From positions 1 through 35,168 of the forward strand of contig JBHLRS010000023.1 of the NCBI GenBank assembly GCA_048882325.1: a DNA stretch of 35,168 bases, given 5' to 3'. The stretch is from Candidatus Thorarchaeota archaeon. GTDB taxonomy: Archaea > Asgardarchaeota > Thorarchaeia > Thorarchaeales > Thorarchaeaceae. Positions within the stretch are counted from its first letter, which is position 1; every line of letters begins with the position of its first letter. Below the pieces are notes generated by a model that saw only the letters and a list, made by a program, of their open reading frames with translations, did not search any database and was not told where the DNA came from. This document shows, piece after piece, positions 1 through 35,168 of the stretch. A program made the position numbers and the translations under genes.

Positions 1-546
1 GGTCTCTCCTACGGCGGATACTTGGCACGAGGTCTGGTTCATCGCAGACCGAAGCAGGTTCTCGGACTTTTGCTGATCGTTCCTAGGATTATTGGTCGTT
101 CCGAGGATAGGATACGTCCTGACAAAACCGTACTGGAGCAAGATGATGAGTTTCTCAGCAGTCTTGGAAAAAAGGAACGTGAAGGTTTTGTAGATGTGGC
201 AGTAATCCAAACTGGAAAACTTTGGCCTCGCTATTCCGAAGAGATCACGCCTGCAGTCCAGATCGCTGACAAGCAATTTCTCGAACGGCTGGAACCTGGC
301 GATGATGATTTTAGCTTTGAAGTTGACTCTCTCTCCGTCAAATTCGATGGTCCAACCCTCATTCTGGTCGGAAGGCAAGATCATTGGGTGGGATATCAAG
401 ACGCCTGGAGGATCATAGAGAAATATCCTCATGCTACATTCGCGGTCTTGGACAGAGCAGGTCACGCTTTGCAGTTAGAGCAGACAGAATTGTTCAATGT
501 GCTTGTTTCTGAGTGGCTTGACAGAGTGGAAAAAGCTGAGAAGTAG
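1..546 (+). CDS. Alpha/beta-fold hydrolase, 5'-truncated by the window edge
   Basis: Frame is open from base 1 and reads GLSYGGYLARG (GxSxG nucleophile elbow), then LILVGRQD (acid residue) and AGH (catalytic His). Confidence 0.9.
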   Translation, partial: GLSYGGYLARGLVHRRPKQVLGLLLIVPRIIGRSEDRIRPDKTVLEQDDEFLSSLGKKEREGFVDVAVIQTGKLWPRYSEEITPAVQIADKQFLERLEPGDDDFSFEVDSLSVKFDGPTLILVGRQDHWVGYQDAWRIIEKYPHATFAVLDRAGHALQLEQTELFNVLVSEWLDRVEKAEK

Positions 547-603
547 ATGGGATCCATTGCGGGATTCTAACTTCCAACAGTGGAATCACTGGAGCTCTCC
601 TTC

Positions 604-1464
604 TCAGGAATCCTGATTTTCAGGACTGATTGGTGAAGTACCAAGTACCTTCTCTTTCGATTCCCATCTTCGGAGTTTGGGCCACACAGCCGCCCAGATA
701 ATCGCTAGTAGCAGCAGTATATTTGATTCTCCTACTGAGGAGATGAATAGGGATGTTGGTGCATTTCCAAGGGCATGAACGCCCATGACGAAGAAGAGGT
801 TTTCAGTCCTCAAGTATAGCATTCCATAAATCAGTCCGTTCATTAAGACGCTGAAAACCAGATCTAAGAAGACCGTCATAGTCCATCCTTGATTCACGAC
901 CTTCCAAGGGACATGAATCAAAGCGAAGAATGTTTGGGAAATCAATAGAGCCAGTACCAACTGCAAATACCTATTCGAAGAAAAGCTCTTCATCTTCATA
1001 TCGAACTGAACAAGAAGAAAGCCCCTAAAGCCCACCTCCTCATAAAGGGCCGTTCCAAAAAGCATACCAATCAACAAACCTATCAAAGCAGGAGCTTCTG
1101 TACTCCATCTCGTATCGACTTCTATAGCGCCTGTGCCAATGAAACCAACCAAACCCTCCATCGTCTGGATGAGAACCCATGTAATGATGCAAATAATGAC
1201 CGCTAATTTGAGTTTCTGACCTATAAGCCCAAGGTCCTTCACTTGGAAACGTCCATACACGATCAAAACTCCAAATACAGCCACTATCAACAAAAGTGCA
1301 TTCAGCACGAGAGTACGATGGACTAGTCCGCCACTTGCCAATTCAATGGTTTGGACCATTTCGAACAGTCCGATGTAGACCAGAATGATTGCAAGACTAA
1401 TTACCAAAAACAAGATTATTGTCCTGTAGTTAGATTCTCTCGACTCTATCAATTTTTGATCCAC
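604..1464 (-). CDS. CPBP/Abi (CAAX protease type II) family intramembrane metalloprotease
   Basis: Multiple TM segments; EEVGFRG, FALIH and HALGN motifs. Confidence 0.9.
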   Translation of the reverse strand: MDQKLIESRESNYRTIILFLVISLAIILVYIGLFEMVQTIELASGGLVHRTLVLNALLLIVAVFGVLIVYGRFQVKDLGLIGQKLKLAVIICIITWVLIQTMEGLVGFIGTGAIEVDTRWSTEAPALIGLLIGMLFGTALYEEVGFRGFLLVQFDMKMKSFSSNRYLQLVLALLISQTFFALIHVPWKVVNQGWTMTVFLDLVFSVLMNGLIYGMLYLRTENLFFVMGVHALGNAPTSLFISSVGESNILLLLAIIWAAVWPKLRRWESKEKVLGTSPISPENQDS

Positions 1465-1536
1465 GCACCCACAAACTCATGTCTATCAGATTACCTTAGA
1501 TTTATTCTCATTCTCCTAAAAAGTAGTCCTACAACA

Positions 1537-1603
1537 ATGATGACGTTGCGATTTGCCAGATACATGGGAGTGAGAAACCCCACCAATAGTTCATTCGTAC
1601 TGA
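1537..1603 (+). ncRNA. Candidate box C/D guide sRNA
   Basis: Intergenic. C box ATGATGA 1537-1543, 13-nt guide, D'-like CAGA 1557-1560, C'-like GTGAGAA, D box CTGA 1600-1603. TTTATT at 1501-1506 upstream. No terminal stem. Confidence 0.5.
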
Positions 1604-1665
1604 ACAAACACCACCGCCCACTATCCTTATAGCACAACGGTAAGAACAAAGCATGGAGAGGAGAG

Positions 1666-3279
1666 TTGAATCCACAGGACGAGTTGGGTTTACAACAAAT
1701 GGCTGTATCAATGCCCCTGTTCTCGGGAACTTTTTACGAGGCATATTCTATTGGAGGTTTTCTATGGGGCCTTCTGTTAGATTTTATTGCGTTGTTCTAT
1801 GGCATCACTTTTGACTTCTTGCAATGGGTTTTCCTCACCTTGGCATGTGGTTTCTTTCTACAGTTGCTCCTGAACGGTCTGAAGATGCGTAGGTTCCGGA
1901 ATCCTGTGACCAATCCAGAATTGTTGGCCTTGTTTGAAGAGGTGAAGAGTGATTTTGGTATAGGAGAAGGAATCCAACTTTGGATCCGTGATGTTGACAG
2001 AGCGATATTTCTATCATCGGTCACTCCACTCTTCAAAGCCATCCTTTTTTCTGGGAGCACTATTGGGGATATCCTCAGAAACCCAGAGAAAGGAAAGATA
2101 GTTCTGGCTCAGGAGGTGCTAAAGATGGAACAATTGAGCCCTCAGAGCAGAATGGCGATTGGATTATTCGCTTTTACCTTCTTTTCGATTTTAGAATCAT
2201 TTTCACTTATTGGATATTCCATTTCGTTCACAATGACATTTGGACCATTGGTTCTTGTCATACTTGTCATTGCACTCCTAGCTATCATTGCAGGTGTTCC
2301 CTATTTCACATCTCGCACCGGTCGTAATATTGAACTAGAGATTGCCAAAGTCTACGACACTCCTTATGCAATAGCTGCCTCAGAGGTACTACATGGCTTC
2401 CAACTACCGGATGAAGTGGTGGATGAGATTAAGCGAGACGAGCGAGAAGGAAAACCAACTAGAGGCGCCAGAACGAGTAAGAATGGTTTGATTGCAGCAG
2501 TGATTGCCATGCCAGTCACTTTTATCATCATGTTCATGTTGGCACCCACTTCGCCCTTGATTGTCATGTTTGCCGTTGTTATGGCAGCCGCTGTTGGGTT
2601 CTTTGTTTTCCTGCTCACTCTCCTGATCTCAGAATTTTCTGTGCTTCGAAAGTCTATGAAAATACGAAGGTCCACAGTCTGGGACTTCCAGATTTCCTTC
2701 TCTAACGATGTACAAAGCATCCTGAATAAATGCCCTGGTTATGATGAGGTCATTATACGAGCTGTGAAATCCTCTTCAAATGATCAAATTGGTCTTGTTG
2801 CCGTCAAACTCACGACGAATATGGAAGAGGAAACACTGTTTGCAATGTTGCCCAGGATGGTACAGGATCTCCACGATGTTGAACTGGCTGGACCTTTCAT
2901 CCTCTCTGAGCTAAGACGAAATGACATAGAGAAGCGTTTCAACAGGCTCAATTACGCTGTTCTCGGGATAACAATCCCCTTTCTAACCATTGGTGTTATT
3001 GCATCAATAGCAAACCAAGAGTTCTATAGTATGTTTGATTCTATCATTCCAATCTTCGTCACCTATATCGTCATGTCGGTTGTCCCGGGTATTGGTCTTT
3101 CAATCTGGAAATGTAATGCAGATATTAAATCTGACACTGAGATTGCTCGAGCATATCCACGACTCAGAGAAGCCCTTCAAACTTTGATTGCGAATCATCA
3201 TACCCTCCCGTTTGGTAAGACATCATACAAGTCTAGATTAGAACGGATTGACAAACAGCTGGGAGTTTTTCAAGTTTGA
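1666..3279 (+). CDS. Polytopic membrane protein with two degenerate M48/HtpX-like repeats (no HExxH); paralog of 4272-5900
   Basis: TTG start after GGAGAGGAG. LLALFEEV..GI..IQLWI..AILFS..IVLAQEVLKM mirrors the M48 layout, and the C-terminus has SD..LREALQTL..RLERI. Confidence 0.7.
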   Translation: MNPQDELGLQQMAVSMPLFSGTFYEAYSIGGFLWGLLLDFIALFYGITFDFLQWVFLTLACGFFLQLLLNGLKMRRFRNPVTNPELLALFEEVKSDFGIGEGIQLWIRDVDRAIFLSSVTPLFKAILFSGSTIGDILRNPEKGKIVLAQEVLKMEQLSPQSRMAIGLFAFTFFSILESFSLIGYSISFTMTFGPLVLVILVIALLAIIAGVPYFTSRTGRNIELEIAKVYDTPYAIAASEVLHGFQLPDEVVDEIKRDEREGKPTRGARTSKNGLIAAVIAMPVTFIIMFMLAPTSPLIVMFAVVMAAAVGFFVFLLTLLISEFSVLRKSMKIRRSTVWDFQISFSNDVQSILNKCPGYDEVIIRAVKSSSNDQIGLVAVKLTTNMEEETLFAMLPRMVQDLHDVELAGPFILSELRRNDIEKRFNRLNYAVLGITIPFLTIGVIASIANQEFYSMFDSIIPIFVTYIVMSVVPGIGLSIWKCNADIKSDTEIARAYPRLREALQTLIANHHTLPFGKTSYKSRLERIDKQLGVFQV

Positions 3280-3302
3280 GATGATAGATGGGACTTGTCT
3301 TG

Positions 3303-3998
3303 TCATGGTTGTACTTGATCTACAGTTGCATACCTCTTTCCATCCAACCACCATGCCGCCAATGTAAGCACCACATACATGAATTCCGCCATCATTGCTG
3401 CAGCGAGTGCATCTGGGTACATAGTGAAGGGAGTGATTACGGTAATTACAACGAGCGCAATAATGAAGACATACATTCCATACTTGCCCACGAGAGTTGA
3501 TCCTGAAGAGGTTGATCTGAGATATATCCAGCAACCAACTAGAAGAACAGCGAGTTCCGCAACAACAGTTACCAAGATGCTGTTCCAAAGTCCTAGTCCA
3601 ATCGACAGGTCAAATCCGGGCAGCAACAGTAAGTCTGGAGTATGGACAATGACGTCCAGCAGGAAGTGAGAGAATACAGCCGCGCTCAGAACTAGAGCAA
3701 CTCTCTGTCGATAAGCGGTATCAGTCGAACTCCATAGAGGAAAGAACCGAACTAAGACATATGTTCCAATAGCCCATACAAAGGCTCCAAGAAGACTGTG
3801 TGTGATTGGATAATCATAGAGATCGAATGGACTGGCCTCAGTAAAACCAGGGATTATTCGAAGGTGCTCAATTCCCAATGGAACAAGGATGAAGAACGCG
3901 ATATCTACTAGTTGGACTGCAATGAACAAAACTCCAAGTGATATCTTTGGTGCAAATTTCTTCAGTATGAAAGCTATACCGTAATGTCCGATGAACAT
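3303..3998 (-). CDS. Membrane-bound metal-dependent hydrolase (YdjM-like)
   Basis: MFIGH start, QLVD, THSLLG and SHFLLDVIVH motifs; several TM helices. Alternative GTG start at 4007. Confidence 0.8.
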   Translation of the reverse strand: MFIGHYGIAFILKKFAPKISLGVLFIAVQLVDIAFFILVPLGIEHLRIIPGFTEASPFDLYDYPITHSLLGAFVWAIGTYVLVRFFPLWSSTDTAYRQRVALVLSAAVFSHFLLDVIVHTPDLLLLPGFDLSIGLGLWNSILVTVVAELAVLLVGCWIYLRSTSSGSTLVGKYGMYVFIIALVVITVITPFTMYPDALAAAMMAEFMYVVLTLAAWWLDGKRYATVDQVQP

Positions 3999-4271
3999 AG
4001 AACTCACACACCAGGGTTGTCTTTGATATGTGCCAGCTAATCATTTGTCATAGCTCAAGAATTTATTAAATGCTACCTCGCAGGCCTTTTTCACTTGACT
4101 TCATGCTTTCATGGTTTTTCATCGCAGTCCACACGATTGTTTTTGTCAAAGTGGGTCCTTTTCTGTACAAGACTGATTCCCATGGGAGAGAGAGCGATTT
4201 AGCAATCAAGACATTCATCAACTCCGCTATGCTTATAGCAAAGAAATGATTGCTAGACTTGGAGAGGGAAG

Positions 4272-5900
4272 TTGAGCCCACAGAGTGAACCTTACATATT
4301 TCGTGAACAAACCGGTGTTCCTCTTTTCTCAGGGACATTCTATCATGATTTCTATATTACAGGTCTCGCCTGGGGAATCGTTTTTCAGTTAATTCAACTT
4401 ATGACAAGGTTTGTCTTTGAGATCTTGCAATGGCTACTAATCACCCTATTCACAGGACTAATGCTGCAGCTATTATACGCGATGTTGAAGAAGAGACGAT
4501 TCTACAACCCGGTGACAAATCAAGACCTGATTGAGATGTTCGAACAAGTCACACAAGACCTTGGAAAGGGACAGAGAACCGAACTCTGGCTGCGTGACAT
4601 TGATAGAGGTGTCTTTTTATCCACTGTTAATCCGTTCTACAAAGCCATCCTCTTCTCTGAGAACACAATCGCGGACATTCTCGAAAAGCGAGAGAAGGGG
4701 AAAGTCATACTCGCAAAAGAGGTTCTCATGATTGAAACACTGCGTCCTCTCAGTCGCACTGCAATAGGATTGCTTGGCTTTACCTTCATATCTTTGGTTG
4801 AGAGTTTGACATTTTTCGAGTCGATGGAGTACATCATGTTCTCGATGGGTCTAATTATTCCGATTATCATTCTCGTCACTTTGCTGCTATTTATTGTCGC
4901 TGTCCCTTTCACAACGAATCGTTCAGAGAAGAAAATCGTTCAGATTTTGGAGGAAATCTATGGGGTGCCACCTGATGCGGCAATGATTGAGGTATTGACA
5001 GGGTTCGAACTTCCAGATGAATCGATTGAGGACGCCAAACGAGAGGGTGAGGCTGAAAGACAAAGGAGAAAGGGTGAGTCATTGAAGAAAGGTCTAGTCG
5101 GTGCACTGACTGCATTCCTCATTAGTTTCATCATCATATACCTACTTTACTCATCCTCCCCAATGTGGGTGTTCTCTTTAGTTATCATACCTCTCGCACT
5201 AGGTATAGGAGCGTTTGCGATAGTCTATGTGACCAGTTTGGTGTGGGATTTCATCAAACCAGGTGGAGCTAGAAACACTCAATGGGACATCCAAGTTCCG
5301 TTTGCCACTGACGTCCAGAACTACCTCCACAAATACCTTGGTTCTAAGGAAGTTGCTGTGCGAGCAGTGAAACCTCCTGCTCATGAGAAATATGGTCTCG
5401 TAGTATTGAAATTAAATGACAACTATGACGAGGATACAATCTTTGCTATGTTGCCTCAAGTGCTTGAAGATATACATGACGCGGAACTGGCGGGTTCATT
5501 TATCCTATCAGAGATTTGGCGTAAGGCCATTGAGCGACGCTACAACCGTATCAGCTACGTAATTGTAGGTGCTGTAATCATTTTTCTTGCAGGAGGTATG
5601 ATCTATGTGTTTACAGGAGGATTTGCAAGGTTCTTTGGCTTATTTGCTCCTATCTTTATCACCTACCTGATTATGGCATTTGTACCTCTGACTATTCTAT
5701 CCCTTTGGAAGAGAAATGCTGAGATACTTTCTGATACGAGAGTAGCAAGAGAATGTCGCCGATTCACAGAAGCACTTCAGAATCTCATCAGTCATCATCA
5801 CACGCTTCCGTATGGGATGACATCCTATCAGTCACGGCTCGAAAGAATTGAGAAGCGACTAGGAACGCATGAAAATGAAGACACTGGTGGCTTAGAATGA
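4272..5900 (+). CDS. Polytopic membrane protein with two degenerate M48/HtpX-like repeats; paralog of 1666-3279
   Basis: Shares blocks PLFSGTFY, NPVTN, LWxRDxDR, KAILFS, FAMLP, ELAG.FILSE and HHTLP.G.TSY.SRLERI with the paralog; TTG start after GGAGAGGGAAG. Confidence 0.7.
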   Translation: MSPQSEPYIFREQTGVPLFSGTFYHDFYITGLAWGIVFQLIQLMTRFVFEILQWLLITLFTGLMLQLLYAMLKKRRFYNPVTNQDLIEMFEQVTQDLGKGQRTELWLRDIDRGVFLSTVNPFYKAILFSENTIADILEKREKGKVILAKEVLMIETLRPLSRTAIGLLGFTFISLVESLTFFESMEYIMFSMGLIIPIIILVTLLLFIVAVPFTTNRSEKKIVQILEEIYGVPPDAAMIEVLTGFELPDESIEDAKREGEAERQRRKGESLKKGLVGALTAFLISFIIIYLLYSSSPMWVFSLVIIPLALGIGAFAIVYVTSLVWDFIKPGGARNTQWDIQVPFATDVQNYLHKYLGSKEVAVRAVKPPAHEKYGLVVLKLNDNYDEDTIFAMLPQVLEDIHDAELAGSFILSEIWRKAIERRYNRISYVIVGAVIIFLAGGMIYVFTGGFARFFGLFAPIFITYLIMAFVPLTILSLWKRNAEILSDTRVARECRRFTEALQNLISHHHTLPYGMTSYQSRLERIEKRLGTHENEDTGGLE

Positions 5901-5942
5901 CTCTCCGAATAGTTTTATCGGAGCACTACATTTCACTAAACA

Positions 5943-6695
5943 ATGACCGAGAATCCTAATCCAAAGACGATAGACTATGACAAAGTTTCTGAGGTTTATG
6001 ACAATGTAAGAGTTGGAGACCCTGAGATGGTCCATCAGCTTTTGCTTGGGGTTGATATTGACATGGACTCCTTTGTCCTCGATGTCGGGTGTGGGACAGG
6101 GAATAACACACTGCTTTTTGCAGAAGCATCACACGCCAAAGTGACTGGTCTGGACATATCATTGGGAATGCTTGAGAAGGCTCGTGAGAAAACCAAACTA
6201 ATTCCTCTAATTCAAGCACCAGCAGACGCACTCCCATATTCCGATGATACCTTCCAGTTTGTATTTATGACAGAGGTCATTCATCATCTTCCTGACCCTG
6301 AAGCTTCAATCAAAGACATCTATAGAGTCTTGGACCAAGGTTGCAAGGTATGTATTGTTACACAGTCACACGATCAGATTGATGGCCGAATGACTTCTAG
6401 GTTCTTTCCTGCCTCAGCTGCTGTGGACAAAGGACGGTATCCGGACATTGACCTGATTGAGGAGCATCTAGTTCAGGTTGGATTTGATAGTGTGAACCCA
6501 ATAGAATACCAGTTCAGACCCACGAAAATAGGCGAGGATTATCTACACACTGTAGAGAATCGTGGTTACTCGATGTTGCATAAAATTAGTCGTGAAGATT
6601 ATGAAAGAGGAGTTCAAGACTTGAAAAAGGCCTTTGACAGTGGTGAGGAACTGACCTACTCTGCAGGCTATACCTTTGTCTGGGCAACGAAGTGA
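5943..6695 (+). CDS. Class I SAM-dependent methyltransferase (UbiE-like)
   Basis: VLDVGCGTG, GLDIS..ML, LPYSDDTF and IHHLPDP motifs. Confidence 0.92.
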   Translation: MTENPNPKTIDYDKVSEVYDNVRVGDPEMVHQLLLGVDIDMDSFVLDVGCGTGNNTLLFAEASHAKVTGLDISLGMLEKAREKTKLIPLIQAPADALPYSDDTFQFVFMTEVIHHLPDPEASIKDIYRVLDQGCKVCIVTQSHDQIDGRMTSRFFPASAAVDKGRYPDIDLIEEHLVQVGFDSVNPIEYQFRPTKIGEDYLHTVENRGYSMLHKISREDYERGVQDLKKAFDSGEELTYSAGYTFVWATK

Positions 6696-6698
6696 AAC

Positions 6699-7046
6699 CT
6701 ACTTCACAACAATATGCAGTGTGCATTTACTCTCCAAGGTTCCCCTGAAAACCTTGCTGACCGCCAGAGTTGTTTTTCCTGTGCCTACAGTTTGGAAAAA
6801 CCAAAGTCCCTTCTCTGCATCTCCCCCTGTCCAATCATGATACTTCATCTTCTCTGGATGTATGTACTCAGTTTCAGTACGAAGATACTTCAGAATCGAT
6901 TCATCACCTATCTCGAATTCCATGTTCTCCCCAACGGAACCATGCCTGAAGAATCGATAGGACACAAGCTCATCCTTCCCTAGAGTCATGACATCTCCAT
7001 CACTCTGACACTCAATCCTCTTGACCTCTTTCTCATCAGGTTCCAT
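6699..7046 (-). CDS. Small beta-rich protein, possibly a divergent chagasin/I42 protease-inhibitor fold
   Basis: AGGTGAT SD. HGSVG..F, TGGD.E...WFF...GTGKTTL and a C-terminal strand resemble the I42 pattern. Confidence 0.45.
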   Translation of the reverse strand: MEPDEKEVKRIECQSDGDVMTLGKDELVSYRFFRHGSVGENMEFEIGDESILKYLRTETEYIHPEKMKYHDWTGGDAEKGLWFFQTVGTGKTTLAVSKVFRGTLESKCTLHIVVK

Positions 7047-7054
7047 ATTATCAC

Positions 7055-7813
7055 CTACTCGCCGAGTCTCTGGATCATCAACTTCTTACCCTTTATTCCC
7101 CGATACACGATAAATGCTACTATTAAGCCCATCACACCACTCACTGCTATTATCATCAGGGTCGTTGTCTGAATCCCTCCGCCAATAATAGTGGGCATCC
7201 CAGGATACCAGTGAACGAATATTACATCGATGAGGTCATTCCCAAGAGTAGTGTACTTGTGCCTGAGATAATTCAGTGTACCATTCTCCTTCTCATATCT
7301 CATCTCAATACGCACATTGATACTGGCGCCACCAGTACCAAGCACGGTACCAGTTCCGATAGTCCCCCATTCGTCATCTGTGTCAATTAATGTCAAACCC
7401 TCTGTTCCAGTTAGGTTCTCGATCTCATCAAGGAAGTCCCAGTCACCGGTTGGGACAACAAAACTGGGGATCTCCGAGAGTATGGTTGTCGAGTCATTCT
7501 CCCTGACCATTGTACAGAGCGAACGAGGTAGTTGTAGAGAATTATTGATCATGTTTTCTATGGTGTCTAGTTGGTCCACCTGCAGTTGGACCTTCTGACC
7601 AGCCTCTATCCCTGTAAGGAATGGGAGTTGTACTGCTAGGAATATCTCATTACTGATGTCTGCATAGAATTCTCGTTGCAGGACATACGTGAACTCCTCA
7701 CCTACATCCACTCCCCACTCAAGTGTGTGATTTGATTGAGCAAGAACCAGTCCCGTCGTTGGCGTAAGGAGGATTGCCATGAGCAGTATAGATACAGGGA
7801 GTCTGGGCTTCAT
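7055..7813 (-). CDS. Secreted, C-terminally membrane-anchored hypothetical protein
   Basis: N-terminal signal peptide, LEWGVDVGEEFTY block, N-x-S/T sequons, C-terminal TM followed by a basic tail. Confidence 0.75.
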   Translation of the reverse strand: MKPRLPVSILLMAILLTPTTGLVLAQSNHTLEWGVDVGEEFTYVLQREFYADISNEIFLAVQLPFLTGIEAGQKVQLQVDQLDTIENMINNSLQLPRSLCTMVRENDSTTILSEIPSFVVPTGDWDFLDEIENLTGTEGLTLIDTDDEWGTIGTGTVLGTGGASINVRIEMRYEKENGTLNYLRHKYTTLGNDLIDVIFVHWYPGMPTIIGGGIQTTTLMIIAVSGVMGLIVAFIVYRGIKGKKLMIQRLGE

Positions 7814-7864
7814 ATCAATCTCACAGCTTGTTCTACGGAGTAATGAAGGTATTCATCCAAGAAG

Positions 7865-8596
7865 TCAGAGTATCTCCATGAGGTCCTTGATGTCTTCAAT
7901 CACAATGGTGTCTGTTGTCACTTTCTCCTCTTCTTGGGGGTCAAGCCATGTCAATAGGATTGGAATCATTCCCGCACGTGTTGCAGCGGTGACATCTTTT
8001 TCTACGATATTCCCGACATATGCACACCGATGAGGATTCGTTCCTAGTGTTGCTGCCACCTTCACAAGCATGTATGGTGATGGTTTTCGATATCCAGGGA
8101 CATTGGTATATTCTATTGCATCAAAGAGATGTTGTATCCTCGAATCATTGAGAATCTGAGTTGGATCGCCAAACCTGTTTGACGCGATTGCGAGTTTGAA
8201 ACCACGGTCTTTCAGCTCCTTGAGACCCTCGCGACAACCATCCATGAGCTCTGGACTTGCCACCTCGTGGAAACTGTTCCAAAGCTTCTGATAGTCGTGT
8301 GCGATGTCCTCTTTGTTCTTCACACCGAGAGATGCCAGAAGCAACTTGTCATATTCAAGCCAATGTTTGTGTTTGGGTTCCCAGTGGATGTCGACATCAT
8401 TCTCGATCATATAGTTGTCTAACCACTCATCAGGTTCCTTTGTCGCAGCGAGAATAACATCATCTGAAAGATCTTGTTTCTCTCCAACTCCAAGGTCACT
8501 CAAGAAATCGCGTGTGAGTCCGCACATATCCGAAACTGGTTTATAGAGGGTACCCCCAAGGTCGAAAATTATCCCTGTAATGCCTTCAAGTTTCAT
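7865..8596 (-). CDS. HAD-superfamily hydrolase
   Basis: IIFDLGGTL (motif I), ASN (II), RKPSP (III), YVGNIVEKD (variant IV). Confidence 0.9.
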   Translation of the reverse strand: MKLEGITGIIFDLGGTLYKPVSDMCGLTRDFLSDLGVGEKQDLSDDVILAATKEPDEWLDNYMIENDVDIHWEPKHKHWLEYDKLLLASLGVKNKEDIAHDYQKLWNSFHEVASPELMDGCREGLKELKDRGFKLAIASNRFGDPTQILNDSRIQHLFDAIEYTNVPGYRKPSPYMLVKVAATLGTNPHRCAYVGNIVEKDVTAATRAGMIPILLTWLDPQEEEKVTTDTIVIEDIKDLMEIL

Positions 8597-8700
8597 GACT
8601 TCAAGACATCATACATTCACACACTTGTATCCATCGCAAGCGGCTTTGTCAGTCATCTCAACTCTTTTCAATGATGCATCAGGAGTAGGTGTGACAGAAT

Positions 8701-9852
8701 ATGGATCCGCTCGATACATCCATTCGGGAAGTTGACAAGCATCTAGAGTCCCATCCAAATGATGCCTCTGCATGGAACGCGAAGGGAGTCTTTCATGCAC
8801 AGAAGAGAGAGTTTGGGGAGGCTCTTCGTAGTCTTGATATGGCACTGCAACTCGATCCGAATCTAACTCCAGCACACACCAATCGTGGTCGTGTCTTGCT
8901 TGCTTTGGGTCCCGAGAAGGCATTGGAGGCTCTCAGGTCATTTGATAGTGCTCTGGAGTTGACACCTGATGATGTACAGATTCTACACGACAAAGCATCT
9001 GCTCTTCATGCTATCGGTCGGACTGATGAGGAACTTTCATGTATCCGAAGAATCAGTGAGCTTGCCCCGAACGAGTGGGGTGTGAAGGTCCGAATAGGTG
9101 ACATTGAACTAGAGCTTGGACACTTCGAATCAGCAATCGTAAGCTATGATGCCGCTCTCAAGTTGAAGGAAGATTTGGTACCTGCGTATGTCAGGAGGGC
9201 AATCGCCTTAGGTATGCTTGAGAGATGGAAGGAGGCACTCAAGTCCGCAGAAACTGCAACAAAGATTGAACCAGATAATGCTGAAGCATGGCTCATACGT
9301 GGAGATGTCAATCTGAGAGCTGGCAAGCACAACGCTGCAATGAAGGCACTGAAGAAAGCCTCTGAATTGGATCCTGAGGATGCAGCAGTAGAGAACACAA
9401 TGGGCATGGTGGCTTACAAAGATGGGAAACTAAAGGATGCAGTGAGACACCTCCGAAGAGCAATAATCCGGAAGAAACAGTATCCAACAGCCCTTCGTAA
9501 CCTCGGTCTTGTCCTCATGGAGCTTGAGAACTGGACGGAAGCTGCCAAGGCCTTTGATAGCTACACCTCCTATGTGCGGGACGACCCGGATATGTTTGAT
9601 GCCAAAGCCACAGCTTATGCCCGGCTCGATGACTTCTGTTCAGCATCTGAGGCCTGGGAGAGTGCGCGGAAGCTGTACAAGAATGTGGGTAATGATGCAG
9701 AGGCTGACAGAGTCACAGCCTTAGGTCGCGCAGCTCGGATAAACTGCAAGAGGCAGAAGAAAGCCATCAAAGAGCAGCGAGAACAGGACAAACTATCGCG
9801 GCGTTTCGCAGACCGTCACGAATTTCGAAGGAAGAAAGAACGTAAGAGGTAG
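8701..9852 (+). CDS. Tetratricopeptide repeat protein
   Basis: About 9 tandem 34-aa repeats (AWNAKG..EAL..LD.AL.LDP pattern); highly basic C-terminal tail. Confidence 0.93.
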   Translation: MDPLDTSIREVDKHLESHPNDASAWNAKGVFHAQKREFGEALRSLDMALQLDPNLTPAHTNRGRVLLALGPEKALEALRSFDSALELTPDDVQILHDKASALHAIGRTDEELSCIRRISELAPNEWGVKVRIGDIELELGHFESAIVSYDAALKLKEDLVPAYVRRAIALGMLERWKEALKSAETATKIEPDNAEAWLIRGDVNLRAGKHNAAMKALKKASELDPEDAAVENTMGMVAYKDGKLKDAVRHLRRAIIRKKQYPTALRNLGLVLMELENWTEAAKAFDSYTSYVRDDPDMFDAKATAYARLDDFCSASEAWESARKLYKNVGNDAEADRVTALGRAARINCKRQKKAIKEQREQDKLSRRFADRHEFRRKKERKR

Positions 9853-9856
9853 TGGT

Positions 9857-10156
9857 CTAGATAGAGAACCTGTAGGCTTCATCAGCTCCCTCGAAGTCAC
9901 CGAGTTTTGCGAGGATGTCTCCTATTCTTCTCCATGCTTCTTTGTGAAGGGAGTCTTGATTGACAGCCGATCGGAATGCAGCAGCAGCGGCAATACCATA
10001 TCCCCTCCACTGCAACAGTTTTCCATAGGCAATCCAGCCCTCGACATCCCAGGGTCTGTCGACTAGCATCATTCCCATCATGTCCATTGCGAGAACTGGG
10101 ATAAACGGAACTGTGAATGCTAGGACCACCAGTATAACAATCATTACGACAAGCAT
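9857..10156 (-). CDS. Small membrane-anchored TPR protein
   Basis: Hydrophobic N-terminus followed by two TPR-like units (GWIAYG..., EAWRRIGDILAKLGDFEGADEAY). Confidence 0.7.
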   Translation of the reverse strand: MLVVMIVILVVLAFTVPFIPVLAMDMMGMMLVDRPWDVEGWIAYGKLLQWRGYGIAAAAAFRSAVNQDSLHKEAWRRIGDILAKLGDFEGADEAYRFSI

Positions 10157-10177
10157 GCTGCTAAAATCTCTGAAAGT

Positions 10178-10987
10178 TCACTTTTCTTCGTTGTCAAATA
10201 GCACAGAGTTGAGAAATATGTCAATTCCGAAGCGACCCTTAGTCATTTCGAGATACCAAGGTCCTGTTAGGTCCAGAGCCTCTCGAATCTCCGGGATATT
10301 CTTGCCCTCTTCATGAAGTTCCTGAACCTTTATTCGAAATTCTTTGAGAAAATCAATTCTGACCTGAATATGCTCCTGTGGTGATATGATTGGTCCTCTG
10401 TGGGAGTCAAAGAGAATATCAATGTCCATTGCTGCGATCTTCTCCAGCGTCCTAATGATTGTATGAGCATTCTCATCTGGCATACCGATTACCTTACGAG
10501 ATGGGACCGGCACCGCATCAGCTGAGAACAACCACTTTTGGTTTGGTTCATAGAACCCAACCATCTGTTGGCCATGTCCTGGTAGTGCGACCACCTCAAA
10601 CTCAAATCTACCAATTGTAAACTGGGGTGGCATTATCTCGATATTAGTCACAGGTCTTGCTTGTCCCCAAACAATGTCAAAGAACTCTGGGATTATTGGT
10701 GGATTCTTGATCAAGTCAATATCTTGCTCCATAGCAAATATCCTTGCATGAGGAAAGGCTGGTAATCCTCCAACATGGTCTTCATGTATATGGCTCACAT
10801 AGATCTTGTTGACCACGGTCTCTGCCGCAAACTTCTCCATTTCTCCAAGTGCATTTGCACATCCTGCGTCAAATAGCGTGTCCTCAATGAGGTGTGCGAT
10901 AGCCCACATTATAGGCTTTCCATCCTCCATCGCTGTAGCGGTCTTGACAAGAGTTACGTCCTCATTGAAGTATTCAACTTCAAACAT
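10178..10987 (-). CDS. Metallo-beta-lactamase fold hydrolase
   Basis: FDAG, SHIHEDHVGG, PGH, FSAD and SH motifs. ATG at 10987 preferred because the ORF-track start (11071) overlaps DUF763. Confidence 0.9.
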   Translation of the reverse strand: MFEVEYFNEDVTLVKTATAMEDGKPIMWAIAHLIEDTLFDAGCANALGEMEKFAAETVVNKIYVSHIHEDHVGGLPAFPHARIFAMEQDIDLIKNPPIIPEFFDIVWGQARPVTNIEIMPPQFTIGRFEFEVVALPGHGQQMVGFYEPNQKWLFSADAVPVPSRKVIGMPDENAHTIIRTLEKIAAMDIDILFDSHRGPIISPQEHIQVRIDFLKEFRIKVQELHEEGKNIPEIREALDLTGPWYLEMTKGRFGIDIFLNSVLFDNEEK

Positions 10988-11030
10988 ACGACGGGTGCAT
11001 GCATGGCATAACTTGATTCCTTCGGTATAG

Positions 11031-12161
11031 CTATGCCGCCACTTCACGTTCGACAAGGATGGGTGGTGCAAACTTACGAAGTCGTTTCAGTCCTAAAATC
11101 TTGTCTTGTCTTCCTACTTTGGAATCGCTCAGTGCCCGCTCCATGAACTCAATGGCTTTATCATAGGCTTTGCGAGGTACAGGGAACGGAACTCCATCCT
11201 TTCCTCCAAAGGCAAAACACATTCTCACTGGGTCTGCCCATGATGCTGGAGTCCCAAAAATGATCTCAGAGATGAGGGACAGCCCTCGAATAGATGCAGG
11301 GCCCATTCCTCTCATGAACAAGAGGCGCTCATAATCTGATGGTTGGGTTTCGTATGCTCGGCGAACAGCATCCCAGTCCATTCTTGTGGGCGTGACTTTG
11401 TATGATGGAAGGCTCACAAGTGGTTCATTCCTCTCTATCCATGGAATGAGAGTTGTCTGTCCGTATGACTTTATGTCTTCGAAATATCTCCTAACTCTTG
11501 CTGGGTCCTCCTTAACAATATCAACACTGACCTTCCGACAGTCACTCGAAGCTTTCGAGGTCATGTCTAGGGCCGATTCTCTTACTTGTCCTGAGATCAA
11601 TCCAGAGTGTGGCTCATCAATGAGGCTGACCGCATCAAAGGATGACCAGTGATAGCGTCTTGCGTCGTTGTTATCAGTACCCATTCCTTGTTGAACAACA
11701 GTCCAATTTTCATCCGAATCTACAAAGAACATGTGCTGGTAGAGATTATACCCATCCTGTATTCCTGCATTATCAACCTTCGCCACGGACCTACTAATTT
11801 CAACCAGTCCTGCACCATCCAGACCATAATCCTCTAATGCTCGCAATTCAGTAGGGACTTTCCTAGAGGCTTTTCCCTTTCCTCCAATCCCAATCATTCC
11901 ATGTCGCTCAAAGTCGAGTGCAGTCTTCAAAACTCCGCAGGTCACTGTTGTTGAACCTGAACTGTCCCAATCGTATCCTAGAACGTTTGATAGAGCTTGA
12001 AACCAAACTGGATCTGCGAGTCGGTGTAGCAGTTCTGAGGTCCCATACTCATCCACTATGAACTCACATAGAGTACTTGCCATCGGAATCATACGTTTAA
12101 CTAACCAGTGAGGTGCTTTTCCAGGGTGTAGTTTAAGGTCTGCAACGCCGCCTCTTTTCAT
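11031..12161 (-). CDS. DUF763 family protein
   Basis: ADL.LH.GKAP.WL, DP.WFQ, WDSSGSTT, KVDN...QDGY.LY, WTVVQQGM, ARRYHW and GGKDGVPFPV; GGAGGTG SD. Confidence 0.92.
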   Translation of the reverse strand: MKRGGVADLKLHPGKAPHWLVKRMIPMASTLCEFIVDEYGTSELLHRLADPVWFQALSNVLGYDWDSSGSTTVTCGVLKTALDFERHGMIGIGGKGKASRKVPTELRALEDYGLDGAGLVEISRSVAKVDNAGIQDGYNLYQHMFFVDSDENWTVVQQGMGTDNNDARRYHWSSFDAVSLIDEPHSGLISGQVRESALDMTSKASSDCRKVSVDIVKEDPARVRRYFEDIKSYGQTTLIPWIERNEPLVSLPSYKVTPTRMDWDAVRRAYETQPSDYERLLFMRGMGPASIRGLSLISEIIFGTPASWADPVRMCFAFGGKDGVPFPVPRKAYDKAIEFMERALSDSKVGRQDKILGLKRLRKFAPPILVEREVAA

Positions 12162-12216
12162 TGCGACACCTCCATTGTATAATCCTAGATTCGCATAGAT
12201 AAGGTGCCCGAAATCT

Positions 12217-12564
12217 CTAGAGGGCTGCTCGCATATTGTCTAGTTTCTGTCTCGACTCATCTCCAGCCTGTTGAAGCCAAGTCTCCAGTGTATCGCAACC
12301 ATAGTCATCACAATGCGCACAGGTTTCAACACCACGCTTACTTCCACACGCTCTCACTGTACAAGTTGAACAGAACTTCAATTTCGGTTCAGCATCAATC
12401 TTGCAACCAACACAATTGATCTCGTCTGCCGAAAGAGGATACTCTGGACTTCCCCATTCTGCAGCCTGCTTCTTCCGTAGTTCATCGTCATTAGTCTTCC
12501 ATGCGATATGTGCTGGACATTCAGCACAGTCATGCCCGCAATACGCTATCATGCTCTCGGTCAT
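12217..12564 (-). CDS. DUF3795 cysteine-rich (metal/Fe-S-binding) protein
   Basis: IAYCGHDCAEC, INCVGC, C..C..R.C and TCAHCDDYGC. Confidence 0.88.
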   Translation of the reverse strand: MTESMIAYCGHDCAECPAHIAWKTNDDELRKKQAAEWGSPEYPLSADEINCVGCKIDAEPKLKFCSTCTVRACGSKRGVETCAHCDDYGCDTLETWLQQAGDESRQKLDNMRAAL

Positions 12565-12711
12565 GAGTATCTATAGTTACAAGGTGGAATAAAAGCCCAA
12601 CAGATAACCGAAACTAATTCTAAAGTCTTTTCTTACAACTGCAGGTCAAGCAATCCTTTTATTCGTAGTTCTCTAATCGTACCTGTTTGATGAATTCTCT
12701 ATATCCATGAG

Positions 12712-13260
12712 ATGGTACGAATGGCTGAGGATGCAGAATGGCAAAAAGCAGTCGACTATAAGATGTTCCTGAAGTCTGCTCGAGAGAATGTAGAGTTAAT
12801 GAAAGCAAGGTATAATGACCTTCAGATTACAGAAGGAGACCTTGAGAATCTTCGCAGTCTTCAGAATGAACTTCGAATACTTGTGATTGGTAATGATCGT
12901 TGCAGTGATACTGCAGGTAACCTCCCTATTCTGGCCAAGATGTCTGACATATCTTCCAAGCTCCAACTCCGCATCTTGGACAGTGATGCTCATGCGAGGT
13001 ATCATCAACAATTCAAGGTCAATGGAAAGAGAAAGACTCCTGTTGTTCTCATACTTAGTCCTGATGATGAAGAGCTCTGTCGTTGGGTAGAACGACCCAA
13101 TGCTGCCTATAAGGTGATTAACGAGGCCACAAATCCCTCACTCGAGAGCCGAAGACAGGAGCTGAAGAAGTTATATAGTGACACTGAGATTCAGCGGCAG
13201 AGTGTCTACGAGTTCATGAACCTTATACTTCGTGCGGACTTTATTCTAGGAAGAAGCTGA
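12712..13260 (+). CDS. Thioredoxin-fold protein (Thioredoxin_9-like), CxxT site
   Basis: ILVIG.DRCSDT..NLPIL, NGKRKTP (cis-Pro), WVERP. Confidence 0.8.
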   Translation: MVRMAEDAEWQKAVDYKMFLKSARENVELMKARYNDLQITEGDLENLRSLQNELRILVIGNDRCSDTAGNLPILAKMSDISSKLQLRILDSDAHARYHQQFKVNGKRKTPVVLILSPDDEELCRWVERPNAAYKVINEATNPSLESRRQELKKLYSDTEIQRQSVYEFMNLILRADFILGRS

Positions 13261-13262
13261 AT

Positions 13263-13919
13263 ATGTCACATCATCATGGAAAAGGTGACTGGTCTGATCC
13301 AGACTTCGTGAAACGGATGGCTCAGACCTATAATGTGAGATATGATGATTCGTTCTGGAATGCTTTTTCATCACTCACAACCAAAGAGCCAAGACCAATC
13401 GTGGCTGATTTTGGATGCGGACCAGGGCTGTTACTCGTAGACATAGCAAACCGATTCAATGCAGATGTTGCTATTGCTCTGGATGAGAGTGAAGAGATGC
13501 TCAATCTGGCAGAGGTCAAACTGAAAGAACGGACCAACCTCAAATCAATAGACATTCACCTGGTTAATTTCGATACTGAGGAGATACGCATTGCGCCTGC
13601 TACCATTGATTTTGCGTTCTCGGGATTCATGCTGCATGAGGTCGCAGGTCCTAGTGATTTTGCTTCGAAGGTCTTCAGACTGATTAAACCAACTGGAGTC
13701 TACATGGTCTATGACTTCATCTCAGGGAACGAGGATGTGTTTGTCAGGTCGATGGTTGAACACGGAATGAGTGAAGAAAAAGCAAGAAAACGATACCCAC
13801 ATATGTGCAGGCACTCAGCTGACGAGATTACACAGATATTAGAGACCTCTGGGTTCTCTGAAACTCGTGCAAAACTCATCGATGAGATTCGCGCAGTTGT
13901 AGTAGGACTAAAGAGGTAA
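13263..13919 (+). CDS. Class I SAM-dependent methyltransferase
   Basis: VADFGCGPG, ALDES.EML, FMLHEV, LIKPTG. Confidence 0.9.
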   Translation: MSHHHGKGDWSDPDFVKRMAQTYNVRYDDSFWNAFSSLTTKEPRPIVADFGCGPGLLLVDIANRFNADVAIALDESEEMLNLAEVKLKERTNLKSIDIHLVNFDTEEIRIAPATIDFAFSGFMLHEVAGPSDFASKVFRLIKPTGVYMVYDFISGNEDVFVRSMVEHGMSEEKARKRYPHMCRHSADEITQILETSGFSETRAKLIDEIRAVVVGLKR

Positions 13920-13958
13920 TCCACCATAGAATAGTTAGAAACCAGAGTGTCGAAAGTA

Positions 13959-14159
13959 ATGTCACATCATCGAAAGACCTCACCATGGGCTCATAAAAAC
14001 TCGGATTTGGAATGCCCAAAATGTGGAAGCAACCGTATAATCCGTATACTTGGGTCCTGGGCACGTCCGCGTGGGATTCAGATGTACAAGTGCACTGTAT
14101 GTCAAAAGAAGTTCTACGACCGAGGATATGATGACTATAGACCCACCTATATTCGATAG
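13959..14159 (+). CDS. Small C4 zinc-ribbon protein
   Basis: ECPKCGS..YKCTVCQKKF; lies between co-directional genes. Alternative GTG start at 13947. Confidence 0.7.
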   Translation: MSHHRKTSPWAHKNSDLECPKCGSNRIIRILGSWARPRGIQMYKCTVCQKKFYDRGYDDYRPTYIR

Positions 14160-14180
14160 ACAGTGTTCGGAGATACTTAC

Positions 14181-15320
14181 ATGTCAAGTAGGATTCAACA
14201 TATGAGATACCCCTTCTCACTTGAAGCCAGACAGGCATCGCAAAAGCTGGCTCGAGATCTGGGCGCTCTTGTTGATTTGCTTGAGGACCCAGAGAATCAC
14301 TATATTGTTAAAGCAGCAGAGAATCGGGTCTATGCCGCACTCACACAGTCGCAGATTAACTACCCGTCTATGGAAAATGAAAAGGATGTTCTGATTTACC
14401 CTACTGCTCGACTGATCGTGGAGGAGTTAGGTGTTCCACGACTCAGAGCACTTCAAGCTGAAGCTGAGTCAAAGGAGGCGAATCGACAACTGGACAAGGT
14501 GAAGGATAACAACTTCGTCATTGACCTTTGCGAGTCATCATTCAATTGGAAAGTTGAGTCAATGGGGACCCTCACCGAACGTGCTAAGCTCCCTATTATG
14601 CTTGGCACTTATGATTTGAAAATACGCTTTGAAAACTACCTTGAGGTCGCTCCTGGTTTCCATAGCGAGGAGTGGAGTCTCATCAACCGCTACTTGGACA
14701 AGGGCTGGATACCTATAAGACGTTCAGAGCTGGACCGACTCATCTCAGGCAAGTTTAGTCAGCTCATTATGCAAGGTCGGTTTGACATTCCAAGAATGTC
14801 TCAACGATTGATTGAAGCAGTCCAGAGAATCGAGGCTGAAACCAAGGGACGGATACGCCAGACTGAACCTGTGAAAATGACTGAGACCGTGTCCTCCGCT
14901 TTTCCCCCATGCATTCAGAAGATGTATGATGAATCAATCAGGGGGGAGGTAAACCTGTCACATGATGCACGGTTTGCACTTGCTGCCTTTCTTCTGAAGA
15001 TTGGAATGGAAGAACCTGAGGTACAAAAGGTGTTCAGCAGTTCTCCAGACAAGAATATCAGCCTCATTGATTATCAAATCAGACATATTGCATCGAAGAG
15101 GTCGATGGGTGTGGAAGATGCTGGTTACACGCCACCTGGTTGCAAGAAGCTGCAGGTCAACAATCTCTGTCCGGTGTATCTCGGTCAAGCCTTCGACCCT
15201 TTGTGTGAATATATCCTGAATCCACTTGGGTTCTATTCGACACGAGCATGGGAGATCTCTAATGGCATCGACGACCATTCATGGTACGCACGGAAACGAG
15301 ATAAGAAACAGAACTTCTAG
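14181..15320 (+). CDS. priL: DNA primase large (regulatory, Fe-S) subunit
   Basis: YPF..EA N-terminus, W.L.NR.L.KGW, FPPCI, LSHDARFALAAFL, YQIRHI, YTPPGC..L..NLCP...C..NPL; four Fe-S Cys present. ATG at 14181 follows GGAG. Confidence 0.95.
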   Translation: MSSRIQHMRYPFSLEARQASQKLARDLGALVDLLEDPENHYIVKAAENRVYAALTQSQINYPSMENEKDVLIYPTARLIVEELGVPRLRALQAEAESKEANRQLDKVKDNNFVIDLCESSFNWKVESMGTLTERAKLPIMLGTYDLKIRFENYLEVAPGFHSEEWSLINRYLDKGWIPIRRSELDRLISGKFSQLIMQGRFDIPRMSQRLIEAVQRIEAETKGRIRQTEPVKMTETVSSAFPPCIQKMYDESIRGEVNLSHDARFALAAFLLKIGMEEPEVQKVFSSSPDKNISLIDYQIRHIASKRSMGVEDAGYTPPGCKKLQVNNLCPVYLGQAFDPLCEYILNPLGFYSTRAWEISNGIDDHSWYARKRDKKQNF

Positions 15321-16150
15321 ACAGCACACCTCGAGTAGTGATAGAGATATTCTTGAGCATATCCAGCATATCTTCCGAAGTACTCCCGTGCTGCTGCAGA
15401 CTTCTTCGTGTATGACCTGCCAGTACTCGTGAAGATACCATAGTGCTCCTGAATCACACGTTCAATCCAGACGTCAATTGGAAACGCCTCGAGGAATCCA
15501 AGTGAGAACAGACTAACACAGTCTGCCACCTTATCACCCACACCATGCAGGCTCTTCAGTTCCCTTCGTGCAGCGAGATAATTCATTGACCGGAGTTCCT
15601 CCTCGTCTATATCCCCCTTCATAATCGCCTCAGTTGATTGCGAGATGAACTCAGCTCTCCATGCCAGACCCAGTTTCTTTAGATCTTTCACAGTTGCTTC
15701 AGATAATTGCTCAGGGGTTGGCATAGCATAGTAGACCTTTCCTCTGAACTCATATGGTGCCCCCCATTCTTCTCGGATTGATTGCGTCATTCCACGGATT
15801 GCGGGAACATTCTTCCAGACGGAGCAGAGGAAGGAAACAAGACAGGGGAAAAAGGGATCATTGATGATACGCAGGTTCGGTGCAAAGTCAATACTCCTCC
15901 TCATTATACCATCTCTGGAGATTTCCCGGTGAATCTGTTCAAGTGGGTCATGCAGCCTGAATAGTTTTGAAAGGTCCACATCACTGTGTGAGGTCTCATA
16001 GAAAATAGTGTCCTCTCTTTGTTCTACATATACCACCTGACCAATGTCCGCATTGATGTATCCCGGGCCCTCTTTGATCCAAGAGAAGGTCTGACCGCAC
16101 TCCAGCGTATCAAAGAGGTTGAAATTCTTCACCTTGAGACTTCTCATCAT
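15317..16150 (-). CDS. ogg: 8-oxoguanine DNA glycosylase/AP lyase (OGG1-like, HhH-GPD)
   Basis: FNL.DTLECGQ.F.W N-terminal domain, HhH LHGVGDKVADC, AFPIDVW, YAGYAQEYLY. Confidence 0.9.
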   Translation of the reverse strand: MMRSLKVKNFNLFDTLECGQTFSWIKEGPGYINADIGQVVYVEQREDTIFYETSHSDVDLSKLFRLHDPLEQIHREISRDGIMRRSIDFAPNLRIINDPFFPCLVSFLCSVWKNVPAIRGMTQSIREEWGAPYEFRGKVYYAMPTPEQLSEATVKDLKKLGLAWRAEFISQSTEAIMKGDIDEEELRSMNYLAARRELKSLHGVGDKVADCVSLFSLGFLEAFPIDVWIERVIQEHYGIFTSTGRSYTKKSAAAREYFGRYAGYAQEYLYHYSRCAV

Positions 16151-16243
16151 GACAAATCGAGGAGGTTCTTGAAATTAGTATTATGTTTTGGTTGTCGTTG
16201 TTTGATAGACAATGCTAAAACGAAAGACCTTGAAAGAGAATTA

Positions 16244-16310
16244 GCGGCAGTGATGAACCTCCAATGTGAGATTATGAACATATGATCGACCTAAGGGGTA
16301 TCTGAGCCGC
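16244..16310 (+). ncRNA. Candidate box C/D guide sRNA
   Basis: Intergenic, 67 nt. Perfect terminal stem GCGGC/GCCGC, C box GTGATGA 16250-16256, D box CTGA 16302-16305, degenerate internal D'/C' (GTGA or ATGA; ATGAACA or ATGATCG). Confidence 0.75.
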
Positions 16311-16315
16311 ACCTT

Positions 16316-16819
16316 CTAGTCTATCTCTGAAATGTCTGAGGATCTAGTTTTGACAATTTCAACAAGTGCATCAATCTCGTCTGGAGTGTAGATAGGTATG
16401 TCTATGCTCTGAACAGCTTGTCTATTGGACCAGCTCACTACAGCCTGTGTATTCACTGGGATGTCATCATGATCGAGCTCATTATCTCCTATACACCAAA
16501 ACTTCGGAATATCAGCAGACTTCATCCCCTCAATAATGAGGAACTCATACTTCAATAGACCAGCCAATTCATCAGAATGAACCCTGTCTTTGAGACCTCC
16601 TGATTTTCCACTAGGCTCTATGAAGATGGCCGTTGAAGCACCAGCTTGCATATGTCGCCACGTGTCAGTTCCATGACTCGGTCTGCGCTTGTGTATGGAG
16701 CTCTTGATGGTAGCAACAGAGTGTCCACTAATCACAAGCGACTTGATGATGGCTTCTATGAGCGTGGTCTTGCCTGTGCCTGAGTAACCGGAAACAGCAA
16801 ATACTCGCATTTTGTCCAA
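16316..16819 (-). CDS. mobB: Molybdopterin-guanine dinucleotide biosynthesis protein B
   Basis: VSGYSGTGKTTL, VATIK..H, GTDTWRH..AGA, LIIEGMK...PK. Confidence 0.9.
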   Translation of the reverse strand: MDKMRVFAVSGYSGTGKTTLIEAIIKSLVISGHSVATIKSSIHKRRPSHGTDTWRHMQAGASTAIFIEPSGKSGGLKDRVHSDELAGLLKYEFLIIEGMKSADIPKFWCIGDNELDHDDIPVNTQAVVSWSNRQAVQSIDIPIYTPDEIDALVEIVKTRSSDISEID

Positions 16820-16944
16820 CTTTGATTACCATGCATAAGGTAGTTTCGCTATATCAGCTTGTGTTCTGAATAGTTCTCGAACAGATGCTTGAAGGGGGAG
16901 CCTTAAAAACAGGTCTTGCAAGTTCGAATTCGGTGATATCATCT

Positions 16945-17706
16945 TTGGCCAGCGAGAAGCATGTGGCAGTTGAATGCATAGATGTACATCGTGAGTTCCA
17001 AGATGGCTCACGAGTCATCAAAGTACTACAAGGAACAAACCTGAAGGTTGATAGGGGCGAGTTTGTGGCTATAGTTGGTGCTTCAGGATCTGGAAAGACC
17101 ACTCTTCTCAATCTTATTGGTGGCCTTGATCAACCAACATCCGGGACAATACTCGTTGATGGAGAAAACATCACTAATCTCGATGATGAGAAGATGTCCA
17201 AGGTCCGTCGCCACAAGATTGGAGTTCTATTCCAAGATCAACACCTTCTCCCTATCTTTACAGCTCTGGAAAATGTTGAGGTCCCAATGCTTCTGGATGA
17301 TGTTCCTCCCGAAGAGAGGAGAGAACGTGCAATCAAGCTCCTCGAAACAGTCTTTGTTGACCACAGAGCTGCACACATGCCCCATGAACTCTCTGGCGGT
17401 ATGCGCTCACGAGTTGCTCTTGCCAGGGCACTCGCAAATGACCCTGCGATTTTGCTCTGTGATGAGCCGACTGGCGATCTGGACCACAAGACTGGAGGAG
17501 AGATCATTCAGCTAATGAGAAACCTAGCCAAGAACAAGAATCTTGCAGTTCTTGCTGCAACCCACGATCCAGAAACTGCTCGAATGGCTGACCGGATACT
17601 GCTTCTTCGAGACGGTGTTCTTGTGGATGAGCTTGTGGGCGATTTCTTCAAGCACAGTAGGGTCGATATGAGTACAAGAGATAGAGAGGCGTCTACATCG
17701 GAGTGA
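16945..17706 (+). CDS. ABC transporter ATP-binding protein (LolD/MacB type)
   Basis: GASGSGKT, LSGGM, LLCDEPTGDLD, THD. TTG start at 16945 chosen from the GGTGAT SD at 16932. Confidence 0.93.
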   Translation: MASEKHVAVECIDVHREFQDGSRVIKVLQGTNLKVDRGEFVAIVGASGSGKTTLLNLIGGLDQPTSGTILVDGENITNLDDEKMSKVRRHKIGVLFQDQHLLPIFTALENVEVPMLLDDVPPEERRERAIKLLETVFVDHRAAHMPHELSGGMRSRVALARALANDPAILLCDEPTGDLDHKTGGEIIQLMRNLAKNKNLAVLAATHDPETARMADRILLLRDGVLVDELVGDFFKHSRVDMSTRDREASTSE

Positions 17707-17712
17707 TCTTTC

Positions 17713-20613
17713 GTGGGCACACCGAGAAACTCAAAGAGAATTAAGACAAAGGGAAATAGAGCATACGGTCTGTCATATGCTCTTAGTGCAATCAGGGCAA
17801 ATCCGTTTAGAGCTTTGAGTCTTGCCTTGACATTAAGTCTAGGCATCAGTCTTTTTGCTTCCACAATGGTCTGGGGTGATACTGGAATCTATGTGAGTAT
17901 CTACGGGTACCTCGAAGACAGCTCGTACCAAATCAAAGTTGATTCTGAAGTTAATGTTCCACAAGCTGTTGCAGAGGCTGAATTGTATATGCAGCAGAGC
18001 CCATTTGTTGAGGAAACTCGAAGGATGAACTCCACTGTGGGACTTGTCTGGGGCACAAACATATCTGATAGCTGGCATTATGATATCGAAGATACAGTGT
18101 ATTCTCATGGTGTCAAGGATTGTAGAGTCATCTTCGTAGATAATGAGTTTCTAAATGAGACCGCCTTCGAGTTTAACTATGAAGGCTCTTTTGAGCTTGG
18201 ACCCGATGAAATCATAGTTTCTCGGATGTTTATCCACTACGTTGAACAGGTCTTCAACGTGTCGCTAGCAATCAATGACACAATAGATGTTGAGCTCCTT
18301 ACTGGAGCTTGGTCTGGTACCGGTGCCGCACCGCTGAGTATGCTTGGACGTCTTAGCGTGACTGACCTCAAGATTGTGGGTATCTTCAGAGTTCGATCCC
18401 AAGATACTATTATTGAGCGTGCCTTTCCATCACTTGGGAATGGACGAGAGAACTGGGATCATACAAATCTTCGGTATCAAGTCATGGGCATCCGTGATAG
18501 TATTCTGATGCGGCCAGATCAAATCCCTGGTGATGCTCTCTCACCCAACGGTTTCTTCAGAGAAACAATGTTGGTCAGAGTTTCTGCAGGTGCACTGGCT
18601 CTCGATGGTCCAAAGAATGTTGCCTCCAACCTCTTCGAGTTGACAATTCGGACAAAGGAGCTATATAACATCACATGGTCTGGTCAGGATAAAATCCATG
18701 AGATTCAAGACGTTGTTAACACCTACGTTGCGACACTTGACCTCTCAATCCTGGCTTTACCAATTATCCTTCTAGCATTATTCTTCTCAGTCTTTGCAGC
18801 TGACACCTTCATGGCACCACGTCACGTAGAGGTGGGAGTCATTCGGTCCAAGGGTGCTAGCTATTCCCAGGTTTCAAGTGTCTTTCTATGGGAATCTGCG
18901 GTAATCGCTGCTCTCTCGGTTGGGCTTGGTATACTATTTAGTGTGCTATTTGCACCACTTATTCCATCCACAAACAGTTTCATGAATTTTGACTGGAACA
19001 CCTACCTCTTCTACCTATCAAACACAGTTGTGAGTCTCAATACAATTGTGAGAGCCATAGGACTCACAGTACTCCCCAGCCTCTTATTCATCCTCTATCT
19101 TGCCAGGAGAGCAGCCTCAACCGAGATTAGTCTCACTTTGGCTGAAGTGACTGAGGATGCAACTGAGCAATCAGAAGCTCATGGTTTCACGATCGGAGCT
19201 TCAATCTTTCTGCTGGGGCTGGTCATTGTTATGATGTATATTCTCCCCAGACATCCAATTCTATTCTTGATGGAGCTTGGAATGGGGACTGCCGCATGGT
19301 TCTTCATTGCCTATAACGGATCACGAATTTCTCGAGTGGGGCTATCCAAGGTCTCTGAGAAGTTGTCATTCATATTGGGCCAGAAGAACCTGATATCTGC
19401 AGGATACTTGAAGATGCGAAAGGGTCGAATAATTCCGCTCATGGTTGTTCTAGCCCTAACAATGTCTTCGACCATCGCATTTGCTGTACAGTCAGAAAGC
19501 CTCAGGGTGGACCTAAATCGAGAGGTCAGTTATGCAATAGGCGCCGACCTTCGAGTTGACTGTTCAATACAGGAATTCAACTTCAGTATGGATTTGGAAG
19601 CATATGATGGGGTCAATGACGCTATGCCAGTCCTCAGAACCTGGGCCCGTCTGGGACCTGATATTCTTAGCATAGAGGCATTATATCCACTGCAGTATTC
19701 GAATATGGGTAAGTTTGATCGGTCAAGCTTTGGTGGAGTGTCCCCTGAGATCATCCTCTCTGATTTAGCAGCTGTGCCCAATGGCATCATTCTGAGTGAG
19801 TATCATGCTGAACGGTGGAACAAAACCGCTGGAGATTCACTCACTCTCGAAATGAGTGGAGTAGGTGCTACTCAATTAGTCACCTTTGAAGTAGTGGGTA
19901 TAGTGTTCAGCGCTCCGGGTTTCGGGTATGCATCGCACACTGATGTCCCCCCCTCTCCGCTTGGAGCTGGCTTTGGGTTTAGCTCTAAGTTTGATGGGTT
20001 TGCTCTGACAAATCTTGAGTTTATTGAGAGCGTAATTGATGTCCATGAATCAACGTTATTCCTAGCAAGTCTCGATGATTCAACCAATCATACTCGCCTA
20101 CTTGAGGAACTCTCAGAAATTCCCGGAATTACTCCTAACACTCCCGAGGAGTTTGATTTGAAGGCCCGATCATTGCGGACTGCACTATTCTTGAACACGA
20201 TTGAGGGTCTATTCTCTATTGGTTTTGTGATGTCACTTACTCTCAGTGTGTTTGCTCTGTCAATTTCATTGGGATCTGTAGTGAGGGAGCGTCGCAAAGA
20301 ATATGCAGTCATGCGTGCGATTGGAGGGTCTCAACGACAGGTTGTCAGTATGGTGTTTTCAGAATTCAGTGGGGTTGTAATTGCCTCGTTAGCGCTGAGT
20401 CTGGTCCTTGGTGCTGTGTTTGGATTCGTCATGGGATTTCTGGTAAATGTCATGAGCCCGTTCTCTCGAACGTTATCTGCAAGTATCGCATTCCCGATGG
20501 ACTTCCTGTCGATTGTCCTGTTCGTTGAAATAATGACTATGATTATTGGGGCTTACTTGCCAGCTAGAGAGGCATCACGGACAGACCCCGCAGTTGTACT
20601 AAGAAATATGTGA
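17713..20613 (+). CDS. Large FtsX/MacB-like ABC permease (two tandem repeats)
   Basis: TM, large extracytoplasmic domain and FtsX TMs occur twice; R..EVGVIRSKGAS and ERRKEYAVMRAIGGS; PAREASRTDP ending. Confidence 0.9.
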   Translation: MGTPRNSKRIKTKGNRAYGLSYALSAIRANPFRALSLALTLSLGISLFASTMVWGDTGIYVSIYGYLEDSSYQIKVDSEVNVPQAVAEAELYMQQSPFVEETRRMNSTVGLVWGTNISDSWHYDIEDTVYSHGVKDCRVIFVDNEFLNETAFEFNYEGSFELGPDEIIVSRMFIHYVEQVFNVSLAINDTIDVELLTGAWSGTGAAPLSMLGRLSVTDLKIVGIFRVRSQDTIIERAFPSLGNGRENWDHTNLRYQVMGIRDSILMRPDQIPGDALSPNGFFRETMLVRVSAGALALDGPKNVASNLFELTIRTKELYNITWSGQDKIHEIQDVVNTYVATLDLSILALPIILLALFFSVFAADTFMAPRHVEVGVIRSKGASYSQVSSVFLWESAVIAALSVGLGILFSVLFAPLIPSTNSFMNFDWNTYLFYLSNTVVSLNTIVRAIGLTVLPSLLFILYLARRAASTEISLTLAEVTEDATEQSEAHGFTIGASIFLLGLVIVMMYILPRHPILFLMELGMGTAAWFFIAYNGSRISRVGLSKVSEKLSFILGQKNLISAGYLKMRKGRIIPLMVVLALTMSSTIAFAVQSESLRVDLNREVSYAIGADLRVDCSIQEFNFSMDLEAYDGVNDAMPVLRTWARLGPDILSIEALYPLQYSNMGKFDRSSFGGVSPEIILSDLAAVPNGIILSEYHAERWNKTAGDSLTLEMSGVGATQLVTFEVVGIVFSAPGFGYASHTDVPPSPLGAGFGFSSKFDGFALTNLEFIESVIDVHESTLFLASLDDSTNHTRLLEELSEIPGITPNTPEEFDLKARSLRTALFLNTIEGLFSIGFVMSLTLSVFALSISLGSVVRERRKEYAVMRAIGGSQRQVVSMVFSEFSGVVIASLALSLVLGAVFGFVMGFLVNVMSPFSRTLSASIAFPMDFLSIVLFVEIMTMIIGAYLPAREASRTDPAVVLRNM

Positions 20614-20622
20614 GGTGATAAA

Positions 20623-23541
20623 ATGGCCAAGAAGAAAACGGAAAAAGCGATCCTAAAGGGAAATCCACTCTGGTCTATTGGTTATGCTATCACCTCCATG
20701 AAGAACTACAAGGTACGAAACGTAGGTATTGCTCTAATTCTGGCTATTAGTGTAGCAATCCCAACGACAATCTTTGCATGGACAAGTACCGGTTCACGAC
20801 TGGCTGTAGAGACATACTTCGATGAGAACGCTTACCAGTTCAGTATTCAAAACGATCCGGCATCGCTAGATTACTCGCACCTCTTTGATGCTCAGAATCT
20901 TGTGATGAGCAGTCCATATGCTGAATATGCACACATCACACCAAGTACGGTAGGAATCTTCAGAATGGATGGGACCACCCCCGAATGGGAGGAATACTTC
21001 ACCTTTGGTCAAAACTATGCACAAGGCGTCAAGGACTGCAGGGTCATCATAGTTGATAACGAAATTCTAAATGTTTGGTCAAATGAACTTGATTTCAGAG
21101 GGAACACTACACTGAGTCCTGGAGAGGTGCTGGTATCTGAGAGATTTATTGAGCTCACCGAGGAAATGATGCAAACAACTCTTGGAGTATCTATTGATCT
21201 TGATGTCGGGTCTGAAATCAGTCTGGATGTACTTAGAACCTACTACTCACCAGCTGAGGGCCGCCCATTTGACCCATTGCTTCTTAATCGACAAATCGTG
21301 CGGAATCTCACCATTGCAGGTGTTTATGATGTTATTCGGTCATCTGTTGTGGTGCAATCATATCCGTCGCTCTTCAGACCTAACTATGATCCGCTAGGGT
21401 TCTCTACAAGCGTTTTGGGAATAGTAGATTCAGTCCTGATGCTTCCTGAGGAACTTGGCCCTGTATCTGTTGAAATGATAACAAACACCGGATTCTTCTC
21501 ACCTGTTGAGTTTGTACGAGGGTCTGTGGATGGTCTTGTCAAAGCTGGAGTGCTACGGGCTGCTCAGAACCTCTTGAATTTGAAAACTCAGATTGAAGAG
21601 AGTGATGCGATCCTGAATGTCATTGGCCTTGACAACATAGACAGCCTTCAGACTCACATAACAACTTACATTCAAAGCCAAGTATTGATCATCCTTGCAT
21701 TTCCAATTATGATCATGAGCCTGATGCTCACCATCTTCACTTCGGAGACCTCGGTTTCTCAACGAAAGGGTGAGATTAGCGCACTACGTGCCAAAGGAGC
21801 ATCCTTCAACCAGATATTCGCCGCATTCATCTGGGAATCACTGTTCCTCTCCGTTCTTGGTCTCATTGCTGGACTATTGATTACCGTTTTGTCCGCGCCT
21901 TTGATGGGCTCTTCAACTGGGCTGTTGTCCTTTGACCAAGTCAGATATACTGAGTTCGTCACCAAGATGACCATACCCGGACAAGCACTTGCACTATCTG
22001 CAACAATAGCACTCTTCTTACCCGCAGCTTATCTCTTGCATGTTGCTCGTAGGATTGATGTTGCTGAGATAGGGCAACCAACAACCAGAATGACTTATGA
22101 GATTCCAGAGGAGACCAACATCTGGTTCTATGTGATAACACTTGGTGGGACTTTGGTAGTTCTTCTCATTGTACCAGTACTCTTCAATCCCGCTGGCCAA
22201 ACTGCGTTCATTGAGATACTGTTGTCAACTGGAATACTGTTTATCTCATCATATCTTGGATCCAGAGCGATGCGACTGGTGACTGCTAACGCATCTGAGA
22301 ACGTCGGCCGTCTGTTGGGCGAGAAAAAACTCTACATGACTCAGAGTCTACGGAGGAGAAAGGGACAGTTCATCCCCCTCTTAGTAATCCTAACATTGAC
22401 ACTCACCACAACAACAATGATGCTAATCCAGACAGCTAGCTTTGAGGACACACTTGAGAATGAAGCACTCTATGCACTTGGCTGCGATATCCGACTAGAG
22501 GTCCCTGAACAGCCCTTTGCTTGGACTGACACATTGGAAGGATTCGGGGGAGTCGTCAGTGCGACTCCAGTTGTTGAATCTCTGTCATATGTGGGCACAA
22601 CAGCCTTCTATCTCGAAGGGATTGATGCTGAATCGTACAGTACAATAGGGAATTTCAAGGCGTCAAGCTTTGTCAGTGGTACGCCCGAGGAGGTCCTAGC
22701 GGCCCTTGAGGATACCAACAATGGGATCATCCTAAGTCGGGTTTATTCAGAACGTTGGAATTTGACAACTGGCGACAGTGTTGACATACGCGTCAGTGGT
22801 GTGACAGAAACAAGTTTCGAGATTGTTGGCATTATGAAGAGTGCACCTGGTTTTGGAATGGCTTCGAGTAGAGATCTTGATGGTATCCCATTTGGTGCCT
22901 ACTTCGAATTCCAACCTGGGCGAGGAGGATTTGCCTTAGTCAATTATGACTTCTTAGCGTCCGTAGATGGTGTGACCACTACTGAAGTATTCCTAGTTGG
23001 TACAACCTCCCTTGAGGATGCATCTGATCTGATTGCATTCGCCAGCGATATTCCATACGCTGTGGTCTACACCACAGATTCCATCGAGTTTGGTTCCGAC
23101 ACGGTGACTGGTCTCTTTCTTGCTGGAATTGAGGGACTGACAATGATCGCTTTCTTCATGTGTGCAGCTATGGGTATCGCATCAATCGCACTATTCCTTG
23201 GGTCAGCAGTGATGGAGCGCGAGCCTGAGTATGCTCTGTTTCGAGCCATTGGCGGGACAAAGAAACAGGTCGTTTCTCTAGTGTTCGGAGAGTTTGCAGG
23301 AAGCGTGCTTGCTGCTGTATTGATAAGTCTCGGTCTTGGGGTGCTGTTTGGTTATACACTGACTCTCTTGACATTTGGAATCTCATCTGTATGGCCGATT
23401 CTTCCGAAGATACTGACATATCCGTTGATAGTCATGGTCTTCACTGTTGCAATTGAATGTGTTACAATGGTGGCTGCATGTTACTTCCCAGCTAGAAGAG
23501 CTGGAGGTACTAACCCAGCTGATGTATTGAGAAATATGTGA
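20623..23541 (+). CDS. Large FtsX/MacB-like ABC permease (paralog of 17713-20613)
   Basis: QRKGEISALRAKGAS, ERE.EYALFRAIGG, GVKDCRVI shared with the paralog, same VLRNM C-terminus; GAGGTGA SD. Confidence 0.9.
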   Translation: MAKKKTEKAILKGNPLWSIGYAITSMKNYKVRNVGIALILAISVAIPTTIFAWTSTGSRLAVETYFDENAYQFSIQNDPASLDYSHLFDAQNLVMSSPYAEYAHITPSTVGIFRMDGTTPEWEEYFTFGQNYAQGVKDCRVIIVDNEILNVWSNELDFRGNTTLSPGEVLVSERFIELTEEMMQTTLGVSIDLDVGSEISLDVLRTYYSPAEGRPFDPLLLNRQIVRNLTIAGVYDVIRSSVVVQSYPSLFRPNYDPLGFSTSVLGIVDSVLMLPEELGPVSVEMITNTGFFSPVEFVRGSVDGLVKAGVLRAAQNLLNLKTQIEESDAILNVIGLDNIDSLQTHITTYIQSQVLIILAFPIMIMSLMLTIFTSETSVSQRKGEISALRAKGASFNQIFAAFIWESLFLSVLGLIAGLLITVLSAPLMGSSTGLLSFDQVRYTEFVTKMTIPGQALALSATIALFLPAAYLLHVARRIDVAEIGQPTTRMTYEIPEETNIWFYVITLGGTLVVLLIVPVLFNPAGQTAFIEILLSTGILFISSYLGSRAMRLVTANASENVGRLLGEKKLYMTQSLRRRKGQFIPLLVILTLTLTTTTMMLIQTASFEDTLENEALYALGCDIRLEVPEQPFAWTDTLEGFGGVVSATPVVESLSYVGTTAFYLEGIDAESYSTIGNFKASSFVSGTPEEVLAALEDTNNGIILSRVYSERWNLTTGDSVDIRVSGVTETSFEIVGIMKSAPGFGMASSRDLDGIPFGAYFEFQPGRGGFALVNYDFLASVDGVTTTEVFLVGTTSLEDASDLIAFASDIPYAVVYTTDSIEFGSDTVTGLFLAGIEGLTMIAFFMCAAMGIASIALFLGSAVMEREPEYALFRAIGGTKKQVVSLVFGEFAGSVLAAVLISLGLGVLFGYTLTLLTFGISSVWPILPKILTYPLIVMVFTVAIECVTMVAACYFPARRAGGTNPADVLRNM

Positions 23542-23551
23542 GGTAGTTGAA

Positions 23552-24583
23552 ATGGATACAACTTTAGAATTCGAAGATGAACTTGACCTGTACAGTGACT
23601 TGCCTGATGATGTCGTCGTCAGTGTAAATGACTGTTACAAGATCTACAAAGCCCAGGAGCTAGAGGTCGTTGCGTTAAGTGGCGTGTCTCTCCAGATTCT
23701 CGAAGGCAAGATCATGGCCGTTGTTGGGCCTTCAGGCTCAGGAAAGACGACCCTAATCAACGTGATTGGTGGAATCACCAAGGCAACAGTTGGTAAGGTC
23801 TATTGGGCCAACTTGAGGACTGACATCACAAAACTGAGTGAACGAGTCTTAACAGAAGCCAGACGTAATTTCATTGGTTTCCACTTCCAGCTGAACAACT
23901 TGCTACCTCATCTCAATGCATGGCAGAATGTGGAACTTGCAGCACGAATTGCTGGTGTACCTCGACAGGTGCGTAAAGACAGAGTCGACCGTCTCATCAA
24001 ACTAGTTGGTCTTGAGGAACGCAAGCGTAACAAAGCAACCACACTTAGTGGCGGAGAAAAGTCACGAGTGGCGATAGCTAGTGCTCTCGTGAACCTCATC
24101 GACACAGAAGGGAAGGGATTGGTTCTTTGTGATGAACCCACCGGGGATCTAGACCCTGAGACTGGTGAACGGATTCTTGATTTGTTCCAAGAGCTGAACG
24201 AAACAATAGGCACATCGTTCTTCATTGTTACACACAGTCAACAAGTGGCATCCAAAGCGGATGTGACAGTAGAGCTCCGGGATGGAGTCATTTCTGGGTT
24301 CCATCAGGCTGGGATAGATCTAGACATGCTTGATACGACTCGTATTGTACGGTTGGATGACAAACACAGACTTCCCATGCCCACTGACCTCCTCAGCCTC
24401 GCTGGTGACCCACGAGAGTTCCGACTCAGCTATGTGGATAACAAGTTCATACTTGTCCCACAGACTGGCGAAGTTGTTGATCAGATGCGTGAGAAGAAGG
24501 CTAGAATCTGCAGAGTTTGTGGTGCAGAGATTCCGGGTGGTAAGTTCATCTGTGCCAACTGTGGAAGTCAGGTCACAGTATGA
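23552..24583 (+). CDS. ABC ATP-binding protein with C-terminal AbrB-like segment and zinc ribbon
   Basis: GPSGSGKT, LSGGE, VLCDEPTGDLD, THS; then VRLDDKHRLPMP..KFILVP and CRVCG..CANCG. Confidence 0.88.
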   Translation: MDTTLEFEDELDLYSDLPDDVVVSVNDCYKIYKAQELEVVALSGVSLQILEGKIMAVVGPSGSGKTTLINVIGGITKATVGKVYWANLRTDITKLSERVLTEARRNFIGFHFQLNNLLPHLNAWQNVELAARIAGVPRQVRKDRVDRLIKLVGLEERKRNKATTLSGGEKSRVAIASALVNLIDTEGKGLVLCDEPTGDLDPETGERILDLFQELNETIGTSFFIVTHSQQVASKADVTVELRDGVISGFHQAGIDLDMLDTTRIVRLDDKHRLPMPTDLLSLAGDPREFRLSYVDNKFILVPQTGEVVDQMREKKARICRVCGAEIPGGKFICANCGSQVTV

Positions 24584-24594
24584 ATGCAAAAGAG

Positions 24595-25083
24595 TTAGAG
24601 ACTCGCTTCTGGCGAGTCGTTTCTCTTGAATAGAGAAACTAGCTGCTCTATTGTGGTCCAGTGTTCCATGTACTTGCGAATCATCCGACGTTCTCTCTTC
24701 AGGTTTTTGATGCCGCTTAGCTCGAGTTCTTTCTCGATAAACTTGTAGATCTCTTTCCCTTTTTTGTCGAAATCGGTGAGGACGAGAACCTGCCCCTTTG
24801 GTCCTGCTTGCGCCTGAATCTTCTCAATGACTTGTTGTCTTGATAATCTCGTCTGAGTCCTGATTATGGTTGCTTTTAGACCAAGGTTTCGAAGAACGGA
24901 AACATCTCGTTTACCTTCTACAACTACTAGCAGATTGGGATACTTTGAATCAAGTGTCTGTATCGTTTCAATGAGTTTCTTTTCATTCTCAGAGAGTCGT
25001 CCAACACGCCTCTGTTCTACAGATCTCCAAAGGCCTGCTTTTCCTCTCAATGAATCATTATTGTCTTCAGTCAAAAGACACAC
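24595..25083 (-). CDS. Small Toprim-domain protein (RNase M5/primase-like)
   Basis: VVVEGKRD..L..LG and VLVLTDFDKKG (E and DxD). Start codon uncertain. Confidence 0.88.
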   Translation of the reverse strand: MCLLTEDNNDSLRGKAGLWRSVEQRRVGRLSENEKKLIETIQTLDSKYPNLLVVVEGKRDVSVLRNLGLKATIIRTQTRLSRQQVIEKIQAQAGPKGQVLVLTDFDKKGKEIYKFIEKELELSGIKNLKRERRMIRKYMEHWTTIEQLVSLFKRNDSPEASL

Positions 25084-25093
25084 CGTTTCTTGA

Positions 25094-26137
25094 TTATGGT
25101 GTTATTGCGACCTTCATGGTTTCTCCTTTGCCCATCTTCTCCAAAGCATCATTGATCTTTTCAAGTGGCAGCTCATGAGAAATCAGTAGGTCTGGATTGA
25201 CATCTCCAGCAATGATGAGCTTTAGCGCTTGCTCCACATGTCTAGGTTTAAGATGGAATACTCCCTTTATTGTCAATTGGCCATAGTGGAATCGTCCTGT
25301 GTCAACCTCGAACTTTGTCCCTGAAGCCGCCCCTCCAAACAGTACAGTTGTTCCTGCATCACGGGTCATTTCAACGGCCTGTTCCCAGGTCTGAGGTATC
25401 CCCACAGCCTCGATGACCACATCGGCACCATAGCCGTAGGTTTCATCTCTGACAAGTCCTATTGGGTCCTCCTTTGACGGATCGATGACAATATCAGCTC
25501 CTGCCTTCTTTGCAATATTTCTTCGAAGATCAGCAAGATCTGATGCAATCACAGTAGACGCACCGTTCTTCTTTGCTAGCATGATTAACATCTGTCCAAT
25601 CGGTCCTGCTCCAATGACAGCCACCGTGTCACCAAGTTTGATGTTAGACTCCTCAATACCATGAACAACACATGCCAGAGGTTCTGTGAGCGCAGCATCT
25701 CTATAGGAGAGCGACTCAGGAATCTGATGAGTGTTCATCCTCACCACGGCCTCAGGGACTCGAATGTATTCTGCGAACGCTCCATTGACAAGACTATCCT
25801 TCAGCTGGGCACAGAGATTTGGCATGTTTCTCTTGCAAAAGAAGCACTCACTACAGGGAGCAGAGTTTGTTGCAACAACTCTCATCCCGACTTCAAAGCC
25901 CTCGACACCATCTCCTACCTCCTCAATGGTCCCTGCATATTCATGCCCAAAGAGCGCGGGGGTATGTTTGATGAGGACTGGATGCCCTCTCTTGTAGGTC
26001 TTGACATCTGTCCCACAGGTCAGAGCTGTGCCAATCTTGATCAGGAGTTCTCCCGGTCCAATCTCTGGCACATTGGTCTCCTCATATCGGACATCACCGA
26101 TACCATAGTACATTGCAGCTTTCATCTTGCGAGTCAT
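25094..26137 (-). CDS. Zinc-dependent medium-chain (sorbitol/threonine-type) dehydrogenase
   Basis: CGTD, GHE, CSECFFC..NLC, EPLAC, GAGPIG. ATG at 26137 (MTRKMKAA) preferred. Confidence 0.93.
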   Translation of the reverse strand: MTRKMKAAMYYGIGDVRYEETNVPEIGPGELLIKIGTALTCGTDVKTYKRGHPVLIKHTPALFGHEYAGTIEEVGDGVEGFEVGMRVVATNSAPCSECFFCKRNMPNLCAQLKDSLVNGAFAEYIRVPEAVVRMNTHQIPESLSYRDAALTEPLACVVHGIEESNIKLGDTVAVIGAGPIGQMLIMLAKKNGASTVIASDLADLRRNIAKKAGADIVIDPSKEDPIGLVRDETYGYGADVVIEAVGIPQTWEQAVEMTRDAGTTVLFGGAASGTKFEVDTGRFHYGQLTIKGVFHLKPRHVEQALKLIIAGDVNPDLLISHELPLEKINDALEKMGKGETMKVAITP

Positions 26138-26170
26138 AAGCCAATTCCCCGAGCACCTTCGCTTGGTCCG

Positions 26171-26216
26171 TTTAAATCCCTTCCTGACTGACAAACCGCA
26201 ATGCTTAACCTTTATT
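26171..26216. promoter_or_regulatory. Divergent TATA boxes for the dehydrogenase (-) and the OsmC-like gene (+)
   Basis: TTTAAA at 26171-26176 with a purine-rich BRE on the - strand, 34 nt from ATG 26137; CTTTATT at about 26210-26216, about 30 nt before ATG 26246. Confidence 0.5.
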
Positions 26217-26245
26217 CACCTGAGCCACAGCGTGGATTGATAGTC

Positions 26246-26698
26246 ATGCGTATCAAGTCTAAGTTTCCTGAGCGTATGGAATACCATGCGGAGAGTGTGT
26301 GGGACGGCAAGACAGGTGGTACGATTACAACCAGTGAGGGCTGTCAGATAAAGTATGACACTCCAAAGACCTATTCAGGACGCGGCGAAGGAATCTGCCC
26401 AGATGAGATATTCGTGTCTGCAGTCCTCGGCTGTCTGAACAACACTTTCCTTGATTTTCAACGCCGATTCGAAATGGACCTTGTTTCATTCAAGCTGAAT
26501 GGGAAAGCAACAACCATCTTTGATGGTGAAGGGTATATAATCACTAGATTTGAGGTGTCAGGTGAGGTCGTTGTAGGTGAGGATGAGCTCGAAACTGGTC
26601 AGCGTTGTGTTGAGCTCATGCAGCAGTATTGTCATCTAACTAGAACTATCAAAGACTCCCTTCCATTCGAGTATGACATATCTGTCCGAGAAGGATAG
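26246..26698 (+). CDS. OsmC/Ohr family protein
   Basis: W.G..GG, P....G.G...PDE.F.SA..GC and a later YC; ATG at 26246. Confidence 0.88.
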   Translation: MRIKSKFPERMEYHAESVWDGKTGGTITTSEGCQIKYDTPKTYSGRGEGICPDEIFVSAVLGCLNNTFLDFQRRFEMDLVSFKLNGKATTIFDGEGYIITRFEVSGEVVVGEDELETGQRCVELMQQYCHLTRTIKDSLPFEYDISVREG

Positions 26699-26699
26699 C

Positions 26700-27191
26700 T
26701 TATCGTTCTAGTTCCTTCATAAGCTGAGTTATCCTTTCCATATAGGCTTCAATGTTTGTCCATTGTCCACCTTGAAAGAAGACACTGCTACAGTATCTAC
26801 AGAGCCAGAACTCCGAATAATGATTGAACGTCTGTTCAGCGACTAGCCTTCTGATGGTTTCTTTCTCCTCGTCAGTGATATGCGTTAGAACGCCATTACA
26901 TTTAGTGCAACGCGATTTTGAGGGGTCTATCTTAGGATTGATTTCAAATTTTGAGAAAACGATTGCCACCTCCTCGTCCACAGATCCCCTAACTAACATG
27001 AACGCTGCACCTGCATTCTCTGCTCTTCTTGCAAGAATAGCATCTGATGTGAGCAAAACCCTATTCTGGTCAAGCGCGATTTGTAGAAGCTGGTCATCAT
27101 GTATTTTGGTTGAGTAAAACGTGTCATATCCGGCAAGTCGAAGCCACGTGGCAAGTTTTCCTAGCATAGCATCAACAATGAACGTTCTCAT
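26700..27191 (-). CDS. Mut7-C RNase (PIN-like, DUF82) domain protein with zinc ribbon
   Basis: FIVDAMLGKLATWLRLAGYDT, RVLLTSD, SRCTKCNG.L, FW.C..C..VF. Confidence 0.92.
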   Translation of the reverse strand: MRTFIVDAMLGKLATWLRLAGYDTFYSTKIHDDQLLQIALDQNRVLLTSDAILARRAENAGAAFMLVRGSVDEEVAIVFSKFEINPKIDPSKSRCTKCNGVLTHITDEEKETIRRLVAEQTFNHYSEFWLCRYCSSVFFQGGQWTNIEAYMERITQLMKELER

Positions 27192-28093
27192 TGATTTTCA
27201 CCGAAAATTAAACGCGAGGCATTCTTCCACATCACTTTCTCAATCTCATCTTTGTGCACTTGCTTGTATCCCTGATCAATCATCTCAGAAGGGATCTGTA
27301 AACTGGTAAAGAACTCCACCCATTTTCTGAGTGGCATCGTGAATTCAAACAGTGGGAAATCACTCCCAAAGATCATTCGATTCGGAAACACCCTCAGAGT
27401 CTTTGCATCTCCAATCATCTGATACACTTTCATTGGTACTGCTGATGCAAATACCTGCCACCCTGATACATCTACCGACACATTCGGGTTTTTAGCTGCT
27501 ATCATAAGAGTTTCATCATGCCAAGGAAAACCAACATGGGCCAGTATTATTTTCAGATCAGGAAAGTCAGCTGCAACCCTGTCAACATAGACCGGTCTTG
27601 CATACTTCACATGTTTGTGCCTGGGAGTGAATCCCTGATGAATGAGGATCGGAATGTTCAGGTCTATGCAAAGCTTGTAATAGGGATCAAACTCGCTTTT
27701 GTCCGGGTAGAACCCATTTGGAGGGTACATCTTCCACCCCCTACACCCTTTCTTAGTTACTGCTCGCTCTAGTTCCTTCAGCCCTGCTTCTCCTCTTCTT
27801 GGATCAAGACCGACGAATGTCACTATGTCAGTGTCACCTTCCACCTCATTCACATGCCAGTCTGTCTTCTCTGTCATCGTGAGGGGCATCTTTTGATGAT
27901 ACGCACTATCAATTGGTAATATGACTGCCCTATCTACTCTACTTGTTTCCATGGCATTACGAAGAGTGTCAATCGTTGAGTCAAGTACTGGATCGACACC
28001 ATCACGTTCAGCGGCTGCAAGACGTGATGTAAGATCCCTCTCACTGATAATATCCTTCGACCATGTATGGGTGTGCGCGTCAATGACCTTCAA
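27188..28093 (-). CDS. Amidohydrolase family 2 protein
   Basis: IDAHTH, GWKMYP, ILIHQG, ILAHVGFPW, IFGSDFP, NASRL. Confidence 0.92.
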   Translation of the reverse strand: MKVIDAHTHTWSKDIISERDLTSRLAAAERDGVDPVLDSTIDTLRNAMETSRVDRAVILPIDSAYHQKMPLTMTEKTDWHVNEVEGDTDIVTFVGLDPRRGEAGLKELERAVTKKGCRGWKMYPPNGFYPDKSEFDPYYKLCIDLNIPILIHQGFTPRHKHVKYARPVYVDRVAADFPDLKIILAHVGFPWHDETLMIAAKNPNVSVDVSGWQVFASAVPMKVYQMIGDAKTLRVFPNRMIFGSDFPLFEFTMPLRKWVEFFTSLQIPSEMIDQGYKQVHKDEIEKVMWKNASRLIFGENQ

Positions 28094-28938
28094 GTGAACT
28101 CACTCCGTATCTTCTCCAACTCATCGATAACCTCAACGGGAACGGTGATACTTCCAAGTTCTGTATAGTGAATCGCACCGTGATAGTCACTTCCTCCTGT
28201 TTGTATGACTTCCAAACCTTTGATGACTTCACTCACCTCGTCAGGTGTACGATGTGTTCCCATGAACCTATAATCATAATCCACCTCAACGCCCAAAAGA
28301 CCTACGGTCATGAGGTCTTCAATTAACGTCCGAAGATCATGCGTTTTTATGGTGAGAGGATGAGCAAGGACCGGTATTGCTCGGATCGTTTTGAGGAGCC
28401 TGACCGCATCAAATGTTTGCATTCGTACCTTCTTCACAAAAGCTGGTCTGTCGAATGCAATGTACTTGTCAAATGCTTCCCTGGTTGACTTCACAACACC
28501 TTTCTTAACCAACAACAGCGCAACGTGAGGTCTACCCGGGCTCGAAACGCCTTCCAGCTCTTTATACAGCTCCTCAATCGACACATCAATCCCTAAATCA
28601 TTTAATTTCTGAATCATCTTGGGAAGCCGATCGTGTCTCCCTTTCCTCAAGTGTTCCAGTCTGTCATTCAGTTGCTTTGAGTCATGCGGGACGAAATATC
28701 CCAGTATGTGAGCCTCTGCGCTGTTGAATTCAGTGCTTATCTCTACTCCAGGTACCCGCCTAAGGTCATCCGACGCAGTCGCATCCATAAACTCTCGTAT
28801 CCCATCAAGTGAATCATGGTCTGTGAGGCCAATGCCTCCTAGCTGCATCTCGTCAGCCGCTCTTACCAATTCAGTGGGTGTGTCGCTTCCATCTGAAGCA
28901 GCTGAATGAGTGTGAAGGTCAGCACGGGCTCTCACCAT
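28090..28938 (-). CDS. PHP-domain phosphoesterase (TrpH/YciV-like)
   Basis: DLHTHS.ASDG, LTDHD, GVEIS, HILGY, GRPH, VLAHP, TGGSDYHG. Confidence 0.93.
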   Translation of the reverse strand: MVRARADLHTHSAASDGSDTPTELVRAADEMQLGGIGLTDHDSLDGIREFMDATASDDLRRVPGVEISTEFNSAEAHILGYFVPHDSKQLNDRLEHLRKGRHDRLPKMIQKLNDLGIDVSIEELYKELEGVSSPGRPHVALLLVKKGVVKSTREAFDKYIAFDRPAFVKKVRMQTFDAVRLLKTIRAIPVLAHPLTIKTHDLRTLIEDLMTVGLLGVEVDYDYRFMGTHRTPDEVSEVIKGLEVIQTGGSDYHGAIHYTELGSITVPVEVIDELEKIRSEFT

Positions 28939-29335
28939 GTGCAGCCTCCTGCCTCAACGTTTCTACAAGCTTTCGAACCTTGTGGCAAACCTTACGAATC
29001 TCTTCTCGACTCACGGTTTCTCCTGAGGGACAATCCTTGTCAATTATACATTTCCGCTTTCGCGCATCATAGATTATTGGATAATATTTACACCCTTCCG
29101 GTCGGTCCTCATAGATACGACAGAGTTTTGTTCCAGGATCATAGAAGAAACATTTCCCCTCAATGTTTCTGAGTTCGCAGAATCCTGCCATTACTCGGAC
29201 AGCGAAGTCCTTCCTGTCATAACCCAAGGACTCGATTCTCTCTACATCCTCTCGAGTCAAGGTCATTTCAGTTTCAGTGCAACACAGACGGACTTCATCA
29301 CAAGATCCATCATGGTTGCAGAGGAAGGGTGTCAA
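28919..29335 (-). CDS. YkgJ (UPF0153/CxxCxxCC) cysteine-cluster protein
   Basis: C...SC....CC.ETEM.LT.ED..RI, G.CFF, CRIYEDRPEGC..YP, DCP; AGGAG upstream of the TTG start. Confidence 0.88.
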   Translation of the reverse strand: MTPFLCNHDGSCDEVRLCCTETEMTLTREDVERIESLGYDRKDFAVRVMAGFCELRNIEGKCFFYDPGTKLCRIYEDRPEGCKYYPIIYDARKRKCIIDKDCPSGETVSREEIRKVCHKVRKLVETLRQEAAHGESPC

Positions 29336-29356
29336 GGTGTTGTATACTCCTAGCGC

Positions 29357-29432
29357 ATCGGTCAGATTGCGGTTTAGTGGTTCATCACGCTGATGAGGTC
29401 GTTCACCATCCCTACTTCATCATCATCCCGAC
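29357..29432 (-). ncRNA. Candidate box C/D guide sRNA
   Basis: Minus strand reads GTCGGg-ATGATGA ... GTGATGA-accactaaaccgcaat-CTGA-CCGAT: exact C, C' and D boxes plus a 5-bp terminal stem. GAAAG-ca-TATTTAG (BRE/TATA-like) lies about 25 nt upstream. Confidence 0.8.
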
Positions 29433-29481
29433 AATAATGAAATACTCCGCTCAAGGCTAAATATGCTTTCTAAAGATGATG

Positions 29482-30075
29482 TCATTTGAATTTCTTTAAT
29501 CGATATGCAAACAACCAGATGATGACCGCCAGCTCTGCAAAGATACCTGCCAAGAGTATCCCCTCACTGGTGAAGCTTGGATCTACTCGTTGAAATTCCA
29601 TATCCTGAATCATGAAGGTCCTGCTGAAGTTTTCGTTGAACAACTCATACAAGACAAAGAGACCTGTATCACTCTCATAGAACACATTTGATTCTTCAGT
29701 CACTTTGCATTCCCAACAGTCATGTCCAAGTATAGTTGTCATGCGCATGACTTCTGCATGAATGGGTCCACCGATTGCAACCATCTCATGAATGTCCCAA
29801 GAACTCACGTCAACTGCAAGAGGATAGTCATAGTAGTACTGGGTCTTCAATACTGTAATCAAATCATCCATAGATGATACATATGTCAACGTGTCTACTC
29901 TGTCTTCGTAGCTCCAGCCTGTTGCATTATTGAAGACCTCTTCACTGTAATACATCTCTACGGTCAAGTACCGGGTTGTGTCATTGTCCGGTCTATCCAT
30001 TAAGATGAAAGGAGTGGCAAGTGCAAACAGAAGGAAACCCACAATTACAACAATTAACGCCTTGTTCTGAATCAT
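29482..30075 (-). CDS. Exported, C-terminally anchored hypothetical protein
   Basis: N-terminal hydrophobic segment, acidic beta-rich core with N-x-T/S sequons, C-terminal TM followed by RLKKFK. Confidence 0.75.
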   Translation of the reverse strand: MIQNKALIVVIVGFLLFALATPFILMDRPDNDTTRYLTVEMYYSEEVFNNATGWSYEDRVDTLTYVSSMDDLITVLKTQYYYDYPLAVDVSSWDIHEMVAIGGPIHAEVMRMTTILGHDCWECKVTEESNVFYESDTGLFVLYELFNENFSRTFMIQDMEFQRVDPSFTSEGILLAGIFAELAVIIWLFAYRLKKFK

Positions 30076-30125
30076 CTAACCCCTGACAAAATCCTCTTGT
30101 GAGGCTATAAACTTGATGAGGAAAA

Positions 30126-30359
30126 CTAAAGGTTCCTTCTCGCTAAACGTCGAGAGGGTGATAGGTTCCCAGTCATATCGTCGACATTGATACCTTGAGG
30201 TATGTTTTGAACTGGCAATCTCTTTCCTGTGATGCGATAATATGCACTGGCACGAACTGCATGAACATATGCCATCAGATCAATGGGTTGTGCTGTAGCA
30301 CCTAGCAGTAGAGCTCGGCGTCTACCAAACACGTCTAAAAGTCTGTCAAGTATCTTCAT
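30126..30359 (-). CDS. Small basic hypothetical protein
   Basis: ORF fills the gap between genes; ATG at 30359 or 30410; no recognised motif. Confidence 0.45.
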   Translation of the reverse strand: MKILDRLLDVFGRRRALLLGATAQPIDLMAYVHAVRASAYYRITGKRLPVQNIPQGINVDDMTGNLSPSRRLARRNL

Positions 30360-30492
30360 CGCTTTTCGTTCCAACCAAAATCTCTCGTCATAGCAGAAAA
30401 GGATTGTCATCAGGTCATTTCACTCAGCCAAAGTGCTAAATACTCTCCAAAAACATCCCACAGCAGCTCCTCAATAGGTGTTGACACATCAC

Positions 30493-32313
30493 ATGCGTAT
30501 CGCAATTGTTGACAAATATCGATGCAGACCGAAAGACTGCACACATGAGTGTCAGAGGTTTTGTCCCAGAGTCAGAACGGGAGATGAAACCGTCATCTTT
30601 CCGGATGGTCCTGACAAACCACCCGTCATAGTGGAATCTCTATGCTCCGGTGAGGCTATTTGCGTCAAGAAGTGCCCGTACAACGTCATTCGAATTGTGA
30701 ATCTCCCTGAGGAGCTAGAGACCGACACCAGCCATCGATACAGTGTTAACGGATTCAAGTTGTTCAGGCTTCCCATACCTAAAGACGGTCAAGTGCTTGG
30801 TCTCATCGGACCAAACGGGGTCGGAAAGACAACTGCCATACGAATCCTGGCGGGTGAGATGTCTCCCAACCTGGGCCGATTTGAAGACCCTCCCGGGTGG
30901 GATGAGATTACTACTGCATATCGGGGGTCCGAGCTTCAACCCTTCTTTGAGAAGATTCAGGCTGGCTCATTGGTGCCAATCCTCAAACCGCAGAACATCA
31001 CCGACCTACCTAAGGTCAACGAGATTGCAGAAAAGCCAATCAGCGACCTTCTGGAGGCATCTGACTCCTCTGGTCGGTTAAAAGAGCTGAGGGATGACAT
31101 GAGCCTCAATGAGATCTGGGACCGACCAATCAAGTTCCTATCAGGAGGAGAGTTACAGCGAGTAGCAGTAACAGCCGCAATTGTACGTGAGGGTGACATC
31201 TATTTCTTTGACGAACCAACTGCTTACCTTGATGTCAGGGAACGCCTAAGAATGGCCCGTGCGATTCGGAAACTATCAGAGCTGGGTAAGACCGTTGTGG
31301 TAGTTGAACATGACCTATCAATCCTCGATTATGTGTCTGACCTGGTCTGTATGTTCTATGGGGACCCTGGCGTCTATGGTATTGTATCACACCCACACGG
31401 GACACGCGTAGGTGTGAATATATTCCTTGACGGATATATCCCTGATGAGAACATGCGGTTCAGGGACACTGCAATCTCATTCAAGGGAATGAGCGCTGAT
31501 GACGAGGAGTATCTCTCACGTGAAGCCATGGTAGAATATGGTGACATGAAGAAGAACTTTGAGGACTTCAGCCTTGAGGTAAAGGGAGGTCGTGTTTCGA
31601 AGGGTCAGATAGTCGGAATTCTGGGAGCAAATGGAATTGGGAAGACCACATTTGTCAGAATGCTTGCCGGCGAGCTAGAGCCTGATGAGGGTGAGGCTCC
31701 GACGAAAACAGTAACTGGTCTCGATCTCAAGATCAGCTACAAACCACAATACATTCCTGCGGACTTTGATGGCACCTTGAGAATGTACCTTAGGGAGGCT
31801 GGTGGGAGCACTGTGGACTCTGCAGACTTCAAGACCTCAGTAATCAAGAAGCTTGAACTCGAACATCTGATGGAGCATATGATACCCGAGCTGAGCGGTG
31901 GGGAACTCCAGAGAGCCGCGATTGCAGCATGTCTTGCACGCGAGGCAGATATCTATCTCTTTGACGAGCCATCTGCCTTTCTCGATATCGAACAGAGACT
32001 GGCCAGTTCACGAGCCATCCGTCGTCTGATTAGAAACAACATGAAGACCGCCTTCATTGTAGAGCACTCTATTCTGATGGCTGATTATCTCAGCGACAGT
32101 CTTGTGGTGTTTAAGGGAGTGCCGGGTAAGTCAGGTGTTGCCTCCTCAGTCAGAACACTCCGGAATGGAATGAATACATTTCTCAAGGAGATGGCCGTGA
32201 CCTTCAGACGAGACCCTCAGACTGGTCGACCCAGGGTGAACAAAGATGGATCCCAGTTGGACACTCAACAGAAAGCCTCTGGGGAATACTACTACGTTGG
32301 TAAAGGCAAGTAG
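30493..32313 (+). CDS. rli1: Ribosome recycling ATPase ABCE1/Rli1
   Basis: MRIAIVD..C.P..C...C...CP Fe-S domain, HRY..NGFKL.RLP.P, two NBDs (GPNGVGKT, GANGIGKT, LSGGELQR twice), TFRRDP.TGRPRVNK..SQLD..QK..GEYYY. Confidence 0.98.
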   Translation: MRIAIVDKYRCRPKDCTHECQRFCPRVRTGDETVIFPDGPDKPPVIVESLCSGEAICVKKCPYNVIRIVNLPEELETDTSHRYSVNGFKLFRLPIPKDGQVLGLIGPNGVGKTTAIRILAGEMSPNLGRFEDPPGWDEITTAYRGSELQPFFEKIQAGSLVPILKPQNITDLPKVNEIAEKPISDLLEASDSSGRLKELRDDMSLNEIWDRPIKFLSGGELQRVAVTAAIVREGDIYFFDEPTAYLDVRERLRMARAIRKLSELGKTVVVVEHDLSILDYVSDLVCMFYGDPGVYGIVSHPHGTRVGVNIFLDGYIPDENMRFRDTAISFKGMSADDEEYLSREAMVEYGDMKKNFEDFSLEVKGGRVSKGQIVGILGANGIGKTTFVRMLAGELEPDEGEAPTKTVTGLDLKISYKPQYIPADFDGTLRMYLREAGGSTVDSADFKTSVIKKLELEHLMEHMIPELSGGELQRAAIAACLAREADIYLFDEPSAFLDIEQRLASSRAIRRLIRNNMKTAFIVEHSILMADYLSDSLVVFKGVPGKSGVASSVRTLRNGMNTFLKEMAVTFRRDPQTGRPRVNKDGSQLDTQQKASGEYYYVGKGK

Positions 32314-32322
32314 ATGAGGGTC

Positions 32323-32372
32323 GAAAAAAGAAAACAGATAGGTCAAGTCTAGGAGATTCCTAGAACTCGACC
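32323..32372 (-). terminator. Hairpin plus U-tract terminator of the large surface-protein gene
   Basis: Minus strand GGTCGAG-t-TCTAGGA-atc-TCCTAGA-CTTGACC (about 14 bp) followed by tatctgTTTTCTTTTTT; lies between convergent genes. Confidence 0.75.
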
Positions 32373-32393
32373 TTCAATTTTGAGTCTATACTA

Positions 32394-34868
32394 TTACTTC
32401 TTCTTGATGACGATTATGACAATTACAATGATGACTAGACCACCACCAACAGCAATGACTATCAAAGTCTCCATTGGAAGTCCTGCACCTACACGAACAT
32501 CATTCCCGAGTGCAGAGAAGGTATACATCGCAGCGCCACTCCAAGTGCCCATGCTCCAACTCCCAGCAGTAAATGAAGAGAGTGACACATTGAAGTAACA
32601 AAGTATCGCTGGAATCTCAGCGTATGTACCTGCTTCTTCACCTGTGATCTCTGTGGTCACAGTCCAAGTATCTCCTGCATTCAAGGATGCTCTGTTCCAG
32701 TAGTACTGCTTATCGGCATCAAATCCTGCACTGATACCATCGAGAATCTTTAGATCATAAGCTGTTGCATCTCCAATGTTCTCGACAGTAAGTGTTACGG
32801 TTGCTGTACCACCCACAGCAATGTTTCGCGGAACTGACTTTGTGATCGTGAGGTGTGGTCCACTGAATGCGAGAGATGATATGTCTAGATCGAATGTCAG
32901 GACAATGTTCTCAGTGGTGAGCCAGAGTAGGTCTGGACCATATGGGTCCGGAGGAGTACCTGCTATTGGCACATCAAAGTTGATGAACATTCCATAGTCA
33001 TATTCGGTCGCTAAACTGGAGTACACGTCCGCCCAGAAGTATGGGACTGTCTCTTCCACTAAGTGGATTGGATCAATCATTGCATGCACTGCGGTTTTGA
33101 TTCCGGTTGTATCACCCACGAAGTCTGCCATAGCATCCCAGAGTCCTTGAAGGACAATGCCAAAGTGATCCTCGATGAGGGCCGCAAAAGCCTCCTTGGT
33201 TGCATATGATGACGGTAGACTAATGCCAGCGAAGTCCTCGAGTAGTGTTTCAATATTAGTGATGTATTCGTTGATGTAACCCTCTAGAACATAGGGATTC
33301 GAGTAAGTTGTGTTCACCAATATGTCGAGGAGATGATAGCTGTCCATCTTTCTGATGAATGCTTCAACAAGCGCTCGCATCGGGTCTTCTTCAAATATGG
33401 TTTCATTGAGGTCTTCTATCAAGCTGTCAGGATTGATACCCATGTCATTGAAAATCAATCTCGCGGCATCCATGTTAATCTCTTCTGCTGGAAATCCTGT
33501 GAAGGCCATTGACCAATCCATGTTGAGTAGCTCTTCACGACCATCTGGGAATGGCCCTGGTCCTCCCCAGAGACTATCAATGAATGAATCAAACATGAAC
33601 GGATTCAGTCCCTCAAGAATAGTGTAGTTCAGTTGATAGGCATAGATCTGAGGATATGCAACCATCATGGCTTGGATGATCTCTTCAACTGTTGAGTTAC
33701 CTGAAATCACCTGTCCAGTTGGGAGATACATATTCCCAGTTGCGTTGAAGAAGAAGTCCTTGCCTATATGGTCCCAGTCCTGTGAAATACCTTCAACCTC
33801 AAGAGATGATGGAGTGACTGCAACAACCGCAGATATGGAGTTTGCTGTCGAGTCTTGGAACATCTTGCTCTCGATATCACCCGTGTATCCCACATGCTGT
33901 TTGAGTGAGTAGGTTTCATCTCCTGCTCCATCACTAATGTGATTAGGAACATCAAAACCAACAGTACCAAGAACACCGGTATTGACAGTTTCAACATACT
34001 CTGGATGTGAGGCATGGGCACGCACTGGTGTTCGCATGACGGTGTTGATCATATACATTGGATTCATGTATCCGCTATAATATCCAGTTTCATCTGAAAC
34101 ATGGTCGAACATCAGAGTTTCAGTAAAGACAGACCTGTGCGTAGGCCAATTTGGTCCCTCTAAGAGGTCCATGAACCCACCAAGGTGACCGAGTCTACTC
34201 TTCATTGCTGCTATTGCTGAGTTGCCACCGCTGGTGTTAGGTATACTAACATACTGGATGTAGTAAAAATCACCTGGTTCATCAACGATGTAGGTCCCGT
34301 TGTAGTATAGGTAGACCCAACTTGTCATCCTGACACTCGTCAATCGCTCAAATTGAATTCCAAGATCTCCCTCAAAAAGAGTGACCATCTCTCCACCAAG
34401 GTCCTGTGCGTCCTCAAGTGTTGGTGACACCATATATGATGAGGCTGGATTTTGCGCAAAGACGATGATTGGAGTAACGACGAGTGTTAACATGACAACC
34501 GTGCCGCTTACACGACCAGTTGGATAGACAGACCTACCTGCAACTTCGAGTTGAGCTAGACTGACATAACCATTCTCGTTTTCTAGCTGGTTTTCTGCTA
34601 CAGCTTGGTATGGATTTACATAGCTGATTCCATAAAAGCTGGCATTCTGGAATGACCCTATCGCATTTCTAACACCACCATTAGGATCAATCTGTGTCAT
34701 GATTCCTTCTATCGCACCAATTCTGTTAAAGTCAGATTCTTGCGATGGAATGCTCTGACTCTCTGGTGCTCTCAAATCCACAGAGTGAGTGGTGGCATTT
34801 ATAGCTGCAAGAGGGAAAACTAGCATACTTACAAATATGCACACAATTAGAATTCTACTTTTTTTCAT
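32394..34868 (-). CDS. Large secreted, C-terminally anchored acidic surface (S-layer-like) glycoprotein with a C-terminal Ig-like (DUF11/CARDB-like) domain
   Basis: MKKSRILIV signal peptide, about 10 N-x-S/T sequons, LTITKS...GGTATVTLTVENIG...A.DL.I.D motif, C-terminal TM followed by KKK. Confidence 0.75.
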   Translation of the reverse strand: MKKSRILIVCIFVSMLVFPLAAINATTHSVDLRAPESQSIPSQESDFNRIGAIEGIMTQIDPNGGVRNAIGSFQNASFYGISYVNPYQAVAENQLENENGYVSLAQLEVAGRSVYPTGRVSGTVVMLTLVVTPIIVFAQNPASSYMVSPTLEDAQDLGGEMVTLFEGDLGIQFERLTSVRMTSWVYLYYNGTYIVDEPGDFYYIQYVSIPNTSGGNSAIAAMKSRLGHLGGFMDLLEGPNWPTHRSVFTETLMFDHVSDETGYYSGYMNPMYMINTVMRTPVRAHASHPEYVETVNTGVLGTVGFDVPNHISDGAGDETYSLKQHVGYTGDIESKMFQDSTANSISAVVAVTPSSLEVEGISQDWDHIGKDFFFNATGNMYLPTGQVISGNSTVEEIIQAMMVAYPQIYAYQLNYTILEGLNPFMFDSFIDSLWGGPGPFPDGREELLNMDWSMAFTGFPAEEINMDAARLIFNDMGINPDSLIEDLNETIFEEDPMRALVEAFIRKMDSYHLLDILVNTTYSNPYVLEGYINEYITNIETLLEDFAGISLPSSYATKEAFAALIEDHFGIVLQGLWDAMADFVGDTTGIKTAVHAMIDPIHLVEETVPYFWADVYSSLATEYDYGMFINFDVPIAGTPPDPYGPDLLWLTTENIVLTFDLDISSLAFSGPHLTITKSVPRNIAVGGTATVTLTVENIGDATAYDLKILDGISAGFDADKQYYWNRASLNAGDTWTVTTEITGEEAGTYAEIPAILCYFNVSLSSFTAGSWSMGTWSGAAMYTFSALGNDVRVGAGLPMETLIVIAVGGGLVIIVIVIIVIKKK

Positions 34869-34883
34869 TTGTAGCCCTCTATC

Positions 34884-34942
34884 ATGCATCTACTCTATAG
34901 ATGCATATACTCTCTTTGGGAGGTTTTACTGATAAAAGGTTA
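34884..34942 (-). promoter_or_regulatory. Putative TATA box and 9-bp inverted repeat upstream of the surface-protein gene
   Basis: Minus strand AACCTTTTATC at about 34931-34941; perfect IR ATGCATCTA-N5-TAGATGCAT at 34884-34906. Confidence 0.55.
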
Positions 34943-34977
34943 GTGGGAAAATTGACAAGAATTTTAACCGAAGCCGC

Positions 34978-35042
34978 CAGAACTCTCGATATCTGAACCA
35001 ATCCGATGAGTTCGACTGATTGGGGGTCTGTTTGTGACAATG
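34978..35042 (+). ncRNA. Possible K-loop hairpin / H/ACA-like sRNA
   Basis: CCAA-tcc-GATGA-gttcga-CTGA-TTGG has K-turn geometry; ACA at 35037-35039; TTTTAA at 34962-34967 upstream. Confidence 0.3.
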
Positions 35043-35168
35043 GGCTACGTTGGTCTTGGTGTCAAATTTGCATTCAGACGAAGACGTGTGGCCATATTCA
35101 CAATCATTTCCATTGCTATTTCAGTAAGTTTACTTCTCTCCTCCTTCTCAATAGGCTCATCGCTTCAG

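What the first reader, a model, noticed from the sequence alone, without database searches (positions are those of the whole stretch)
1537..29432. High density of sno-like guide RNAs in the small intergenic fraction
Seen: intergenic DNA totals only about 2-3 kb, yet three spacers carry RTGATGA followed about 45-60 nt later by CTGA. A rough base-frequency estimate gives well under one such pair by chance. Inference: this probably Asgard lineage may encode a large, unannotated C/D guide repertoire, including guides co-transcribed with protein genes. That bears on the origin of eukaryotic snoRNAs.
Basis: inference. Interest (0 to 1): 0.7.

Follow-up and report, generated by a model that had tools for sequence, protein, structure and literature searches.

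The report
Two Thorarchaeota C/D guide RNAs

Summary
Shuffled window spacers give 0.11 such spacers, against 3 seen.

Two are genuine box C/D sRNA genes (16244-16310 +, 29433-29356 -). In relatives, conservation starts and stops at the terminal stems, which show compensatory changes. Each has a BRE/TATA-like box about 25-30 nt upstream. Each family occurs once per genome and only in this Thorarchaeota family.

The 29.4 kb RNA is a double guide for 16S rRNA. Its D guide pairs with 10 Watson-Crick bp and its D' guide with 12 bp, at two invariant sites equivalent to E. coli 952 and 1381/1382. The 16.2 kb RNA has no convincing target. The 1537 site has no stem and no homologue, so it is chance.

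Fibrillarin, Nop5 and L7Ae genes are present. The "large repertoire" is not supported. Genome-wide the motif pair occurs 16 times in spacers against 16.7 +/- 4.6 in shuffles. In 0.81 Mb of a sister species, only one conserved spacer island looks like a C/D RNA.

These are new members of a known kind. The scan had already noted both RNAs on this window, and other C/D RNAs elsewhere in this genome.

The parts
29356..29433 (-). Box C/D sRNA 'B' (78 nt from 5' stem to 3' stem), a double guide for 16S rRNA
   Evidence: In distant relatives only this stretch matches by blastn (query positions 271-342 equal window 29430-29359). A2 aligns 30 distinct homologues. Model R1 finds one copy per genome in 15 of 26 family genomes.
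29455..29470 (-). BRE/TATA-like box GAAAGCATATTTAGCC, about 25-30 nt upstream of the 5' stem of sRNA B
   Evidence: It is kept at the same distance in nearly all homologues, with an A/T-rich box even in other genera. Promoter function is inferred.
29428..29433 (-). 5' strand of the terminal stem (TGTCGG)
   Evidence: It pairs with 29356-29361. The four inner pairs are 83-100% kept, and U-A changes to G-C on both sides in 2 sequences.
29420..29426 (-). Box C, ATGATGA
   Evidence: GATGA is invariant in 30 sequences. The following TGA varies, which fixes the register.
29407..29419 (-). D' spacer (13 nt); the guide GAAGTAGGGATG pairs with 16S CGUCCCUGCUUC
   Evidence: 12 bp including 2 G-U. The duplex is -21.5 kcal/mol against -13.6 +/- 1.3 for 30 shuffled guides. 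The target is almost invariant in the 14 family 16S genes where it was found. The U-to-C guide variant turns a G-U pair into G-C.
29403..29406 (-). Box D', GTGA (GCGA or GAGA in relatives)
   Evidence: Alignment A2.
29387..29402 (-). Internal 3-bp stem (ACG / CGT) with a 10-nt loop between boxes D' and C'
   Evidence: The outer pair reads A-U in 11, G-C in 10, G-U in 7 and is unpaired in 2 of 30 sequences.
29382..29388 (-). Box C', GTGATGA (GCGATGA or GCTATGA in relatives)
   Evidence: Alignment A2.
29366..29381 (-). D spacer (16 nt); the guide TAAACCGCAA (29376-29367) pairs with 16S UUGCGGUUUA
   Evidence: 10 consecutive Watson-Crick bp at guide positions 2-11. AAACCGCA is invariant in 30 sequences. 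The target is invariant in 14 family 16S genes.
29362..29365 (-). Box D, CTGA
   Evidence: Invariant.
29356..29361 (-). 3' strand of the terminal stem (CCGATG). The RBS-like AGGAG (29351-29347) and the TTG start of the next ORF (29335) follow.
16244..16310 (+). Box C/D sRNA 'A' (67 nt), an orphan guide on the strand opposite both neighbouring genes
   Evidence: In distant relatives only query positions 245-311 (window 16244-16310) match. A1 aligns 29 distinct homologues. Model R2 finds one copy per genome in 12 of 26 family genomes.
16214..16221 (+). TATA-like box GCTAAAAC, about 25-30 nt upstream of sRNA A
   Evidence: An A/T-rich box (CTAAAAC, CTATTAT or CTAATAC) sits at a fixed distance in 28 homologues. 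Function is inferred.
16244..16248 (+). 5' strand of the terminal stem GCGGC, pairing with 16306-16310 (GCCGC)
   Evidence: 96.6% of cells are paired, and C-G changes to U-A on both sides in 3 sequences.
16250..16256 (+). Box C, GTGATGA
   Evidence: TGATGA is invariant.
16257..16269 (+). Variable D' spacer ACCTCCAAT (8-14 nt in relatives) plus box D' GTGA
   Evidence: At 9 nt in this genome it is probably too short to act as a guide.
16282..16288 (+). Degenerate box C', ATGATCG (GATGAAC or GATGATC in other genera)
16289..16301 (+). D guide ACCTAAGGGGTAT, strongly conserved, target not found
   Evidence: Nearly invariant in genus g1. No match of 9 or more Watson-Crick bp in rRNA, tRNA or the genome.
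16302..16305 (+). Box D, CTGA
   Evidence: Invariant.
1537..1603 (+). Chance pair AATGATGA ... CTGA; not an sRNA gene
   Evidence: No terminal stem. No internal boxes at a plausible spacing. No homologue of the spacer in 40 relatives.

Best explanation
The window carries two independent, promoter-equipped box C/D sRNA genes of a Thorarchaeota archaeon plus one chance motif pair. Each RNA should fold so that its 5' and 3' ends pair and boxes C and D form a K-turn. L7Ae would bind that K-turn, then Nop5 and fibrillarin (inferred from the established archaeal C/D RNP). sRNA B (29433-29356, minus strand) is a double guide for 16S rRNA. By the N+5 rule its D guide should direct 2'-O-methylation of the C equivalent to E. 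coli position 952, on the 5' strand of helix 30. Its D' guide should direct methylation of the C equivalent to E. coli 1381/1382, at the start of the 3' strand of helix 28. The two sites are about 430 nt apart in sequence but adjacent in the head-neck fold, so the RNA may also help this region fold. sRNA A (16244-16310, plus strand) has the same terminal architecture and a strongly conserved D-side guide, but no identifiable target, so it is an orphan. The genome's C/D repertoire is probably small, of the order of 5-20, as expected for a mesophile, not large. Shown here: the motifs, the conservation boundaries, stem covariation, guide-target complementarity, presence of the core genes and the family distribution. 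Inferred: transcription, RNP assembly, methylation and any chaperone role.
For: In more distant genomes blastn matches only the sRNA, at 81-93% identity, while the flanks are lost. Terminal stems are 96.6% and 87% paired with compensatory changes, and sRNA B has an internal pair reading A-U 11 / G-C 10 / G-U 7. Boxes C and D are invariant. A BRE/TATA-like box sits at a fixed distance upstream of each. The D guide of sRNA B forms 10 consecutive Watson-Crick bp that include position N+5, which meets the criterion of at least 9 used by Dennis et al. 2015. Its D' duplex is -21.5 kcal/mol against -13.6 +/- 1.3 for shuffles. Both 16S targets are almost invariant across the family genes where they were found. 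Both lie in or next to sites targeted by published sRNAs, Nanoarchaeum equitans sR17 at U1371 and sR15 at G930. The guide residues that pair are the invariant ones. Fibrillarin and Nop5 are adjacent on contig C46, and there are two L7Ae-family genes. On repertoire size: the motif count equals that of shuffles; the strict scan gives 3 spacer hits genome-wide; rRNA-guide half-mers number 17 against 9.6 +/- 3.4 in decoys; one C/D-like island was found in 0.81 Mb of genome G001, a sample that recovered about a quarter of the tRNA loci. The mesophile Methanococcus maripaludis has 7 C/D sRNAs against 52-128 in hyperthermophiles.
Against: There is no expression data; no RNA run was listed. The genome assembly lacks rRNA, so targets were read on relatives' rRNA. 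Spacings are not the canonical 12 nt: sRNA B has 13 and 16, sRNA A has 9 and 13. The D' duplex of sRNA B needs two G-U pairs in this genome. sRNA A has no target, its internal boxes are degenerate, and its two spacers can pair with each other. sRNA B is missing from two species of the same genus. The repertoire estimate rests on low-sensitivity scans and one partial genome comparison. Earlier notes of this scan report at least three more C/D sRNAs that my strict scans did not flag.
Confidence: 0.8

Rival explanations
1. One reading: the window samples a large, dense, unannotated C/D guide repertoire (many tens to hundreds) in this Asgard genome.
For: There are two real sRNA genes in 35 kb. Earlier notes of the scan list at least three more elsewhere in the genome (not tested here). 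RTGATGA heptamers are slightly enriched in spacers, 259 against 227 +/- 11. My scans need near-canonical boxes and would miss degenerate ones.
Against: The motif pair count in all spacers equals that of shuffles, 16 against 16.7. With a terminal stem there are only 3 spacer hits genome-wide. A relaxed scan gives 27 of 360 hits in spacers, no more than the spacers' share of the sequence. rRNA-complementary guides are not, or only weakly, above decoys. Only one C/D-like conserved island was found in 0.81 Mb of a sister species. Mesophilic archaea are known to have few.
Confidence: 0.12
2. sRNA A is not a methylation guide. It is a K-turn RNA that folds into a closed rod, with its D' spacer paired to its D spacer and an internal hairpin over box C'. 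It would then have another role, such as L7Ae binding or titration, a chaperone function, or regulation.
For: RNAalifold predicts CCUCC (columns 19-23) pairing with GGGGU (columns 59-63), 93% of cells paired, and GAUURU pairing with AUGAUC, 98% paired. No target was found. The D' spacer is only 8-14 nt and variable, and box C' is degenerate.
Against: The changes in the extra helices are almost all one-sided pyrimidine swaps opposite G, which do not prove pairing. The internal hairpin is not kept in other genera. About a third of published archaeal C/D sRNAs also lack an rRNA target. The 13-nt spacing from C' to D is close to canonical.
Confidence: 0.2
3. sRNA B is mainly a cis-acting leader element: a K-turn in the 5' UTR of the CxxCxxCC/PHP operon through which L7Ae controls the mRNA. 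It would not be a trans-acting guide.
For: It lies 21 nt upstream of the ORF start, with the RBS-like AGGAG in between. The order sRNA, CxxCxxCC gene, PHP gene is conserved in six genomes of several genera. There is room for only one promoter. A paper title reports translational regulation by L7Ae in archaea (PMC5539422, listed; not read).
Against: The most conserved residues are the two guide stretches, and these match invariant 16S sites. A leader element does not explain that. Two species of the same genus keep the operon without the RNA. The two roles are not exclusive.
Confidence: 0.08
4. All three sites are chance motifs or ordinary promoter/UTR sequence.
For: The 1537 site behaves this way. 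No Rfam family matches, even at E <= 10.
Against: Window shuffles give P(>=2) = 0.007. Conservation is confined to the RNA, stems covary, and models R1 and R2 find single copies at E of 1e-7 to 1e-24 across genera.
Confidence: 0.02

Closest known systems
Archaeal box C/D sRNAs that bridge distant 16S strands: Nanoarchaeum equitans sR17 (U1370/1371 + A915, helix 28) and sR15 (G930 + G1217/1218, helix 30); Pyrobaculum calidifontis sR56 (Dennis et al. 2015, PMC4644070)
   Same: A double guide whose two targets are far apart in 16S sequence but close in the head-neck fold. The D' duplex of sRNA B (alignment columns 1365-1376) covers the sR17 site U1371. Its D duplex (columns 932-941) lies 5 nt from the sR15 site G930.
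   Different: The predicted modified residues (C935 and C1368/1369 in that paper's alignment numbering) are not among the paper's listed targets. sRNA B combines one strand of helix 30 with one strand of helix 28, not two strands of one helix. There is no sequence homology, and sRNA B is restricted to one Thorarchaeota family.
Canonical compact archaeal C/D sRNA (50-60 nt, 12-nt spacers, short K-loop linker between D' and C'; my own knowledge of the Pyrococcus and Sulfolobus type)
   Same: Boxes C, D', C' and D in order. A terminal stem with the 3-nt bulge geometry of a K-turn. N+5 guide logic. L7Ae, Nop5 and fibrillarin genes present.
   Different: These RNAs are longer, at 67 and 78 nt. Spacers are 13 and 16 nt (sRNA B) and 9 and 13 nt (sRNA A). 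sRNA B has a base-paired stem-loop between D' and C', a feature more usual in eukaryotic snoRNAs.
Small C/D repertoires of mesophilic archaea (Methanococcus maripaludis: 7 genes; Dennis et al. 2015)
   Same: The genome-wide tests here point to few C/D sRNAs in a sediment-dwelling, presumably mesophilic lineage.
   Different: The number in Thorarchaeota has not been measured by RNA sequencing.
Orphan C/D sRNAs (163 of 489 published archaeal sRNAs have no significant rRNA match)
   Same: sRNA A has complete terminal C/D architecture and a conserved guide, but no rRNA target.
   Different: Its guide is unusually conserved within the genus, about 20 nt nearly invariant, and it can pair with the RNA's own D' spacer.

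Membership tests
Archaeal box C/D sRNA | Box C (RUGAUGA) near the 5' end and box D (CUGA) near the 3' end | tested here: met
   sRNA A has GTGATGA and CTGA; sRNA B has ATGATGA and CTGA. The box cores are invariant in 29 and 30 homologues. The 1537 site also has both boxes, but nothing else.
Archaeal box C/D sRNA | A terminal stem directly flanking the boxes, giving K-turn geometry (stem, 3-nt bulge, tandem G-A pairs) | tested here: met
   sRNA A reads GCGGC-A-GU|GAUGA ... CUGA-GCCGC; sRNA B reads UGUCGG-G-AU|GAUGA ... CUGA-CCGAUG. Cells are 96.6% and 87% paired, with changes on both sides. Not met at 1537.
Archaeal box C/D sRNA | Internal boxes D' and C' | tested here: inconclusive
   sRNA B has GUGA and GUGAUGA, which are good but vary to GCGA and GCUAUGA. 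sRNA A has GUGA and a degenerate AUGAUCG or GAUGAAC.
Archaeal box C/D sRNA | Spacers of about 12 nt between C and D' and between C' and D | tested here: not met
   sRNA B has 13 and 16 nt. sRNA A has 9 nt (8-14 in relatives) and 13 nt. One spacer of each RNA is close to canonical.
Archaeal box C/D sRNA | Guide complementarity to rRNA or tRNA: at least 9 consecutive Watson-Crick bp that include position N+5 (criterion of Dennis et al. 2015) | tested here: met
   The D guide of sRNA B has 10 Watson-Crick bp at positions 2-11. Its D' guide has 12 bp with 2 G-U here, and by my reading of the alignment 10 consecutive Watson-Crick bp in the GCAGGG variants. Not met for sRNA A.
Archaeal box C/D sRNA | Genes for the RNP core proteins L7Ae, Nop5 and fibrillarin in the genome | tested here: met
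   PF01269 scores 289 bits and PF01798 scores 228 bits, adjacent on contig C46. PF01248 scores 94 and 73 bits on contigs C25 and C58.
Archaeal box C/D sRNA | A stable small transcript, L7Ae binding, and 2'-O-methylation at the predicted site | not testable with these tools
   No RNA run is listed for this organism.
Any curated Rfam family | A covariance-model match | tested here: not met
   No hit at gathering score, and none at either locus at E <= 10. C/D sRNA families are lineage-specific, so this does not argue against the class.

The most novel reading that the evidence does not exclude
Thorarchaeota C/D sRNAs may be an architectural intermediate between compact archaeal sRNAs and eukaryotic snoRNAs: longer (67-78 nt), with relaxed spacer lengths and a base-paired stem between D' and C'. 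In this reading sRNA B acts chiefly as a long-range folding chaperone. It would hold the helix-30 and helix-28 strands of the 16S head-neck junction together. Its D' arm pairs across a site where some relatives carry a 16S intron, so that arm could bind fully only to spliced rRNA.
Probability: 0.2. Interest if true: 0.55.

Novelty: new member of a known kind. Interest (0 to 1): 0.3.

Why it matters
It shows that Asgard archaea of the Thorarchaeota family use ordinary archaeal C/D guide RNAs. It gives two concrete, testable 16S methylation predictions and one conserved orphan guide. It also corrects the idea that these genomes hide a large snoRNA-like repertoire: the evidence points to a small set, as in other mesophilic archaea. 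For the origin of eukaryotic snoRNAs the useful leads are modest. They are the longer, looser architecture with an internal stem, and an sRNA gene sitting in front of a protein operon.

Tried and rejected
- RNA evidence: no RNA holder was listed for this DNA.
- Rfam: nothing at gathering score or at E <= 10.
- The assembly has no SSU or LSU rRNA, so rRNA was taken from relatives.
- Targets tried for sRNA A and rejected:
  - 16S helix-11 region CCCACUUAGGU. It needs a target bulge, and the commoner guide variant ACCUUAGGGG creates a mismatch against an invariant target.
  - The leader upstream of the 23S gene (ACUCCUUGG and AUCAUGUUCACA). The energy is no better than for shuffled guides, and there is a G-U pair at N+5.
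  - 23S CUCCU(G/U)AGGGAAAUCGG. It gives 8-9 bp with G-U pairs, and the register shifts by 2 nt between genera.
  - tRNAs.
  - A search for the guide's complement in 61 family genomes returned only the sRNA gene itself plus scattered one-mismatch hits.
  - Own-genome hits all fall inside ORFs.
- Repertoire scans that gave no clear excess: D-guide 10-mers with an upstream TGATGA (35 real against 30 and 41 decoys); half-mers over the whole genome (124 against 108-166); 11-mers followed by NTGA in spacers (68 against 43-69).
- A 20-kb blastn against the family was swamped by coding matches.
- sRNA B was sought in G001, G012, G031, G032 and G036 and not found, apart from one 25-nt match at E 0.03.
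- Literature searches found no paper on Asgard C/D sRNAs in the held library.

Full report
**Observation.** The window (G000 contig C23, 45.7% G+C) has about 2.5-2.6 kb of spacer DNA by a crude ORF mask. RTGATGA followed 45-60 nt later by CTGA occurs in three spacers: + 1537-1603, + 16250-16305 and - 29426-29362. Dinucleotide-preserving shuffles of the window's spacers give on average 0.11 spacers with such a pair. P(>=3) was 0 of 3000, P(>=2) was 0.007 and P(>=1) was 0.11.

**Lineage and machinery.** Close relatives of the window's primase large subunit lie on records titled Candidatus Thorarchaeota, so "Asgard" is right. Fibrillarin and Nop5 are adjacent on contig C46 (289 and 228 bits), and there are two L7Ae-family genes. 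The assembly has no rRNA genes. I used rRNA from the same genus (genome G014) and from other genera of the family.

**The 1537 site.** It has no terminal stem and no plausible internal boxes. The spacer has no homologue in 40 relatives; only the neighbouring ORF matched, in one genome. One chance pair is expected with probability about 0.1. I read it as chance.

**sRNA A (16244-16310, + strand).**
- Sequence layout: GCGGC-A-GTGATGA-[9 nt]-GTGA-[12 nt]-ATGATCG-[13 nt]-CTGA-GCCGC.
- In distant genomes of the genus and in other genera, blastn matches only these 67 nt, at 77-91% identity, while the flanking genes are not matched.
- In 29 distinct homologues, conservation begins and ends at the stem.
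- The stem is 96.6% paired, and C-G changes to U-A on both sides in three sequences.
- An A/T-rich box lies at a fixed distance of about 25-30 nt upstream.
- The gene lies opposite to both neighbours (ogg and mobB) and next to ogg in most genomes.
- Model R2 finds one copy in 12 of 26 family genomes. In 124 other genomes of the phylum it finds only two marginal hits.
- Divergent homologues fix the internal boxes as GUGA (D') and AUGAUC or GAUGAAC (C'), with a 13-15 nt D guide.
- No target meets the published criterion of at least 9 consecutive Watson-Crick bp in rRNA, tRNA or the genome. The candidates I rejected are listed under Tried and rejected.
- RNAalifold suggests a closed form in which the D' spacer (CCUCC) pairs with GGGGU of the D guide. 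The supporting changes are one-sided.
- I file it as an orphan C/D sRNA. About a third of published archaeal sRNAs are also orphans.

**sRNA B (29433-29356, - strand).**
- Sequence layout: TGTCGG-G-ATGATGA-[13]-GTGA-ACG-[loop]-C-GTGATGA-[16]-CTGA-CCGATG.
- In other genera only this stretch matches, at 81-93% identity.
- In 30 homologues boxes C and D are invariant, and the register of box C is fixed by variation just downstream of it.
- The terminal stem shows a U-A to G-C double change. A 3-bp stem between D' and C' has an outer pair that reads A-U in 11, G-C in 10, G-U in 7 and is unpaired in 2 sequences.
- A BRE/TATA-like GAAAGCATATTTAGCC sits about 25-30 nt upstream in nearly all homologues.
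- The RNA ends 21 nt before the TTG start of a CxxCxxCC-domain gene, with an AGGAG in between.
- The order sRNA, CxxCxxCC gene, PHP gene holds in six genomes of several genera. A shared transcript is therefore plausible but not shown.
- Model R1 finds one copy in 15 of 26 family genomes and nothing credible elsewhere in the phylum.
- Two species of the same genus have the operon but not the RNA.

**Targets of sRNA B.**
- The D guide TAAACCGCAA forms 10 consecutive Watson-Crick bp, at positions 2-11 upstream of box D, with 16S UUGCGGUUUA. Position N+5 falls on the C at alignment column 935 of Dennis et al., which corresponds to E. coli 952.
- The D' guide GAAGTAGGGATG forms 12 bp, two of them G-U, with CGUCCCUGCUUC. 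The duplex is -21.5 kcal/mol against -13.6 +/- 1.3 for shuffled guides. Position N+5 falls on column 1369, or 1368 if box D' is read one base later, which corresponds to E. coli 1382 or 1381.
- Both target sequences are invariant or almost so across the 14 family 16S genes in which each was found. The guide residues that pair are the invariant ones, and a U-to-C guide variant converts a G-U pair to G-C.
- Dennis et al. 2015 describe sRNAs of N. equitans and P. calidifontis that pair with opposite strands of helices 28 and 30 and propose a folding role. The sR17 site U1371 lies inside the D' duplex of sRNA B, and the sR15 site G930 lies 5 nt from its D site.
- The exact residues predicted here are not in that paper's lists.
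- To my knowledge, from memory and not checked, they are not yeast 18S methylation sites either.

**Repertoire size.**
- Over all spacers of the genome (395 kb) the motif pair occurs 16 times against 16.7 +/- 4.6 in shuffles. With a terminal stem of at least 4 bp the count is 2 against 0.85.
- A strict whole-genome scan gives 46 hits, of which 3 are in spacers and 2 of those are sRNA A and B. Relaxing box C does not enrich spacers.
- Guide-like complementarity to rRNA is at most weakly above decoys, 17 against 9.6 +/- 3.4 in spacers. Other variants show no excess.
- As a check that does not depend on motifs, I compared 0.81 Mb (about 25%) of a divergent species of the same genus, G001, with the whole genome. 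The short, well-conserved spacer islands were about seven tRNA loci, sRNA A, a CU-rich sRNA family, repeated 23S-end fragments and a few unclassified pieces. None of these except sRNA A has C/D features.
- This points to a few conserved C/D sRNAs per genome, not many tens. A mesophilic methanogen has 7, against 52-128 in hyperthermophiles.
- Earlier notes of this scan list three further C/D sRNAs elsewhere in this genome. I did not verify them. They show that my strict scans miss some members, but they fit a small set.

**Verdict.** Two real Thorarchaeota box C/D sRNA genes and one chance motif are present. The core RNP genes are present. These are new members of a known kind. Minor architectural departures are longer spacers, an internal stem and a position in front of an operon. 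There is also one conserved orphan guide. Both loci had already been noted separately by this scan.

Noticed in passing
Relatives' 16S genes: L086 (G029) about 1512-1535, L090 (G030) about 1445-1470, L126 (G067) about 1511-1535; also L082 (G014) and L084 (G035): Several family 16S genes carry large insertions: G014 is 2293 nt, G035 is 2411 nt and G080 is 2278 nt. In G029, G030 and G067 an insertion begins right after ...ACGUCCCUGC, inside the D' target of sRNA B. In those species the guide could therefore pair fully only with spliced rRNA.
   Followed up: partly
G000 contig C33: 2504-2641, 4141-4202, 5418-5517 (outside the window): Three copies of a 60-140 nt segment are 81-91% identical to the 3' end and downstream flank of the 23S gene of G001, although no 23S gene is assembled in this genome.
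   Followed up: no
window 12588-12620: A 28-33 nt island between two divergently oriented genes is 86-94% identical in G013, G001, G015 and G035, while the rest of the spacer is not conserved. It may be a shared promoter or operator.
   Followed up: no
window 16257-16261 with 16297-16301, and 16270-16275 with 16282-16287: In sRNA A the D' spacer (CCUCC) can pair with GGGGU of the D guide, and GAUUAU can pair with AUGAUC of box C'. These pairings are kept in 93-98% of alignment cells, but mostly through one-sided changes.
   Followed up: partly
G001 contig C1 about 21100-21300 (L063); G012 contig C44 about 175900-176090 (L064): These two species of the same genus keep the CxxCxxCC/PHP operon but have no sRNA B upstream of it, and none was found elsewhere in their assemblies.
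   Followed up: yes
G000 contig C13: 5-75 and contig C31: 2056-2123 (outside the window): These are paralogous conserved spacer islands that read CUCCCCCCUCCUACC on the minus strand and are shared with G001.
   Followed up: no
window 16244-16310 and 29356-29433: The two sRNA genes stay linked 13-20 kb apart on one contig in G014, G020, G003, G017, G034 and G035, so the whole block is syntenic across genera.
   Followed up: partly

Follow-up and report, generated by a model that had tools for sequence, protein, structure and literature searches.

The spacer between ogg and mobB very probably harbors a gene for an archaeal box C/D sRNA of 67 nt, which would be transcribed independently and whose D guide is predicted to be a conserved orphan. 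The gene is located at positions 16244-16310 on the forward strand of the window, i.e., of the whole stretch of 35,168 nt that was analyzed here and that is part of a 3.6-Mb genome assembly of a Candidatus Thorarchaeota archaeon with 89 contigs. The evidence for the gene comes from the conservation of its boxes and the covariation of its stem in relatives, from a promoter-like motif at a fixed distance upstream, and from a nearly invariant D guide, for which no credible target was found in the RNAs that were searched.

The ogg-mobB Spacer Contains an Element With Box C/D sRNA Architecture

The element had been proposed in an earlier note made from the sequence alone, and its sequence, GCGGC-A-GUGAUGA ... 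CUGA-GCCGC, was recovered base for base at 16244-16310 (+). The flanking ORFs had been named ogg and mobB, which agrees with the domain matches of their products: the ogg ORF (15317-16150, - strand) encodes OGG_N plus HhH-GPD domains and the mobB ORF (16316-16819, - strand, stop codon at 16316-16318) encodes a MobB domain. The size of 67 nt, the location on the strand opposite to both flanking genes, and the end 5 nt before the mobB stop codon had all been given correctly. The start of the element lies 93 nt from the ogg start codon, whereby the sRNA gene is divergent from ogg and convergent with mobB. The designation as "antisense" holds for the strand but not for the coding sequence, since the gene sits in the spacer between the two ORFs.

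The full order of the RNA is GCGGC A GUGAUGA ACCUCCAAUGU GAGA UUAUGAACAU AUGAUCG ACCUAAGGGGUAU CUGA GCCGC. The terminal stem is formed by the 5' arm GCGGC (16244-16248) and the 3' arm GCCGC (16306-16310). The 5' arm is followed by an A (16249) and box C, GUGAUGA (16250-16256), and the 3' arm is preceded by box D, CUGA (16302-16305), and followed by a pyrimidine-rich tract. The internal part consists of box D', GAGA (16268-16271), a D'-C' spacer of 10 nt, UUAUGAACAU (16272-16281), which would form the loop of a K-loop, and box C', AUGAUCG (16282-16288), a variant of RUGAUGA that is predicted to engage in K-loop pairing with D'. Between these boxes lie the D' guide region ACCUCCAAUGU with 11 nt (16257-16267) and the D guide ACCUAAGGGGUAU with 13 nt (16289-16301). 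Two candidate guides had also been listed in the earlier note, of which the D guide had included the dinucleotide 'CG'; this 'CG' is part of box C', AUGAUCG. The D' box had been read as GUGA at 16266-16269, which is an alternative register to GAGA at 16268-16271. With GAGA as box D', the corrected D' guide is ACCUCCAAUGU with 11 nt, and the corrected D guide is ACCUAAGGGGUAU with 13 nt. Archaeal guides normally have a length of about 12 nt, and the homologues of the element, which are described below, have D' guides of 9-13 nt and D guides of 12-14 nt.

The genome was scanned for the bare motif, i.e., RUGAUGA, 30-60 nt, and CUGA, enclosed by the arms of a Watson-Crick stem with 5 bp or more. 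The motif occurs six times in the 3.6-Mb genome, compared to one to four times (mean about 2.8) in six genomes simulated with a second-order Markov model, and thus argues only weakly against chance. Because the count is close to that of the simulated genomes, the motif by itself proves little, and it is the conservation that settles the reality of the element. An Rfam search of the whole window yielded no match at the gathering score. The best scores below the threshold were obtained for SNORD29 (15.4 bits, threshold 48) and sR49 (14.3 bits, threshold 50). A relaxed Rfam search led to matches with five box C/D families, of which four cover essentially the whole element (16245-16310) and sR7 covers 16246-16287, together with a weak mir-4510 match near the element; all of these matches are far below the thresholds.

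The Element Is Conserved Within the Family and Its Stem Covaries

The 180-nt spacer was used as a BLAST query against 60 relatives. Nearly all same-genus genomes gave a match, and in close relatives parts of the flanks matched as well. In distant relatives, the match contracts to positions 94-160 of the query, which is exactly the 67-nt element. A covariance model was built from 29 copies and detected the RNA in 25 of 27 same-genus genomes and, for the whole family, in 44 of 86 genomes from 8 of 16 genera. In 26 other Asgard families, the model found the RNA in none of 125 genomes. At most loci, the gene is found on the strand opposite to ogg and 90-150 nt upstream of it, which also applies to loci at which the identity of Ogg has dropped to about 60%, and the usual order of the locus is priL-ogg-[sRNA]-mobB-ABC transporter. 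Several genera keep the guide at loci where mobB is not adjacent to the sRNA gene. As an observation on the neighboring gene itself, the closest relatives of Ogg (15317-16150) outside Thorarchaeota belong to Verrucomicrobiota (Chthoniobacterales, Spartobacteria) with 35-39% identity and not to other archaea, as judged from the best 80 of 562 matches in species-representative genomes.

A comparative alignment of the spacer, as it had been suggested in the earlier note, revealed C/D boxes that are conserved and a stem that covaries across the relatives. The perfect 5-bp closing stem and the K-turn boxes claimed there are both present and are kept in the homologues, whereby the K-turn geometry itself is deduced from the sequence. 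Over 45 distinct homologues, 96% of the cells of the terminal stem are paired and compensatory changes occur in four of the five pairs; the covariation score of the stem was reached by none of 500 shuffles. Examples are the change from C-G to U-A in 10 sequences and from GCGGC/GCCGC to GCGGU/ACCGC. Boxes C and D are invariant across 48 copies (RUGAUGA in 48/48 for box C), and the G at position 6 of box C can pair with the C at position 1 of box D in all 45 distinct sequences.

Both internal boxes are variants of the consensus, and their pairing fits a K-loop. Of the 48 homologues, nearly all have AUGAUCG or AUGAACG as box C' (GUGAUCG, UGAUCG, and AUGAUCC occur once each), and box D' reads GAGA in this genus and GUGA in most other genera, with a few variants in single sequences. 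Position 1 (G) of D' pairs with position 6 (C) of C' in 44 of 45 sequences. The combination of D' position 2 and C' position 5 is A-U in 24 sequences, U-A in 6, and non-standard in 15 (mostly U.U, as read from the alignment rows). The terminal GA of D' is invariant, as required for sheared G.A pairs, and the GA dinucleotides of both D' and C' are likewise invariant. Compared to the usual arrangement, the G-C pair between D' and C' is inverted, and the 10-nt spacer is at the long end of the range. The sequence of this spacer is conserved within the genus and in g7/g8 (UURUGAAC); in g6, g9, g10, and g35 it is replaced by other purine-rich sequences, whereby the length of 10 nt is kept. A single-sequence fold had also offered an internal hairpin (GAUUAUG/UAUGAUC) together with pairing between the two guides, which on inspection of the alignment is not kept in other genera.

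A Promoter-Like Motif Lies at a Fixed Distance Upstream of the Element

Most of 27 upstream regions contain a motif of the form (G)ACAA/GAAAG followed by CTAAAA, GTAATA, or CTCATA, which is located 23-25 nt upstream of the 5' stem. In the window, this BRE/TATA-like motif is GACAATGCTAAAAC (16207-16221, + strand) with the CTAAAA core at 16215-16220, and this core ends 23 nt before the first base of the RNA. The motif is common to several genera, and the remaining spacer is not conserved. The TATA box of archaeal promoters is usually located at about -26, and since the distance of the motif matches this position, it may well act as the promoter of the sRNA gene. For the tandem second copy L112b, no clear promoter motif was found upstream.

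Another motif that is conserved across genera is found on the other strand (16169-16185; GAAATGAGTATTGTG on the + strand, CACAATACTCATTTC on the - strand), at a further distance of about 45 nt upstream, and precedes the start codon of ogg by 20-35 nt. This motif probably represents the TATA region of ogg, which would result in a very short ogg leader, and the promoters of the sRNA gene and ogg would then be arranged divergently, back to back. Directly downstream of the 3' stem arm, a T/C-rich sequence is present in most homologues, and this pyrimidine tract is a possible termination signal. The window contains another box C/D sRNA at 29357-29432 (- strand; AUGAUGA..., GUGAUGA...CUGA), which has canonical C' and D boxes and does not have the GACAA-CTAAAA promoter motif.

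As for the protein partners, the genome encodes fibrillarin (289 bits) and Nop5 (226 bits) by adjoining genes on contig C46 and contains two genes of the L7Ae family on contigs C25 and C58.

The D Guide Is Nearly Invariant and the D' Guide Drifts

The D' guide is hypervariable, with lengths between 9 and 13 nt in the homologues. Within the genus alone, there are four types that differ also by indels, and only a 'CC' is kept. The first six bases of the D' guide in the window, ACCUCC (16257-16262), have the same sequence as the 3'-terminal anti-Shine-Dalgarno core of the same-genus SSU rRNA (..GGAUCACCUCCU; L050, L051), and other members of the genus have CUCCU or UUCCU at this position. This identity may be a coincidence in a pyrimidine-rich spacer.

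The part of the D guide beside box D, AGGGGUAU, is almost invariant across 7 genera, whereby variation is restricted to position 9 (U/A), position 10 (U to C), or, in genus g10, a missing G. Counted upstream from box D, the fifth base is G16297; thus, the expected target would be 5'-AUACCCCUUAGGU-3', in which the last C of AUACC is predicted to be methylated.

Some copies of the family have the same backbone but carry a second type of D guide, ..GGUGAGCAU/G, and are referred to here as beta paralogues, whereby the copy in the window is of the alpha type. A beta guide is present in the same-genus genome G025 at the syntenic ogg-linked site (L030:1501-1565). In G065, it is found in a tandem second copy (L109:1631-1695), where alpha and beta are about 60 nt apart. 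Genus g6 has beta paralogues at unlinked loci (L118:1207-1272, L119:1211-1276, and L121:1205-1270), and the ogg-linked g6 copies are alpha-like. By raw pairing count, beta guides have a candidate pairing of 9-10 bp with the A-loop (helix 92) of the LSU rRNA, 5'-(G)UGCUCACCG-3', and the nucleotide to which they point, when the N+5 rule is applied, is the equivalent of E. coli U2555. In archaea, the A-loop is known as a hotspot of methylation (PMC4644070). Owing to this match, the family apparently includes rRNA guides of the canonical kind. The D guide of the window's own copy differs from the beta guide and has no A-loop match.

Searches for a Target of the Two Guides

No SSU or LSU rRNA gene was found in the window's own assembly, and therefore the rRNAs of relatives with the same guide were searched. 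The set comprised 11 LSU rRNAs (five from the same genus, six from other genera) and 4 SSU rRNAs (same genus). In these 11 LSU and 4 SSU rRNAs, no canonical match was found for the window's guide, and none that holds across genera. In mature rRNA, neither guide gave a gap-free match that comprises 8 bp or more and has a Watson-Crick N+5 pair, be it for the window's guide or across genera; the only matches with 8-13 pairs lie in the SSU intron of G014. For the D' guide, no rRNA site was common to the genomes, and the best matches were no better than those of shuffled guides. When each genome was searched with its own guide, the best rRNA matches were mostly no better than shuffled ones, with the exceptions of G014 and G005. 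Site scores summed over a ten-genome LSU alignment did not yield any site that tracks the guide variants, and the pre-rRNA flanks (1 kb on each side of three LSU and three SSU genes from four genomes) did not contain a common site.

Several individual rRNA candidates were rejected. In the SSU intron of G014, the D guide forms 13 pairs, including 3 G.U (p < 0.003), with a site in the intron ORF of that genome only, and the match was judged to be due to chance because of multiple testing. At SSU position ~635 of G005, there is a match with a nominal p = 0.023, in which one position is mismatched, three pairs are G.U, and the methylation position itself is a wobble, and which was also judged to be due to chance because 12 tests had been performed. 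The type III D' guide of G017 and G012 can form 12 bp with SSU helix 44 just 5' of A1492/A1493, at p = 0.22 compared to shuffled guides, and this site is also unmatched by the window-type D' guide in G005's own SSU rRNA. In the LSU rRNA, AUACCCC at position ~139 (7 bp) does not follow the changes of the guide in g9 or g10, and GUCUCUUAAGGU (E. coli ~1921-1933) forms ten pairs with the 'U' variant of the guide, whereby the window variant is mismatched in the middle of the duplex and has a G.U pair at the methylation position.

Some features of the rRNA genes were noticed along the way. The intron of the G014 SSU gene (L053:972-1868) is roughly 900 nt long, and its translation reads like a LAGLIDADG-type ORF. 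The SSU gene of G012 (L052) has a 28-nt insert near the 3' end inside GUCGUAA|..|AACAAGG. The LSU genes of G009 (L049) and G033 (L129) are about 800 nt longer than the others, and the SSU and LSU genes of G017 are unlinked, about 70 kb apart on one contig.

The earlier note could not assign a convincing rRNA target and considered the RNA to be a possible orphan or tRNA guide. The suspicion of an orphan holds, as systematic searches of rRNA, tRNA, stable RNAs, and whole genomes did not yield a credible target. The tRNA alternative found no support in the detected tRNAs of G000 and G001. Neither guide outperforms shuffled guides in the detected tRNAs and tRNA introns of this genome or in 5S rRNA, SRP RNA, and RNase P RNA, and the same applies to the tRNAs and tRNA introns of the 97%-complete genome G001 (27 tRNAs). 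Only 27-31 tRNAs each are detectable in these intron-rich genomes, and thus a target may be missed rather than absent. Many tRNAs of these genomes have introns and an encoded CCA. One tRNA gene with long insertions (G000 C20:13757-13894; Pro(UGG) by ARAGORN) contains CUAAGGGGCUAUGAUGG, which resembles the D guide of the sRNA in sense orientation and is followed by a box-C-like UGAUG.

In 28 genomes of the genus, the exact 13-mer target occurs only in the gene's own complement and in two isolated matches. Genome-wide, the best matches of the guide lie in ORFs. A perfect 13-mer on contig C7 is located on the antisense strand of an ORF; a 15-pair match in an ORF on C1 and a 12-mer in an ORF on C30 are on the sense strand, yet neither of them is conserved in relatives. 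Intergenic matches on C9 and C29 do not have an RNA-like context. On present data, with the window's own rRNA unassembled, both guides are orphans. Orphan guides are common in archaea and account for 28% of Pyrobaculum guides (PMC6009581); having a target therefore defines a functional guide and not the RNA class.

Alternative Explanations for the Conserved D Guide

It is unlikely, but has some probability, that the RNA is part of a box C/D-type RNP that does not guide methylation of a stable RNA. With the same low probability, the near-invariant D guide might recognize a conserved RNA other than rRNA or tRNA (an mRNA, intron, spacer, or ncRNA) or act by means of its quasi-palindromic structure. 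Such a role is suggested by the conservation of the D guide across 7 genera without a canonical target, and dual-orphan families with conserved guides are known, as in the case of Pyrobaculum sR43 (PMC6009581). However, a conserved non-rRNA target of an archaeal C/D sRNA has never been shown (PMC6009581). Candidate targets would be an mRNA or an unknown ncRNA, but also the transcripts of the convergent mobB gene, whose 3' end would be fully complementary. For an mRNA, it counts against the idea that the best sense-strand matches, i.e., those on C1 and C30, are the ones that relatives do not conserve. As mobB is convergent on the sRNA gene, its transcript may extend full complementarity to the sRNA at its 3' end. 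The first T-tract downstream of the mobB stop codon is located beyond the sRNA. However, several genera keep the guide without an adjacent mobB. In the structural variant, the quasi-palindrome CC(C)-N2-4-GG(G) of the D guide, which is present in every genus, would form a mini-hairpin or a dimer. In 39 sequences, 96% of the D-guide region is pairable as a 4-bp hairpin, with a C-G, U.G, U-A series and a change from U.G to C-G elsewhere, and the beta paralogues, which have a clean rRNA match instead, are not palindromic. The covariation of this hairpin is not significant, though, as only one double change occurs and values as high as the observed ones were obtained in 46-70 of 500 shuffles.

It appears quite unlikely that the D guide is a conventional rRNA guide that pairs in two blocks with 5'-UUACCCC-A-GGGGU-3' of the LSU rRNA (E. 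coli 2437-2449; edge of the peptidyl-transferase center at H73/H74). This pairing would consist of 6-7 bp, a small internal loop, and 4-5 bp, and the methylated nucleotide, with the same slight probability, would be the equivalent of E. coli 2441. The UACCCC of this site pairs with guide positions 2-7 in five of five same-genus LSU rRNAs, the downstream GGG(G)U can pair with CC(U/C) of the guide in every genus variant, and guides that end with GUAA (G035 and one G077 copy) lengthen the match to UUACCCC. In addition, the LSU region 2437-2449 is a modification hotspot. On the other hand, in rRNA of 4.6 kb chance alone would give 6-7 contiguous pairs, and the shuffle test for this site gave p = 0.12 and was based on one genome only. 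The invariant A at guide position 8 faces an A of the target, and the pairing is below the published threshold of at least 8 bp (PMC6009581). Equal or better scores are reached at AUACCCC (LSU ~139, 7 bp) and at ~1921-1933 (10 pairs, two of them G.U), and none of the three sites tracks the changes of the guide in g9 and g10.

It is extremely improbable that there is no + strand RNA gene at all and that a chance C/D motif lies in a minus-strand element (a mobB terminator or regulatory DNA of ogg) or in a decaying pseudogene: the motif does arise by chance about 3 times per genome, and the element abuts the mobB stop codon, but the limits of conservation coincide with the ends of the stem, the invariant positions are the + strand box nucleotides for the G.A pairs, the stem covaries, a + strand promoter motif is present at a fixed distance, the element persists without mobB, and in a pseudogene 8 guide bases would not stay nearly invariant across genera.

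Proposed Biogenesis and Function of the sRNA

We therefore return to the gene for an orphan box C/D sRNA as the preferred explanation. Its transcription, RNP assembly, and methylation activity are deduced from the sequence features described above. Transcription would start at or near the first G of the terminal stem, from the BRE/TATA-like promoter that is back to back with the ogg promoter. The RNA is predicted to fold into a terminal K-turn, composed of the stem, box C, and box D, and an internal K-loop, composed of D' GAGA and C' AUGAUCG. K-turn and K-loop would each be bound by L7Ae and would recruit Nop5 and fibrillarin. The D guide appears to be under strong purifying selection. Its most likely role is to guide the 2'-O-methylation of a target of the sequence 5'-AUACCCCU(U/A)AGGU-3' at the cytidine that faces G16297. 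As this sequence is absent from every rRNA, tRNA, and other stable RNA that was searched, the D guide would be a conserved orphan. The D' guide seems to be free to vary and is probably only a spacer of the right length.

Comparison With Known Archaeal sRNAs and Significance

The RNA resembles the archaeal dual-box C/D sRNAs, such as the sR RNAs of Pyrococcus and Pyrobaculum, in its RUGAUGA/CUGA boxes, its short terminal stem, and its internal D'/C' boxes, and also in its guides of about 12 nt, its total length within about 60-70 nt, and its independent intergenic gene; L7Ae, Nop5, and fibrillarin are likewise encoded in this genome. In contrast to these sRNAs, the RNA has AUGAUCG as C' and GAGA/GUGA as D', an inverted G-C pair, and a D'-C' spacer of 10 nt, and neither guide has a detectable rRNA or tRNA target, nor is there an Rfam match at the gathering score. 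Among the Pyrobaculum RNAs, sR43, sR50, and sR108 are box C/D families in which all members are dual orphans (2018, PMC6009581). The RNA described here is similar to sR43 in having canonical boxes and a guide that is conserved across species without complementarity to rRNA or tRNA and without a conserved mRNA target. Unlike in sR43, only the D guide is conserved and the D' guide drifts, and paralogues with the same backbone match rRNA. Moreover, the lineage is a mesophilic Asgard family, whereas the host of sR43 is a hyperthermophilic crenarchaeon. For the A-loop (helix 92) of the LSU rRNA, the predicted targets of archaeal C/D sRNAs are U2552 (five species) and C2556 (two species), as described by Dennis et al. 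(2015, PMC4644070). The beta paralogues share the helix 92 site with these sRNAs, yet they point to the equivalent of U2555 and not to U2552 or C2556, and the alpha copy of the window differs from them by its D guide and the lack of an A-loop match.

A full-text literature search for small RNAs of Asgard archaea and Thorarchaeota did not yield a paper dedicated to this subject. There is essentially no catalog of box C/D guide RNAs from Asgard archaea, and the family presented here adds one well-supported gene together with its promoter motif and its phylogenetic limits. As a kind of RNA it is ordinary, and the understanding of how such RNAs work is unchanged. The family also suggests a turnover of guides on a fixed backbone, whereby an alpha orphan guide and a beta guide with the A-loop match occur in tandem in G065 and are swapped at the syntenic site in G025. 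The Asgard archaea are the lineage closest to eukaryotes, in which non-canonical functions of snoRNAs are known. The conserved orphan guide provides a concrete target sequence to look for, 5'-AUACCCCUUAGGU-3', and if this target should belong to an RNA other than rRNA or tRNA, an archaeal box C/D RNP with a conserved target of a non-canonical kind would have been found for the first time.

Follow-up and report, generated by a model that had tools for sequence, protein, structure and literature searches.

A conserved box C/D guide RNA of Thorarchaeaceae with two predicted 16S rRNA targets and a stem-capped internal kink-turn

Archaeal dual-guide box C/D sRNAs, such as the Pyrococcus sR families of Rfam, are 50-60 nt in length and contain C, D', C', and D boxes, together with a terminal-stem kink-turn that has a 3-nt bulge. 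Their symmetric spacers of ~12 nt act on conserved regions of rRNA according to the N+5 rule, and the three core proteins are encoded by the host. The second L7Ae site of these sRNAs is usually a short K-loop. In Nanoarchaeum equitans, sR17 (helix 28) and sR15 (helix 30) are long-range double guides of 16S rRNA (Dennis et al. 2015, PMC4644070), and a role as folding chaperones has been proposed for these RNAs (PMC4644070; PMC7994747). L7Ae-binding kink-turns also occur in archaeal 5' untranslated regions (UTRs), including those of the l7ae and nop5-fibrillarin mRNAs (Daume et al. 2017, PMC5539422). In the searchable literature, no survey or catalogue of Asgard box C/D guide RNAs was found.

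We analyzed a 35,168-nt stretch of DNA from a Candidatus Thorarchaeota archaeon (the window) and a 76-nt element on its minus strand. The element resembles the archaeal dual-guide sRNAs in its four boxes, the terminal-stem kink-turn with its 3-nt bulge, the symmetric spacers, the N+5 register, the location of its predicted targets in conserved rRNA, and the presence of genes for all three core proteins. It differs from them in its greater length, in its 13-nt spacers, and in having no match to a curated Rfam family. Moreover, the C'/D' motif of the element forms a full kink-turn with a covarying stem and a loop of 7-12 nt instead of a short K-loop, and its D' box reads GUGA and contacts C' through a reversed G-C pair. 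The genuine stem-loop between D' and C', a length beyond that of typical archaeal sRNAs, and the Asgard host lineage are reminiscent of eukaryotic box C/D snoRNAs; unlike snoRNAs, the element is preceded by an archaeal BRE/TATA promoter of its own, its spacing is tight and symmetric, and both of its guides look functional. The equivalents of its two predicted target nucleotides, C952 and C1382 (Escherichia coli numbering), are not known to be 2'-O-methylated in yeast or human 18S rRNA. As in the archaeal 5' UTRs bound by L7Ae, kink-turns are located in a coding leader near a ribosome-binding site (RBS). In contrast to those UTRs, the element is a complete guide RNA with conserved antisense elements, and the downstream genes do not encode sRNP proteins. 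In these comparisons, the family stands out by the stem-capped internal kink-turn and the 13-nt spacers, by a single RNA predicted to pair with strands of both helix 30 and helix 28, and by its constant place in the leader.

The initial annotation had interpreted the element as an archaeal methylation guide of the box C/D type under its own promoter, and this main reading held in view of the boxes, conservation, covariation, and 16S pairing. The coordinates it gave for the C, D, and GUGAUGA boxes, the terminal stem, and the TATA-like motif were all correct when read on the minus strand. The features of the locus are summarized in Table 1. On the minus strand, a single G separates the 5' stem arm from the C box. 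The C box lies in a GAU repeat whose first register is the conserved one; the second is not maintained in relatives, where AUGAAGA, AUGACGA, or AUGAAUA is found. All sequence-level features that define an archaeal dual-guide box C/D sRNA were found in the element.

Table 1. Coordinates of the guide RNA, its parts, and the neighboring genes in the window
Feature	Position	Strand	Basis
Promoter: purine-rich BRE-like run, then TATA-like ATATTTA (29464-29458)	29457..29470	-	direct reading
Whole box C/D sRNA, 76 nt	29357..29432	-	boxes read directly, BLAST, alignment, covariance model R1
Terminal stem, 5' arm GUCGG	29428..29432	-	covariation with 29361-29357
C box AUGAUGA	29420..29426	-	invariant, 30/30 genomes
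D' guide, 13 nt, predicted antisense to 16S rRNA at ~E. coli 1378-1389	29407..29419	-	12 contiguous bp
D' box, variant GUGA	29403..29406	-	GUGA or GCGA in 38/46 relatives
Internal stem-loop between D' and C', 16 nt	29387..29402	-	3-bp stem ACG/CGU, 10-nt loop, CAUC core
C' box AUGAACC, revised register	29379..29385	-	covarying stem and sequences of relatives
D guide, 13 nt, predicted antisense to 16S rRNA at E. coli 949-958	29366..29378	-	10 Watson-Crick bp
D box CUGA	29362..29365	-	invariant, 30/30 genomes
Terminal stem, 3' arm CCGAU	29357..29361	-	covariation with 5' arm
Shine-Dalgarno-like GGAG, 11 nt before YkgJ start	29347..29350	-	direct reading; conserved in genus
YkgJ-type CxxCxxCC protein gene, TTG start at 29335	28919..29335	-	Pfam PF03692, 49 bits
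PHP-domain gene, YciV/TrpH type, overlapping YkgJ by 20 nt	28090..28938	-	Pfam PF02811
Amidohydrolase_2 (Amidohydro_2) gene, 4-nt overlap	27188..28093	-	Pfam PF04909, 137 bits
Mut7-C RNase-domain gene, 4-nt overlap, last of unit	26700..27191	-	Pfam PF01927, 136.5 bits

The distribution of the element was investigated with a covariance model (R1) built from a 30-genome alignment. R1 scored the element at 105.7 bits (E ~1e-24) and detected the RNA in 59 of the 86 family genomes (11 of 16 genera), always as a single copy. No R1 match was obtained in 125 genomes of other Asgard families; because C/D RNAs diverge fast, this result does not show that such an RNA is absent there. When a 151-nt query was used for BLAST, distant genera matched positions 38-114 only, which correspond to the element itself. 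In a DNA search of 60 relatives, the similarity 5' of YkgJ began at query position 639-647, the first base of the element. The element was detected as a separate match (93% identity, 70 nt) or as the sole match (81%, 72 nt) in two genera, and the flanks were unalignable outside the genus. The 30-genome alignment contained 28 invariant columns, including the C box core, the D box, and the D guide. Conservation of boxes and guides in related genomes, on which the initial annotation had made its reading depend, was thus observed for the C box, the D box, and the D-guide core. A 43-codon open reading frame (ORF) lies across the element on the plus strand, and its reading as a coding sequence was ruled out by scattered one-base gaps in the alignment.

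Rfam yielded no match to any curated family at gathering thresholds, so the recourse to Rfam and Infernal suggested in the initial annotation gave no support at curated thresholds. The similarities below threshold were exclusively to archaeal C/D sR families, the best of them at 9.8-17 bits against cut-offs of 37-45 (sR7, 13 bits, and sR3, 11 bits, against cut-offs of 37-41). In two good genomes of the same genus (G001 and G012), the operon is kept, and the sRNA is represented by a probable decayed remnant upstream of YkgJ. This remnant (L036 and L037; 220 nt 5' of YkgJ) is weakly alignable, its C box is gone, and its D guide is interrupted; the local alignments were only marginally above shuffles, 4 and 15 of 200 of which scored as high. 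The decay in these two genomes indicates that the RNA is dispensable, not essential.

Box motifs coming together by chance in a promoter or 5' UTR region, with no RNA function, were also considered, given how short the C and D boxes are. In a crude scan of the genome for C...D frames, 340 frames with a stem were found, 20 of which had a 9-bp rRNA match where ~14 were expected. This expectation (13.6-15) was derived from shuffled or reversed guides and means that the scan does not discriminate; a reversed-genome control of the same scan was unfair owing to codon bias. Apart from the element, the scan left 19 further frames with a 9-bp rRNA match, for example, in contigs C41 (10030-10078, minus strand) and C43 (1533-1592, minus strand) of the source genome (G000), again with ~14 expected by chance, so that these frames are leads only. 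The chance reading is refuted by family-wide conservation limited to the element, by the covarying helices, and by the invariant guide, and its probability is close to nil. Judged by these features, the 76-base stretch is a genuine, conserved box C/D small guide RNA, ordinary in kind but from a family that is absent from Rfam.

We examined the structure of the RNA in an alignment of 46 sequences, 45 of them distinct. The proposed pairs held in 86.9% of cells. Double-sided changes numbered 44 compared with 11.9 expected, a value reached by none of 500 shuffles; these counts come from an alignment fitted to the structure model, and the same trend was observed on an independent MAFFT alignment. 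The terminal stem covaried at pair 5-85 (UA 25, GC 7, UG 4, AU 2) and at pair 6-84 (CG 38, UA 5). The C/D kink-turn showed a 5-bp stem, a G-A-U bulge, and a G-C pair at 15-78 in 45 of 45 distinct sequences. The energy of the single-sequence fold was ordinary (z = -0.45 versus shuffles), as is expected of an RNA shaped by proteins.

The internal 3-bp stem also varied with its pairing preserved, and its outer (closing) pair was GC in 18, AU in 15, and GU in 11 sequences. It is followed on its 3' side by a 3-nt bulge (GAU, UAU, AAU, or CGU, the third base always being U), GA, and N-C-C. In the element, the bulge is formed by G29386-A-U, and the sheared pairs are made from the GA at 29383-29382. 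The C' box had been placed at GUGAUGA (29387-29381); the motif is present, and relatives read GCUAUGA, GCAAUGA, or GUCGUGA at this heptamer, so that its first GA is lost in many of them. The covarying internal stem and the 3-nt bulge fix the C' register 2 nt 3' of GUGAUGA, which makes AUGAACC the working C' box. In this register, the first G of the D' box pairs with the C at C' position 6, a GC combination in 41 of 45 distinct sequences. These results indicate that the C'/D' motif, as read from the alignment, is a full kink-turn with a capped stem and not a K-loop. Both spacers measure 13 nt here; among the 46 sequences, 27 have the 13/13 arrangement and 6 have 12/12. Six lineages have lost one base from one guide, and in each of them the other guide shows a matching loss, giving 12/12.

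The loop of the internal stem-loop comprises 7-12 nt among relatives. At 29393-29399 on the minus strand, it has a CAUC core in almost all 46 relatives, and the variant UCGUC would still pair with GAUGA through G-U. This core is complementary to both the C and C' boxes, and when the conserved loop was compared with rRNA for additional pairing, only chance-level runs of 7-8 nt were found. It had been suggested that an internal TGATGA/TCATCA pairing could sequester the C box and that the RNA may act as a regulatory leader. Such a hairpin between loop UCAUCA and UGAUGA was backed by fewer compensatory changes and left more cells unpaired than did the kink-turn model; the pairing would form most easily with the adjacent C' box and excludes the covarying stem. 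A regulatory leader operating through C-box sequestration is speculation.

Next, targets of the two guides were sought. The source assembly (3.6 Mb, 89 contigs, 93% complete) did not yield 16S or 23S rRNA, and the targets therefore rest on the 16S of congeners. The search used 16S and 23S rRNA of congeneric species, with 16S pairing evaluated against G017 and G005, and E. coli numbering was assigned by alignment to an E. coli 16S copy whose 5-nt deletion was corrected via primer landmarks. Positions 2-11 of the D guide form 10 Watson-Crick bp with 16S UUGCGGUUUA. The N+5 nucleotide, opposite the fifth base through a G-C pair, is C919 of the congener, equivalent to E. coli 952. A C near E. coli 952 had been named as the target of this guide on the basis of 9 bp, and this was borne out; the pairing is one bp longer than proposed because the 16S of the genus reads CUUGCGG. 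The D' guide forms 12 contiguous bp (10 Watson-Crick and 2 G-U) with 16S CGUCCCUGCUUC, and its fifth base forms a G-C pair with C1354 of the congener, equivalent to E. coli 1382. Neither guide had a comparable match in the congeners' 23S rRNA. Shuffled guides scored as well in 51 of 2,000 cases for D and 12 of 2,000 for D'. Taken alone, the 16S match of the D guide is only moderately improbable (p ~0.03), and that of the D' guide is statistically stronger. With regard to the rRNA genes themselves, 16S and 23S are ~70 kb apart on contig C205 of G017 (L026, L042), indicating that the rRNA genes are unlinked in the genus. Also, 16S matches of ~2.3-2.4 kb for a 1.48-kb model were observed at G014:C73:13812-16104 and G048:C1:448464-450889, which suggests large insertions or introns in these two 16S genes.

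The eight-base core of the D guide, AAACCGCA, was invariant in 46 of 46 relatives, and the flanking U was present in 44. D-guide positions 1-2 varied from AU to GU or GA only. Pairing was kept at the variable positions: D-guide position 2 is A or G opposite U, and D'-guide position 8 is U or C opposite G. The changes within the guides retain pairing (A-U to G-U, G-U to G-C), and drift is seen in the flanks and in the D' half. By the established E. coli helix numbering, the D target belongs to the 5' strand of helix 30, and the D' target overlaps the 3' strand of helix 28. The UGCUUC in the D' target is the partner of GGAGCA in helix 28; the D' guide accordingly mimics the helix 28 5' strand. 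The two target sites are ~435 nt apart in sequence, at the base of the 16S 3' major domain. These pairings suggest that the RNA most likely directs 2'-O-methylation of two conserved 16S cytidines.

A target in tRNA or another non-ribosomal RNA, in place of 16S, was also considered. The D-guide complement had been noted to resemble a tRNA D-arm, and an 8-nt exact match does exist between the 16-nt D-guide string of the initial annotation and the D-arm region of tRNA-Thr; this match uses nucleotides of the C' box and is out of the N+5 register. Aragorn, run at two settings (14 and 31 tRNAs), gave 31 tRNAs of the source genome, none of which paired with at least 9 bp, mostly Watson-Crick, in the N+5 register. 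When both guides were compared with rRNAs and tRNAs, a check the initial annotation had put forward, each paired with at least 9 bp of the congeners' 16S rRNA and with none of the tRNAs. The 16S matches are much better, and an action outside the ribosome is highly improbable. A search of 314 other Asgard genomes with a gapped D-guide pattern gave four matches, compared with none for the reversed pattern. Two of these loci in other Asgard families, L081 (677-750, plus strand) and L078 (1494-1562, plus strand), are unrelated-looking C/D candidates with terminal stems and N+5 on C952; in the L081 candidate, CUGA is preceded by GCAGG, which would match a 16S containing CCUGCGG. C952 of 16S rRNA may therefore be targeted more widely in Asgard archaea, as far as such candidates go.

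The D' half of the RNA was less uniform. The D' guide has been replaced outright in genera g2, g5, g9, g31, and g34, and the D guide in none; such replacement corresponds to the modular turnover of guides known for this class of RNA. A plain helix seems to have taken the place of the C'/D' turn in genera g7 and g8. Two extra pairs can lengthen the non-canonical stem into both guides. Given the non-consensus D' box, GUGA or GCGA instead of CUGA, and the altered turn in g7 and g8, some lineages may have a D' half with little or no activity. It is conceivable on these grounds that the D guide alone directs methylation, at C952, and that the D' half aids 16S folding or is inert. However, the D' guide core is conserved in most of the family, the common U to C change opposite a 16S G keeps pairing, the spacers stay symmetric down to the paired one-base deletions that give 12/12, and the D' match to 16S is statistically the stronger of the two (12/2,000). 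We consider an RNA with only one methylating half quite unlikely.

The pairing of one sRNA with 16S segments that are hundreds of nucleotides apart and adjacent at the base of the 3' major domain is shared with sR17 and sR15 of N. equitans. sR17 targets U1371 in the alignment numbering of PMC4644070, 2 nt from the present C1382, and sR15 pairs with the helix 30 strand 5 nt from C952. Unlike the N. equitans guides, the element joins the 5' strand of helix 30 to the 3' strand of helix 28, and the exact nucleotides differ. In the same alignment, the present sites correspond to columns 935 and 1369, the nearest listed sites being G930 and U1371, and none of the guide sites predicted for the seven species in the supplement table of PMC4644070 falls at these columns.

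Upstream of the element, the promoter has an archaeal BRE/TATA arrangement spaced for a start at about the first base of the RNA. Positions -29 to -26 relative to the first stem base were 84-95% A/T across 46 loci, with a purine-rich run further upstream, and a TATA-like box was detected in every genus. Just 5' of this promoter, a 197-codon ORF (29482-30075, minus strand) has no Pfam match, and its DNA is conserved only in a few close relatives; from its sequence, it looks like a variable membrane protein gene. Fibrillarin (289 bits) and Nop5 (228 bits) are encoded side by side on contig C46, and contig C25 carries the L7Ae gene. The enzyme that such an RNA would guide is thus present.

Downstream, the element had been described as ending ~21 nt before the YkgJ start and heading an operon, which agrees with the 21-nt gap observed here and with YkgJ being the next gene in 45 of 46 loci, on the same strand 3' of the sRNA (~12 genera; gap of 19-99 nt). 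The PHP gene was syntenic in 44 of 46 loci. The unit at 26700-29335 on the minus strand consists of four overlapping genes, two of them nuclease-like, and the gene beyond Mut7-C is a convergent OsmC. YkgJ has a conserved non-ATG start, TTG here (29333-29335, minus strand) and TTG or GTG in most relatives of the genus. Against NCBIfam, the PHP protein scored 156 bits for nucleoside bisphosphate phosphatase and 125 bits for RNase RNM, both below the equivalog cut-offs. Between the sRNA and YkgJ, neither a T-run or terminator nor a second promoter motif was found in the window, and no conserved one was found across the 46 loci; the most likely reading is therefore that the sRNA forms the 5' leader of the transcript of this operon. 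In the only genome of the sister family, which belongs to the same order (G037; L041 ~470-556, minus strand), a canonical C/D kink-turn RNA is located ~20 nt 5' of YkgJ. It has a perfect 6-bp terminal stem, an AAU bulge, AUGAUGA, CUGA, and different guides: the D guide is A-rich without an rRNA match, and the D' region has an 11-bp (9 Watson-Crick) match to 16S with no clear target. From this comparison, the leader position seems to be older than the guides.

The linkage to YkgJ and PHP, kept without a conserved second promoter, raises an addition to the guide function, in which the RNA acts in trans as a guide and in cis as a leader that sets operon expression, through L7Ae or the sRNP bound near the RBS or through processing. 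Such a stable context is unusual, as the surroundings of archaeal C/D genes are reported to vary (PMC7994747), and the sister family shares the arrangement. In Sulfolobus, L7Ae is known to repress translation by way of kink-turns in 5' UTRs (PMC5539422). On the other hand, the kink-turn ends 21 nt before the start codon in the genus and leaves the GGAG uncovered, the operon is kept without an intact sRNA in G001 and G012, and shared ancestry together with promoter sharing could by itself account for the linkage; furthermore, the invariant D guide is explicable only by a target in trans. A cis role of this kind is possible but unlikely. A bolder version would make the RNA a two-in-one molecule, both a guide and chaperone for the 16S neck/head junction and the obligatory leader of an operon with two RNase-type enzymes, kept for that reason; we regard this as doubtful and decidedly unlikely. 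If it were true, sRNP assembly on the nascent leader would tie the output of the YciV/RNase AM-like PHP protein and Mut7-C to the availability of L7Ae, Nop5, and fibrillarin, and so to ribosome biogenesis. The PHP and Mut7-C enzymes might then trim the ends of the sRNA or of rRNA, and the sister-family C/D RNA at the same place would mean that the leader position itself is under selection.

The preferred explanation, which we hold to be very probable from the features of the locus, is a stand-alone dual-guide box C/D sRNA gene with 16S C952 (D guide) and C1382 (D' guide) as targets. Transcription would start at or within a few bases of 29432 from the BRE/TATA promoter. The 5' and 3' ends would pair, allowing the C and D boxes to form a kink-turn, and D' GUGA with C' AUGAACC would form the second kink-turn, whose canonical stem is capped by the 10-nt loop. 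L7Ae is expected to bind both turns and to recruit Nop5 and fibrillarin. The two 13-nt guides would pair with nascent 16S rRNA, and fibrillarin would methylate the 2'-OH opposite the fifth guide base, at C952 for the D guide and at C1382 for the D' guide. The RNA would probably also act as a chaperone that keeps hold of the helix 30 and helix 28 strands while the 16S rRNA folds. It would most likely be made as the 5' leader of the operon transcript, presumably by co-transcription, and be trimmed to its protein-protected core, a release route described for archaeal C/D sRNAs located within 25 nt of a gene (PMC7994747).

These results provide a covariance model that recovers, in 59 genomes, a guide RNA family for which Rfam offers no model, as well as two concrete predicted targets at the junction of the 16S head and neck. 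The internal stem-loop kink-turn is nearer to the layout of snoRNAs than the usual archaeal K-loop and would be a small data point on the origin of snoRNA architecture. The fixed place of the RNA before RNase-like genes makes it a natural case for considering whether archaeal guide RNAs may double as mRNA leaders. For the archaeon itself, this is the kind of RNA expected in an organism with the full sRNP machinery.
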